IMG/VR virus record: IMGVR_UViG_3300033074_000806
Span: 66,588-130,587 of that record
DNA: 64,000 bases
Direction: 5' to 3' (one strand)
Source: a virus
Lineage: Duplodnaviria; Caudoviricetes
Shown: positions 1 to 64,000 of the stretch, one piece after another
Position numbering within the stretch: position 1 is the stretch's first letter
Layout of the letters: each line of letters opens with the position of its first letter
Made by a program: the position numbers and the translations under genes
Notes under the pieces: generated by a model
Seen by the model: only the letters and a program-made list of their open reading frames with translations
Told to the model about the DNA's origin: nothing
The model's database searches: none

Positions 1-612
1 CGTGCAGAAGTAGCACAGCCAATTTCTGAAAACAAAGAATATATAAATAATCAAACTTTTGGAAGAAAAATTGACTTTTATAAGTCATTACATACAACAA
101 AATGGATAGCCAGAGATGGCGATCTCTGCCTAGTAGATCAAAGTTCTGATTTTGAGGTTTACAAAACTTATGAAATCAAAGATATTAGGTGGTATGAAAA
201 TTTTGGTTATGGAACTAAACAGCACTGTAATGTGGATCGAGCTGTATTAGCCACAACAATTTATGATGATTTATTATTTGCAGTATGTAAAGAAACATAT
301 CGCAATAGAAATATGTATGTGCTAAAAGTAATGAAACCACAAGTTCCGCCTAATTTTGGTGATTATATAGAATGCTTTGCAGATATAGAACTTCCAATTT
401 CTTTAATAAACACCTACGCACTAAATCAAATTTCTGATGAAGTGCAGACTATTACGTTCTCAGACTCAGATAATAAGTGGTTAAAGATAACCACTACTTT
501 GGGTCGCACCATTCATATAAGACTTTATTACGATTATTACTATATAAATCCCTCTAATAGGAATGTTTACACAATTGAAGATTACGGTATCTGCAAGATA
601 CAGGTGATATAA
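1..612 (+). CDS. Partial (5'-truncated) hypothetical protein, probably a virion structural protein
   Basis: Frame 1 is open from base 1 to TAA at 610-612, so the track's 232 start is internal; abuts the next ATG at 613. Confidence 0.6.
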   Translation, partial: RAEVAQPISENKEYINNQTFGRKIDFYKSLHTTKWIARDGDLCLVDQSSDFEVYKTYEIKDIRWYENFGYGTKQHCNVDRAVLATTIYDDLLFAVCKETYRNRNMYVLKVMKPQVPPNFGDYIECFADIELPISLINTYALNQISDEVQTITFSDSDNKWLKITTTLGRTIHIRLYYDYYYINPSNRNVYTIEDYGICKIQVI

Positions 613-3108
613 ATGCCAAATTATAATACATTTAGTTCTCATAGCCCAACTGGAGCAGCCATAACTGGTGCTAGAGTTGTAGTATCTCCTAATGAATATG
701 CGCCTGAAGGCCGTCGTATAGAATTCCCAGCTAACTTTAGTGTTTATGTAAATAAACAATCAAATATAGATGGCTCATTCCAAGTAGCAGAAGAACATTA
801 TTTGACACAGATAGTAGGCACACGACTCTATTTGTATCATAGACCACTTGTAAATAGCAATGGAACAATCACCACTATAACTAGTAGTGATGGAACTATA
901 GCTACTAGCAACACTAATGCTAAGCAAGGATACATAGAATTTTCAGCGCTTCCCACGGCCAGCAGCTTTGTAATTACTTACAGCGCATCTCCTGATTGTG
1001 TTTCAATGTGGCACTTTAACACATTGCAAGACGATGTAATGGAGATTCAAAAAACTATTGGTGTAACAAACTATACAGGTTGGCCAGGCCTACGCCATGT
1101 TGGATATGCATTAGCTAATGATCCTGCAGACAATATAGCTTCACTATTTAGTAATGCTCTATACCTACAACATTTAAATAAAAACCTTCGCATATCATCT
1201 ACTGAAACAGCTGGTTATTATCCTACACTGGGCTCAGGACATTTAATTCAAGTTGGGTCAAGATACGATAAAGTTAATCTAGAAGGAACTGGAATAACTC
1301 TTGCAGCCAATGTTGAAGCTACCAATCCTTTGGCTACTATATCCACTGTAATCGAGCTAGGTAATAATACTGGAGATAGGATAACTTACCGCGGATCGTT
1401 GTCTGGAGAAGGGCAAACTACAATAGGTGGCGCACTATGGCCTAACCATTCAGGTGCTCTTGGTTCCATAACTACAGCACAGTATACTGGAGCTATGCTC
1501 CGAGTTAATGGAAATGAAACTATTTTAGGAAACCTATATGTAAATGGTGCCGTAACTGTTGTCCATTCAACTGGTGAGACTTCTACTATATTAGGAGATT
1601 TCACTGTTAATGACGAGCTGTTTGTCAATGGTGTTTCTCATTTAATTGGTCCTGTAGAAACTAACAACGTTACAGTAAATCAAAATTTAATCTATGAAGG
1701 AAATTTGATTGCTGGTAACTCAGCAGGTGCAGGAGCGGACGGCCATTCAGTTGTAGATAATTTAGATGCGTCAGAAGTTGCTCATACATATAAGTATGCT
1801 ATGAAGCGCAATCTAAGAAATTATATTGTAGCTGCTCCTAAGTATTATGGAACGGTTTTACCAAAACGAGGCGCGTATACACCTAATGGTTTTATAAGCA
1901 GTGGTAACTTTGTTGGAGAAATATTTAACTATTCTGGCCTATTAAACGCTGCTGCAAGTTCTTCTGGCGCCTATCTATCCATACTACAGCTACTGTGCAC
2001 TGGAACTAGAATGGCTATTGTTAGCGGCTTTTATACAGGCATACTTGGCTTTGTGGATGGCGGCTGGTTCTCTAAAGGAATGATGGATCCAGGGGCTCTA
2101 CACATAGATCTTCCTACAAAAAATTATAGCGCTCCAATATATGGCTATACAGTAGAAGAGTTAACTGGAACAGCAAGTGGAGAGATACGCCGCCTTAATG
2201 TGTATACACCAGAGCAGCCTACTGAGAGCACACTAGGTAATCCTCCATACTCTTTGTATTCGCCTGGAGCTAGACACTGGCAATTTATTGATGATGTAAC
2301 AAGTAATGCTACTGATCCTACAATAAGAATTTCAGCCACTAATACAAGTCCACTTGTCATAGCATTTGATGAAGAGATTAGAATACTCAACGCTAATAGC
2401 CCTAACATATCCATAGCAACTACGGCTGGTCATGCCGTATCTGGATCTATAGACACATCACCTACTGGGGTTGTTTATGTGTTCGCTAGTCGCAACTATA
2501 ATTCTAATATAGAAACTACTCCTACTTTTATAACAAGAGCAATACCTTTTGCAATGCCGGGAGAAGTAGCTGTAGGCGAAGTTTGCTTGACTAGAACTGG
2601 AGTGACTGAGTGGAGAGTAAATGAAATAACTTCCTACAGGCCGGGTGGTTATTATGACTCTGCTTGGATACCAATCAATACTGCTGTCGATACTGTATCA
2701 GGTAGATCAACACCAAGAATAAATTATGGCAGCACAAATGCTTCAACCAAGTTATACTTTAATCATAATCTTGGTTGTGATTTAGATTTTGCATATGTAG
2801 ATTTCAAACTATTCTTAGGAGCTTATGGCACTAAGGATGTAACTACATTATGGCCAAACAAATTTAATACATTTAGCCACAGTCTATTTGGACACGATCA
2901 TAGACGGCAAGTTGGTTTGAGTGGTGCCTTTACTGTTGTCGATCTAAATAATCGCGGAAGTAATGCTTCAACTCAAAATGATGCTAGCCTGTTCTATCTT
3001 GATGGCCGACTTGCTGGAGTTCAAATTTCCGAATCCTTATTAGCACCTACACAAAGTGGCGTTACAGCCTTTAACTACTTGAGACTAATAGCAAAGAGAA
3101 CTGAATGA
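613..3108 (+). CDS. Putative tail/baseplate structural protein, 831 aa, with beta-repeat segment
   Basis: Long ORF in a coupled structural operon; GNLYVNG/GDFTVND-type beta-strand repeats; rich in S/T/G. Confidence 0.55.
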   Translation: MPNYNTFSSHSPTGAAITGARVVVSPNEYAPEGRRIEFPANFSVYVNKQSNIDGSFQVAEEHYLTQIVGTRLYLYHRPLVNSNGTITTITSSDGTIATSNTNAKQGYIEFSALPTASSFVITYSASPDCVSMWHFNTLQDDVMEIQKTIGVTNYTGWPGLRHVGYALANDPADNIASLFSNALYLQHLNKNLRISSTETAGYYPTLGSGHLIQVGSRYDKVNLEGTGITLAANVEATNPLATISTVIELGNNTGDRITYRGSLSGEGQTTIGGALWPNHSGALGSITTAQYTGAMLRVNGNETILGNLYVNGAVTVVHSTGETSTILGDFTVNDELFVNGVSHLIGPVETNNVTVNQNLIYEGNLIAGNSAGAGADGHSVVDNLDASEVAHTYKYAMKRNLRNYIVAAPKYYGTVLPKRGAYTPNGFISSGNFVGEIFNYSGLLNAAASSSGAYLSILQLLCTGTRMAIVSGFYTGILGFVDGGWFSKGMMDPGALHIDLPTKNYSAPIYGYTVEELTGTASGEIRRLNVYTPEQPTESTLGNPPYSLYSPGARHWQFIDDVTSNATDPTIRISATNTSPLVIAFDEEIRILNANSPNISIATTAGHAVSGSIDTSPTGVVYVFASRNYNSNIETTPTFITRAIPFAMPGEVAVGEVCLTRTGVTEWRVNEITSYRPGGYYDSAWIPINTAVDTVSGRSTPRINYGSTNASTKLYFNHNLGCDLDFAYVDFKLFLGAYGTKDVTTLWPNKFNTFSHSLFGHDHRRQVGLSGAFTVVDLNNRGSNASTQNDASLFYLDGRLAGVQISESLLAPTQSGVTAFNYLRLIAKRTE

Positions 3109-5663
3109 CCTGCTCAGAAAGATTTCTTAACATGGAAGGACAGATACTTCCACCCATTACTAATTACGAATACGAAGATAATCTAAGTATCCGTGGTATT
3201 AATGATAGATACTTTAGATTCGAAGATGTGTCTAGCGAGTCTGAGTATCTATTTATTGATAGAGTTAGAAATGGATATTTAGAATCTGGAGTGTTTCCAA
3301 CAGGCACCGGTATACTTAACCTTAGGTTAACTGGTGTATTCGCAACAGGTATTACAAACTGGGCAGTAAGCGGCGCAACAGGATATTTAATTCCTCAATC
3401 TGGCGTAGATTTAAGTGGCCTTCCTGTTGTCACTGGTAGTGTAATGACTAGATCTATCTACGAGGGATATAGCGTTGCATTAGTAAACTATGATACAACT
3501 GGTAGTTATTTAATACAGACAGGGATATCACTAACAACTGGAGCTCGTCATCAATTTTTTGCTCAGATTCAGCAGCCGTATGCTTACGGGAATATTACTA
3601 AAAATGTTTCTGTTCATATCATAGGCTATACAGGAGGTATACCTATAGCGTATTATGATCATGTTTCAGGAAGTTGGTATAACAATACCACGCCTCCAAA
3701 CACGACTGCTACTCAGACACCTACTGGATTACGCTTTGAGTTTTATACAACTTCATTTCCTGGTGCAACTCCTACAAGCTATGCGGTTAGGATAGCATTA
3801 ACGGGTGCTGCCACCAAATCTACAACTGGTAATCCTATGATAGTCTTAGCTGATGATATTCATGTTGATGAATACTTAGCTAGAGATGCATTTACAGATG
3901 TAATAGTTCCAACGGGATATCTAATTCAGATTACTCCTGATCTTGGATGGCATGATACCTTATCAATGTTTGGTGAAAGGAACAATGAAATTAACCCCCA
4001 CCTAACAACTCTTGGTCCATATACTGTAGAACAAGAAAATCTGATTGATAATACAGACGGTAGCATTACCGCATTTCTATCAGAAGATGAAATGCAAAAG
4101 GCCACCAATGAGAACTTTAGAAGTTACTTATGGCGGGCTATAGCTTTAGGACCAAACACCATAGGTGAAGGCGGCCTACCAAGAAGATTTACCTATGTTG
4201 GAAAAATATTTGATAGCGAATTTACGATAAATAAGGTAGAAGACTCTGAGTCAATTATAAAAGTTATTACTGGAACCAAAGGCCAGCGAATGTCAGTTCT
4301 TGTAGACGAAGAGGCAAACCATCCAGGACTAGAATACCCAACAGCTAATAGCTGGAAGTTAACTATTCTTATGGATGTGGAATATAAGAAGCTAGCTATT
4401 AGAGGACAGGATCAGGGCGGTGGAGTAACTAGCGTTCGATACTTAGAGTTAAAATCAAATGCAGTAAGTGTTAGTGAGCGGCCTCTATGGAATATCTTTG
4501 ACGATTTCGCGGCGCTACTGGACATCCAACGGCTACCAGATGAAGATAACTATAAGCTAATTGATAGAGTTAAAGATGCGGTTAATAATCCTGGAGCACC
4601 ATATTATGAAGGTGTGCTAAATAGCTCTACTAGAGAACTAGGTATCAAAAAAGAATCAGCAGGCATAACCTTAGGTATATCAAAAAATTATATACCCTAC
4701 AACTTGCGCGCGGTTGCTGTAGTAACTTCTATTGGAGTATTACTAAGAACAGATGATCTAATAACTACTGAGCTAGTTTACTTAGATCCAATAACACTAA
4801 AAGCTACAGTCTCCTATCCAATATATGATAATCCAATCATAATTGAAAGCGAGTATGGAGAAAAAATAGACGACAATGATATTGATTTTTATGGTGTAGA
4901 TTCTGAAAATCCAGATCTATACTCTATTAAAATAGCTGATGAAAAAACGGCAGGGAAGTTATTAAAAATAACTTATCCATATTTTAGACTATACAAATAT
5001 ATTGATTATCCATATCTTGGACAATTGCTATTAGCTATAAATCAATTTACTGACTCTCTAAATCGAGAAGTAATTACTGCCACTATTGATCCCCAGCTAT
5101 CAGGTTCTGAAAACTCTGATGGATTGTTACTAGGAGAATATCCTATAACAGTAGATTCTTCTGTAGATATTGCTTGGGCTGCAATAGTTTTACGAAGAAT
5201 ATCTGATAGGTTGTTTAGAGACAGCTATAAAGACGATAATGAAAACCTTAGGAAGACCCGTTTTTATTCCTTCATTAAGGAATTAAAATCCAATACAAAT
5301 ATCGAATGGGGAAGCCTACGTTCAGATAGAGCTTACTGGGATGCTGCAAATAACAAAGACTTAGGGTTCGATCATTTAGAAACAAGATGTGATCCATCTA
5401 TTGTGCAATATACTAGTAATGATATTATACTAGATTCTATACATGCACATGGGCGAGGGCTCAGTGGCTACAGTGGAGAAAAAATTGATAACACAATATT
5501 AAACTATAACAGCTTCATTCCTGGAGTCGCTCACACATTCGATTTAGAACCGTCAGTATATATTACTCAATCTAAGGCGCCAATCTTATCTCAAGTGTTT
5601 AGTATAGTAGTTGGAGAAACAGGCAATTCATCTTTAAAGTATTTCACAGGTAATATTATCTAA
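3105..5663 (+). CDS. Putative baseplate wedge-like protein, 852 aa, with (S/T)G-rich N-terminal domain
   Basis: WNIFDDFAALLDIQRLPDEDNYKLIDRVKD...PG...EGVLN..RELG resembles the LD..G...R..E.D..R.R signature of contractile-tail wedge subunits; ATGA overlap. Confidence 0.5.
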   Translation: MTCSERFLNMEGQILPPITNYEYEDNLSIRGINDRYFRFEDVSSESEYLFIDRVRNGYLESGVFPTGTGILNLRLTGVFATGITNWAVSGATGYLIPQSGVDLSGLPVVTGSVMTRSIYEGYSVALVNYDTTGSYLIQTGISLTTGARHQFFAQIQQPYAYGNITKNVSVHIIGYTGGIPIAYYDHVSGSWYNNTTPPNTTATQTPTGLRFEFYTTSFPGATPTSYAVRIALTGAATKSTTGNPMIVLADDIHVDEYLARDAFTDVIVPTGYLIQITPDLGWHDTLSMFGERNNEINPHLTTLGPYTVEQENLIDNTDGSITAFLSEDEMQKATNENFRSYLWRAIALGPNTIGEGGLPRRFTYVGKIFDSEFTINKVEDSESIIKVITGTKGQRMSVLVDEEANHPGLEYPTANSWKLTILMDVEYKKLAIRGQDQGGGVTSVRYLELKSNAVSVSERPLWNIFDDFAALLDIQRLPDEDNYKLIDRVKDAVNNPGAPYYEGVLNSSTRELGIKKESAGITLGISKNYIPYNLRAVAVVTSIGVLLRTDDLITTELVYLDPITLKATVSYPIYDNPIIIESEYGEKIDDNDIDFYGVDSENPDLYSIKIADEKTAGKLLKITYPYFRLYKYIDYPYLGQLLLAINQFTDSLNREVITATIDPQLSGSENSDGLLLGEYPITVDSSVDIAWAAIVLRRISDRLFRDSYKDDNENLRKTRFYSFIKELKSNTNIEWGSLRSDRAYWDAANNKDLGFDHLETRCDPSIVQYTSNDIILDSIHAHGRGLSGYSGEKIDNTILNYNSFIPGVAHTFDLEPSVYITQSKAPILSQVFSIVVGETGNSSLKYFTGNII

Positions 5664-8600
5664 TGGTAACTTATAACTATACTGTCAGCTCAGCATCTGG
5701 TTACAAAACAGTTCAACAGGCAATAGATTCCATTGCAGCTGAATTGGAAGATAGTCCAGTTTTAACAGGTGATATAACTATACAAGTAGCTGCTGGGACT
5801 TATCCAGGATTTATATTTCCACGTGGCACTACCCTCGCGCTGTTAGGAACAGAGTTACGCATTATTATAAAGTCTGCAGGAAATTTCTTTCCTGTATTTG
5901 ATGGTAGATTAAATCCTTCTGAGCAATATGTTGGAGCCGATTTAGATTCAGCCAATCCTAATGTGACAATCGAAGGGCTTAGATTTCAAAATTTTGCTGT
6001 TGGAATTAGAGCTACAAATGGTTCTCATAAGGTAAAGATAAAAAATTGCATAGTAAATGATAATACTAATGTCAATATTTTATTAGAGCAATGTAACAAC
6101 TCAGCAGTATTACAATGTGTTATTACAAATGGAGACTTTGGTGTTGTCTCTAGACTGTGCAAAAATACAGCCTTATATCACAACAGTATCTTTTTAAATG
6201 GCTCTGTAGGAAATGCAGATGCCGGTATTTGGATCCAATTAGCAAATGATTACGGTTCTGGACTAGCTGATACTGGTAAAGCTTATATTGTGGGCAATGT
6301 TATATGGAATACAATAGGGCCGGCTGCCATACTCTTTCAAGAAGATATTGAGCTAAAAGCTATAGTATCAAATTATAATGACTTAGTAAAGACTGCTGAA
6401 ACTTTAATTGCTATAGAAAAGAAAGCGTATGTGCCAGATAAGCCTAGAGAAAGAAAAAATATCGCAAGTCTTTCAGAATGGAAAGATCTAAGAATACTTA
6501 GTAATCCAGATAGTTCTATACTTGATGCTAAGTCTATTTCACAAGATCCTAAATTCTTACAAGTTGCTAAATCTAAAACTAAGCAGAATGGATTGTATAT
6601 TGATCTTAGCTTATTGCCAATATCTCCTGTGCTAGGATTAGTTCCTAGCTTTCATTCTGAATTGGCTCAAGCAGTAATCTGGCTACCAAGTTATATTGAA
6701 TCATCAGAGTTTAGAACAGACATAGTAAACAACTTACGCAATAGTGGCACAACTGCTGCAGGTGCCAATGATAAAAAATCAAACTCTGGATTTTTTGGAC
6801 AAGATGTTTTTATATCTCCGCGAGATCTAGCTCTTACAAAGAACTGTGATATCGATCCTCTTAGAGATCTAATTTATAAACGATTAGATATTTGGCTGCC
6901 AAAGATTAGAAAGGGATTTTTTAGCTCACACGAAAGAGAGTATTATTTATACTCTAAAAAAGCTTGCCGGACTATAGGAGAATGTGCTGTAACAAAGTTT
7001 AAACTACCTGGGACTGTAATAACTACAAAACCTATTAAGCTATCTGTTGCCGGTGAAAATGTTGAAGATCCTAGATATATTGACATAATAGGAAATGAAT
7101 TAATATTGTATCACTATGACCTAGACATTCAGGATGGAACAGAAGAGGTAGAGCTACAATGCTATATTAGAAAGTGGCAGAGTAATGTCAGTGGATTTAT
7201 ATACTCTCCTGTATACTATAGGTTTAAAATTTCTCAAGGCACTACTAAATTTTATTTACCTCCTGACTATATACCTGATGGTCCTGTAGTAATAACTGAT
7301 GATAGATCTGCACCAAATGATAATGATCGATTAGCTAACCGTGAATTTAAGTTAGTTTGGGATACAGAAATGCAGCGGACTGAAATTATATTCGCTAATA
7401 ACTCTAACCTGGCTGCAAATTGTCAGTTCGATAGGTTTGCTGGATCCGACGCTTATAGGCCACTTAATTGGAATAGTCAGAATACTTATTTGTATTCTGG
7501 GCAAGGTTATAACATAGAGCCCTATGTAGGAGATTATGTCTGTGTAGTAGAGCCTGCCGGGTATCTAGAGCAATTGTTACCTATAGATAATAATGCCCAC
7601 GCTATTAGCTGGCACGCAAAAGCTGGCGCCATCACTGGCATCACTGGCTTTTTTGTTACTGGTAACTATAACGTTTCCCCAGAAGATAATTCATATTATA
7701 TATGCAAGTTTTATGATTCTACTTACCAATGGCTTGGTCTAGACTTAAGTGGAATCTATACTGTAAATCCAGAATGGACGCGCTACTTTATTACTATTGG
7801 CTCTGGAGCTAACGCAGATAAAACAATAGAAGTTGATTGCGATGTTTCTGGAATATCAATAAATAATTTCATACCTGAAAGATCCGCTTTCTGTAGCTTT
7901 AGGCTAGTAAATAATGTTGACTACAATCTATACGTAGACGGATTTCAATATGAAAAAGCTGAGAAGCCTTCTATCTATCATAGAAAATTTAGACTATCTG
8001 AGTTAACTGTAGAATATGAAACTAGCTCGTCTAAAGAATTTATTGACACTAGACTTGCTATGTCTCCTGTCAGAAATAGCTTTAGCCAAGGCTTTATCCA
8101 TATACCAGAGATCCCAGCTTCTATCTACGACGGTCCATTAAATCCTAATGTAACTACTCTAAATGAAATTAGATGGCCGCTAGGTCGTAAGTTAATAATT
8201 CCGTGGGCGCGCTTAAATGGAAAGGATAAGCTAAGACGTAAAACGGTCTTCAATCTTATACCAGAGAAGCACTCAGATATTATAAAACCATACCATATAA
8301 GCTATCAGCCTTTTGATATTATTCTAAATCCAGAAACTATTGTTTGTAGGCAAGGCGATACCAATGGGGTAGGATTTACAATCCAAGTATCAACTTCAGA
8401 AGGAAATCCATATGCTGGCGGCAAGTATGCTGTTGGTATATCAGAGCCCTTAGCTCGGTTTCCAGGCTGGCTACATAAGCGCTATTTGGGTGCTAATGAA
8501 CAGCTAGCTCCTACTATCAATGGTAAACTAGATTCTGCAGGATCTTCTTCTATCCTTTGGATTCCACCTGACGAGACAGTAATACAATTTGCTGGCCAAG

Positions 8601-9190
8601 TTCCAACAAGACGTGCCGCTACCTATGACCAAATTACTTCAGTCGAGTTGAACTATAGAGCAAATCCAGAACAACATGGGAATGTGATTATATTAGATGG
8701 CAGCTATAATAAGATTCCAACCTCAGCCAGCAGAGCTTTCAGAACTATTTATAGACCAACTTACAGTCAAAATTTTAGTATAATAAATTTGAACTATCCA
8801 GCCACTCCTGGCTCGGTTAAGGTAATAGTGAATGGAATAAACTTGCTAGAATCTTATCTAGCTAATCCAGACAGCGATCAATTTTTTGTTGATTATCAGA
8901 GTAATAAAATTTTACTAAAGGGTAGAATAGACGAAGCCATAGTTGAGTATGTTCCTAGCTATGTGTTTATAAATCTCGCAAACCCATATAGGTTACAATT
9001 CTATCACGAAAAACTATTCGGCTCTTATACAGGGCCCATTACTATTGGATACGATGCGCTAATAGACCTAAGTATAGTAGTATTAAAACCAAATGGCGTT
9101 GATACAATAACTAAGACCCACACCATTACCGCACAGAATCATCTAGTATCAAATTTTAGACAGTTTAATACCATAGCACTAGAATACTAA
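5663..9190 (+). CDS. Virion protein, 1175 aa, with N-terminal right-handed beta-helix (pectin-lyase-like) and a CBM-like beta-sandwich
   Basis: YKTVQQAID..ITIQVAAGTY, NVTIEGLRFQN, VKIKNCIVNDN, closing DPKF..LSLLPISP motif; later NLAANCQFD..EWTRY..LYVDGFQYE. Confidence 0.6.
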   Translation: MVTYNYTVSSASGYKTVQQAIDSIAAELEDSPVLTGDITIQVAAGTYPGFIFPRGTTLALLGTELRIIIKSAGNFFPVFDGRLNPSEQYVGADLDSANPNVTIEGLRFQNFAVGIRATNGSHKVKIKNCIVNDNTNVNILLEQCNNSAVLQCVITNGDFGVVSRLCKNTALYHNSIFLNGSVGNADAGIWIQLANDYGSGLADTGKAYIVGNVIWNTIGPAAILFQEDIELKAIVSNYNDLVKTAETLIAIEKKAYVPDKPRERKNIASLSEWKDLRILSNPDSSILDAKSISQDPKFLQVAKSKTKQNGLYIDLSLLPISPVLGLVPSFHSELAQAVIWLPSYIESSEFRTDIVNNLRNSGTTAAGANDKKSNSGFFGQDVFISPRDLALTKNCDIDPLRDLIYKRLDIWLPKIRKGFFSSHEREYYLYSKKACRTIGECAVTKFKLPGTVITTKPIKLSVAGENVEDPRYIDIIGNELILYHYDLDIQDGTEEVELQCYIRKWQSNVSGFIYSPVYYRFKISQGTTKFYLPPDYIPDGPVVITDDRSAPNDNDRLANREFKLVWDTEMQRTEIIFANNSNLAANCQFDRFAGSDAYRPLNWNSQNTYLYSGQGYNIEPYVGDYVCVVEPAGYLEQLLPIDNNAHAISWHAKAGAITGITGFFVTGNYNVSPEDNSYYICKFYDSTYQWLGLDLSGIYTVNPEWTRYFITIGSGANADKTIEVDCDVSGISINNFIPERSAFCSFRLVNNVDYNLYVDGFQYEKAEKPSIYHRKFRLSELTVEYETSSSKEFIDTRLAMSPVRNSFSQGFIHIPEIPASIYDGPLNPNVTTLNEIRWPLGRKLIIPWARLNGKDKLRRKTVFNLIPEKHSDIIKPYHISYQPFDIILNPETIVCRQGDTNGVGFTIQVSTSEGNPYAGGKYAVGISEPLARFPGWLHKRYLGANEQLAPTINGKLDSAGSSSILWIPPDETVIQFAGQVPTRRAATYDQITSVELNYRANPEQHGNVIILDGSYNKIPTSASRAFRTIYRPTYSQNFSIINLNYPATPGSVKVIVNGINLLESYLANPDSDQFFVDYQSNKILLKGRIDEAIVEYVPSYVFINLANPYRLQFYHEKLFGSYTGPITIGYDALIDLSIVVLKPNGVDTITKTHTITAQNHLVSNFRQFNTIALEY

Positions 9191-11499
9191 TGGCCTCCGG
9201 ATTAAAAATAATTGATACTGAAAACCTTAGTAGAGAAAAAACTTTACTAATTAAATACTATCTAAGCAATACAGGTGAGTGGGTTTATGCTTTAGATAAT
9301 TGTGGATACAAGCCTGTTTGTGATGAATATTGGACTATAATGTATCCGAATTTTCAGCACCCACAACACACAGATGCTTCTCCAGATAGGCCATTAATTA
9401 TCTTGACAGGATCATTATATGGAGTATTTGCTTGGAACTACGGTGGTATTCCAGGCATACAGCCTTCTGATTTTGATGCTGAACATAGTTACTTAGTGCA
9501 AGTTACTATGGTTAATCAAGGCTGTTTATTTACTGGCAATAACACTGGACAAACAGGCTCTGGTGGAACAACAGGATCAGTTCCTGTTACGGGAATAAGT
9601 GCGCCACCACAATCAGGATACTATCCTCCCAAAGGTCCAGGGCGAATAACTCCAGGTTATGGAGCGCCGCCATATCCAAGGATACCAGACATTCCTATTA
9701 TAGTTCATAATTCTGGAACGCTAATAAGAATTAATAATCCAGATCCAGGAACCTATGCAGAGGTTATCCAGCCAGATAATGGCTACTATTCAAGGCCTAT
9801 TGAGTTTAGCGAGGGCAGCTTGGAGTATACGAATATTCCATTGCGAGACTTATCTATAGGAAATAATCCTATAAAGCCTTCTCTGTTCTATGGTAATGGC
9901 CCAGGTGAAATTGTAGAGAATCCATTGTTTATTCAAAAAGAAAAAGATCGAAATAATCTCCCTTCTAAATTTGATAATAAGCTAAGCAGCGACCCAGAAG
10001 GCTGGCACGCATTAAATCCAGATTCAAGTTTTAGTAATAAAAATTTAACACCAAGCTTTGTATTTGGAGATCAAAACTCTAAAGACATGAGCAAGGTTGG
10101 AAGATCCAATAGACCTATAAATAACTCTAGTATGGATCTATTAATTGAAGGCAGCAATGCTAGTGGCATTGTTTATATAAATAGAACTATTTCGTTGAGT
10201 GGAGGATCAATGTTAGATTCTCGCGCTTCAATTCCATCAGTATCATTAATTCCTGGAATAACAACAGATGATTTATCTACTAAGATTCCAATAAATGAAT
10301 TGCCTGCAGGATTGGACGCTGGCTCATATAACTCTAGAAACTATTCTGCCTTAGATACCTCTAGTGATAGTTCTACTAGACCATATACATCAAGCTCAGT
10401 TGCTTATAATGCTGATATAGTTATTTCAAATCCTGTTGTTCGCCGTGGAGAACTACTGACTATTGCAGCTAGTTGCTACCCTAATACCGATGTTTCTATC
10501 TACGCTAAGTTAATAATTGTTGATACTGAGGGTAAGCAAATTGATGCTGCTACCTCGATAGCAGCTATAGCTAATAGCTCTGAAGCATCAAAAATAGCTA
10601 TAACAACTAGAACAGATATCTATGCACTAGGTAAAATATTTATCAATGCTTTATTTTTTGATAGTAGCAACAACATTGTAGCTAGCGCCAGTAAAACAGC
10701 AGAAGTAATTGATCAAATAATAGAGTCCTCTGGTGCCATACCAAAGACTATTAATAGTTATAGACTTCCTACTAATGGGCATATATCAGATAATCTTGCG
10801 AGATACGCAGGTGTTAATATAAACAAGTATGTTGATTTTTATATAGATGATAAGCCACGCTACTTCATTTTTAGAATGTTAGCTGGCCAATTAGCCTTTG
10901 TCATTAAATCATTAAACGCAACTACCTTAGATACCAACCTAATAGCAAAAGTATACGATCCTGATGTCGTTGGATCGATGGCAGGTTCATCAACAAGAAG
11001 AGTTGATATTACGCAACACTCAGATCCTGTATTGACTGTCAAAGATAAGATAAAGATAAATGATGTAACTATTTTTGATAACGAACACATAATTGGAACT
11101 AAGCCTGTATCATTGCCATTTGATATGATTGTAACACCCATTCTTTCTATATCCAAGAATGGTAGTAATGTAGAAGGCCCAGCAAAAGTAAGAATGTATT
11201 TAAATGATGATGCTAATCTTATAGTTCCAGTAAGGATTTCTAAGACAAATGATGGCCTATCAGATATTGCTATCTATAATCTTCCTTATGCAGGAGAAGA
11301 GATTCGAATGCTTGTCGGAGGTAAAGATCAATATGATGTTCCAGATGAGATTGTAACCTATAGTGCTACTGGCTCGCTTATTGGTGAAACTACATTTACT
11401 ATAGAAACATCTTTAATAAACTCTGATAACTGGATTCATTTGTTACGGTATCCTTATAATATAGCTAATGATATAATCTATTCTGAGAGGTTTGTATAA
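9190..11499 (+). CDS. Hypothetical structural protein, 769 aa, with Pro/Gly-rich linker
   Basis: Long coupled ORF; GQTGSGGTTGSVPVTGISAPPQSGYYPPKGPG low-complexity stretch. Confidence 0.45.
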   Translation: MASGLKIIDTENLSREKTLLIKYYLSNTGEWVYALDNCGYKPVCDEYWTIMYPNFQHPQHTDASPDRPLIILTGSLYGVFAWNYGGIPGIQPSDFDAEHSYLVQVTMVNQGCLFTGNNTGQTGSGGTTGSVPVTGISAPPQSGYYPPKGPGRITPGYGAPPYPRIPDIPIIVHNSGTLIRINNPDPGTYAEVIQPDNGYYSRPIEFSEGSLEYTNIPLRDLSIGNNPIKPSLFYGNGPGEIVENPLFIQKEKDRNNLPSKFDNKLSSDPEGWHALNPDSSFSNKNLTPSFVFGDQNSKDMSKVGRSNRPINNSSMDLLIEGSNASGIVYINRTISLSGGSMLDSRASIPSVSLIPGITTDDLSTKIPINELPAGLDAGSYNSRNYSALDTSSDSSTRPYTSSSVAYNADIVISNPVVRRGELLTIAASCYPNTDVSIYAKLIIVDTEGKQIDAATSIAAIANSSEASKIAITTRTDIYALGKIFINALFFDSSNNIVASASKTAEVIDQIIESSGAIPKTINSYRLPTNGHISDNLARYAGVNINKYVDFYIDDKPRYFIFRMLAGQLAFVIKSLNATTLDTNLIAKVYDPDVVGSMAGSSTRRVDITQHSDPVLTVKDKIKINDVTIFDNEHIIGTKPVSLPFDMIVTPILSISKNGSNVEGPAKVRMYLNDDANLIVPVRISKTNDGLSDIAIYNLPYAGEEIRMLVGGKDQYDVPDEIVTYSATGSLIGETTFTIETSLINSDNWIHLLRYPYNIANDIIYSERFV

Positions 11500-12563
11500 T
11501 GCCAGGCGATTTAAGAGTGCATAACAGAGACTTTATAGGTCCTGATAGATTAAGCAAATTACCTTGCGTAGTTTGCAATCGATTTTTAGAAAAGGTTAGT
11601 GAAAAAATTGTCATACTTAATGTATGCCAAGATGAGCAAAATCCATCGGTATGCTGGATTACATTTACTTTGAATGGGGTATTTAATTATACTCCGACAT
11701 TATCTATTTTAAAAGTAGATGAAGACGGCTCTTATAAAGATAGAAATGTAAAGGCGCCCATATTCTTATCCTATTATAGAAACACAGTAAATAGTCTACC
11801 TATAAATACTAACTGCGAAACCAAAACTTATATACTTGCGTTTGATTTCGGCACAGTTATACCTAATTTTTTAGGTGCTAGTGTAGTTGAATTTGATCTA
11901 ATAATGGATGGAATAATGCCGGATGCTCTAAATATTCCTGATTTTGCAGAGCTAACTAAGACTATTAAAGACTCCAAAGTTTGGACTAAAGGTCCAACTC
12001 CAAATCCATACAGGCTCGTTTATAGCTCTAGTAATAGTAAGCTATTTATATACTTCGATTTCAATGATAATCTACCATGCAGTTGCAATATTCAGTGCGC
12101 TTCTATATCTGGAAACCTAAATAGCATACAGTATTGTCCTGATAAGATAAGCCGAGTTACAGTTGATTATGCACAGGGTGATGATCCACAAAGTATACTA
12201 TTAAGATTCTCAGACTCTTATGGCAACTATAAGAACTTAGATATCTACCCACTAATGGGCACCACTCCAGCAACCCCATCAGTTTCAATTCTATCTAATC
12301 CAAAACGCATTGAGATTAGTATAAATAAGCGGTCAGTTAATAACTCAGCTATTGGAGATAGAACAGCCTATCAAATATGGAGGTATGACAGCTCTATCAG
12401 CTCGGCCTCCATCTGGAAAGACTGGTCGTACAGAGACCATACAACATTTGTTGACATGGACGTAATCCCAGGAAATACATATGGTTACGCTGTCCGATTT
12501 AAAGGCCAATTTGGCGAAGAATCAAAAATTTCAAACTGGGCTTCTAAGACTATACCTACATGA
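11499..12563 (+). CDS. Structural protein with C-terminal fibronectin type III-like domain
   Basis: PATPSV...YQIWR...FVDMDVIPGNTYGYAVRFKGQFGEESKISN is an FN3-type pattern. Confidence 0.6.
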   Translation: MPGDLRVHNRDFIGPDRLSKLPCVVCNRFLEKVSEKIVILNVCQDEQNPSVCWITFTLNGVFNYTPTLSILKVDEDGSYKDRNVKAPIFLSYYRNTVNSLPINTNCETKTYILAFDFGTVIPNFLGASVVEFDLIMDGIMPDALNIPDFAELTKTIKDSKVWTKGPTPNPYRLVYSSSNSKLFIYFDFNDNLPCSCNIQCASISGNLNSIQYCPDKISRVTVDYAQGDDPQSILLRFSDSYGNYKNLDIYPLMGTTPATPSVSILSNPKRIEISINKRSVNNSAIGDRTAYQIWRYDSSISSASIWKDWSYRDHTTFVDMDVIPGNTYGYAVRFKGQFGEESKISNWASKTIPT

Positions 12564-15500
12564 CATTTTATCCAGATAAGGGCCTACAAGCAGTAGAACA
12601 TTTTTTAGATGCCAGCGGCATATCCGGATCTAATACAGGCCTCCAATCTGTTGTAAATGGATTCGTTGCTCTACTCCCACAGATAGAAAGATCAGTATCA
12701 TATTTTAATCAGTGGGCAGCGATTTCTGGATGGACGATTAACAATGGACTTTCTAATCTAACAACTCTCAGAACTGACTTCACAGTCACTGGCGGGTATG
12801 TTAATAATTTGATACTAACCGGAATCACCGGCTATCAGCGATCTACCTTTGGAGGTGGATCTTGGGAAGTTTATACTCCAGAATGTTCTGGCTCAGGTAT
12901 AGGTATTACTGGCGCCACCTATCAATATTTTGCTTTATGGTCTGGTTCTCCAAACACAAAGTTCTTTTCTGGAAACGAGCCCACTAATTATCCATTTACT
13001 TTTGAGTTTGATGTTGCTTCTACATATATAACTAGTAGCAGTATAGTTGGTTATACCAGTGGTCAAAATACATTAACAGGATTGCCCAAGTTAAGCGGTT
13101 CTATTAATCATGGTATCTATATATCTAACGGAACTAATTGGGATTATTTAGAGTGTCGGCCAGATGGTATCAGATCTATCAATCATCCAGAGTTATCTAT
13201 TGGCGTTGGACTAAGCCAGCCTAAACGCTTTAGAGTAGGGATAGAAAGTAATAACCTATATATACTCTGTGAAAATGGAAGATCAGTGGCAGGCATATCA
13301 AAATTTGATACTCCTGTATACACTGGATTTGCTGATAGGCCTATATTAGCTTTTGGAGCTCCACCACATACTGGCTATAACCTATTTTCATTTACAGGTA
13401 TCTATGGTATAGTTGGGCATACTTACTGGGACAATATCAAGGTTCTCACAGGGAAGTTAGCTCTTGAGCTGCCAACTGGTCTTGAACGAATCTATACGAC
13501 TACTCAACAGTCTCTTAGAACTTCTCCGTTTTCTCCTGGATTAGCCATAAGTAAATGGCAAGATGCAGTCATACAATATGATTACTATCCTGGTGGCACG
13601 ACTATAGTCACACCAGAATATCTATTCTCTGGAGTATACATAACGGCTACTAGCTTAGCAAAGACATTAACGTCTAGTGGTGTTACAGCTAGAATAGACC
13701 TATCAACAATTCCTATTTCCAATAGTATCAATTTATTAACTGGAACATATAACTTAGATCAGCCAATAGCCGCCTACAATACTATTAGATTTAAAATAGA
13801 TCAGGTATCAACAAATGGTTCTGCTCAGGCTCCGATCGTCGACGCCATAACTGTTACTGCTAGGAAAGAGGGTGGGTTTTTAGATGCCATACCAAACTGG
13901 GCACCAAAAAATAAAAACACATCTGTTCTTTTAAAGATTAAGTCTGAAGAATTTTTAAATACTGTTCCTGATGTAGATGCCTACTCTACTTTCTATTACA
14001 GAGCGCCAGTATCCACAGGACTTATCTACGGTTCCTTTACTGATCTATCAATATTTAGTATAACAGGAAATATCCGTGGGACTGGAGAGCTATATAATTA
14101 CGGCCCATGGAACGCAGCCTTTCAAAATTATAGCTATCTAAGTGGCTATTATTTAAGCGGAACTAGTGGATCAAAGTTGTTTGGTATAAAAGAAGTCTAC
14201 AATTTTATTCCAGATCCTACGTTTGACAAGGGATTTAAGTCAGTATCAGCTCTCCCAACTTATGTATCAAGCGGCTTAAGCGGTAAAGTTTTTGGTGAGA
14301 TAGGTCAATATCTATTTTTACCTAGCGCCTATACCGGTGATGCTATAATGACTTTTGAGAAATTAAAGGTTATTAGACCCTATAGGCAAGAGTCTGATAA
14401 TATCGACTACGCCCAAAAAGTCACTATACAAAATACAACCGGCATATACAATACTAATGCTGGACTAACAATTTGGATTCCATCCGGGATATACTACACT
14501 AATCCTGTGGCCCCACAAGGCTATGTATTCTCTATGGATTTGAGAATTCTAAATGGTTCTGGTGTATATCTGACAGGTGATAATTTCTCTTCTAGTTCAA
14601 TCTATCTCGATCCTACTCACTACAGCGACTATAGACGCGCCAGCATTATACTACCAACTGGAATTGCCACAACTAATAGTTATTTAAAGCTATACGCAGC
14701 CACCGGATATAGTGGTAAGTATGAGTTTATAATTGACAATCTTTCCTTAAGACCATTCATTACAGCTAGAATAGAAGCTACTGGAGTTCCTAGTTTATAT
14801 CATACAGTTGGATCTTCTAACTTGTTACTCTTCCCAGAAGTCTTTTCAAGAGGAAAAGATTTAGCTCAGCGGGCAGCTACTGTTGTTGGAATGGATTTAT
14901 ATTTGGATAGTTATCCAACTGGTTCAAATATACTGTTTAGAAAGTTAAGGACCGCCGATAGCAAGGGAGTGACATTATCAATTAATAATGACGGCTATCC
15001 AATAGCTTCGTTTGATATAGCTCAACGCTCTTGGTATACAGGATCTATAACAGGTATCTTTGGTATAATAACTGGTGGTAATTTTGCCATCAATGATAAT
15101 ACAGACTATATCAAAAATTATACAATAACAGGTGCTAGTAAAATACCATTGGGTTATTGGAGTCATCTGGGATTTATTCACGAATCTTGGAACCATTCTA
15201 ATTATGGTATTAGAAACGTCACTGGTCATCATATACTTCCTAATCAGGCTAGTTGTAATCGAGCCTATCTAGCCATAGATGGACTTCCAGTTGCAACTAC
15301 GGATACTTGTGAATTCTGGCGTAGCTACGTTTCAACTGGAGCCCTAGGCACCGGCTATGATGCTTATAAAGATGCCACACCATTTTCTACAATGGTTGCT
15401 GACGGCACCGGCAACATAGTTATTGCCTCTGGATTGTTTTGTAAACTAGATAATGTATTTATCTCTAGACCTCCAGTCGCCGATTTAGAATCAGAAATCT

Positions 15501-17629
15501 ATATAAAGACTGCTAAAATAGGCATCCCATACTTTATGCCTGATGAGCATATTAAGCCAGGGCATAAAACACAAACAACTGGATCAACCCCTGCATATCC
15601 ATTAGGCATGCCTGGTTACGATCCATTCGCAAATAGCTATTATCTTGCTAGTTCCTTCGCTGCAAATCTATATCCATTAGATAATCCAGGACCTTATACT
15701 AACTGGGATCATGGAAATAACCGCAATCATCTTTTATTTTATGGTAGCAATGTATCTAAAGATACTAACAACCCATATAAAACTGGACTAGGCTCTACCA
15801 GATTTGGTAGTGGATCATACGCAGTTAGCCCATATAGCTCAAGTTTGGAACGAGTAATAAATGACAGTTCTTTATGGCCAGGATTAAGTCTACCATATCC
15901 TATCCCTTCTGTAGTTTCAGAAATGAAAGGCAGAATATATTTCGGCTCCTGGATATACCCAAGAACAACTGGCGAATTTATAACTATCTACAACGATCCA
16001 ACTAATAGATCAGGAAATAAGATCGCGGCATCTATAACGGATGCTAATACTATAAGGTTAATTAATTATAACTCAACAGGTCTTGCAACAGCAACTATTA
16101 CCCATGTTCCTATTGAATCAAATGGCGATTCTATAAACTTATTAAATCGCTGGACTCATTTAGGTTTCTTTTATCAGTGGAGAGCTTTTACTGGTTCTGG
16201 TGTATATAGTGCCCACATCGCTATGGACGGCGAAATAGCTGCTGCTGTTGGCGATACAATTGGAACTGGCGTTGGATTTTTATATAGCGGTAATAGTGCA
16301 ATCTATTATGGATATAACTCTGATGTTAATATGTGTGATGCTTACACATTAGTAGATCCATATAATGAACAAGAATTAATACTGTTTAATATTATTCCTA
16401 TTGTCAATTATGCTGCCTTAGCAAGCACTGGAGACAAGGGCGGATTATTCTCAAAGCTATATATAAATGATACACCATTCACTGGACTAACCGGAATAGC
16501 AAACTCACATAAGATAAATGGATTTGATTCTTATAGCATCATAGTAAATAGTAATCAAATAATTGACGATGACGATGATCTAAATATTTGGGTTGGAACT
16601 AATAATAACCAAGCAGAAGAAGTTCCAAATGTTGCAGGATTTGCACTATACAATAGTGTTCCATTTAAGTTTGCTGATAGCTATATAATGTCTTATGATG
16701 ATACTCAGGTAAACGCAAGCTTTGGAGCCACTGATTCTCCTATTAAAATTGGTAATGTCGTTCCAGAACATGCAATTAATATAGCCAGATTTGATTCGCC
16801 AGAATACTCTACAGCGGCGTCAATTTCTACTGTCGACCTATCTGATAAAAATCCCGGCAATCTTCTTGCCTATCGCGGTGGGAAATTTACACTAAATAAA
16901 ACTAATCAACATCTTACTGGAACTGTAGCTTCAGGTCTATTTAAAGGAATTAACTCCGATAGATATTCTGGCCAGATAGATGTGGTATATACTAAGCAGT
17001 CAGATACTAATAACATTAGACTTACTAGTCTAAGCGTTGCTAGCAAGGAAGGCCCCTGCGCCGAAGCTTTTTATGCTTACCTAGTTGGTAGAGGATTATA
17101 CGGAGTTCAAATACCAGACTATATGGCAAATCTGTCTGGAGTTATAACTGCAACACTATCAGGTTCTAGAGTGTCTAATTATGTTTACAATCTAGAAAAT
17201 ATTAAAAAATCGATATATGTCACAGACAATAAAGGAAAGACCGGAAGCTTATTGTGGGATGTAGTCTATAGTCCTTATAGTCCATCTGGATTAGACTTCG
17301 CCATTGCAAGTGGAATAAATATTGCTACTGATGGAATAGGGCCGACTACACATCAAACTACTTTACCTAGCGGTATCTATTCAGTAATATTGATCGTTAA
17401 TGAAATACCTAAAGAAACTATGTGGATTCAATATAGCTCTTATAGATATAGTGACGGCTCGGTAGGACCCAAAAAAGAAATAATTAATCCAATCCCTGTA
17501 ATGAGAGAACATAGAGCATTTGAAGCTGCGCTTGGCGGCCAATATAGTGTAACACCTAGTAGCGATGGTAAAGGATATGCTGTAACTATACATGGAGTTT
17601 ATAGTGGTTATAGTGGAGCTTTTGCATAA
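12560..17629 (+). CDS. Very large virion protein, 1689 aa, with LamG/concanavalin-like domains, extremely (S/T)G-rich
   Basis: IPLGYWSHLGF..LAIDG and FGSWIYP..NRWTHLGF..IAMDG LamG-like motifs; about 74 SG/TG dipeptides by hand count. Confidence 0.6.
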   Translation: MTFYPDKGLQAVEHFLDASGISGSNTGLQSVVNGFVALLPQIERSVSYFNQWAAISGWTINNGLSNLTTLRTDFTVTGGYVNNLILTGITGYQRSTFGGGSWEVYTPECSGSGIGITGATYQYFALWSGSPNTKFFSGNEPTNYPFTFEFDVASTYITSSSIVGYTSGQNTLTGLPKLSGSINHGIYISNGTNWDYLECRPDGIRSINHPELSIGVGLSQPKRFRVGIESNNLYILCENGRSVAGISKFDTPVYTGFADRPILAFGAPPHTGYNLFSFTGIYGIVGHTYWDNIKVLTGKLALELPTGLERIYTTTQQSLRTSPFSPGLAISKWQDAVIQYDYYPGGTTIVTPEYLFSGVYITATSLAKTLTSSGVTARIDLSTIPISNSINLLTGTYNLDQPIAAYNTIRFKIDQVSTNGSAQAPIVDAITVTARKEGGFLDAIPNWAPKNKNTSVLLKIKSEEFLNTVPDVDAYSTFYYRAPVSTGLIYGSFTDLSIFSITGNIRGTGELYNYGPWNAAFQNYSYLSGYYLSGTSGSKLFGIKEVYNFIPDPTFDKGFKSVSALPTYVSSGLSGKVFGEIGQYLFLPSAYTGDAIMTFEKLKVIRPYRQESDNIDYAQKVTIQNTTGIYNTNAGLTIWIPSGIYYTNPVAPQGYVFSMDLRILNGSGVYLTGDNFSSSSIYLDPTHYSDYRRASIILPTGIATTNSYLKLYAATGYSGKYEFIIDNLSLRPFITARIEATGVPSLYHTVGSSNLLLFPEVFSRGKDLAQRAATVVGMDLYLDSYPTGSNILFRKLRTADSKGVTLSINNDGYPIASFDIAQRSWYTGSITGIFGIITGGNFAINDNTDYIKNYTITGASKIPLGYWSHLGFIHESWNHSNYGIRNVTGHHILPNQASCNRAYLAIDGLPVATTDTCEFWRSYVSTGALGTGYDAYKDATPFSTMVADGTGNIVIASGLFCKLDNVFISRPPVADLESEIYIKTAKIGIPYFMPDEHIKPGHKTQTTGSTPAYPLGMPGYDPFANSYYLASSFAANLYPLDNPGPYTNWDHGNNRNHLLFYGSNVSKDTNNPYKTGLGSTRFGSGSYAVSPYSSSLERVINDSSLWPGLSLPYPIPSVVSEMKGRIYFGSWIYPRTTGEFITIYNDPTNRSGNKIAASITDANTIRLINYNSTGLATATITHVPIESNGDSINLLNRWTHLGFFYQWRAFTGSGVYSAHIAMDGEIAAAVGDTIGTGVGFLYSGNSAIYYGYNSDVNMCDAYTLVDPYNEQELILFNIIPIVNYAALASTGDKGGLFSKLYINDTPFTGLTGIANSHKINGFDSYSIIVNSNQIIDDDDDLNIWVGTNNNQAEEVPNVAGFALYNSVPFKFADSYIMSYDDTQVNASFGATDSPIKIGNVVPEHAINIARFDSPEYSTAASISTVDLSDKNPGNLLAYRGGKFTLNKTNQHLTGTVASGLFKGINSDRYSGQIDVVYTKQSDTNNIRLTSLSVASKEGPCAEAFYAYLVGRGLYGVQIPDYMANLSGVITATLSGSRVSNYVYNLENIKKSIYVTDNKGKTGSLLWDVVYSPYSPSGLDFAIASGINIATDGIGPTTHQTTLPSGIYSVILIVNEIPKETMWIQYSSYRYSDGSVGPKKEIINPIPVMREHRAFEAALGGQYSVTPSSDGKGYAVTIHGVYSGYSGAFA

Positions 17630-20600
17630 TGAATATTAATAACATAGATTTTATAAGACAGGTCTTACACTCAAGAATAACAAGACCTCAAATGACATTG
17701 GCAATCTATCCTGATATTCAGTCAGGTAGCACTAAGCCCCAGGTTAGCATCTCTTCAACTACTATTACAGTAAAGTATGGATCAACACAAGAGCAGGTCT
17801 TGTTTGTTGGTAAAAGCGTAGAACAAGTAGCCGCAGATATCAATAGAACATCTGTGCCAGTTAAGTGTGTAGCATTATCTAATAGTCTATCTTTAAGCTC
17901 AGGAGACTTTATTCAGACTAGTGGATTCCTAACTATCCCAGATGGCTTTAATGTCTACGATAGACTAACTGATAATGGAGTCGCAATTAGATCCACAAAG
18001 TGGACTGTCAAATATAATGACACGGCTAAAATAAAATTACTGCCGCCATATAACGATAGTTATACCTTGCCATGGTATCCGCGCATAAGCGTAGGAGCAT
18101 TTAGTCAGGACTACAGAGGTAGAAAGTTTAATTTCTATATTCCAGAGTATAACCTCCAAACTTGGTCGACTTTATATGGCATGCCATTTAAAGATCTTAA
18201 GTCTGCTTCAGTATCTGTTAAGGACACAAACCTATTACAGCTGCCACGATATCCAATACATTGGAATGGTGATAATTTAATATTCTATAATGATGGTTCC
18301 CCACTATCAAATTTTATTATAGAAGATATAGATATTAACAATGGTCTAGTTTATATAAAGCCAGGCTCATTTCCAAATGGAAACATTACTGTTGATTATA
18401 CCTATCTAGAAAATAACTTTATATATCCATACCTAAATATAAATGCGCACTTTAATCAAAACCCAAACCTAATAGATAAGTTTGTAGTTTTCTATTTACT
18501 ACCTGCTGAAGGAACTATAGCAGTAAAAAATAACAGAACAGTCTATCATAAAATTGCTGACAACCTCCAAGAAGCTATTGACTCTATAGAAATAGAGAAC
18601 GCTGATATTCCAATAGCTATTATTGGAGCATATTCTATACAGCAAGTTTTATCGTCTGATAGAATTACTATTCTAGATACTAGAGTATTGGGTGGTGGAT
18701 TAGTTGGAGAAGATCTAAAGAGCCCCGTTCATATAGTAGATACTGTATTTACTCTTAACAATGATTCTAAAACTAAACCAATTGAACAGACATATGACGA
18801 TGCAAAATCATTCTGGGATATTGGAAACTACGATGGAGAGCCGTATCCTGGCGCAGCATCTGTAGTCATAAAAGTTCCGGATTATCTTAAAGATGAATAC
18901 CCTCTATCCACTATAAAAGCTAAGGTATCTAAATTTCTCTCAGCTGGTGTATATCCAATAATTGACTACTATACAGAGTATACTGGTTATGTAAATGGAT
19001 TCTCAGACAACATATCTTTATTAGACAATCCAAACTTTAGTGGTAATTTTTCTGGTATCTATGGATCTTATTGGATCCCGTCTAATAGAACCATCCCAAG
19101 TGGAACTGTTCTGACTTATTGGAAAGAACCAATACAGAGTAATGTTATCGTTAAAAGCTTAGATAATACTTTCTATTTAGAATCTACGCCACATACTGGA
19201 TACTACCAAACATATTTAAAGTCTTCTCCAAAGGCTATCATAAGCTGGGAAGAGCGGTCGATACTAGCGACTGGCGATAAGTTTTCAGATTGGAAAACTG
19301 TTAGAAAGATTGACGATAGAGAAGTAACTCCAGGACACTTAGTCAAGGGATATCTAGGATTATACTCTCCCTACGAACATAAACAATACCGCGATGTATC
19401 AATTTTTTCACCCTATATTCTAAAAGACACTTCTATATTTAAAGCAGAACTAGAACAAGAGTTGCTAAGTATAATGTCTGGTGTTGTTGCTCTTGCAGGT
19501 CCTTCTGGGGAACGACCCTTAGTTGGAACTGTAACTAATATTGTTAATAATTGGACTGGTGTTGCAGATGGCTATTATGGTATGCCTGAACAGTATATAC
19601 CAGTATTGAAGTTAGCAGTAGAAAGTCCAGAGCTAATGACTACTGGCATTGCTTCTTTTGTAAACAATATTGTTTCTGGTTATTCATCTGGATATGATTC
19701 ATCTTATATTTCTAAATACTATGACCCAAGTGCTGGATCGTATTCTCAGATATCAATTAATAATCCATTTACAGTAACGCCACACTTAACTAATTTAGCC
19801 TACTGCTTAAACTATGCCAAAGCTAATTTAACTGGGCTATACCCAACCTTATATGCTGATGTCAAAAATATCTTAACCAAGCTATATGGGGTTAATATTG
19901 GTCAAACTTATATATCCCCTGAGTATTATTTAGATGGTAGTATAGATCCGGCGCAATTTGCAAGGTATCCATTAAATGTTCCGGCCTATATAGATGTAAA
20001 TCCAGTATTTGAAGATCATCGTATTACAGAATTGTTACCAAGTATAGTCTTATCTATAAAGGGATTTCCTGTATATAACACAGCTACATTAACGGGCTAT
20101 ACTGGGTTAATGCATTTGGTAACTGATACTATTAACACCGCAGTTGCAAGATTACCTAGCTCAATCTACAGTCAAAAATATAATAGCGGCGATGCAGTAG
20201 CTAATTCTTGGTATGCTCCTTTTGATCGATACGGAGAATACCTTGGAACATTATCCACTGATATCATCAAGACCTATGAGAACCTATTTAGTATCTATAA
20301 GGAAAATACTAAAGAGCCTGGCTTTACTGGGTTCTCAATCAATTATTTGATAGGATATCTTAATGGGCTTAAGACAGTATTGGATCATGGCTACTCAGGC
20401 TTTTTTGAAACTATATCTAGAGGTGGTATTCTAGATAAGAAAGTATCAAAATTATTATATGCATATGGGTGGTATGCCCATCAGGCTCTAGACGCTGAAG
20501 GGGCAATTGATAGCATCGCAAATAAGTTATTATCCGCTGACTACTCAGGATACCATACTCTCTTTATTGAAGGAATAAGACTATATACAAAGTCTATCAT

Positions 20601-22374
20601 AAGAGAAGATGGTGCCATAGCTGAAATAGATACTGTAGATCAAGATCATTTACCTGTAGAAGGAACACCTCCTTTAGAAATTTTTGATAGTTTAAAGCTA
20701 AATTATCAGAAAGAAAATGAACTTGGACTGCTGCAGGGTGTATTTACTAACACAACTGGCCAGTGGAGTTATAATGGATACTACCCTGACTCAACATTAG
20801 ATAGTAATCTTTCTGGAAACTTTGGACCACACCTAGCATCAAAGTTTATAGATATGCGAAAACCATTTACTGGATACGCCATTGATGAGTGGGAGCCTGT
20901 ATACCAGGACTATAGTAACGTTAGAGGAATTAACTTTACTCCTGTGTATACTGAGTATCTATATTTGACTCCAGAAAATCCATTCTCTGGAGCAGCCAAT
21001 ACTACTTCCCAGTGGCGATTCTTTAGAACAGGAAGCACTGATACCCAGCTTGGGTATTTACGTGGTATGGGATTTAATTCAATTAGACTTTTCTGTGGTC
21101 TTCATATGTATGAATACCATAGGCTTCTAGGTCTAACAGGCGATTCAAATCCGTTCATACAAAATTACAAACAATTTTTAACACTAGCGCAAAATAACCA
21201 TATCAAAGTTATGCCGGTGCTATTCGATGGCACGGCCCTATGCACGAATCCAACAGGAGAGCCATATAACTTCCTGTATAATTGGGTATCCATGCCGCAT
21301 TCAAGCTATAGAACAACAGCTTGGTATACAGGAACTGGTCAATACTACGTTAGAGATGTAGTAGTAGCCAGCACTGGATTTAGAAACATACTAATGTTTG
21401 ACGTAGCAAATGAAATGGATCCGGTAGCGGCGTCTGGATTAATAAGATCTACAATAGATGGTATCAAAACAATAACTCCAGATATACCAGTAACTGTAGG
21501 ATATGCTGCATCAGTCCATAGACCTGGTAGTTTCTTTACAAACTGGTCGCTATCTTATTCTGGACTAGACGTAGTTTCATACCATCCGTATGGAGTCTTT
21601 AAGGAAGTTTTTGATTCTTTTACTGATCTTGCTAAAGAATCGGCTAATGGAAAACCACTTATAATCTCTGAGTTTGGTGGTCCTACTAATGCACAGCTTC
21701 CACAGGACGTATGTTTATATGCCATAGCAACTGGTGTTGGCTACATGTTTTATAACAACGTTGTTGCGCCTCCCCACTTTAATCAGATTCTAAACAACTT
21801 AGGTGGGGTTATATTCTATGATGGCGAGATAATGAACACCAAGACAGTAGAAGAAATTCAGTCTCATGCTAGAAGACAGCGAGCACCTACTGGTTCCTTT
21901 AGACAGTATGTTCAGAAATCAAATCTAGAACCTTACGGTTTTAGTCCATTCCTGCCTACCTATTCTGGCCGAGACTTTGTTTCTTTCTTTGCCACTTGGC
22001 ATGAACAGCCATTGTTTGTAGACACTCCAGATTCACAGAAGGGTAGATTATACTTATTTAAAAAGCACCATCTGAATACTTGCTTAACTGATCTTAACTT
22101 CTTAGTCGATGGTATATATGGATTTACTGGCGCCTATGCTAGAAACTATTTTACATCTGGTGAAGAGGTAACTATAACTGGAACGTTAGCAACGTTTGCT
22201 TTAAGAGACTTACTTGGCGTCAGTGGAATTTCATCTTCAACGCCAGCGTGGCTGTATGATACAGACTATACTCCCTATACTGTTATAGATTGGGGCGCAT
22301 ATGATTCTTTATTCTCAGGCATGGCAGATACTCTTTATGGTTTTATAACTGGTAAAAATTTCACATATATCTAA
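17629..22374 (+). CDS. Large virion protein, 1581 aa, with C-terminal clan GH-A (GH5-like) glycoside hydrolase domain
   Basis: VRGINF, GMGFNSIRLF, KVMPVLFD, MFDVANE (acid/base), DVVSYHPY, KPLIISEFG (nucleophile). Confidence 0.7.
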   Translation: MNINNIDFIRQVLHSRITRPQMTLAIYPDIQSGSTKPQVSISSTTITVKYGSTQEQVLFVGKSVEQVAADINRTSVPVKCVALSNSLSLSSGDFIQTSGFLTIPDGFNVYDRLTDNGVAIRSTKWTVKYNDTAKIKLLPPYNDSYTLPWYPRISVGAFSQDYRGRKFNFYIPEYNLQTWSTLYGMPFKDLKSASVSVKDTNLLQLPRYPIHWNGDNLIFYNDGSPLSNFIIEDIDINNGLVYIKPGSFPNGNITVDYTYLENNFIYPYLNINAHFNQNPNLIDKFVVFYLLPAEGTIAVKNNRTVYHKIADNLQEAIDSIEIENADIPIAIIGAYSIQQVLSSDRITILDTRVLGGGLVGEDLKSPVHIVDTVFTLNNDSKTKPIEQTYDDAKSFWDIGNYDGEPYPGAASVVIKVPDYLKDEYPLSTIKAKVSKFLSAGVYPIIDYYTEYTGYVNGFSDNISLLDNPNFSGNFSGIYGSYWIPSNRTIPSGTVLTYWKEPIQSNVIVKSLDNTFYLESTPHTGYYQTYLKSSPKAIISWEERSILATGDKFSDWKTVRKIDDREVTPGHLVKGYLGLYSPYEHKQYRDVSIFSPYILKDTSIFKAELEQELLSIMSGVVALAGPSGERPLVGTVTNIVNNWTGVADGYYGMPEQYIPVLKLAVESPELMTTGIASFVNNIVSGYSSGYDSSYISKYYDPSAGSYSQISINNPFTVTPHLTNLAYCLNYAKANLTGLYPTLYADVKNILTKLYGVNIGQTYISPEYYLDGSIDPAQFARYPLNVPAYIDVNPVFEDHRITELLPSIVLSIKGFPVYNTATLTGYTGLMHLVTDTINTAVARLPSSIYSQKYNSGDAVANSWYAPFDRYGEYLGTLSTDIIKTYENLFSIYKENTKEPGFTGFSINYLIGYLNGLKTVLDHGYSGFFETISRGGILDKKVSKLLYAYGWYAHQALDAEGAIDSIANKLLSADYSGYHTLFIEGIRLYTKSIIREDGAIAEIDTVDQDHLPVEGTPPLEIFDSLKLNYQKENELGLLQGVFTNTTGQWSYNGYYPDSTLDSNLSGNFGPHLASKFIDMRKPFTGYAIDEWEPVYQDYSNVRGINFTPVYTEYLYLTPENPFSGAANTTSQWRFFRTGSTDTQLGYLRGMGFNSIRLFCGLHMYEYHRLLGLTGDSNPFIQNYKQFLTLAQNNHIKVMPVLFDGTALCTNPTGEPYNFLYNWVSMPHSSYRTTAWYTGTGQYYVRDVVVASTGFRNILMFDVANEMDPVAASGLIRSTIDGIKTITPDIPVTVGYAASVHRPGSFFTNWSLSYSGLDVVSYHPYGVFKEVFDSFTDLAKESANGKPLIISEFGGPTNAQLPQDVCLYAIATGVGYMFYNNVVAPPHFNQILNNLGGVIFYDGEIMNTKTVEEIQSHARRQRAPTGSFRQYVQKSNLEPYGFSPFLPTYSGRDFVSFFATWHEQPLFVDTPDSQKGRLYLFKKHHLNTCLTDLNFLVDGIYGFTGAYARNYFTSGEEVTITGTLATFALRDLLGVSGISSSTPAWLYDTDYTPYTVIDWGAYDSLFSGMADTLYGFITGKNFTYI

Positions 22375-25094
22375 TGGCTCTACTGGATAAGATAATACAG
22401 GTTCTTCCTCAAGCTCAAAGATTAGCTATTAGATCGCTATTAGCTTCTAAGAAGAAAGCTGCTGAAATTAGAACGGCTAGAGAAGAGTTAGCTGCGGCAG
22501 AAGCACTATATAAAAATCTTCAAAACAAGTTAGGCGGTCAATTATTTGACGCTCCACGTTATGCGATAACTGATAATAAAATTTCATCTATCGACCATAA
22601 CAAAAACATGGAGGAAATCTATATTGACCTAAATGCTATCTATAGTCAGATAGATGCTATAGGAAAATCTGAATCAGCAAAAGCCACTGCTTTACAAAGT
22701 GACTATTATAAGTCGCGCGCTTCTATCGAAAAATTGATAAACGATGCAAGAACCTTTGCACTTCGTAAGAAGTATAATAAGTTTACTGAAATAAACATAA
22801 TTGATTTTAACTCGGCTAGGAATGTGACAGCACAAGTTCCTAAGGCAATTATCGATGATAACACTAGGCTTTTGGAACTAATACCGCTAAGCTCTGTTAC
22901 AGCCCATTTACCAAATCGGGGTGTCAGAATCACGCGCGTATACACGAAAACTATAAGCCCTGGCCTTAAAGCGAACCTGTCTGTGGAGTTCCCTCCTGAG
23001 GGAATGATAGATCAAAAGCCAGAAACTTTTTGGCTGACATCAATATTATCTGATGTCCCTGTCTATCAAAAATTTGATTCATTAAATATCTACGGACCTA
23101 TAGTCGAAGTTTATCTTTCCTATAGTCATGTGGAGATCTTGAATGTTATACGCCTACTACCATTTGGTGAGTTTCCAATCAAGCTACTAAAGCTTTCGTA
23201 TAAGCCAAATCCTTCTTCTGAAGTTTATTATGACATCCCTTTTATTTCTGAGGAAGCTACACTGGATTGGATTGAGGTAAACTTTGCTCCAATCTATGCG
23301 TCCGAAATAAGAATAACAATAGCCCAAGAAAATCCAAAACAAGTTATATATCATCTACCAAAAGCATTGGTTAATAATACTGATGTCTTTAATTACATTG
23401 TCAGAGAACAAACAGATAAGAATTTCAAAAGTCAATTTTTTGATTCAGATCTTGCCAATGAATTAAGAAGAGCGACTAGTGCATATGATTCTGCCATAAA
23501 AGATTTAGAGGCAATAATCGGCGCAGCTAGTTTAGAAAAGTCTAGGTATAACGAGATCGAACTAAACAACGACCTATTAGCTTCTTTAAGTTTGGTGTTC
23601 GATCAATATGATCCAGAACAACTTAAATTACTTGAACTATATAACTCAGAAAAAGCTACAGACAAGGTAATTGAAATTAAAAAATATGAGTATATTCTTG
23701 GCGTCCGTGAGCTAGAAACTAGCTATGAAATTTATGCGCCTACTTGCTATTTTGAATCAGATGAATATCTTCCACAAGCTACCCTATCTGAAGTTCAATT
23801 AGAGGTTGACGAGCGGCACCTAGAATTAAAAAATCCATGGGGAACTTATTATCCTACGTCTACTGAATGGTCTATTGACATTGGAGAAGGTAGAGTAATA
23901 CCAATACATCCTATTAACAAGACTGGTGAGTTTGGCTATCCAGCTGCTATTGATGAGCGTTTAGAAATTGATAGAAACACAAGCATAGGATTTACTAGAC
24001 TTGGCTGTAGTAAAGGCAATGTCTTAAATCTTAAAAAGAATGGAACCCCAATTCCATTCACTGGATATACTCAAGAACGTCAGACACAGGGCACTCCTAG
24101 AATTAAAGTTACTTTAGCTGATGGATTTTTTGACGAGAATAGCATCTATACTGTTGACTATGAAGTAGTTTTGGATAGCTATAATATTGATATTCTAAGT
24201 AATTTTGAAGCTAGATCATTAACTACGCCAGAAACATATGACACTCTTGGGCCAGACAACGATATAATTCTTAAAAGATATCCCTACGTTGAGTATGAAA
24301 TTGTCAATAGAACTGGCCAGTTCACTAATGAAACTGGTATAGCTAAGTGGACATATATACCGCCTACTGGTAATTTATTTACTGGGCATATAAAAGTTTA
24401 TCCAACCATCCTAACAAACATTGGCGAAACTATTTATACTGGAAGTATAACTGGATATACTCAAAGTGGATCATGGGGAGCTAGATCTGGTCAGCCATTT
24501 TTGAATTTAACTAACCTTAATAACGCGTTCTTTAATGATCCGTTTGGTTATTATACACAGATACAAGATGTAAAAAGAAGCTTCCAGCTTAGTGGAACTT
24601 TCTCCGCTAGTGGATTTACTTTGTATGAGCCTGTTGAGTTTACAATAAATGAGATTCTACAGATGCCAGAGGCCGCGCTTACTGGAATGTATTTAACTAA
24701 TCTATCTGCTCCTAGCGGATTCTTATTGGCAGAGTATTCACTTGGTGTTGGAATAAATATAAGGAATAACATATTTGCTTTTGATAACGCTACTTATGAA
24801 CCAATAAGAGTTACAGTTGGCGGCAAGGAAGCAAAAAATATAACAGACTATAAGACCTTACAACATCCAGCATTTTCTATTGCTACAAATCAAGACAACC
24901 AGTATCAATATATTCATGCGGGAAGAAGACTGTATTTCAATCAGCCAATTAATAGTGAAATAAAAATAGACTATGATTGGTTAACTGAGTATATAAAAGT
25001 TCTTGGTGTGCTGCGTTGCAATACTGCAATTAATCCTAACTATACACCAAAAGTTAATGGTATCAAAATTTTAATGAATACTTCAACTATATAA
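22374..25094 (+). CDS. Structural protein, paralog family member 1 (helical N-terminus plus discoidin-like domain)
   Basis: Shares S..[HYF]N.....I..D[LI], MID..PETFW, Y.LGVREL and C-terminal TP motifs with the genes at 25096/26615, 27454 and 31250. Confidence 0.55.
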   Translation: MALLDKIIQVLPQAQRLAIRSLLASKKKAAEIRTAREELAAAEALYKNLQNKLGGQLFDAPRYAITDNKISSIDHNKNMEEIYIDLNAIYSQIDAIGKSESAKATALQSDYYKSRASIEKLINDARTFALRKKYNKFTEINIIDFNSARNVTAQVPKAIIDDNTRLLELIPLSSVTAHLPNRGVRITRVYTKTISPGLKANLSVEFPPEGMIDQKPETFWLTSILSDVPVYQKFDSLNIYGPIVEVYLSYSHVEILNVIRLLPFGEFPIKLLKLSYKPNPSSEVYYDIPFISEEATLDWIEVNFAPIYASEIRITIAQENPKQVIYHLPKALVNNTDVFNYIVREQTDKNFKSQFFDSDLANELRRATSAYDSAIKDLEAIIGAASLEKSRYNEIELNNDLLASLSLVFDQYDPEQLKLLELYNSEKATDKVIEIKKYEYILGVRELETSYEIYAPTCYFESDEYLPQATLSEVQLEVDERHLELKNPWGTYYPTSTEWSIDIGEGRVIPIHPINKTGEFGYPAAIDERLEIDRNTSIGFTRLGCSKGNVLNLKKNGTPIPFTGYTQERQTQGTPRIKVTLADGFFDENSIYTVDYEVVLDSYNIDILSNFEARSLTTPETYDTLGPDNDIILKRYPYVEYEIVNRTGQFTNETGIAKWTYIPPTGNLFTGHIKVYPTILTNIGETIYTGSITGYTQSGSWGARSGQPFLNLTNLNNAFFNDPFGYYTQIQDVKRSFQLSGTFSASGFTLYEPVEFTINEILQMPEAALTGMYLTNLSAPSGFLLAEYSLGVGINIRNNIFAFDNATYEPIRVTVGGKEAKNITDYKTLQHPAFSIATNQDNQYQYIHAGRRLYFNQPINSEIKIDYDWLTEYIKVLGVLRCNTAINPNYTPKVNGIKILMNTSTI

Positions 25095-25095
25095 A

Positions 25096-26604
25096 ATGGC
25101 AAATAAAGTTCTAGCTAAGACAAATATAAATGTAGAAAAGCTTCGATCTTTGTTAGCAAAGCTAGCTAAAGAAACGAATAGATCTAGCGCTTTGAACGAT
25201 ATAATGGCCAAAGCTAATGAGATCTTTAAGGAAGCTTTTGATACTCTAGCTGATCCTGCTTTCTATCCTACATACTTAAAGACTGGTGATACAGCTAACT
25301 CCGCATTGTATAATAAAAACTTTGAACTTATATTAGAAGACATAACTAGGTTCTATAAAGAATTAGAATTATTATCACAAGCTAGTATATCTAGTTTTAA
25401 TTATGCACAGGTAGTTAATGCAGAATTAATAACGCGAGCTAATCAATTAGCTAGCACAGTTTTAGATCTAAAAATACTTAGTGACTTTACTAGGGGAGAT
25501 GTGCTAATAGCCGGAGATGATTTTAGATCATTGGATAACGTTGATCAATCTATTGCCACTGCCTCTTCAAAAGCTGAAAAGATGTTTGGATCTGGTGGCA
25601 TATCTTTAAAGAGAGCTACAAACAATACTGTTATAGACGGCTCTACTGAAATAGAAATATTTCCATTAGGTCCTAGCAATCCTGCTAAAGGCACATCAGT
25701 TAACTTAGAGCCAACTCCTGGGAACGTAGAACGGTTCTATGAAGGTATGTATTATAGTTTTATAAATTCGGCTAGGCCCGAAGGTGGTTTGTTTAATATC
25801 AAATTTTTGCTACAGCCTGCTGAAGGTGAAAAACAAGAGCTAACTAAAGATAACCAAACCATTAGTGATGATAGCAATCTATACTCTAATAATGCCGCAG
25901 GTTACTTTGTTGAGATTGGTGCAACTGAGGAAGAAAAGAAAGTAGCCCGTCAAAAAATGTTCGATGGAGATCCATCAACTTTTTGGGAGTGTGAGTATGT
26001 TTATGATGTTCCAAAGCCATTAATCGATAGTCTAATAGACAATGGGTCTGTAGAAAATAATGATGACAACGAATCTAAGGGGCATAAAGATGATGCCGCT
26101 CGTGGTGTTTCTGTAGTCATTGATTATAAAGCTGCTGAACAAGCAGCTAAGGCCTATGATTTTAATGGTAGAGATCTAGTTATAGAAATTGTTTTTACCT
26201 TACAACAGCAACAAACAGTTAACTATTGCGTCATAGATCCGGTTGTGTTTGGAGTAAATTCATTTGTTGAAGTCTTAGATATAGCTGTTGCATCCGAAGA
26301 TGATGGTGCATTTATTACCGTAGACGGATGGAACTCTAGTAAGTATGCTAAAATTTTGACACCAGAAGCTAACAAGTTTTTAAATGATAATCAAATCGGT
26401 GAGCTCCTAGCTCCTAGTCGTTATGAATATAGCGGTAAAGGTGTCTTTCCATTCCCATCAAAAATAGCTAAGAAACTAAAAGTAAAATTAAAAGTTGATA
26501 ACCCTGTGGCGGCGGTCTATGAACGATATTATATACTCATGAAACATCAAGTAGATATTTCAACTAACGTCAAGACAACTACAACTAAAGGTCTATTTAG
26601 ATAG
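25096..26604 (+). CDS. Structural protein, paralog family member 2, N-terminal half
   Basis: SALYNKNFELILEDI and KMFDGDPSTFWE (F5/8-type C-like) motifs; lacks the family's C-terminal motifs. Confidence 0.55.
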   Translation: MANKVLAKTNINVEKLRSLLAKLAKETNRSSALNDIMAKANEIFKEAFDTLADPAFYPTYLKTGDTANSALYNKNFELILEDITRFYKELELLSQASISSFNYAQVVNAELITRANQLASTVLDLKILSDFTRGDVLIAGDDFRSLDNVDQSIATASSKAEKMFGSGGISLKRATNNTVIDGSTEIEIFPLGPSNPAKGTSVNLEPTPGNVERFYEGMYYSFINSARPEGGLFNIKFLLQPAEGEKQELTKDNQTISDDSNLYSNNAAGYFVEIGATEEEKKVARQKMFDGDPSTFWECEYVYDVPKPLIDSLIDNGSVENNDDNESKGHKDDAARGVSVVIDYKAAEQAAKAYDFNGRDLVIEIVFTLQQQQTVNYCVIDPVVFGVNSFVEVLDIAVASEDDGAFITVDGWNSSKYAKILTPEANKFLNDNQIGELLAPSRYEYSGKGVFPFPSKIAKKLKVKLKVDNPVAAVYERYYILMKHQVDISTNVKTTTTKGLFR

Positions 26605-26614
26605 AGGTAATACA

Positions 26615-27454
26615 GTGGGTTTATTTAAAAAGAAAAAGAAAACTACTGAGGAGAACTTTAAAGAGACTATTGTAGAGCATAAAATAGTTAAGCTTTCTTA
26701 TCTACAAACTCTAGCGGTAACTGGTGGCATAACCAATACCAATGAACTTGCAGGTGAAACAGAAGCAGTAGATGAGACCATAAAGAATGGAGAAACATCT
26801 AATAAGCTACCAAAGTTTTTTGATGATCCTCTTACTAGACTTAGAAAGAAGTTTGATCCACTACTAAGTGGAACTTTAAATGGACTTTTCGGTAAGAAAG
26901 TTTCTAGAGAAGTTACACAAACAGTAAAGGACTCTGGGTGGAAAGTTGTTAAGTCCTGGCTACAGCCAGAATTTGATAAGATAAGATATGCCATAGGAAT
27001 TAGAGAACTTACATTTGCTCAGTTTAGATATGAAAAAGTTAGTGAGATTGTTAGTCAACCCTGGTCATCTCCTAAGGATATTAGTAAAGTAACCTTGATT
27101 GTAGATGAGTTTATTCCCCCACAGTTTGATCCTGGGCCGGCTTATATAGAATACTATATCAAGCCCGAACTTGAGAATCAAGAATGGATTCGAATAAATC
27201 CTATTGGAGCTCGAACAGTTTACAATGATAAAGGAACAATAGTTCCTCGGATTATAAACTTTAATACTGAAAAGCCCGTTAATTCTAGGATCGAAGACGC
27301 TTATATAACTACAAAAGAGCAGGTCAAATCTATTAGATTTAGAGCAGTTTTGATGCGACCAGATACAGTAGTTGATTCTGATACGTCTGCTGATAGCTAT
27401 ACGCCTATATTAAAATCATATAGGCTAGCACTATTCCCGCGTGGTGGACTATAA
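26615..27454 (+). CDS. Structural protein, paralog family member 2, C-terminal half
   Basis: RYAIGIREL and C-terminal SYTPILKSY motifs; GTG start with GAGGT SD-like sequence 6 nt upstream. Confidence 0.55.
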   Translation: MGLFKKKKKTTEENFKETIVEHKIVKLSYLQTLAVTGGITNTNELAGETEAVDETIKNGETSNKLPKFFDDPLTRLRKKFDPLLSGTLNGLFGKKVSREVTQTVKDSGWKVVKSWLQPEFDKIRYAIGIRELTFAQFRYEKVSEIVSQPWSSPKDISKVTLIVDEFIPPQFDPGPAYIEYYIKPELENQEWIRINPIGARTVYNDKGTIVPRIINFNTEKPVNSRIEDAYITTKEQVKSIRFRAVLMRPDTVVDSDTSADSYTPILKSYRLALFPRGGL

Positions 27455-30402
27455 TGGCAATATACGAAAGACAATATTCTAAACTATTAACTAGAGAACT
27501 ACTCAAGTATTTACTTGCTGGTAGGCTGCCCAATATTGCAGAGATATCTTCTCAGTTAGATGAGCTCTTTAAGAAGAATGGTAACATAACTTATAAGTAT
27601 GTTCCCCAATTAAAGGGCGAGGTCTTTAATAATACTCTATTTAATAGACAGCTGAATGCAATAAATTTTGACATTGAGACATTAAACGAAGAGTTCATAG
27701 ATCTTTTATCTTCAGCTTTTCGCAGATTAAACTATGCAGATACCTACTATAGGGTGCATAGCCATGAGTTAAATAAACTTGAAGCTATATTAAATGCCAT
27801 TTTATTTACATTTGATAAGGCTGATTATTTTTTCTTAAGTGCGTTTGATAGCTTTACAGATTACAGTAAAACAGATATAGAAAAATCTGATTCAGATATT
27901 ATAAACCTATCTGAAAAAGCTATAATGCTTCCCTATGGTGGTAAAAATACACAGCGCATAAAAACATCGCACATGTATGAAGTTAAAACTTGGCCAGTCA
28001 AAGTTTTGACACCGCTAGATTTTGTATCAGCTAACCAAGTTCCGTCTACATCCTTTGGTGACATCTTTAGTGATGTAGCTACTGGCTGGATTTATGAAGT
28101 CGTAACTAATAAACAAGAGTCAGTTTCAATAACTTTTACATTCCCATTAGCTGGAGTTCTATCTGAGAATGTAGAGGTATTAGTAAATAGATTTGAATTA
28201 ACATCTCACTCAGCTACTGCTCAAAAAGCAAAAATTGAGTTCTCAGTTGATGATGTAAACTATAAAACCCCAGAGGGTTATGAAGACGGCTTAGTTATAA
28301 AAGATCAAAAATTTGTTTATGGCCTTGACTTTACAACTGAGCTGGCACAGTTTATTAGAATTACATTAACAAAGGATACATTTGATGAGGAGCTTGGTAA
28401 TAGTTCTGACAAAAGATTCGTCTATAGATTTGGTTTGAAAGGCTTTAGTGCTTATTCAGTAGGTAGAAAGCAGGCCGCCATTTACCAAAGTAAGCCATTT
28501 GATTTTTCAGCAGAGCAAGAAAACATATCTAGAGTCTCTATAAAAGCAAAAACCTCAACTCCAAATGGAACATCAATAGACTTTAGTGTAGCTTTAACTG
28601 ATGGAGAAACGACTAGCAATTTTATTCCAATCAAGCCTACACAGGGTGATGCTAAACCTGGAACTTCAGAAGTTGTTGTATTCGGTTCAACAAAGGCCAA
28701 TAGCCTGCGATTTGAAGCAGACTCCTCGTTGTTTACTCAGTATACTAACGGGACTATTAGAGGACATACCTTTTATAAATACTCTCAAGATGTTAATCCA
28801 GCGCCAATATTTGGCTCAGCTCAATTAATAAGAGGCTATAAGGCTTGGTCGCGCGATATAAGTTCTACTATTCAGACTAATAAAATATCTGACAATTACG
28901 TTAGTTTTGCTGAAGGTGATATACAAAAGGTATATGCGCTTTATACAGAGACACCAACCTTCTTAAAAGATACAATCGGTAGTGTCAATATTACAAGATT
29001 AGTAACAAGCTTACCAGTCTATTATAATGGTAAAGGGCCGCTTGTCCCTATAGGGAATCAATACAATAGCACAGGATCTGATGCAACTCCTGGATACGCA
29101 GTATATAAAGTCCTATATATAACTGATCAAGGTCGAAAAACATTCACTGTAACAGCTAATGCTAGCAAAATAAAACTAAGCTACGACAGCTTTGTTCCCA
29201 ATGGCGCCAATGCTCCTATTGTAAAGAACAGTAATAATACTGTTACATATAAAGAGGGTAAGGACTACATTATAGAAACAGAAATAAAAGACGGCTCTTT
29301 GCGCACGACTGGCAATTTAGATATTCCTGCTGGAAGCCAGATCAATACTGCCTCTGCTCCAACCTTAAATATTACCATAACTCTTGATCCAGATGTGACT
29401 TACAAAGTTACAGCTATAAATGGAACAGTAGTAACTCTGTCTAATATGACATTTAATGCTGGTGATACATTCCAAATCACCTATCGATTTGTCCCAACGG
29501 CTCCATATGAAATAATAAAGTCGTCGGTTAAGGTAAAAAATAATATACAGTCTTCTGGTAAATCAGTTCGGTCCTATGTAGAAGGAACTGATTATGTCTT
29601 TGATGTTGCTACTGGATCTATTCAACGGCTTCCAAATAGTTCTATACCATCACAGGGTGAAGTTTTTATTGATTACTATTATACTACTAGCGATAGCTCA
29701 GTAGAAACTTTTTTGACATGGTGCTACATATCTGAAGAGCGCGGCTTACAGATTAAGTTAGAACTAGATACGGCTAGCAAAAAAAATACAATTGTATCTG
29801 ATGATACTGTTGGAGAAAGATTTTTTGTTAATGGTCCTGGCGGCTTGGTTGATTTAACAAGAGCTACTGTTACTCCTTTGTTGGGCCCTGGCTGGATTCA
29901 ATTCTTAGTTCGTAGTAAGAATCCAGACGCAAATCAAAAAAGTGACAACAGAGGTAACTTGATTGATCAAATAATTCAACTAAGAGACTATGATAAGAAG
30001 CGTATCTTTAAAGAAAATGGAAAGTATTTTAAAGAAATACTAGCCTTTAGAGATCCTATGATCCAACGAAGTTTAAACCACTTAAAGTCAAACACCCTTG
30101 TTACAGACCATACCGTGTTTGCTTTTGATGATATAACAGACATATCAAAAAACGTACTTGTTTTAAACTTTAAACCTGGACTAACAAAAGACTTATATCT
30201 TAAAGCTCCGCAAGAAGATAATTCGGCGACGCTTACTCCAGCTACAATTAACGAGATATATCAACTAATATGGGAATCTAAACTCCCAAATATCATTAAT
30301 GGGTCTAGTGTTATAGTTAGATGTCAACTATCTAGAGAACCTAATGTTGATGGTGGACTAACACCAAAAGTTTTTGAATACTTTTTACGAGCAGGTGAAT
30401 AA
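27454..30402 (+). CDS. Structural protein, paralog family member 3, 982 aa
   Basis: NTLFNRQLNAINFDI, YRFGLKGF, C-terminal LTPKVFEY; two Y.EG.DY repeats. Confidence 0.55.
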   Translation: MAIYERQYSKLLTRELLKYLLAGRLPNIAEISSQLDELFKKNGNITYKYVPQLKGEVFNNTLFNRQLNAINFDIETLNEEFIDLLSSAFRRLNYADTYYRVHSHELNKLEAILNAILFTFDKADYFFLSAFDSFTDYSKTDIEKSDSDIINLSEKAIMLPYGGKNTQRIKTSHMYEVKTWPVKVLTPLDFVSANQVPSTSFGDIFSDVATGWIYEVVTNKQESVSITFTFPLAGVLSENVEVLVNRFELTSHSATAQKAKIEFSVDDVNYKTPEGYEDGLVIKDQKFVYGLDFTTELAQFIRITLTKDTFDEELGNSSDKRFVYRFGLKGFSAYSVGRKQAAIYQSKPFDFSAEQENISRVSIKAKTSTPNGTSIDFSVALTDGETTSNFIPIKPTQGDAKPGTSEVVVFGSTKANSLRFEADSSLFTQYTNGTIRGHTFYKYSQDVNPAPIFGSAQLIRGYKAWSRDISSTIQTNKISDNYVSFAEGDIQKVYALYTETPTFLKDTIGSVNITRLVTSLPVYYNGKGPLVPIGNQYNSTGSDATPGYAVYKVLYITDQGRKTFTVTANASKIKLSYDSFVPNGANAPIVKNSNNTVTYKEGKDYIIETEIKDGSLRTTGNLDIPAGSQINTASAPTLNITITLDPDVTYKVTAINGTVVTLSNMTFNAGDTFQITYRFVPTAPYEIIKSSVKVKNNIQSSGKSVRSYVEGTDYVFDVATGSIQRLPNSSIPSQGEVFIDYYYTTSDSSVETFLTWCYISEERGLQIKLELDTASKKNTIVSDDTVGERFFVNGPGGLVDLTRATVTPLLGPGWIQFLVRSKNPDANQKSDNRGNLIDQIIQLRDYDKKRIFKENGKYFKEILAFRDPMIQRSLNHLKSNTLVTDHTVFAFDDITDISKNVLVLNFKPGLTKDLYLKAPQEDNSATLTPATINEIYQLIWESKLPNIINGSSVIVRCQLSREPNVDGGLTPKVFEYFLRAGE

Positions 30403-30680
30403 TGAAAGCGTTTTTAGAAGTTCTTAAAGAATTACTTACATCAAAGAAATTTATTTCAGCAGTAGCCGGTCTAATTGTTTTAGGCTGTGCTAAGATAGGA
30501 TTCAATGCCGATCCTAATACAATTACAGGCATTATAACTTTATTTACAGCTCTACTTATTGGTCAAGGCGCAGCTGATTTTGGTAAAGCAAAAGAAGAGA
30601 TGTCTAACATACCAAAGCTAGAGATAATTAAGAGTGCTCTAACAAAAGAACAACCAAAGGCAGAAGATAAACAAGTATGA
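30402..30680 (+). CDS. Putative holin (2 TM helices)
   Basis: 92 aa, SKKF followed by two hydrophobic segments, GQGAAD motif and charged C-terminus. Confidence 0.6.
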   Translation: MKAFLEVLKELLTSKKFISAVAGLIVLGCAKIGFNADPNTITGIITLFTALLIGQGAADFGKAKEEMSNIPKLEIIKSALTKEQPKAEDKQV

Positions 30681-31021
30681 AAAAATTAATCACAATACTA
30701 TTTCTAAGTCTAGCCCTCGGGGCTTGTAGCTCGCCCTTCTTCAAGCAAGATGCTACTCCACTAATGGAAAATCAAGCTGCTCAGTATACCATAACAACTG
30801 ACTTGTTTGATACTATGGGCATGCTACTTGAGAAGTCAACAGGCTTAGAACCAGCTAAGAAAGAATCTCTCCTAATACGATTAGCTGCAGAGCGTCAGAA
30901 GTATCTACAACTAGTTGATAAGCAGGCAGACTATCTTGAGACCTTGGGGTCAATTGAGTGGAAGGCCTTAGTTAAGGATGGTTGGTCTCTCTATAAAGAG
31001 ATCAAGGAGGCCACTAAGTAA
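30677..31021 (+). CDS. Lipoprotein, possible spanin component
   Basis: MKK + hydrophobic core + lipobox LGAC; helical mature region; follows the holin-like gene. Confidence 0.6.
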   Translation: MKKLITILFLSLALGACSSPFFKQDATPLMENQAAQYTITTDLFDTMGMLLEKSTGLEPAKKESLLIRLAAERQKYLQLVDKQADYLETLGSIEWKALVKDGWSLYKEIKEATK

Positions 31022-31242
31022 TGGCAGCATGGAAAGAGGCAGAGGGAGTTGTATTAGATCTATCTGAACTTACTCCCGATCAAATGGATAAGCTTATCAA
31101 AAGTTTCTCTGCAGATAAAATTAAAGAGATAAATGATAAGATTGACTCTTATATAAGTGCAAATAAAACTATGGACACTGTTATTAAGTTGGCTTTATTT
31201 GTCACTAAAGCAGTGTTAACTAAGGGCGCAAGCTTAGCGTAA
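31021..31242 (+). CDS. Small protein with amphipathic/hydrophobic C-terminus
   Basis: 73 aa coupled ORF ending in TVIKLALFVTKAVLTKGASLA. Confidence 0.45.
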   Translation: MAAWKEAEGVVLDLSELTPDQMDKLIKSFSADKIKEINDKIDSYISANKTMDTVIKLALFVTKAVLTKGASLA

Positions 31243-31249
31243 TTTAATC

Positions 31250-32569
31250 ATGGCAGATGAAATAAATATAGTTCAACCTACTACCACTCGATATCCTGTT
31301 GAGCATAGAGGACCTCTAAAGTCTACTGATATAAATGACTTCCAAGAGTCTGTTGTTGAAGATATACAGAATTTGGCGAAAGCTCTTAATACTGTATACA
31401 ACAACCTAGAAAAAACCTCTATAGCTTCGCATAATGATATCTCTTTTTTAAGACGTCAAGTCGATGCTCTTCTTAAACAGAATCAATATATTGAGCAAGT
31501 AGCAGCTAATAACGGATATCTTGTTAGCAGGCTTGTAGATTTTTCAGATACTGCTGGCATAAGTTATCCTAATGGACTTAATGATGATTTATCTGCTATG
31601 GTATACGCTGAGTTTGGACAAGCAACTCTTCCTGCAAATGCTATAGAGAATAGATTCTATTCTACTAGTGCTAGGACAGGAAGAGTAGTTCAGGGATCAA
31701 ATCTAGTTATTAACGTAACTAGCACATTCGATAAGGGAGAAGGTGAAGGTTTAGTAGATTATGAGCGCGGTGGAATTGTTACACCAGGAAAATCTGAGTG
31801 GGCATTCAATGGTAACAATCGACAGATATGGATTAGAAAAGTAGAGTTTCCAATAGATTCTAAAGTTGATCAGGTTGAATGTGAAATGACCATTGTTGTC
31901 CCTGATGGAACAAGCACAGAAGCTAACTTAATTGAGCTGTTTCCATTTCCAAATGGATCTGTAGATATAACAAGCCTATCTACTTCTGCTGACATTGCTG
32001 ATTCATTTACTTCACTATCGGTATTTGATGCAATTAATAATGCAACAAATATTAGATATCATTTCCCTATTATAAGTATAGAACAGATAAAAATTAGATT
32101 ACGCCAGAGAAATTGGGTAGAAGAGAATGGAAAGAAAGTATTTTATTATGGACTGCAAGAGTTAGGATTAAAGCTTGTAGATTATGATAAGATATATCAA
32201 GCTGGCGCATCATTTGGAAAAAATAATTCCTTTATAGCAAAGATAACAGCTCCTCCTGGGTATGGATTTAAAGATCTATACAGAATAGATCCTACTCCTA
32301 ATTTCTTATTAGAGGATAAGGGTAATAGGCATATACACTTACGATTAAGCACCACTCCAAATTTTGATAACGTCATTTGGAATAGTGATTCGACCATACC
32401 ACCGCAAGAGTCTTTACAACCAATATCTTTAGGCTCTAGTGAAATCATATATGCTATTTTTGAATTGAACTTTGTTAATACAAATGGCGGATCACTGTCT
32501 CCGTTTCCTATTGGAACTACTCCATACATAGAAGGATTAGGTCTAAGTTATACACTAGAGAGAATATAA
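31250..32569 (+). CDS. Structural protein, paralog family member 4, 439 aa
   Basis: STDINDFQESVVEDI, WAFNGNNRQIW, YYGLQELGL and C-terminal TTPYIEG motifs. Confidence 0.55.
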   Translation: MADEINIVQPTTTRYPVEHRGPLKSTDINDFQESVVEDIQNLAKALNTVYNNLEKTSIASHNDISFLRRQVDALLKQNQYIEQVAANNGYLVSRLVDFSDTAGISYPNGLNDDLSAMVYAEFGQATLPANAIENRFYSTSARTGRVVQGSNLVINVTSTFDKGEGEGLVDYERGGIVTPGKSEWAFNGNNRQIWIRKVEFPIDSKVDQVECEMTIVVPDGTSTEANLIELFPFPNGSVDITSLSTSADIADSFTSLSVFDAINNATNIRYHFPIISIEQIKIRLRQRNWVEENGKKVFYYGLQELGLKLVDYDKIYQAGASFGKNNSFIAKITAPPGYGFKDLYRIDPTPNFLLEDKGNRHIHLRLSTTPNFDNVIWNSDSTIPPQESLQPISLGSSEIIYAIFELNFVNTNGGSLSPFPIGTTPYIEGLGLSYTLERI

Positions 32570-32570
32570 A

Positions 32571-33125
32571 ATGGTAGACATCACTGGACTTTCTGGCCAA
32601 GTAACCGCTCTAGAACAGAGTGTTGCTAGTCTTACAACTTTATTGCTAGGAAAAATTTCCATAGAAACCTTAAATGCCTACCAGCAAGTAGTCAATCAAA
32701 GTGTAAATAGTTTTGATGGCACTTTAGTTAACTTAAGAGATAAAGTTAATACACTGCAAGGACTGTATTCTAATACTATCTTTACTGAAAATACTAGATA
32801 CGTTTTACAAACTGGAACAGATTATGCCTATGGCATAGCTCTAACTGGATTTTTAGAGACTACTGGAAACTATACATTTACTTCTACAGGGGCAAAGCAT
32901 ATAGCTGTAACCTTTACTGGAGATAGACTTATAACACTTCCTAATACTACTGGGGTTGTAGGAATGATGTATAGTGTTAAAAAGACATATACAGGAACTA
33001 ATATTATAACGATTACTGGACATAGCGCCGGTCATTTAATTGATGGCCAATTGACTAAAACACTTACAGGCAGCAGAGATAGCGCGATACTTAGAGCAGG
33101 ACCAACTGGCTGGTATCTATACTAA
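32571..33125 (+). CDS. Short fibre-like protein (coiled coil plus beta-sandwich tip), TG-rich
   Basis: Heptad-like N-terminus; ITLP...VKK....ITI......IDG...L...W pattern seen in phage fibre tips; 12 of 20 Gly preceded by T/S. Confidence 0.55.
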   Translation: MVDITGLSGQVTALEQSVASLTTLLLGKISIETLNAYQQVVNQSVNSFDGTLVNLRDKVNTLQGLYSNTIFTENTRYVLQTGTDYAYGIALTGFLETTGNYTFTSTGAKHIAVTFTGDRLITLPNTTGVVGMMYSVKKTYTGTNIITITGHSAGHLIDGQLTKTLTGSRDSAILRAGPTGWYLY

Positions 33126-35348
33126 ATGTCCTATAAATCCAAGAGCTTCTATGTAGATGTCTCTAAAGGCGCTAACTTCGGCGCCGTTACTGATAGTATA
33201 TCTAAGGATATCGGAGTAGAAGGGGATTATATAAAAGTTATTGAGGCTGTGTCACTTGGAAATGGTGACGTTCAATTAACTTTATATTATAGAACTCAAA
33301 ACAAAACTTCTGTCTTAGGGTTTTCGCCACCACCTGGGGCCATTGTTCCTTCTGGAACAGATATTAATCACGCTAGTATATTGTTTTCTGATAAGATCGA
33401 CTCGGCTAGATTAGCTAGTGGATCATTCTCATTTGATGGAAGTGGTATTGCCACTGGCATCTATGTAGAAAGTGGAAACTATATAGTAAGGGTGCTATTG
33501 CCACCAGGAGCTAGGACAGGAGGCGGCTACCATTCCCTAGAGATAAACTCTGATAAACTTTATTATCAGAATGCCAGCAACATTCAGCACTCTGCTATAG
33601 TTGCCTATAATATAAATGCCAAGGCTTCTCCACAGCCTGGTATGTCTGTGCCCTATACGTTTGATCTAGGGCGGCGAGGACTAATAGCTATAGAGGGTAT
33701 TGTTAGCGATAAAAGTTATTTGCCAGCAGATAGAATCAATCAATTTTTATCACAGAAAGGATTAACTAGTGATAGATTAATTGCAGCTACGTCAGTAGAT
33801 GTTTCAATAGACAAGGTATATATTTTCTTTGTCTACTTTAAAACATTAGAGCCGCAGCTACTATATGCTTATCCGTATGTCTATTCGTTAGCGATAGATA
33901 CAGCTGCTCCACGGGAAATAGTTTTTGTATTTAGAGAACCTTTAGATAGGAACTATACCTTAAATACTTTAGGACTATTCAAATTAGTTACTTCATATAA
34001 CACTGAAACTAATGTTCCTCTCAATAAGATAAGCGTTGACGCTGATGGACGATCAGTAAGAATAACTACTAGTGGCGTTATAACAAGCGCGGGCATCTAT
34101 GACTTTAGAATTGGAGCCCTAAGATCTGCAGATGGTAGCGTTTCTACAAGAGATATTATATATAGTATACAGGTTTTCCCCTATACAATTGATGGTGGAT
34201 CAGTAATTATAGCGGGCGGAACTACTGGTATAACAGGTATAGCTGGTGGTTTAGTTTTTGAAGACGTAGATAGAAAGATAATCAAAGTTAGTGGTGACGA
34301 TACTATAATTGTTTCAAGCGATCATATAAGCGTTGGAACTATTTATAATAACAATATAGCAAATAATACTATCTCTGGTGGTAAAATTGCTAATGGGCAA
34401 GTTGTTAGGTCTACTGTAATTAATGGCTCATCATTATATGATAACATAACTTTAACTGGAGAGGGTAGTGTTACAGTTTTTAATAACTCAAACACTATTG
34501 TTTTTAGCGGCAGTTATGGCACTGGTGTGGGTGGAGGTGCTGGAACAGGGATAGGGTATATTACTTCAGGTAATGAAACATCTACTCTACCTAATTCAAT
34601 TAGATTATCTACAGATTTTACAGTTACATCTCAGCAATTATTTGTTAACGAAGGCCAGATTGATCATAATTCTTTGGCCAATCTTAATGTCGGTGATCCA
34701 CATACTGGCTATATAAGAAAGAGTATAGCAACTACAAAAGGCGATTTAATCGTTGCAAGCGGAGCTGCTGATCTTTATAGATTTGGTGTTGGGGCAAATA
34801 ACTTAGTTCTCACAGCTGATTCTACAGCGCCCTATGGGATTACCTGGAGGGCGACTAGTGGTGGTATAACTGGTGAATACGTTCAAAGCTTTAACGGACG
34901 AACTGGTATAGTAACTGGTCAAATTAATGATTACTATTTTGATCAAATAAATACTGCTGAAATTTTCCAAAGCATTGGAGATCTAGTTATTGGAAGTGGT
35001 ATTGGAACTGGTAGAAGATTTCCTATCGGATTTGAAGGACAGGTTCTTACCTCAAGACTTAGCGATCCTTTAAAAGTTCGCTGGGAGTATATGTCCTCAT
35101 TCGGGCTAGTAGAAGAAGCTGGAGATCTTACTGACTTTTTATTACCATCTGGCTCAGTTCAGCATGCCCAAGTGCTAGTCTATAATAGTGGAGCAGTAAG
35201 TTCCAATATTACAGGGCAGTGGATGAATACCACACTAGTGTTTAATAGTGGATTAAGTGGTATTTATAATACTGGGACTAATACATTTTATGTAAACTCA
35301 CTAGCTGGGCTACAAGATTCTAGACGATATACTTTATTTATGATGTGA
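33126..35348 (+). CDS. Tail fibre protein, 740 aa, with Ig-like N-terminal domains
   Basis: TTKGDLIVA..VG.NNLVLTADS...GITW fibre repeat (twice), HNSLANL..DPH motif, VQSFNGRTG. Confidence 0.65.
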   Translation: MSYKSKSFYVDVSKGANFGAVTDSISKDIGVEGDYIKVIEAVSLGNGDVQLTLYYRTQNKTSVLGFSPPPGAIVPSGTDINHASILFSDKIDSARLASGSFSFDGSGIATGIYVESGNYIVRVLLPPGARTGGGYHSLEINSDKLYYQNASNIQHSAIVAYNINAKASPQPGMSVPYTFDLGRRGLIAIEGIVSDKSYLPADRINQFLSQKGLTSDRLIAATSVDVSIDKVYIFFVYFKTLEPQLLYAYPYVYSLAIDTAAPREIVFVFREPLDRNYTLNTLGLFKLVTSYNTETNVPLNKISVDADGRSVRITTSGVITSAGIYDFRIGALRSADGSVSTRDIIYSIQVFPYTIDGGSVIIAGGTTGITGIAGGLVFEDVDRKIIKVSGDDTIIVSSDHISVGTIYNNNIANNTISGGKIANGQVVRSTVINGSSLYDNITLTGEGSVTVFNNSNTIVFSGSYGTGVGGGAGTGIGYITSGNETSTLPNSIRLSTDFTVTSQQLFVNEGQIDHNSLANLNVGDPHTGYIRKSIATTKGDLIVASGAADLYRFGVGANNLVLTADSTAPYGITWRATSGGITGEYVQSFNGRTGIVTGQINDYYFDQINTAEIFQSIGDLVIGSGIGTGRRFPIGFEGQVLTSRLSDPLKVRWEYMSSFGLVEEAGDLTDFLLPSGSVQHAQVLVYNSGAVSSNITGQWMNTTLVFNSGLSGIYNTGTNTFYVNSLAGLQDSRRYTLFMM

Positions 35349-35357
35349 GATTTTGTT

Positions 35358-35693
35358 ATGTCTATGATAGAGAAATGCTTTTTTCAACAAACTTTGACTG
35401 GAACTAATAACATTGTTATGGTTACAGGCGAAACTAATACCAGTATTATAATTAGAAATATTAATCTATCTAATCTTAGTGGCACTAGTATCAATTATAA
35501 CTTATACTTTAGTATGACTGGTGGAAGTAGCTTTACAACTGGCCACATGCTTAGAAGATCTGGAGAGTTAAATCCTTACGAGGTATTTAGTTATGACCAG
35601 TTAGTGTGCTTCTATGGCTCTGGTAGCTTAGGGGTTCAGGCAAGCGCCGGCAATCAATTAACTGTCACTGTATTTGGTGCGAGTCTTACATGA
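35358..35693 (+). CDS. Small tail-fibre accessory/adaptor beta-sandwich protein
   Basis: 111 aa between two fibre genes; IIRNINLSN...LTVTVFG pattern. Confidence 0.5.
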   Translation: MSMIEKCFFQQTLTGTNNIVMVTGETNTSIIIRNINLSNLSGTSINYNLYFSMTGGSSFTTGHMLRRSGELNPYEVFSYDQLVCFYGSGSLGVQASAGNQLTVTVFGASLT

Positions 35694-38305
35694 TGAATTT
35701 CCCTAATAGGTTTACTGAAAGAGTTTACTATAACCCAAGTGCTTATAGTGGTCTATCAGTATTAACTCTAATAGGGAGCGCGCATCAATCTGGTAACTTA
35801 CAAGAATGGAAAAATAATGCGCTCACGGCATTAGCATATATAACTCCAACTGGAGGGTTCTTCGGGGCGCAAGTAATTGTTACTGGTAACATCTCAGGAG
35901 CTAATATATTAACAGCAGGGTTAGTTGACGGCGTAGATGTTTCTACCTTAGGCTCTAACTTTACTACACATACTGGTTCTTCCTCTGCCCATAATACAAC
36001 CTCTGCTATTGTTGGCATTTCTGATAGCCAAACCCTTACTAATAAGACAATAACAGGACTATCAAATATAGTTGCTGCAACACACCTTCAAGCAGGTGCA
36101 GGTCTTGTATCTATATCTGGTTCTGCAGCGCCCTCTACTGGATATTTATTGATAGCAAGCAGTTCTACTAATGCTGCTTGGCAGGCTCCTACAGTTTATT
36201 CCTTTACTGGCTGGGCTAGAATAACTGATGGCAGTGCTACAGCTACTGGTCACATTACTGGAGACACATTTAAACTTCGTAGTGCGAATAATATTTTGAC
36301 TGTTGGTATTACAGATAGTGATCCTACGCATGGCGATAATGCGTTATTTACTATAGTTCAATCAAATATTAATCATCAGTTGATCAGCGGATCTGGAGTT
36401 GTTACTCATGCGCAATTAGATACGCATGTAACATCCACCACTGGACACGGCACAACTAGTGCTGTAGTAGGAATAAATGATAGCCAAACACTAACTAGCA
36501 AAGTTTTAACAGGGCTAACTAATACAGTAGCTGCTACACACTTACATGCACAATCAGGACTTATACAGATAAGTGGCGCGGCTTTACCATCTACTGGCCA
36601 AGTATTAACAGCAGTTAGCTCTTCTTTAGCTACTTGGCAGCCGCTACCTGCAGACAGATACTTTACTGGTTGGAGTATTATTACAGACGGAACTAATAGA
36701 CTTACAGGATCTGCAACTGGTGATACTATTAAGTTTAGAGTTCCTAATACAATGCTATCCGTATCTGTTGTGGATAATGATGGCACCCATGGTGACTATG
36801 TTTTATATAGTCTAAACCCATCAAATATTCCACACACTGGGCTTTCAGGTGTTGGTAACGTAACACATACACAGCTAGATACACATGTTACTTCGACTAC
36901 TGGACATGGCACCACATCTGCAGTCGTTGGTATCTCTGATACTCAGACACTAACCAATAAGACTTTAACTGGCCTATCTAATCAAATATATGCTAGTCAT
37001 CTAATGGCTGGTCCAACAGGAGTTGTTATAAGTGGTTCTGCTCCTCCTACGTCTGGTCAAGTATTGACAGCTATAAGCGCAACGAGTGCGAGTTGGCAAA
37101 CTGTTTCTTCGACTGGTGGATCTTCAGCGTTCACTGGATGGGGAAGAATAATTGACAGCTCTAACAATCAAATAACTGGCTCTACTACTGGTGATTGGTT
37201 AAAGTTTAGATCTGCCGGTGCATCTTTAACTATAACTGCTAAAGATAATGATGCAACTCACGGCGATAACTTATTATTTACTATAGTTCCTAGCCAAATA
37301 TCTCACGCAAACCTAGGAAACTTAACTGCTGATGATCATCCTCAGTATGTTATTGGTGATGCCAGTAGAACCTCTGATCATATTTCATTAGTAAATGATC
37401 CTGGTAATAATTTTGTAACCCTTACTATTACACAAGGCACAGATCAAGCCAGTGCTAATCTTATTGAAGTTTATAGAAATGATTTTCAACCACTATTTAC
37501 TTTAGATAATGCTAACGGGGTTGGCGCCTTCTTTGGTCAATGCACTCAAAATAATGGCGTAGCTATTCTTGATCAATCAAATTTAACTTCAGCATTTAAT
37601 AAAACATTAACTGGCCTATCAAATAATATTAGTGCTTCTAGGCTCCAAGCTGGAGCAGCTATGGTTACAGTATCTGGGGCCTCAGCTCCAGCATCAGGAC
37701 AAGTCCTAACAGCCATTAGCTCTAGCGGTGCTACTTGGCAAAGTATAAGCATATCTGGAGCTACTTTTAATGGTTGGAGCTTAATAACAGACGGCACCAA
37801 TAACATTACTGGTTCAGCTACTGGAGATACATTAAAGTTTAGATCAGTTACTGGCGCGATAACAGTTGGAGCTGCAAATGCTGATCCTACTCATGGAGAT
37901 AATATTTATCTAAACTTAGTTCCTGGTCAAATAGCCCACGCCACTCTTGCGGGTATAGGAACTAAATCTCATGATCAAATAGAAACTGATTTATTGACTA
38001 TCAGTTTATATATATTAACACATGAAGGCAGCACATCAACTCACGGTGTAGTTGGTAACATAGTAGGAACAGCAAGCACTCAAACACTTACTAATAAAAT
38101 TATTACTGGCCTATCCAATACTGTAGCTGCTACCCATTTGCATGCGCAAGCTGGTTTAGTTATGGTTAGCGGGTCGGCCGCACCAACCTCAGGACAGGTG
38201 CTAACTGCAGTTAGTAGCACAGAAGCAACATGGCAAGATGGTGGAGGACCAGGTGGTGGTGTTTCATTTTCAACAGCAATGATGATAGCGAGTTTAAGAA
38301 TATGA
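35690..38305 (+). CDS. Long tail fibre protein built from alternating repeats, 871 aa
   Basis: Five module-A copies (QTLTNKT-type...GQVLTA..S..A.WQ; one lacks the QTLT start) alternate with four F[TN]GW..I[TI]D...D.THGD modules. Confidence 0.75.
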   Translation: MMNFPNRFTERVYYNPSAYSGLSVLTLIGSAHQSGNLQEWKNNALTALAYITPTGGFFGAQVIVTGNISGANILTAGLVDGVDVSTLGSNFTTHTGSSSAHNTTSAIVGISDSQTLTNKTITGLSNIVAATHLQAGAGLVSISGSAAPSTGYLLIASSSTNAAWQAPTVYSFTGWARITDGSATATGHITGDTFKLRSANNILTVGITDSDPTHGDNALFTIVQSNINHQLISGSGVVTHAQLDTHVTSTTGHGTTSAVVGINDSQTLTSKVLTGLTNTVAATHLHAQSGLIQISGAALPSTGQVLTAVSSSLATWQPLPADRYFTGWSIITDGTNRLTGSATGDTIKFRVPNTMLSVSVVDNDGTHGDYVLYSLNPSNIPHTGLSGVGNVTHTQLDTHVTSTTGHGTTSAVVGISDTQTLTNKTLTGLSNQIYASHLMAGPTGVVISGSAPPTSGQVLTAISATSASWQTVSSTGGSSAFTGWGRIIDSSNNQITGSTTGDWLKFRSAGASLTITAKDNDATHGDNLLFTIVPSQISHANLGNLTADDHPQYVIGDASRTSDHISLVNDPGNNFVTLTITQGTDQASANLIEVYRNDFQPLFTLDNANGVGAFFGQCTQNNGVAILDQSNLTSAFNKTLTGLSNNISASRLQAGAAMVTVSGASAPASGQVLTAISSSGATWQSISISGATFNGWSLITDGTNNITGSATGDTLKFRSVTGAITVGAANADPTHGDNIYLNLVPGQIAHATLAGIGTKSHDQIETDLLTISLYILTHEGSTSTHGVVGNIVGTASTQTLTNKIITGLSNTVAATHLHAQAGLVMVSGSAAPTSGQVLTAVSSTEATWQDGGGPGGGVSFSTAMMIASLRI
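35990..38240 (+). repeat. Degenerate intragenic A/B module repeats of the tail fibre
   Basis: Recurrent DNA such as actggcctatc and cat/cacgg(c/t/a)ga at module-spaced intervals; clear repeats at protein level. Confidence 0.75.
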
Positions 38306-39477
38306 TATTAGATACAACTTCAAAGATTTTAGAATTAACTACCGGAGCAAATGTTTCAACCGATTATTATGTTTCATATGTAGATATAACTACAACATCA
38401 TTAACGCCCGGATCTAATCAAGGTAACGTAGCAACTGCTGCTACCACAACTATAGTATCAGCTCCTAGTGCGTCTACTCAGCGGCATATCAAATTTCTTT
38501 CTGTGCGGAATAGAAGCACAACTACTTCTCAGACAGTTAATATAAAGCTTGATGTGTCAGGAACAGAATATAGAGTAAGCGCCGACATTACTTTGGCACC
38601 TGGGGAAGTGTTAGAGTATACTGAGTCTACTGGATTTAATACCATTACTTCTACAGGTGGTCGAAAATTAATATCCCAGAATAAAGCTGCCCTAGAGGGT
38701 AATACTTATGCATACATGAAAGTTGGCAGCGCTTCCGAAGCTGCTGGTGTTTGGTATTGTCATGCTAAAGATGCAGGCGCCCCAAGCACTTGGAACTGGT
38801 ATTTTGGAACTACTGGAATGAATGGTAGAGCTACAAATGGGCCGACAGAAACTGGTGTTCTTATCTGTCCAAATGCTTCAGGTGGTAATAATTATTTGAC
38901 TAGCTTTGTTGTATCAAGTAGCGTAGTCCATGCTCATTATTTATTTGATATCCTATGGATTAATACTGGTATAAATACTACAAGCACTGGTGTTCAAACT
39001 GTTAACTCTGCTGGATTTCCAGCTAGAGATGCTAATGGGACTACCGGAGGGGTTGGATTATGGGCAGGTATATTAGTCCATACAGCAACTACAAATGCTT
39101 CTGCATTAACAAATGCTATTATAACTTATACTAATGAATACGGGCAAGGCTCTAGAACTGGCAGAATACAAAGCTTTCCAGCTACAGCAGTGGCTGGCAC
39201 CGTGGCCTGGTATAATTTGACAGGCGGTGATCATGGCATACAAAGTATACAGAGTATACAATTTCCAACACTACCATCTGGCGGACCTATAAGTCTTATA
39301 GCTGCTAGAATGATAGCCGGCACTTCTATGGCGATAGCTAATCAAGGGGCTAATGCTCCTATAGATCCTACGATAGGAGTTAGATTATATGACGGCACTT
39401 GTTTAGTTCCAATGTATATTGGTACAACTACTACAGCTACTAATACAGTAGGCTCCTATACTATATCAACAAAATGA
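38302..39477 (+). CDS. Distal tail fibre/receptor-binding protein, about 391 aa
   Basis: Probable start is ATG 38302 (ATGA overlap with the upstream stop), giving MILDTTSKILEL; T/S/G-rich beta protein at the end of the fibre cluster. Confidence 0.55.
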   Translation: MILDTTSKILELTTGANVSTDYYVSYVDITTTSLTPGSNQGNVATAATTTIVSAPSASTQRHIKFLSVRNRSTTTSQTVNIKLDVSGTEYRVSADITLAPGEVLEYTESTGFNTITSTGGRKLISQNKAALEGNTYAYMKVGSASEAAGVWYCHAKDAGAPSTWNWYFGTTGMNGRATNGPTETGVLICPNASGGNNYLTSFVVSSSVVHAHYLFDILWINTGINTTSTGVQTVNSAGFPARDANGTTGGVGLWAGILVHTATTNASALTNAIITYTNEYGQGSRTGRIQSFPATAVAGTVAWYNLTGGDHGIQSIQSIQFPTLPSGGPISLIAARMIAGTSMAIANQGANAPIDPTIGVRLYDGTCLVPMYIGTTTTATNTVGSYTISTK

Positions 39478-40133
39478 ACATGACAGTTAACGAATTTGTA
39501 GAATCATTTATAGCTAAGAACAAGACTTTAATAAAAAATCTTTCTCGAAAATATTTGATACTCAATCGTTATAATTTTGATGATATATTACAGCATATTA
39601 CAACTACTATTATTACTATAATGACTAACCGTCAAAATAGTGATAATCCAATTAAAGAACCTGAAAAGTATTTTAGTGGCTGCTTAGTCTATTATATGAT
39701 AGAATATCAGCGCCAACATGGATTCATAATGTCATTCCCAAAGCGTCCAAGAAAAGATTGTATAGAAGAAGAGAAAGAAGCAAAGTCAAAAAAGTTTCAA
39801 TATTTAACTGAAGCTCATGACGGTGACACAGCCATGCTACATGATGGTTATATGCATCGTCAGTACAACCATGAACCAAGCAATACTTGGTCTACTCTTA
39901 CTGGTATTCTTTCTCCTAAAGATGCACAAGTAATTGATTGTTTGTTTGCTAAAAATATGACACTTATTGAAACTAGCAAATATTTAAATGTCGCCCAGTC
40001 AACTTGTCTCAATAGAAGAAATAAAGCTTTAAGAGATTTGTTTACATATTTTGATAATATGTCTGGTGAAATAAAAGACAATGTTAAAACCTTTCTCAAA
40101 TCTTTTCAAAAAAATGACGAATTCGACGAATGA
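39474..40133 (+). CDS. Sigma-70-family (ECF-like) RNA polymerase sigma factor
   Basis: Region-4 HTH LSPKDAQVIDCLFAKNMTLIETSKYLNVAQSTCLNRRNKALRDL; region-2-like FDDILQH. Confidence 0.65.
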   Translation: MNMTVNEFVESFIAKNKTLIKNLSRKYLILNRYNFDDILQHITTTIITIMTNRQNSDNPIKEPEKYFSGCLVYYMIEYQRQHGFIMSFPKRPRKDCIEEEKEAKSKKFQYLTEAHDGDTAMLHDGYMHRQYNHEPSNTWSTLTGILSPKDAQVIDCLFAKNMTLIETSKYLNVAQSTCLNRRNKALRDLFTYFDNMSGEIKDNVKTFLKSFQKNDEFDE

Positions 40134-40323
40134 TAATCTAGCTAAAGTTAAACAATACTTATTAACTTTAGGAAAAAATGAAGTTCTAGTGGTTAATAGA
40201 AAAGACGGCACTAGAGATTTTTATACATACAGTATGCTTACTGATGAGATAATAAAAAAAGCCGAGAGCAAAACTGCTGTTCCCGGCTTTACCTTCTTCT
40301 TCTTAGATGAAGAAGAGCTTTAG
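40114..40323 (+). CDS. Small hypothetical protein
   Basis: ORF filling the gap to the strand switch; ATG at 40114 preferred; stop overlaps the stop of the convergent gene by 4 nt. Confidence 0.4.
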   Translation: MTNSTNDNLAKVKQYLLTLGKNEVLVVNRKDGTRDFYTYSMLTDEIIKKAESKTAVPGFTFFFLDEEEL

Positions 40324-42362
40324 TAGGCTCGCCACTGAGCTGAGTCCCAGGAATTTCCTGTCCCAGTCTCGGTTATAATTGCTAGAGCCTTATCGCAAAG
40401 TTCCTTATCCACTAAATCTGGATACAAAGTCTTTGCTTCCTGGTAAATATAGGCTACGCCTATGACCCACTCAGCAAACCAACCGCTGGTAAATACCTTC
40501 TCACCGAACTTGGTATAGTCAGCTTCGGTTAGGCCAGCAGCTTCATAAGCAATGTTGTCCCAGAATACCCAGGCACCATTCTGCTTTGTAATACCATACT
40601 TAAGAATAGTTCTAGCAGTCTTAAGAGCTAGCTTGATATAATTTAAGTTAGCTGTATACTTACCAGTTCTATATAGTCCAGTGATACCTAGAGCATTATT
40701 CCATACAGTTATAGATGGAATACCGTTTAAGTAGTTTGGTTCTTTGACTACTTCTAGTGCTGCCATTTCAGTTTGGAACTCTGGTAGAGTTGTGATCCAT
40801 TCTAAAGAAGAATGATATCTATCATTTAATCTCTTTAGAAGTCTATCATCTCCTACACAGTAGTGTAGCCAACACATTGCGTCAGAATAGCGGCCCATTG
40901 CTCTTGGTGCATCAGAGCCAGTAGTTGAGACCTCAGGATCTATAGTTAGGCCACCTAGCTTTAGTTCAACCTCATCTTGTATTAGTTTCTTTAATAGGTT
41001 TGATCCTGTTAAAGCAAATGCGGCAGCTAATACGTTGCAGCTATCGTGCTGATTGTCTCGTGGCTTCCACCCATAGTCCTGATACTCTGGAGCTCCGTAG
41101 CCATCAACCAATGGCTTACCCATTCTATTGGGCGACTGTGAAGGGTGCCAGTGGGGTCTACCTGACCAGTAAACTAGTCTTGGTTCCATGTTTGCAGCTA
41201 TAACAATACTACCATCACTATTTCTATAGTGGCATGGTCTTAGTGCTTCTTTTATGGCGCTGTAGTATAGTTCTAGAATATACTGAGGGCACATAATTGA
41301 TACAGCTGGAGAGCCTTTTTCTACACCAAAATCTTGCTGACCACCAGTTTGACCTGGCCGTTTTGCAAGACCTAGTGGCGGGGCATCTTCCACAGATCCA
41401 ATCTGTTTCAACATCCATAGGAATCCATTGTGTGCTTCCTTTACCTGGTCACGGTTCTGCACAGCCGCAGCCATCTTACCAGATGGTCCCCATACACCTG
41501 ACCAGTTAGACATTCCATATATAGGGCCGTCTACCTCAGCGATAAGGTTATTTAATCTAAAGTTAGTGTCATCCTTAGTAGCTAATAGCGCGTCTACGGC
41601 TACAGGCTGCGAGCCGATAGGTGCCATAGAGGGCGGCAAGCATAGTAAGGACCCAACAATAGGGATACCCATGCCATCGCCAAGAACAAAATCATGAGCT
41701 AGGATAACAGTGTGCTTATTTTCGGCAGCTATAGGATCTGACATCCCATTAGATTTACCAAATAGTAGGTGCGGGTAGTCTCTAAACTCCATTGTTAGCC
41801 CGTCTATTTTTTGTTCCATAAAAGGAACAGACATGTCCGAGTTTATTATAACAAACTCAAAAGGAACAACATCCTGGTTAGAATAAATTGATAGCCAGCC
41901 ATGAATATGCAGAGTTTGCTGATTAGTCTTTAGAGTCCCGTAGGCCTCTACTACCTTAACAGCCTCTGTATCCTCTATTAGCTTTAGCTTAGATAGATCC
42001 CATGTGCTAGTATAGATATCTATTTTACCTTCAGCATTATAAAGTCCTAGCTTATAGGTTGGTAGTAGCTCTAGATAGTTATCTGATACCCATGGACTTG
42101 CAATCCAATTAGAGTTAAGTGGCGCCTTGAATGAGGTTAGGGATCCTTCTATTTCAGCTTTTGGCTCCATATTTTTGCATAGTATATGCAGGTTTTGCAC
42201 ATTGTCTGAGTGCTTGGTGCCTAATACGGCTGGATATATTGCTCTTGTGGAATCGGCTACAAACCCATAAAATGGCCCTTCTGGTATCTTAGAAGGGTTT
42301 ATAGTAATAGTCTTCCATTGGGTTCTATGAAAGGTTTTTGATCCGTTAGTTAGTATTATCAT
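40320..42362 (-). CDS. Hypothetical 680-aa protein, beta N-terminus plus probable alpha/alpha-toroid (lyase/hydrolase-like)
   Basis: TGGQQDFG, RPCHY, DNQH and PRAMGR motifs followed by helical repeats with conserved aromatics; coupled to the rmlD-like gene by ATGA. Confidence 0.4.
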   Translation of the reverse strand: MIILTNGSKTFHRTQWKTITINPSKIPEGPFYGFVADSTRAIYPAVLGTKHSDNVQNLHILCKNMEPKAEIEGSLTSFKAPLNSNWIASPWVSDNYLELLPTYKLGLYNAEGKIDIYTSTWDLSKLKLIEDTEAVKVVEAYGTLKTNQQTLHIHGWLSIYSNQDVVPFEFVIINSDMSVPFMEQKIDGLTMEFRDYPHLLFGKSNGMSDPIAAENKHTVILAHDFVLGDGMGIPIVGSLLCLPPSMAPIGSQPVAVDALLATKDDTNFRLNNLIAEVDGPIYGMSNWSGVWGPSGKMAAAVQNRDQVKEAHNGFLWMLKQIGSVEDAPPLGLAKRPGQTGGQQDFGVEKGSPAVSIMCPQYILELYYSAIKEALRPCHYRNSDGSIVIAANMEPRLVYWSGRPHWHPSQSPNRMGKPLVDGYGAPEYQDYGWKPRDNQHDSCNVLAAAFALTGSNLLKKLIQDEVELKLGGLTIDPEVSTTGSDAPRAMGRYSDAMCWLHYCVGDDRLLKRLNDRYHSSLEWITTLPEFQTEMAALEVVKEPNYLNGIPSITVWNNALGITGLYRTGKYTANLNYIKLALKTARTILKYGITKQNGAWVFWDNIAYEAAGLTEADYTKFGEKVFTSGWFAEWVIGVAYIYQEAKTLYPDLVDKELCDKALAIITETGTGNSWDSAQWRAY

Positions 42363-43147
42363 ATTTTTAGTAGTGGTGAGAAATTGTTAAGATCAAATAA
42401 TTGACTCCGAATGTAACCATCAACAATTTGATTGTCATGTATAGATTTTAGCGCTCTATTACAGTAATTAGCATCGGCTACTGGATCAACTTCTACGTTA
42501 AGATTAAACGCAGCAACTATATCAGAAACCAATTCAAACTTACTTACTATGTTAGAATGAACATGTCTAACTCCTCGCCAAAAGTTTTTTGTATTTATCA
42601 TATTATTGATATACTCTGCAAGCTTTAAGCATGTTACTCCATTCCAGTAGTGGTTAGTATATCCTTTTATTTTAAGGCCTCCACAGGACTTTACCCATTC
42701 GATTAGTGAGTATTTATTTTTTAATTCTTCTCCAATTATAGAAGTTCTTATTGCAGTCAGTTGATCTATCTCCCCTAGATATTTAGACTTACCATATAGG
42801 TCAGCAGCATCTGAGGGAGATTGTTCAGAATAGGGCTCTGATGTTTTACCAGAGAAAACACAATCTGTGCTTATATGAATCATTTGTTTATCATGATTCA
42901 AGCAGAGTTCTTGCAGCTCCCACGGTAGCAGGGAGTTAATTTTTATAGTTTCAACTGGTCCTATTTTTGATACTCTTGGTTTTATAACGCCAACACAATT
43001 AATTAGAACATCATAATCTGCTATGTGATCATTAATTTGTTCTTTTCTAATATCTAATACTTTTAAATTGTGGGCAGTTTTATGCTTAAAGAATGCCTTT
43101 ATGTAAGAGCCTAGCATTCCATTTCCTCCTAATAAGAGGATGTTCAT
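42359..43147 (-). CDS. rmlD: dTDP-4-dehydrorhamnose reductase-like SDR
   Basis: GGNGMLG, INCVG, HISTDCVFSG, YGKSKYLGE, RTSIIG; start at ATG 43147 via ATGA overlap. Confidence 0.85.
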   Translation of the reverse strand: MNILLLGGNGMLGSYIKAFFKHKTAHNLKVLDIRKEQINDHIADYDVLINCVGVIKPRVSKIGPVETIKINSLLPWELQELCLNHDKQMIHISTDCVFSGKTSEPYSEQSPSDAADLYGKSKYLGEIDQLTAIRTSIIGEELKNKYSLIEWVKSCGGLKIKGYTNHYWNGVTCLKLAEYINNMINTKNFWRGVRHVHSNIVSKFELVSDIVAAFNLNVEVDPVADANYCNRALKSIHDNQIVDGYIRSQLFDLNNFSPLLKI

Positions 43148-43557
43148 CTTTGAATTATTTTCCATACATCTGTGTTAAAAAAATCAACGTCTTTTCTGAA
43201 GTCATCTGCCATCGATTCTTCGACGGTAGAGCATGATAACACTAATAATTGTGTATCATCTGTAAGACTCATCCAGCCATTATAATTACCTGGCGGTATT
43301 TCCAATACTGTACCATTAGGGCTTAGGACTACTCTCTTTATTTCATTACTTGAAATATCTAGTGGCCTATAACAGACAATTGCGGCGCCTGATATACAAG
43401 TAATATACTTGCGTTCATGTGCATGGCCGTGCCATGCTCTAATAAAATTAGCTTTATGGTTTCCTACAATATAAAATCTTTTTACCCCTTCTAGCTTTAT
43501 ATTATTATTGAATAATATATGGCCGCGGTCGTCTGTTATTTTAGATCCTAGCTGCAT
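43144..43557 (-). CDS. Cupin NDP-sugar 3,5-epimerase/isomerase (RmlC/FdtA-like)
   Basis: DDRG, RAWHGH..E, LEIPPGNYNG. Confidence 0.75.
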   Translation of the reverse strand: MQLGSKITDDRGHILFNNNIKLEGVKRFYIVGNHKANFIRAWHGHAHERKYITCISGAAIVCYRPLDISSNEIKRVVLSPNGTVLEIPPGNYNGWMSLTDDTQLLVLSCSTVEESMADDFRKDVDFFNTDVWKIIQR

Positions 43558-44524
43558 GTTTATTTAGTTCCTTTAAATATGCTACATTAGAATAAATAGC
43601 ATTATTAACGTTCTTTATTCTATTCTGTTTAATGGTATCTACTATTTCTTTTATGCCGTCTTCTAAAGAATATTGTGGAGCCCATCCTGCGTCTTTTATT
43701 TTCTCTGAAGAGACCCTATAGTTTCTAGCATCTTCAAACTTAATATCAATTAATTCAATTTCAGAACCTGGACAGATTTCTATTATCTTGGCAGCTAGAT
43801 CCGCTATGTTGTAGTTTTTCATGCTAAGATTATATACACCTGTAGGAATTAGGCCATCAATAGCCTGTAGTGTGGCTGTGGCTACGTCTTTAACGTGTAG
43901 TAATGGACGCCATTGTTGGCCGCCATACACTGTTAGCTTCTCCCCTCTAGCTGCTCTACAAGCGAGCACATTAGCTACTAGGTCCAGTCTAATTCTAGAA
44001 TAGGTATCGCCCATTCCAAATAGAGTCCCTAATCTAAAGATTACATAGTTGTTGTGGTTTTGGACTATATACTTTTCAGCTTCCAACTTAGTTTCAGCAT
44101 ATAAAGATAGCGGGTTAGTAGGACTAGATTCGTCTAATAGCTCATTGTTCATCCCGTAGACTGAACACGTAGAAGGAAATATAATCTTACCTTTATAAGT
44201 ATCAACTAATTTCTTAACTGAATCAACGTTAATAGCTCTAGTCTGAACTGGATCAATAGCACAAGCGCCGTCTCCAACTATGCCAGCAAGCCATATGATA
44301 GTATGATATTTATTTAAATCTTTATAGATTTCTGGATCTCTAACATCCCCGTATATAAATGGAATTTCGTTTAAATATCTATCTTCATAGACTAAATTAT
44401 CTAACACTGTTATGTCTAAGTTATATACCTTTAGTAATTGTGTTATAGCGCTTCCAACATAACCAGCTCCTCCAACTATCAATTTAGATATGTTTTGACT
44501 ATCCATATTTCTTAACCTCATCAT
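43541..44524 (-). CDS. NAD-dependent NDP-sugar epimerase/dehydratase (extended SDR)
   Basis: GGAGYVGS, LAGIVGDGAC, STCSVYG, YAETK, RLGTLFG, RPLLHVKD. Confidence 0.85.
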   Translation of the reverse strand: MMRLRNMDSQNISKLIVGGAGYVGSAITQLLKVYNLDITVLDNLVYEDRYLNEIPFIYGDVRDPEIYKDLNKYHTIIWLAGIVGDGACAIDPVQTRAINVDSVKKLVDTYKGKIIFPSTCSVYGMNNELLDESSPTNPLSLYAETKLEAEKYIVQNHNNYVIFRLGTLFGMGDTYSRIRLDLVANVLACRAARGEKLTVYGGQQWRPLLHVKDVATATLQAIDGLIPTGVYNLSMKNYNIADLAAKIIEICPGSEIELIDIKFEDARNYRVSSEKIKDAGWAPQYSLEDGIKEIVDTIKQNRIKNVNNAIYSNVAYLKELNKHAARI

Positions 44525-44840
44525 TTATATAACTATTCTTTACAATTTTTTGTTCAGCTATATAATCAAATTTATGATCTATGGCCGATTTTAATCTGGA
44601 TCTTTCTATAACTAATTGGACATCTTTAATTGCAGCCTGGGCTAGAAATTCTTTATTGTCTTTGTTATGTATTACATCATCTTTAAGCTGATATAATTTT
44701 TGATTAACTATTGACAATCTATCAATTAATTCTCCAATACCAATAAGTGGATCCAATGGTCCATATTCTTTAGGGTTGCTATTTAAAGCAACCTCTATTC
44801 TAGTGTCTATTAACTCGCTTATTTTTGTGTCGAAATCCAT
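44499..44840 (-). CDS. Small helical-hairpin protein (DUF4254-like), paralog 1
   Basis: IGELIDRLSIVNQKL...RSRLKSAID. Confidence 0.55.
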   Translation of the reverse strand: MDFDTKISELIDTRIEVALNSNPKEYGPLDPLIGIGELIDRLSIVNQKLYQLKDDVIHNKDNKEFLAQAAIKDVQLVIERSRLKSAIDHKFDYIAEQKIVKNSYINDEVKKYG

Positions 44841-45796
44841 GCTATAACCTCATCAAGAGCATCTGATAATGTCACTCTAGCTTTAAAGCCTAGTATCTTT
44901 TCTGCTTTAGATACATCTGGACATCTATATTTTACGTCATACACAAATGGCTGTGTATTGATTATTTTTAATGGTGCAGAACCATGTATCTTTTTCCATA
45001 TCTCCGTGGCTAAATCTAATACGTTTATTTGATAGTCTGTTGAGATATTAAAAGCTTGGCGACTGGCTTCTGGAGTATACATGGCGCGCCTAATACCTTC
45101 CGCTATATCACTGCCGTGTGTATAGTGTCTAACTTGATTCCCATCGCCTAAGATTTCTAGTTCGTTGTTCTTAGCGTTTAAAGCTTTTTTGACTAGATCA
45201 GGAATGACGTGCGTTAAGCTAGTTCCTACATCTTCTTCACCTATTCCAACGCAGTTAAACGGGCGGATTATTGTATAGTCTAGTCCATATTGTTCATATG
45301 CACCCTTACAATAGTATTCTGTCATCAATTTTTGCATACCATATGTAGATAATGGTGGCGGCATTACATCGTTTTCTTTACATGGAAACTGAGTTGCACT
45401 CTCATAAACCATTGAGCTAGATATATTTACAACACGCTTTATATTCTTCTTAGCTTTGTGAAGTAGTATAGCATTGTCCAATGTATTAGCCATTATTCTT
45501 TCATTAACTGAAATAAGATCATAGGCATACTTATGAAAGTATGCTATTCCTCCTATCATTGCAGCTCCTGCTATTATATAGTCAGGATCAAATGTTTCAA
45601 ATACATTTCTAATGTATTGTGGATTAGTTAGATTAAGATCAACTAATTGAAAGTTAGGGTGATCGTCATGTTCTCTGGCTATTTTTCCATACTTGGAATA
45701 GTTATCTATTCCTAATACTTTATGGTCGACTAATAGGTTCTTACAGATATAAGAGCCGATAAATCCTTGACTACCTGTTAATAATACTTTTTTCAT
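44819..45796 (-). CDS. NAD-dependent NDP-sugar epimerase/dehydratase/decarboxylase (extended SDR)
   Basis: TGSQGFIGS, SSSMVYE, YGMQK, RPFNCVG, GDGNQVR; start at ATG 45796 via ATGA overlap. Confidence 0.85.
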   Translation of the reverse strand: MKKVLLTGSQGFIGSYICKNLLVDHKVLGIDNYSKYGKIAREHDDHPNFQLVDLNLTNPQYIRNVFETFDPDYIIAGAAMIGGIAYFHKYAYDLISVNERIMANTLDNAILLHKAKKNIKRVVNISSSMVYESATQFPCKENDVMPPPLSTYGMQKLMTEYYCKGAYEQYGLDYTIIRPFNCVGIGEEDVGTSLTHVIPDLVKKALNAKNNELEILGDGNQVRHYTHGSDIAEGIRRAMYTPEASRQAFNISTDYQINVLDLATEIWKKIHGSAPLKIINTQPFVYDVKYRCPDVSKAEKILGFKARVTLSDALDEVIAWISTQK

Positions 45797-47106
45797 TTCC
45801 ACTGCTTTACAAAATCTGTTAGGGTCTTTTCAATAATGTCTATATGTGAAGTATTTATTACTTGACTAACTCCTAACATAAATAAGCTGTCAGTTATTTT
45901 ATCTGAGTTAGATAAGGAGCCTGATACTTCGCGCACTGTATCTTTATAAGCTGGATGTCTTAATAAGTTTCCACCAAATAGTAATCTAGTTTCAACTTTG
46001 TTCTTAGTAAATGCGTCAACTAAATGTTTTCTAGTAAATCTACTGCCATCTTTAATCAAGATGGGGAATGCAAATGGTGATACTTCATCTGGAAGAGTCC
46101 AGATTGTAAAGATATCTTTGTATCTATTAAAGATATTATAGAGCCTATTATAGTTGTAGACTCTCTTTTCATTAAAGCTTGGAAGCTTTTCTATCTGTTC
46201 CATTAGCATAGCAGCTTGTAACTCTAATGGTTTTAGATTATATCCAAGCCATTCATACTGGTAGTTTACTATATAGTCTTCTGGAAGCTCGCAGTTCTTG
46301 CTTAATTTAGTTGTGGGACAAAAGCTATTTGGATTAATAGATCTAATGCAACAGTTTGTTGCTGCACAATAACGTCCCCAATTTCTAAAGCCGCGCATAG
46401 TTACTTGGAGCTCATCATCGTTAGTTACTATACCGCCACCTTCTCCCATAGAGATGTGATGTGCTACATAGAAACTAAAGGTAGAAGCTTTTCCATATGC
46501 TGTGATGGGTCGGTTATTATATGTAGTCCCATAAGCGTCACAACAATCAAAAAATACTTGTATATTATTATCTCTAGCTATATCAAGTATTTCATTAATA
46601 TTGCTATTGAATCCAAGAGTGTGGGCTACAAATATACCCTTTATATCGTGATCTACTAGAGCTTCTTTTAGCTTTTCTGGTGTTAGATTTAGTGTGTTTA
46701 AATCTATATCACAGAATACAGGTATTAAATTATTGCTAATGATCGGGTTAACAGTAGTTGGAAATCCACAAGCAAGGGTTAGAATCTTATCGTTATCTTT
46801 GAAGTAGAGCTTTTTAGCTGCGCTCATTAATACTAGATTGGCTGAGCTACCTGAATTAGTTAATAGGCCGTGTCTGCGGTCACTAATCTCTGCTAGTTTA
46901 TCTTCAGCTTTATAGCTGAAAGATCCTCCAGACCACCAATTTGAAAACAAAGCATCTAGGATAGCTGTGTATTCTTTGCTATCAAAAGAAGGCCCGGCAT
47001 ATCTAACCTTCTTTAGCTTATCTTCTTCAGCTTTATTAAGCTCGGCCCATTCAGCCATTAGGCTTTTTATCAGTATCTCTAAGGAGCTTTTGTTCAAATA
47101 TTTCAT
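45793..47106 (-). CDS. rfbH: CDP-4-keto-6-deoxyglucose 3-dehydratase-like (RfbH/DdhC, DegT family)
   Basis: NSGSSANL, GFPTTVNP, AHTLG, DCCDA, SFYVAHHISMGEGG (His in place of Lys), Cys cluster after WGR, GYNLK, TRLLFGGNL. Confidence 0.85.
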   Translation of the reverse strand: MKYLNKSSLEILIKSLMAEWAELNKAEEDKLKKVRYAGPSFDSKEYTAILDALFSNWWSGGSFSYKAEDKLAEISDRRHGLLTNSGSSANLVLMSAAKKLYFKDNDKILTLACGFPTTVNPIISNNLIPVFCDIDLNTLNLTPEKLKEALVDHDIKGIFVAHTLGFNSNINEILDIARDNNIQVFFDCCDAYGTTYNNRPITAYGKASTFSFYVAHHISMGEGGGIVTNDDELQVTMRGFRNWGRYCAATNCCIRSINPNSFCPTTKLSKNCELPEDYIVNYQYEWLGYNLKPLELQAAMLMEQIEKLPSFNEKRVYNYNRLYNIFNRYKDIFTIWTLPDEVSPFAFPILIKDGSRFTRKHLVDAFTKNKVETRLLFGGNLLRHPAYKDTVREVSGSLSNSDKITDSLFMLGVSQVINTSHIDIIEKTLTDFVKQWK

Positions 47107-47299
47107 CTATACTCTCTATAAGGTAATATCTTAATTTTATTTTTGTCTCACAAAAATTTGCAGCTATGCCCTTTATAACATTAGCGTTGGTTTTATCTAG
47201 TGCAATAGAGTTACCTAGCATCCAACCGTTCCAAGTTTCTATTAGATCTTGGATAGCCTCAGAAAGTTTTAATGGTTTTGAGATGTCTGTTGATGTCAT
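47051..47299 (-). CDS. Small helical-hairpin protein (DUF4254-like), divergent paralog 3
   Basis: Aligns without gaps over 46 residues to paralog 1 (AA, R..L and ID at identical positions). Confidence 0.45.
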   Translation of the reverse strand: MTSTDISKPLKLSEAIQDLIETWNGWMLGNSIALDKTNANVIKGIAANFCETKIKLRYYLIESIDEIFEQKLLRDTDKKPNG

Positions 47300-47516
47300 T
47301 TTTATTTGCCACGTTTTCTATTTTTTGATCTAAGAACGCTATGATGGCCGATCTATTAGATACTAGACTCATCATCTTTTCATTTAGAAGCCCGACATCT
47401 TCATTGTTTTCAGCCTTATGCAGCTGATCTCTTAGATTAAAGATCTTTATGTTTTCTATAATCAGCTTATCTAGAAGCTCTCCGATTGAGAGTAATTCCA
47501 TAGTTCCTCCTCCCAA
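47259..47516 (-). CDS. Small helical-hairpin protein (DUF4254-like), paralog 2
   Basis: SIGELLDKLIIENIKIF...NRSAIIAFLD. Confidence 0.55.
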   Translation of the reverse strand: MGGGTMELLSIGELLDKLIIENIKIFNLRDQLHKAENNEDVGLLNEKMMSLVSNRSAIIAFLDQKIENVANKNDINRHLKTIKTF

Positions 47517-48190
47517 GTTGGGAGACGTTTATAATAGCTTTTAATTTTGGATAAGTCCATTAAGAATCTTCCATAGTTGTGGAAAGGTTTCTCTATCTTA
47601 TCTATAGCTCGGATATAGCGACTTTTGTCATAGTGCTTAGCTATATCTATAGCAGAAGCAGGATTATCGCATCCTAAGTTATATACATCACTTGGTAAAG
47701 TGTTGTTGAATATAGCATCTAAGCAAATCTTTTTTATCAGTTTGTTTGATGTAGGATTAAATAATACTCTATCTAGTGTTATTGTACCCTTAGTAGTTGC
47801 TATGTAGTTGAATAATTTACCTGGCTGTAAGGCCTTACCGAATAGCTTTCCTATTCTAAAGACTATACCTTTTGCTTCTAGCACCACTTGTTCAGATTCT
47901 AACTTGTGCTTACAGTATTGGTAAGCCCTAGTAGTATTTGAAAGCTCGTTACATATAGGTTCATCATCATAAACATAATATGATGAGAAGTGGATAAGAA
48001 GATGTGGGCGCTCAGAAGCTAATCTTTTTACTAAATTTAGATTAGACTCAAGTGACTCTTCTGGGTGCTGTTCGCAGTATTCTAAGCTAGATTTACCAGC
48101 ACAGTTTATAATAATATTTTTTGATACTGGCGGTAAATGTAATGAAATTTCAGATCCTAAGAATCCTTTGCTGCCTACAACTTGTATCAT
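47471..48190 (-). CDS. Second RmlD-like NDP-4-keto-sugar reductase
   Basis: GSKGFLGS, INCAG, HFSSYYVYD, YCKHKLESE. Confidence 0.7.
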   Translation of the reverse strand: MIQVVGSKGFLGSEISLHLPPVSKNIIINCAGKSSLEYCEQHPEESLESNLNLVKRLASERPHLLIHFSSYYVYDDEPICNELSNTTRAYQYCKHKLESEQVVLEAKGIVFRIGKLFGKALQPGKLFNYIATTKGTITLDRVLFNPTSNKLIKKICLDAIFNNTLPSDVYNLGCDNPASAIDIAKHYDKSRYIRAIDKIEKPFHNYGRFLMDLSKIKSYYKRLPTWEEELWNYSQSESF

Positions 48191-48930
48191 TTATACCCAG
48201 GATGAAAGTTTATTTCTGGAATGTTTCTGCTGACTTGTGATATATGGGTTGGTGGATGTGGCATGTCTAGTTCTTTTCTTTCAATAGCATCTTTCCATCC
48301 TGGCCAGCTTGTATTCCATTTTTGTTTAAAGTAATTCTCATTAAAAAAATCATTCATCGGCAATCTGTCTTTAACATCCGATGTCAATCTTTTCTCTTTA
48401 GTTTCTATATCATCCTCGTGGATGTAATAAGTATTTGGTATAGATCCAATCTGTAGTCCAGCTTCATAAGTCCTGATCATATAATCTGGATCAAAGTGTG
48501 GGCCGGACTTAAAGTTCTCGTCAAACCATCCTACTGATGGGATCATTACTTTAAGGTTAAGTCCAAAGACTGAATGATTATCAATTAATATATATGGAAC
48601 TTGATTTAGAAATTGATCTAACGCCTTGTCCCACCCTTGTTTAGTAAACACTACATCTGAACTAGCAAAGAATACATTATCTGTATTGCATAACATCATT
48701 CCTAAGTTCCAAGCTTGTGGTAGTGTCATACACTTATAGCTTTCAATGAGTTTAACTTCGCGCTCAAGCTTTGATACAGTGTATTTCAGTTTAGCTAGGT
48801 TCTCATACTCAGAAGCTGCATCAACTATTAAGAATTTTGTTGCTGGATCCGCAGTTATGTCAGCTGTTTTTACTGATTTAATAATGTTATCTGGTCTATT
48901 TTTTACAGACCAAATTAAGGTTCCACTCAT
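48187..48930 (-). CDS. Glycosyltransferase, GT-A fold (GT2-like)
   Basis: IVDAAS, AWNLG, SSDVVF, GWFDENF, DPDY..R. Confidence 0.75.
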   Translation of the reverse strand: MSGTLIWSVKNRPDNIIKSVKTADITADPATKFLIVDAASEYENLAKLKYTVSKLEREVKLIESYKCMTLPQAWNLGMMLCNTDNVFFASSDVVFTKQGWDKALDQFLNQVPYILIDNHSVFGLNLKVMIPSVGWFDENFKSGPHFDPDYMIRTYEAGLQIGSIPNTYYIHEDDIETKEKRLTSDVKDRLPMNDFFNENYFKQKWNTSWPGWKDAIERKELDMPHPPTHISQVSRNIPEINFHPGYK

Positions 48931-49736
48931 GATAGTCGCATTCCTTCTGGAACAGTTGTTTTCCAGACAGCATTATTTTTTAACATGTCATCAAAAAATG
49001 TGCTTTTTAAACCAGCTTCTTTAGCTAGTCTAGCTAGTTCACTTACATCTTTTGGTAAGCATACTCCACCGAATCCTCTTAGATTTTCATTACATTCTAA
49101 GTATAGCTGTGGTATATGCTTTTTATTTTTTACTGCATCTAAAATTTCATTATAGTCTAGTCCTAGATGCTTGCATATATCATACATGCTGTTTGTGAAT
49201 GTTACTAAGCATGCATTAAAAGCATTCAGCCAGTATTTACACAGCTCAGCTTCTGAGGCTTTCATAGTCTTTACACACTTTGGATACTTTCCATGTGACT
49301 TTACTATTATATTAATGTGAGCTGGTGCGAATACTTCTTGATGTCCTATTATTAATACATCATGTCCCTCGGTAAAGTCTACATAGGCACACCGCTCTCT
49401 TAAAAACTCTGGCACAAAGTAAATTGGCCTGTTAAACTTCGCGGCTAGTTTGTCTGTAGTTCCTACGGACACAGTTGATTTAATTACTATAACGCCCTTG
49501 TAATTTAGCTTACATAGATCTTCTATTGCCTGCTCAACTAGGGTTGTATCGCACGCGCCTGTCTTAGTGCTTGGTGTAGGTAAGCAGATATAAACTATAT
49601 CAGTTCCAATTACATCTTTTATTGATGTGCTTGATAATTTTTTATCTACTGGTATAGTCTTATATCCTAAGGCATCAAAACCTTTTTTGATAGTTCCACC
49701 TACAATACCAACTCCTATTATTCCTATGGACATCAT
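48927..49736 (-). CDS. UDP-glucose/GDP-mannose 6-dehydrogenase family, short form
   Basis: GVGIVG, ICLPTP, IKSTV, PEFLRE, AELCKY..N, GFGGVCLPKD (catalytic Cys); no C-terminal domain. Confidence 0.85.
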   Translation of the reverse strand: MMSIGIIGVGIVGGTIKKGFDALGYKTIPVDKKLSSTSIKDVIGTDIVYICLPTPSTKTGACDTTLVEQAIEDLCKLNYKGVIVIKSTVSVGTTDKLAAKFNRPIYFVPEFLRERCAYVDFTEGHDVLIIGHQEVFAPAHINIIVKSHGKYPKCVKTMKASEAELCKYWLNAFNACLVTFTNSMYDICKHLGLDYNEILDAVKNKKHIPQLYLECNENLRGFGGVCLPKDVSELARLAKEAGLKSTFFDDMLKNNAVWKTTVPEGMRLS

Positions 49737-49900
49737 TTTATTTCTTTAAAAGTATAGTGCAAGGAGGAATCACCTAAATAAAGTTGATCCATAAGTGATT
49801 CAATGTCTTCTAAATTAAATTCATTTGTTTTTATTGTGTTATAGTTTTCTAGTATCTTTACCTTATCAAGTTGATAATCTGCTTTGTATCCGTAGCTCAT
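49733..49900 (-). CDS. Small acidic hypothetical protein, 55 aa (not in ORF track)
   Basis: MSYGYKADYQLDKVKILENY...TFKEIK; ATGA overlaps with both neighbours and fills the gap exactly. Confidence 0.55.
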   Translation of the reverse strand: MSYGYKADYQLDKVKILENYNTIKTNEFNLEDIESLMDQLYLGDSSLHYTFKEIK

Positions 49901-50631
49901 GTATATGATCCTTGGTTTCTTTTAGTTTCTAAACCACCACAGTGATAGCTAATAGCATCTAAAGCTTTTAGTATCTCTACTCCTCCAGCCTTACACCTAT
50001 CAAAAAAGTCAGTGTCGCCGGTTATATTATTTGGTCCTAATATACCGCTCATTGGCCCAAATCTCTCCCATACATCTCTAGGACATATGAAGGGCATAGC
50101 ATCTAGTCTGCGCCCATAATATCTATCATCTACTAGGCAATCTTTATAAGCATAGCTTAACCAATCTGTTAGGTTAGTAAAGGCTTGCTCGTTGAATTTG
50201 CCAGGTAATGTCTCCCCAAGGTTTAGAGCAGTGTGGATGGTCGGTAATACGCCGGGTTCGATCAGCTTGCAGTTAACAATGCGGTTAGAGCGGGCATGTT
50301 TAACTAGGTTCGCGAGCCAGTTGCGAGCGAAAACATGGTCCGTAGCTATGGGGCATACAAAGTTAGAGTATTTATAACCTTCAGTATATCCAAGGTTCCA
50401 ACCCTTATATAGGTTCCAAAGGAACCCTTTACCCTCATCATACTCCATATCTACGTGCTTCCAGTTATTATCTGCTATCCACTTATAAGCTTCAGGACTA
50501 GTTTTCCAGCATATAAAAATGATATCAAATTCATCCCTAGGTAGGCCCGCGTTATTAATAGCTGACTTTACTGAGAAGTCTGCCATGTCAACAGCTTTAC
50601 CTATTTGACAATACATTACTACTTTTTTCAT
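49897..50631 (-). CDS. Glycosyltransferase, GT-A fold
   Basis: LYKGWNLG, CPIATDHVF..WL.NL, MPF, GDTDFF, SYH; paralog of 51211-51936. Confidence 0.7.
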   Translation of the reverse strand: MKKVVMYCQIGKAVDMADFSVKSAINNAGLPRDEFDIIFICWKTSPEAYKWIADNNWKHVDMEYDEGKGFLWNLYKGWNLGYTEGYKYSNFVCPIATDHVFARNWLANLVKHARSNRIVNCKLIEPGVLPTIHTALNLGETLPGKFNEQAFTNLTDWLSYAYKDCLVDDRYYGRRLDAMPFICPRDVWERFGPMSGILGPNNITGDTDFFDRCKAGGVEILKALDAISYHCGGLETKRNQGSYT

Positions 50632-51257
50632 TGCTTTATCCTGGTTATTATTATTGATCCATCTCCAGTATCTTTTACATTAAAGTAATTTATTGAGTAG
50701 TTGCTAAATGTATTATCAAATGTTTGATAGCCCATGTTTTTTATTAGATGCTTTTCATATGGGTTTGTATGCAACTCTTCTTGATAATCATAATATTTAC
50801 CCCACGGAGCTGCTGCAATTATAGCTTTATTAGCTGAATTGTATAGCTTATCAAAGGTAGATAGTAGTTTATTTTGATCCACATGCTCTGGACCATGGAA
50901 CCAACATATAATATCAAACGTTCCATTTGCAATTACCTCGTCTATTTTAGTTACATCTCCGTGTATTATTGGATACTTACCATCCTTGAACTTATCTATA
51001 TAGGGCTTAAATATTTCTAAATAAGATACTTGTATAGTTGGCTCTATTTTTTCTAGAAGGGCGGGCCAATCTAAATATTGACAATCATCAAAGCCTGTTC
51101 CAATAAATAACACTTTAGAATTTGGAAGCAAATTGTCTGCAAAAAATTTTGCATAAAATACTGTTGCTCCATTGACTCCCCAAATACAGTTAGTCAAAAA
51201 TATATCATTCTTACTCATCCATTTCTCCTTCTTGTATATGGTATACAATAGAATCAA
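50628..51257 (-). CDS. Class I SAM-dependent methyltransferase
   Basis: KVLFIGTG, YLEIF, IIHGDV, FDII..HGPEHV; true start probably at the internal MSKND. Confidence 0.7.
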   Translation of the reverse strand: MILLYTIYKKEKWMSKNDIFLTNCIWGVNGATVFYAKFFADNLLPNSKVLFIGTGFDDCQYLDWPALLEKIEPTIQVSYLEIFKPYIDKFKDGKYPIIHGDVTKIDEVIANGTFDIICWFHGPEHVDQNKLLSTFDKLYNSANKAIIAAAPWGKYYDYQEELHTNPYEKHLIKNMGYQTFDNTFSNYSINYFNVKDTGDGSIIITRIKQ

Positions 51258-59105: not shown

Positions 59106-60128
59106 TCAATTTTTTAATACGAAAAACAGTTCGTTCCAAACAGTGGGGCCGCTATAACCAAACGAGGACATCATGCGCGACTCACGAGGAGCGCTAGTTA
59201 AAGGAGGGCAGCATAGGACCCAGGTAGGGCCGAAGTAAGTGCTATTTCCGTGGTTAGCAGTCACTTGCACAGTAAACGGTAGGCGCGAGGCTGTAACAGC
59301 ACTAGGTATTGGTTCAGATATATGATTACCAATATAGACTATTGATTTTGAATAGTCAATATATGATAAGCAATGTAATTCGCCGTGATCAATAGGTGTT
59401 GGTGTTGTAGCTATACCTGCTGACACTGTAACAAAACATTCATCGGCCTCTAGTAGATAAGAGGCTCTTAGTAGAGTGCTATTGCCCTGTCTAATTACAT
59501 TAACCTCTTCTTCAAATTCAAACTGTAAGCTTGAACATTGTGTATCTCTAAAAATTGATTTAGATCCTAACACTGTATCTGTCATTGGAATAGATATTAC
59601 AGTATCAAAAAATCTATGCGGCTGCAACATCCCTGTAGTAAACAAAGTTATGCACGCGTTCTGATTACTAGGATTATATACAGGCGTATCAAAAATTAGT
59701 TCAGTTGTTATATAATCTCCTATAATTGCATCTATACCCCCATTAGGGAACCTAGGATAGGTTAATGGTAGATTAATATTTTTTGATAGCATTGCTATTC
59801 TATAATCCAATAGGTTATGTGAATTTATATCAATCATATCCTCAGGATTACGTGTTCCGAAGGAGATAGCTACTTCTACCTGCCAGTTACAGGCTGGAAA
59901 CATGCGGTTAGGCAGCAGTCTGAAGCTGTTGCGTAAACTAATTGAGGAGTAGTATCCCTGCGGTAAATCTTTTATTAAAATAGCAACTGTGCCGCCATTT
60001 ACAGGGTCAGTTGATATAGTTGTATGGGAATTTCCAGCATACAAGTTATAGTCTTTAGGATACCAAAGGTATTGAGCGTTGCAAACTAAACTAAGAGTTA
60101 ATAAACATGCTATCAATTTTTTGATCAT
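59106..60128 (-). CDS. Secreted hypothetical protein (signal peptide), 340 aa
   Basis: MIKK + hydrophobic core + CNA/Q cleavage-like site; GGAGA SD upstream. Confidence 0.6.
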   Translation of the reverse strand: MIKKLIACLLTLSLVCNAQYLWYPKDYNLYAGNSHTTISTDPVNGGTVAILIKDLPQGYYSSISLRNSFRLLPNRMFPACNWQVEVAISFGTRNPEDMIDINSHNLLDYRIAMLSKNINLPLTYPRFPNGGIDAIIGDYITTELIFDTPVYNPSNQNACITLFTTGMLQPHRFFDTVISIPMTDTVLGSKSIFRDTQCSSLQFEFEEEVNVIRQGNSTLLRASYLLEADECFVTVSAGIATTPTPIDHGELHCLSYIDYSKSIVYIGNHISEPIPSAVTASRLPFTVQVTANHGNSTYFGPTWVLCCPPLTSAPRESRMMSSFGYSGPTVWNELFFVLKN

Positions 60129-60163
60129 AAGGGTATTCTCCTAGAATAGTTTGCGATCTAACT

Positions 60164-63100
60164 TTATACGTTTAGCTTTACTTTTGGTGGCGCTTCTTCG
60201 TTGACATCGAACTCTGAGCGTATTTTAAATGATCCACTTTTAGTTTTGATTTCTATTGGTGCCGTCTGAACTATCAATTCAGATCGAGCATTTAAAAGCC
60301 TAGTAGTGCTAGGATCAAAATCAAAGAAGATTGAGCCCTTCTCTCCTGCAGCGCACTTATTTTTTTGAAAGTCTAGTTCTATTACTGGCTTCCAGAATCC
60401 TTCTGTTCCCCACTTAGCATTACAGTGTTGTATGTTGCCATACTTACCCTGTGATTCATTCCATACTACAGCAATAGCATCAAAATCATATTCTAGCTTT
60501 CCTGATTCAGCTATAGACATTAGGTTAGGCTTCTCATCAGTCCTATTTTTTACTAGTTCCATGGTAGCTAACACTGTGCATGGTATTCTAGTAGTTAGGC
60601 TTTTAGCCCAACCTGAACTGGAGATCATTTTTGATCTCATTTCTGCGCCATCATCTCCTGCTATATTATTTAATGAATCAATACAGAATAGGATCTGATT
60701 ATTAGACTCATTCTGAAAGCTACTAATCCAATGCTCTGCTTTATTTTTTGATCTACCAAACAGATCATCTTTGATTATTAGTTTTTTTTCTTCTGTCCAT
60801 TTTATAAGCAATCGTTGCGCGGCTTTAATGGCTTCATCTTCTTCTGGAGATCTAGGAAGCATGTTTCTAACCTTCTTTATATGGACTCCAGATAGCATAG
60901 CTACTAGTCTATAGCCTATTGTCTTTCTATTATCATCTATGGCCCAATATAATACACTTAGATCTTCATTGTTATTTAGAATAGCTTGAGTGACAATATT
61001 TAAAAGCATGGCTGACTTGGCATGCTGCGGTGCGCCAGCTAATCCAATAGCTACGCCGCCTCTATTTGGTTTTGCTAATCCATCTAGCTTATCATCAAGG
61101 ATTTGATATCCTGTTTTCCAGCCATGTATCCCTGACTTTTGGGCATTCATGTCAGAAAATATTCCTGACCATACCTCAACAGACTCGGCCGTAGATATCA
61201 AATATTTATCTTCTTTAGTATTAGATCCTTCTTTTAACTCAGATAAAGAAGTGCTTAGAAGTTGCTCTAATGTGTCAGGATCATTAGTATTTTTTAATTT
61301 CTTTTCTAACTTATTCTTTATAGAGTTGGCTTGTGAGCCTTGGATTCTATAGATTTCAGCTTCAAGATCATCTTTAGATACTCCTGTCTTATCAGACAGT
61401 ATCTTAATCATTCTCCCGCGCTCAATTCTATTCTCCTCATTCATCAACAGCTTAATAGTTTCTTTAGCAAAAGAAATAGCTTCTTCAGACTCTTTTACTA
61501 GGTCTCCTATTTTTTCTAGGCTGTGTTCAAAGGCGCCAATTGTTTTTATTTTTCTATAAGCATCTATACCATAAGTTTTAATGTAATAATCAGCATCATT
61601 ATTACCCTTATCCTTTTCGATGTCTTCTGTTGGAATTGGCAGCTTGGTTATAGTTACTTTAAGGCCTTGGAACCCAGAGAATCTCTCTATATAGACTTTA
61701 GAGAGCCTAGTTCCCGTATCATCTACATCCATTACATAGTTGATATGCCTAAAGCCAAGCTCATATAGTAGCTGTGCATGATCAGCAGTAAAGGCTGTGC
61801 CGCCCATAGCTACACAAGTTCTATAGCCCGCTTGATAAGCAGTTACATAGCTACCATAGCCTTCGAATATATCTAGTCTTAGCCCAGTATATTTGCTAGC
61901 TATATTTAAACCATATAACAATTTATCTTTTTGATAGAAAGGATTTTTATACTCACTGGTGTTGCAATATTTTTCGATGTCTCCATCTTTCTTAAAATCC
62001 ATATTGCGACAAACAAAGCCGCGGACCTTATCTTTATGATCCTTAATACAGAATGTTAATTTAGTGGGACCAAATAGTTTACTATCTATTCCCATGTCAA
62101 TTAATTGATCTTTAGATAGATCAGTTTTTACTGCAAGTGCAGATATGAATGCATCAAAGTTTAAGATTGTTCCTATTCCTAATGATATTGCAGTATCTTC
62201 TGCCCAGCCTCTTGTTCTAGCATGGCTGAAATCAATAAAGCTATAGCTTCCTAGTGTATTCTTACTAAACATTAATGCAACTGCGGCATTATATACCTTA
62301 GTATACTTAATGTCTAAGATTTGTTGTTCAGATAGCTCTATCTTTTCATGCTCTATTTCATATTTGTCTAGTATATATGACAAATTTTCAGTTAAAAAGC
62401 CGGGGCCATAAAGAGGTTTACCTTCTAGGTAGTGTGCGGCAGTATAAATATCGCCAGATCTCTGACAGTTGTGAACTACTCCTAGCTTTGTTAAGAAGGT
62501 TTCGTTTCCTTCTACCGATATATCTACTACTATCCTTCTAGTATCGCCATCAGTAATTTCTTCAACTGCCTCAACTTGGCTTATGTAATAGATTGTATTG
62601 TCAATCTCTTGATAGAATCCTGACAGTCCTTCTCTAGTTTTTATAGTTAGAATCCAGCTTTCTCTATGATAAGTTCCGTCTTTATCTGTATAAGCAGAGC
62701 TATAGGACACAGACGGTAACAATAAACAATCTACACATAATCTGAATAGACCGTTTATCATTTTTTTAGACGTTGTTACTGAAGTGTTATATACTCTATT
62801 CTTTTTGGTTAATTTAGAACTTCCATCTCCATCTAGATATCCATTTAGGAACTCCAGTTTATGTTCCAGATCCCATGTAAATATCTCTTCTGGAATTTTT
62901 TTGTCCCATGCTCCTGCTCCAAACTTTTCCTGAAACATATGGCTTAATGAAGTATTCCCACACATTACTGTGCAAGTATTTCGCTCTGGCTTTAGAAATT
63001 TTGTAGACTCTAGTCCTATATTCTTTAAAGCTAAAACTACATCATCTGCCAGAGTGTATGTCTCATCTATATTAAACGTAAACTCTATATACCCTCTTCC

Positions 63101-63805
63101 TGTATTACCTTCTGCCATGTATAGTCCCAGCATCCTGGCAATTTCTGGAGACTGGTTTAGTTGCTTTATTACTACTGGCTTAGGGCCTTTACCTTTCCAT
63201 TTATAAGTGTTTATAATACTTGTGACCTTCCCTACTATATTACAAACAGGAAAGGCTATGAAGTCATACGGAGAAACTTCATCTGCTCTCTTCTCAACAA
63301 AAGGAACTGATATATTTTTTGGCTTCTTATATATCCCTTTCCATCCTATCCCATATGGCCTAGAAGAATTATTGAAAATAAATGGAACCTCTTTCTTTAG
63401 ATCCTCAAATTCTAACACAACCATAGTATGATCACTAGTTAGGATTAGTGGATCTCTATAGGCACCGGTAGAAATCTTTAGAATGTCAGTTCTTTCTTTA
63501 TCTTCTCTAGCTAGAACTTTCTTTAAAGTTCCATCTATACTATAAACTTTATCCCCGACTTCTATTTTACCTATAGGGACTAGTCCTTTCTCTGTCCATA
63601 TATGTTCATTTTCATCCAGGCACCCTAGGCAGTGAAATTCTTCTCCGTTGCTAGCGGGTATGATACCACAGCTAGGATTACTATCATCATGGTCAGGATG
63701 GATACAACTAAATAGTCCATTCTTATTAAATTCAATTCCTTTTTCTGTCAGATACTCTTGTAAATATGGGCGGCCACGTTCTTTTAGATCATTAATATCA
63801 ATCAT
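60164..63805 (-). CDS. DNA primase-helicase fusion (CHC2 zinc finger, TOPRIM, DnaB-like helicase) containing an intein
   Basis: CIHPDHDD..PSC...FHCLG|CQRSGD zinc finger, KYCNT, FEGY, GGTAFT, MDVD, GAPQHAKS, IDSL, ESGKLEYDFD, QKNK. Confidence 0.9.
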   Translation of the reverse strand: MIDINDLKERGRPYLQEYLTEKGIEFNKNGLFSCIHPDHDDSNPSCGIIPASNGEEFHCLGCLDENEHIWTEKGLVPIGKIEVGDKVYSIDGTLKKVLAREDKERTDILKISTGAYRDPLILTSDHTMVVLEFEDLKKEVPFIFNNSSRPYGIGWKGIYKKPKNISVPFVEKRADEVSPYDFIAFPVCNIVGKVTSIINTYKWKGKGPKPVVIKQLNQSPEIARMLGLYMAEGNTGRGYIEFTFNIDETYTLADDVVLALKNIGLESTKFLKPERNTCTVMCGNTSLSHMFQEKFGAGAWDKKIPEEIFTWDLEHKLEFLNGYLDGDGSSKLTKKNRVYNTSVTTSKKMINGLFRLCVDCLLLPSVSYSSAYTDKDGTYHRESWILTIKTREGLSGFYQEIDNTIYYISQVEAVEEITDGDTRRIVVDISVEGNETFLTKLGVVHNCQRSGDIYTAAHYLEGKPLYGPGFLTENLSYILDKYEIEHEKIELSEQQILDIKYTKVYNAAVALMFSKNTLGSYSFIDFSHARTRGWAEDTAISLGIGTILNFDAFISALAVKTDLSKDQLIDMGIDSKLFGPTKLTFCIKDHKDKVRGFVCRNMDFKKDGDIEKYCNTSEYKNPFYQKDKLLYGLNIASKYTGLRLDIFEGYGSYVTAYQAGYRTCVAMGGTAFTADHAQLLYELGFRHINYVMDVDDTGTRLSKVYIERFSGFQGLKVTITKLPIPTEDIEKDKGNNDADYYIKTYGIDAYRKIKTIGAFEHSLEKIGDLVKESEEAISFAKETIKLLMNEENRIERGRMIKILSDKTGVSKDDLEAEIYRIQGSQANSIKNKLEKKLKNTNDPDTLEQLLSTSLSELKEGSNTKEDKYLISTAESVEVWSGIFSDMNAQKSGIHGWKTGYQILDDKLDGLAKPNRGGVAIGLAGAPQHAKSAMLLNIVTQAILNNNEDLSVLYWAIDDNRKTIGYRLVAMLSGVHIKKVRNMLPRSPEEDEAIKAAQRLLIKWTEEKKLIIKDDLFGRSKNKAEHWISSFQNESNNQILFCIDSLNNIAGDDGAEMRSKMISSSGWAKSLTTRIPCTVLATMELVKNRTDEKPNLMSIAESGKLEYDFDAIAVVWNESQGKYGNIQHCNAKWGTEGFWKPVIELDFQKNKCAAGEKGSIFFDFDPSTTRLLNARSELIVQTAPIEIKTKSGSFKIRSEFDVNEEAPPKVKLNV
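62468..63622 (-). mobile_element. Intein, 385 aa, with LAGLIDADG homing endonuclease
   Basis: Starts CLDENEHI, block B LTSDH, LGLYMAEG and FLNGYLDGDG endonuclease motifs, ends VVHN followed by Cys+1. Confidence 0.92.
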
Positions 63806-63977
63806 TTATTTGTTCTAATCCTTCTAGTAAATCTTCTTTCTTATCTAATTTTTTAATTGCTTTCTTCAATAGTTTTCTAAGCTTCTTTGAATCTTTACCA
63901 CAGCACGGACAATCGGGCCAGCCAGGTCCTAACTTTTTTCGTAGTTTCTTTAGTAATTTTTTGTTAAGGTTGGGCAT
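63798..63977 (-). CDS. Small basic protein with GPGWPDCPCC motif, 59 aa (not in ORF track)
   Basis: MPNLNKKLLKKLRKKLGPGWPDCPCCGKDSKKLR...; its stop overlaps the primase start. Confidence 0.55.
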   Translation of the reverse strand: MPNLNKKLLKKLRKKLGPGWPDCPCCGKDSKKLRKLLKKAIKKLDKKEDLLEGLEQIND

Positions 63978-64000
63978 ATTACTAGGTTTATATAGCTACT

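What the first reader, a model, noticed from the sequence alone, without database searches (positions are those of the whole stretch)
613..39477. Domain-restricted (S/T)-Gly enrichment in virion proteins: candidate sequon for phage-encoded O-glycosylation
Hand counts of SG/TG dipeptides: about 74 in the 1689-aa protein; 12 in the 184-aa protein (12 of its 20 glycines); 7 in the 111-aa protein; 10 within about 50 residues near the start of the 852-aa protein (ESGVFPTGTGILNLRLTGVFATGITNWAVSGATGYLIPQSGVDLSGLPVVTG). The neighbouring 982-aa structural protein has only 5 although it is S/T-rich. The motif is scattered through unrelated folds, uses varied codons and is not a collagen repeat. Known precedents: Ser-Gly is the proteoglycan xylosylation site, Thr in GPT repeats of Bacillus BclA is O-glycosylated, and some mycobacteriophages and giant viruses glycosylate their virions with their own enzymes. 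Inference: these are selected acceptor sites for the adjacent glycosyltransferase operon, giving a heavily glycan-coated tail.
Basis: partly seen in the sequence, partly recalled or inferred. Interest (0 to 1): 0.8.

Follow-up and report, generated by a model that had tools for sequence, protein, structure and literature searches.

The report
Ser/Thr-Gly excess on phage tail proteins
The outer tail, baseplate and fibre proteins of this uncultured large phage and its relatives put a serine or threonine in front of about 39% of their glycines, which other phages and look-alike bacterial proteins do not do. The phage also carries a large membrane-free sugar-building operon, so the pattern may mark sugar-attachment sites, but no chemistry shows this yet.

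Summary
After composition-preserving shuffles, [ST]G is 2- to 3.5-fold over-represented in nine window proteins. Examples are the 1689-aa protein (74 observed, 31 expected, z=9) and the 852-aa N-terminal domain (18 observed, 5.3 expected, z=6.6). TG and SG are the two most enriched of all 400 dipeptides, and the reverse order G[ST] is not enriched.

- **Level:** the signal is frame-specific, so it acts on the protein, and it is restricted to certain domains.
- **Conservation:** orthologues in four related phage contigs keep it at 24-33% identity.
- **Controls without it:** T4 virion proteins, Bacillus phage 0305phi8-36, distant homologues of the same baseplate family, and 30 bacterial ConA-like/LamG giant proteins, which favour NG and DG instead.
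- **Gene context:** this phage and its only complete relative both carry soluble sugar/glycosyltransferase islands.

The glycosylation reading is plausible (about 0.4) but unproven. I found no relative that lacks glycosyltransferases. About half the sites hold their position, which also fits a structural role. Non-virion proteins do not avoid the motif.

Unchecked notes from this scan describe similar [S/T]-G-type motifs with glycosyltransferases in several other phage clades.

The parts
613..3108 (+). 831-aa baseplate-periphery protein, moderately [ST]G-enriched (24 observed, 15.1 expected, z=2.7)
3105..5663 (+). 852-aa baseplate protein. The N-terminal CBM4/CBM61-like beta-sandwich (residues 1-260) has 18 sites against 5.3 expected (z=6.6). 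The conserved C-terminal 590 residues are not enriched.
9190..11499 (+). 769-aa structural protein with a local [ST]G-rich, Gly-rich linker at residues 61-170 (8 observed, 2.9 expected). The rest is not enriched.
12560..17629 (+). 1689-aa fibre/baseplate giant protein with ConA-like lectin features. It is the strongest case: 74 sites against 31.2 expected, z=9. Orthologues in G001-G004 have z 4.8-6.8.
17629..22374 (+). 1581-aa structural protein with 43 sites against 19.7 expected (z=6.1), all but 3 of them in residues 451-1581.
22374..25094 (+). 906-aa virion protein (phrog_20243) with an [ST]G-dense segment at residues 551-810 (13 observed, 3.8 expected, z=5.4).
27454..30402 (+). 982-aa virion protein. 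It is an internal negative control: rich in S/T but with only 5 sites against 10.3 expected (z=-1.8).
32571..33125 (+). 184-aa fibre-like protein with an N-terminal coiled coil and a C-terminal beta domain. S/T precedes 12 of its 20 glycines, and 10 of those sites lie in residues 79-184. The G is kept at all 12 sites and [ST]G at 10 in the homologue at 48% identity.
33126..35348 (+). 740-aa fibre protein with 30 sites against 16.2 expected (z=4.0).
35358..35693 (+). 111-aa protein with 7 sites against 3.0 expected (z=2.8).
35690..38305 (+). 871-aa fibre protein with 44 sites against 25.1 expected (z=4.6).
42359..56743 (-). Sugar-nucleotide and glycosyltransferase operon with no clear transmembrane segment (highest 19-residue Kyte-Doolittle means 1.62-1.63). 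It encodes RmlD-like, cupin/FdtA-like, SDR epimerase/dehydratases, an RfbH-like enzyme, an NDP-sugar dehydrogenase, WecB-like 2-epimerase, about four GT-A and two GT-B glycosyltransferases.
55652..56743 (-). GT4-type (GT-B) glycosyltransferase of 363 aa. It is the only GT shared with the complete relative G002 (38% identity). Its best solved relative is chlorovirus GT B736L (E=1.6e-6).

Best explanation
The [S/T]-Gly pairs are most likely acceptor sites for O-glycosylation of the outer virion proteins: sheath outer domain, baseplate periphery, fibres, and a candidate head decoration protein.

The proposed mechanism is inferred, not shown. Soluble phage glycosyltransferases act in the host cytoplasm on folded or folding beta-rich domains. 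They recognise a hydroxyl residue followed by glycine at a strand cap or tight turn. The preceding residue is usually hydrophobic or Pro and never Asp, and Pro never follows the Gly. Further GTs then extend the first sugar with the deoxy-, amino- and N-acetyl-sugars that the operon can make. The result would be a glycan-coated tail.

The statistics, the lineage specificity and the gene content are shown. The enzyme-substrate link and the presence of any glycan are inferred.
For: 1. The excess is directional. TG and SG rank first and second of 400 dipeptides, G[ST] is flat, and the signal is frame-specific.
2. It marks several proteins with no detectable sequence relationship, and only certain domains within them.
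3. It is specific to this lineage.
   - T4 baseplate, fibre, sheath and tube proteins have SG 1.04 and TG 1.04.
   - Virion proteins of 0305phi8-36 are flat, and that genome has no GT2.
   - Distant homologues of the 852-aa family have mean z=0.64, against 2.4 for close ones.
4. It is not a property of the fold class. Thirty bacterial LamG_3/ConA-like giant proteins of similar G/S/T content have [ST]G O/E 1.10, TG 0.81, NG 1.71 and DG 1.44. The phage has TG 2.34 and NG 0.68.
5. Orthologues in G001-G004 keep about a twofold density at 24-33% identity. Where the Gly is kept, the preceding residue is S or T in 73-75% of cases, against 31-38% for control S/T, and it is rarely N or D.
6. The sites fall in exterior parts. 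Fourteen of the 17 sheath sites lie in the non-conserved N-terminal half. The MCP and the giant internal proteins are flat. In the AF2 model, 14 of 19 sites in residues 1-300 sit at strand ends or in tight turns.
7. The operon has no clear transmembrane segment. Neither G000 nor the complete relative G002 has an undecaprenyl-phosphate priming transferase (Bac_transf) or a ThyA-type pyrimidine hydroxymethylase or hydroxylase. This leaves a soluble protein as the likeliest acceptor.
8. Published precedents exist. TibC heptosylates Ser-313 in an N-S-G-G turn of TibA (PMC4358343). SgtA O-GlcNAcylates Thr or Ser that precede Gly in the GPT repeats of BclA3 (PMC7157674).
Against: - There is no chemical evidence of any glycan.
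- Co-occurrence with GTs rests on two genomes (G000 and G002). G001, G003 and G004 are fragments, so no relative known to lack GTs could be examined.
- Allowing +-4 alignment columns, about half of the sites stay in place between deep lineages, and the unshared excess falls to z 0-2 except in G000. A conserved structural role would fit that just as well.
- The sugar islands of G000 and G002 share only one GT. That GT4 lies next to the primase-helicase and a PD-(D/E)XK nuclease in G000, G002 and a TARA contig, not next to fibre genes.
- Cytoplasmic phage proteins do not avoid [ST]G (O/E 1.05-1.12).
- Four of the 19 modelled sites lie inside predicted strands.
- No GT with a recognisable protein-substrate domain such as TPR was found, and no BAHT-type enzyme.
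Confidence: 0.4

Rival explanations
1. The pattern is a structural habit of this lineage. [S/T]-Gly is this clade's preferred way to cap beta-strands and make tight turns in its outer beta-sandwich domains. It would be inherited from old domains that have diverged beyond recognition, and it has nothing to do with the glycosyltransferases.
For: - The sites sit at strand starts, strand ends and tight turns.
- Roughly half are held at or near the same alignment position at about 30% identity.
- In the 184-aa family the G is kept at all 12 sites and [ST]G at 10 in the homologue at 48% identity.
- In the 852-aa family almost every site is shared by at least two homologues.
- Non-virion proteins show no avoidance.
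Against: - The same fold class in bacteria uses NG, DG and SG, not TG.
- T4, 0305phi8-36 and distant homologues of the same baseplate family lack the excess.
- Site glycines are less conserved than other glycines (0.42 against 0.50, and 0.26 against 0.42). That is unusual for glycines critical to a fold.
- N and D almost never replace S/T, although they are the better turn formers.
- The enriched proteins show no detectable homology to each other.
- G000 has gained extra sites of its own.
Confidence: 0.33
2. The pattern reflects selection for chemical durability. Exposed Asn-Gly and Asp-Gly turns deamidate or isomerise quickly, and in long-lived outer virion proteins they have been replaced by Thr-Gly and Ser-Gly.
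For: NG is depleted (O/E 0.68) and DG is flat (1.07) in exactly the proteins where TG and SG are enriched. Comparable bacterial proteins have NG 1.71 and DG 1.44.
Against: - T4 and 0305phi8-36 virions face similar exposure and show no such shift.
- Non-enriched virion proteins of the same phage keep NG at 1.10.
- This explanation does not account for the exclusion of D, E, K and N before the site or of Pro after the Gly.
Confidence: 0.1
3. The hydroxyl of [S/T]-Gly carries another covalent modification, such as phosphorylation, acylation or an ester cross-link, rather than a glycan.
For: The hydroxyl residue is kept and S and T interchange. The context is specific.
Against: No kinase, acyltransferase or cross-link-forming domain was found in the window. 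The large sugar operon would be left without a target.
Confidence: 0.06
4. The pattern is an artefact of composition, codon-pair bias or a DNA motif.
For: ACT is used more often before GGN than elsewhere, 40% against 25% of S/T codons.
Against: - Shuffles that keep composition give z up to 9-11.
- ACTGG occurs 108 times in frame against 4 and 7 out of frame.
- Other genes of the same genome are flat.
Confidence: 0.02

Closest known systems
Bacterial autotransporter heptosyltransferases (TibC, AAH) acting on TibA and AIDA-I
   Same: A soluble cytoplasmic O-glycosyltransferase hyper-modifies many Ser residues at turns of a beta-rich surface protein. One mapped site, Ser-313 of TibA, lies in N-S-G-G, a Ser-Gly turn (PMC4358343).
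   Different: Those enzymes modify Ser but not Thr, whereas Thr dominates here. They are ADP-heptose-dependent enzymes. No Glyco_transf_9-type GT and no dedicated heptose-synthesis gene were detected in the operon. The substrates there are repeats of one beta-helix, not many unrelated folds.
SgtA-BclA3 (Clostridioides difficile) and BclA-type exosporium glycoproteins
   Same: O-linked sugar is added to Thr, and Ser is also accepted, where the residue is immediately followed by Gly. The GT gene lies next to the substrate gene (PMC7157674).
   Different: The acceptor there is a collagen-like GPT triplet repeat. Here there is no period-3 spacing and no repeats, and Pro precedes the site in only 21 of 269 cases.
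Virion glycosylation of mycobacteriophages by phage-encoded glycosyltransferases (Freeman et al. 2023, cited in PMC12582341; the paper itself is not held)
   Same: The phage encodes its own GTs, and virion proteins are the proposed acceptors.
   Different: No short sequon of this kind has been reported there, to my knowledge. Here the major capsid protein is not enriched (z=0.8), and the signal is on the tail, baseplate and fibres. The operon is far larger (about six or seven GTs plus sugar-nucleotide synthesis).
Chlorovirus and mimivirus capsid or fibril glycosylation by virus-encoded soluble enzymes
   Same: These viruses carry an autonomous, membrane-independent set of sugar-nucleotide enzymes and GTs. 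The best solved relative of the conserved GT4 is chlorovirus B736L (3oy2, E=1.6e-6).
   Different: Those are eukaryotic giant viruses. Chlorovirus glycans are N-linked at atypical sites. The similarity of the GT is weak.
Proteoglycan xylosylation at Ser-Gly
   Same: The bare Ser-Gly dipeptide.
   Different: From general knowledge, that site needs flanking acidic residues and uses Ser. Here D, E and K are depleted around the site, D is absent at -1 (0 of 269), and Thr outnumbers Ser 154 to 115.

Membership tests
Phage virion O-glycosylation by phage-encoded GTs (mycobacteriophage type) | Glycosyltransferase genes are encoded by the phage itself. | tested here: met
   GT2, GT-A-like and GT1/GT4 hits lie in window 48187-56743. 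GT2 and GT4 are also present in the relative G002.
Phage virion O-glycosylation by phage-encoded GTs (mycobacteriophage type) | Glycans are covalently attached to virion proteins. | not testable with these tools
   This needs glycoproteomics or glycan staining of virions or of co-expressed proteins.
Phage virion O-glycosylation by phage-encoded GTs (mycobacteriophage type) | The motif or acceptor is lost when the GTs are absent. | tested here: inconclusive
   Both genomes long enough to judge (G000 and G002) have GTs and the motif. T4 and 0305phi8-36 lack the motif. G001, G003 and G004 are fragments.
BAHT (TibC/AAH) hyperglycosylation of beta-rich adhesins | A heptosyltransferase of the Glyco_transf_9/BAHT type and an ADP-heptose supply. 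| tested here: not met
   No such Pfam or NCBIfam family was found for the operon proteins scanned. The only heptose-related hits are weak matches of generic SDR epimerases, far below cut-off.
BAHT (TibC/AAH) hyperglycosylation of beta-rich adhesins | Acceptor Ser/Thr sits in short loops between beta-strands. | tested here: met
   In the AF2 model, 14 of 19 sites in residues 1-300 of the 852-aa protein lie just before, just after or between strands. The model is of moderate confidence (pLDDT 73).
SgtA/BclA collagen-like glycoproteins | Acceptor Thr lies within Gly-X-Thr triplet repeats. | tested here: not met
   Site spacing shows no period of 3, and no internal repeats were found.
Proteoglycan Ser-Gly xylosylation site | Ser-Gly is flanked by acidic residues. 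| tested here: not met
   D and E are depleted from -3 to +5 around the sites, D is 0 of 269 at -1, and Thr is preferred.
Bacteroidota general O-glycosylation sequon D-(S/T)-(A/I/L/V/M/T) | Asp comes immediately before the hydroxyl residue. | tested here: not met
   Asp at -1 occurs in 0 of 269 sites. The sequon itself is recalled from general knowledge.
Phage DNA glycosylation (hmC, hmU or 5hoC based) | A thymidylate-synthase-family pyrimidine hydroxymethylase or hydroxylase. | tested here: not met
   PF00303 is absent from G000 and from the complete relative G002. The requirement is described in PMC13326640.

The most novel reading that the evidence does not exclude
Environmental tailed phages use a minimal O-glycosylation code that is read through structure: a hydroxyl residue followed by glycine at beta-strand caps. 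Their own soluble glycosyltransferases write glycans onto tails and fibres at these sites. Unchecked notes from this scan report [S/T]-G-type motifs with GT cassettes in several unrelated phage clades. If that holds, virion glycan coats would be a widespread and overlooked feature of phage biology.
Probability: 0.33. Interest if true: 0.85.

Novelty: new variant of a known kind. Interest (0 to 1): 0.62.

Why it matters
Protein glycosylation of phage particles has been shown experimentally only for a few mycobacteriophages, and no acceptor motif is known. A dipeptide signature that can be read from sequence would allow glycosylated virions to be predicted from metagenomes. It would also identify the phage GTs that act on proteins. 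Several practical questions depend on it: how phage tails resist proteases, how they stick to or avoid polysaccharide matrices, how they are recognised by immune systems, and how receptor-binding proteins should be engineered. If the structural reading is right instead, the finding is still an unusual lineage-specific rule of beta-turn usage (TG in place of NG and DG).

Tried and rejected
- **Composition artefact:** rejected by shuffles.
- **DNA-motif or codon-pair origin:** rejected because the signal is frame-specific.
- **Collagen-like or tandem repeats, and paralogy among the enriched proteins:** none found.
- **General property of phage fibres:** rejected with T4 and 0305phi8-36.
- **Property of ConA-like/LamG folds:** rejected with 30 bacterial proteins.
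- **Strong positional turnover with conserved density:** my first reading. I had to soften it. Private sites summed over genomes equal the composition expectation. With +-4 columns of tolerance, about half the sites are held in place. Only G000 shows a clear excess of its own.
- **Avoidance of the motif in cytoplasmic phage proteins:** not seen.

**Searches that led nowhere**
- tblastn of the 1689-aa and 871-aa proteins against cultured phages found nothing.
- IMG/VR scans with single proteins or with the 184-aa alignment found nothing useful.
- The alignment of distant homologues was too divergent to scan with.
- GT4 relatives in other viral, bacterial and metagenome contigs are only 22-32% identical and sit in enzyme islands without structural genes.

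**Tools and papers not available**
- Freeman et al. 2023 is not held.
- The AF2 model of the 184-aa protein is of low confidence (pLDDT 62).
Full report
**What the window is.** The window is the right-hand 64 kb of a 130,587-bp IMG/VR virus record, estimated 68% complete. The virus is an uncultured large myovirus. The plus strand from 1 to about 39.5 kb carries a long run of baseplate, fibre and other virion genes. Most have no Pfam match. PHROGs gives only 'virion structural protein' families, which are distantly shared with Bacillus phage 0305phi8-36. The minus strand from 42.4 to 56.7 kb carries a sugar-nucleotide and glycosyltransferase operon. It is followed by a nuclease, a tRNA region and an intein-bearing primase-helicase.

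**Checking the observation.**
- Shuffles that keep each protein's composition give the following. The 1689-aa protein has 74 [ST]G against 31.2 expected (z=9.0). The 1581-aa protein has z=6.1, the 852-aa 4.9, the 871-aa 4.6, the 740-aa and 184-aa 4.0, the 906-aa 3.3, the 111-aa 2.8 and the 831-aa 2.7.
- The 982-aa protein is rich in S/T but has 5 sites against 10.3 expected.
- The reverse dipeptide G[ST] is flat everywhere, and so are all enzymes on the minus strand.
- Pooled over the nine proteins, TG (O/E 2.34, z=11) and SG (1.78, z=6.3) are the two most enriched of all 400 dipeptides. The next best has z=3.7. NG, QG, GG, IG and MG are depleted.
- S or T precedes 39% of all glycines.

**The site context.**
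- The residue before the site is hydrophobic or Pro in more than half of cases. It is never Asp (0 of 269) and rarely Glu, Lys or Asn.
- Pro never follows the Gly.
- Thirty codon pairs are used. ACT is moderately preferred before GGN.
- ACTGG occurs 108 times in the coding frame but only 4 and 7 times in the other frames. Selection therefore acts on the protein, not the DNA.
- Spacing shows no period of 3.
- BLASTP finds no similarity among the enriched proteins and no internal repeats.

**Restriction to domains.** The signal is strongly confined within proteins:
- 852-aa protein: residues 1-260 z=6.6, the rest z=0.6.
- 906-aa protein: residues 551-810 z=5.4, with a single site in the first 550 residues.
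- 1581-aa protein: residues 451-1581 z=7.0, the first 450 z=-0.4.

**Which proteins carry the signal.**
- Upstream of the window, the tail sheath is enriched (z=3.5). Fourteen of its 17 sites lie in the non-conserved N-terminal half.
- A 308-aa protein just before the major capsid gene (z=4.0) and a 155-aa protein in the baseplate module (z=4.1) are also enriched.
- The major capsid protein, the giant internal proteins of 1425, 1802 and 2121 aa, and the core baseplate wedge protein are not enriched.
- The pattern therefore follows outer virion parts. 'Outer' is inferred from homology and gene position, not observed.

**Controls.** All five controls below are negative, so the excess is specific to this lineage and is not explained by fibre proteins or by fold class.
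- T4 baseplate, fibre, sheath and tube proteins show nothing. Pooled SG is 1.04 and TG 1.04, and no protein exceeds z=2.
- The virion proteins of 0305phi8-36, a distant relative, are flat. That complete genome has no GT2.
- Across 121 representatives of the 852-aa baseplate family, close homologues that share the N-terminal domain are enriched (mean z=2.4). Distant homologues are not (mean z=0.64).
- The N-terminal domain of the 852-aa protein folds as a CBM4/CBM61-like beta-sandwich. Language-model features place the 1689-aa protein among phage ConA-like lectin proteins (weak Laminin_G_3 hit).
- I therefore tested the fold class directly. Thirty LamG_3-containing giant proteins from five bacterial genomes have similar G/S/T content. 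They show [ST]G O/E 1.10, TG 0.81, SG 1.41, NG 1.71 and DG 1.44. Ordinary proteins of this architecture use Asn-Gly and Asp-Gly. This phage uses Thr-Gly and Ser-Gly and depletes Asn-Gly.

**Conservation.**
- Four related IMG/VR contigs were retrieved: G001 to G004, of which G002 is a complete 189.7-kb genome with terminal repeats.
- The orthologue of the 1689-aa protein is enriched in all four (z 4.8-6.8). The 1581-aa orthologue is enriched in three of the four. Proteins that are flat in the window are flat in the relatives as well.
- In the 184-aa family the G is kept at all 12 sites and [ST]G at 10 in the homologue at 48% identity.
- In orthologue alignments, when the Gly is kept the preceding residue is S or T in 73-75% of cases. 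Control S/T are kept in only 31-38%. N and D are rare substitutes. Site glycines are somewhat less conserved than other glycines.

**Correcting my first reading of turnover.** I first read the many single-genome site columns as strong positional turnover with conserved density. Further tests weaken that reading.
- Private sites summed over all genomes equal the composition expectation.
- Allowing +-4 alignment columns, about half the sites are held in place between deep lineages.
- A clear excess of lineage-specific sites remains only for G000.
- The sites are therefore moderately conserved in position. Both a functional and a structural reading can accommodate that.

**Structure.** Only secondary structure was available from the models.
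- In the 852-aa model (pLDDT 73), 19 sites fall in residues 1-300. Eight lie just before a strand, four between two strands, two just after a strand, four inside strands and one in a loop.
- The low-confidence model of the 184-aa protein shows a coiled coil followed by a beta domain, with the sites at strand ends.

**The sugar genes.**
- The operon encodes RmlD-like, cupin/FdtA-like, SDR, RfbH-like, NDP-sugar dehydrogenase and WecB-like enzymes. It also encodes about four GT-A and two GT-B transferases.
- It has no convincing transmembrane segment.
- Neither G000 nor the complete G002 has a Bac_transf priming enzyme or a ThyA-family enzyme. All described pyrimidine DNA-glycosylation routes need the latter.
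- By elimination, a soluble protein acceptor is the most economical target. This step is an inference.

**The relative G002.**
- G002 also has a sugar island beside a fibre gene, with a GT2, two methyltransferases, DUF5672 and an epimerase. Its content is different from the window's operon.
- Only the GT4 of 363 aa is shared, at 38% identity.
- Its best solved relative is the chlorovirus GT B736L.
- In G000, G002 and a TARA contig, this GT4 lies next to the nuclease and the primase-helicase rather than next to fibre genes. That weakens the case for it as the priming enzyme for virion proteins.

**Weighing the readings.**
- For glycosylation: the asymmetry, the lineage and domain specificity, the failure of the fold-class and fibre controls, the S/T interchange, and the membrane-free operon. 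Published cases also show soluble GTs modifying Ser-Gly or Thr-Gly contexts (TibC on N-S-G-G in TibA; SgtA on GPT-G).
- Against glycosylation: there is no chemistry. Co-occurrence rests on n=2. No GT-free relative was found. The sites show substantial positional conservation. Cytoplasmic phage proteins do not avoid the motif. No GT has a recognisable protein-recognition module.
- I put acceptor sites at about 0.4. A lineage-specific structural habit gets about 0.33, a chemical-durability replacement of NG and DG about 0.1, another modification about 0.06, and an artefact about 0.02.

**Context from this scan.** Unchecked notes report similar motifs together with phage GT cassettes in several other uncultured phage clades. 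The motifs are [S/T]-G, [S/T]-G-x-T, [S/T]-G-[S/T], G-x-T-[G/A], D-T-G and G-A-T-G. I did not test those genomes, and I treat the notes as leads, not as support. One of them pointed me to SgtA-BclA3, which I checked in the paper. Two notes on this same genome were reproduced here: the all-soluble operon and the motif-dense insert of the 906-aa protein.

**Limits.** Freeman et al. 2023 is not in the library.

Noticed in passing
window 40320-42362 (-): The 680-aa protein at the head of the sugar operon has no Pfam or PDB sequence match. By Atlas features and predicted structure it resembles PcRGLX-like (exo-rhamnogalacturonan lyase) and GH127-type enzymes (TM 0.7-0.77). It is a candidate polysaccharide-degrading enzyme.
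   Followed up: partly
window 55652-58579 (-); G002:157101-164713; L087: The GT4, the PD-(D/E)XK nuclease and the primase-helicase form a conserved neighbourhood in G000, G002 and a TARA marine contig. The rest of the sugar island differs between G000 and G002.
   Followed up: partly
window 12560-38305 (+), pooled: Asn-Gly is depleted (O/E 0.68) in exactly the proteins where Thr-Gly and Ser-Gly are enriched. Bacterial ConA-like proteins have NG 1.71 and DG 1.44.
   Followed up: partly
G003 (IMGVR_UViG_3300035698_004821) 69489-74366: The relative G003 (GC 46%) has lost the excess in its 1581-aa orthologue (22 observed, 18 expected) and is weaker overall. It would be the natural test case for linked loss of GT genes, but the contig ends before that region.
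   Followed up: partly
window 60164-63805 (-): The primase-helicase of 1213 aa carries an intein with a LAGLIDADG endonuclease (Hint, Intein_splicing and LAGLIDADG_3 hits) ahead of the Toprim and DnaB-like domains.
   Followed up: no
window 47051-48190 (-): Two small overlapping ORFs (82 and 85 aa) precede a 239-aa ORF that matches only positions 50-278 of the RmlD substrate-binding model. This could be a split or frameshifted reductase gene.
   Followed up: no
window 48927-49736 (-): The NDP-sugar dehydrogenase is only 269 aa. It matches the end of the NAD-binding domain and the central domain but has no C-terminal domain, and a 160-base gap follows it.
   Followed up: no
window 39474-40133 (+): A 219-aa protein between the fibre genes and the sugar operon has a weak Sigma-70 region 4 match (E=0.008). 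It may be a late transcription factor.
   Followed up: no
window 30402-31021 (+): A holin-like 92-aa protein (phrog_9987) and a second small hydrophobic protein sit in the middle of the structural gene run.
   Followed up: no
window 9190-11499 (+), residues about 115-135: The 769-aa protein contains a short low-complexity stretch in which TG, SG and Gly alternate (TGNNTGQTGSGGTTGSVPVTG), followed by a Pro/Gly/Tyr-rich segment. It looks like a flexible linker.
   Followed up: no
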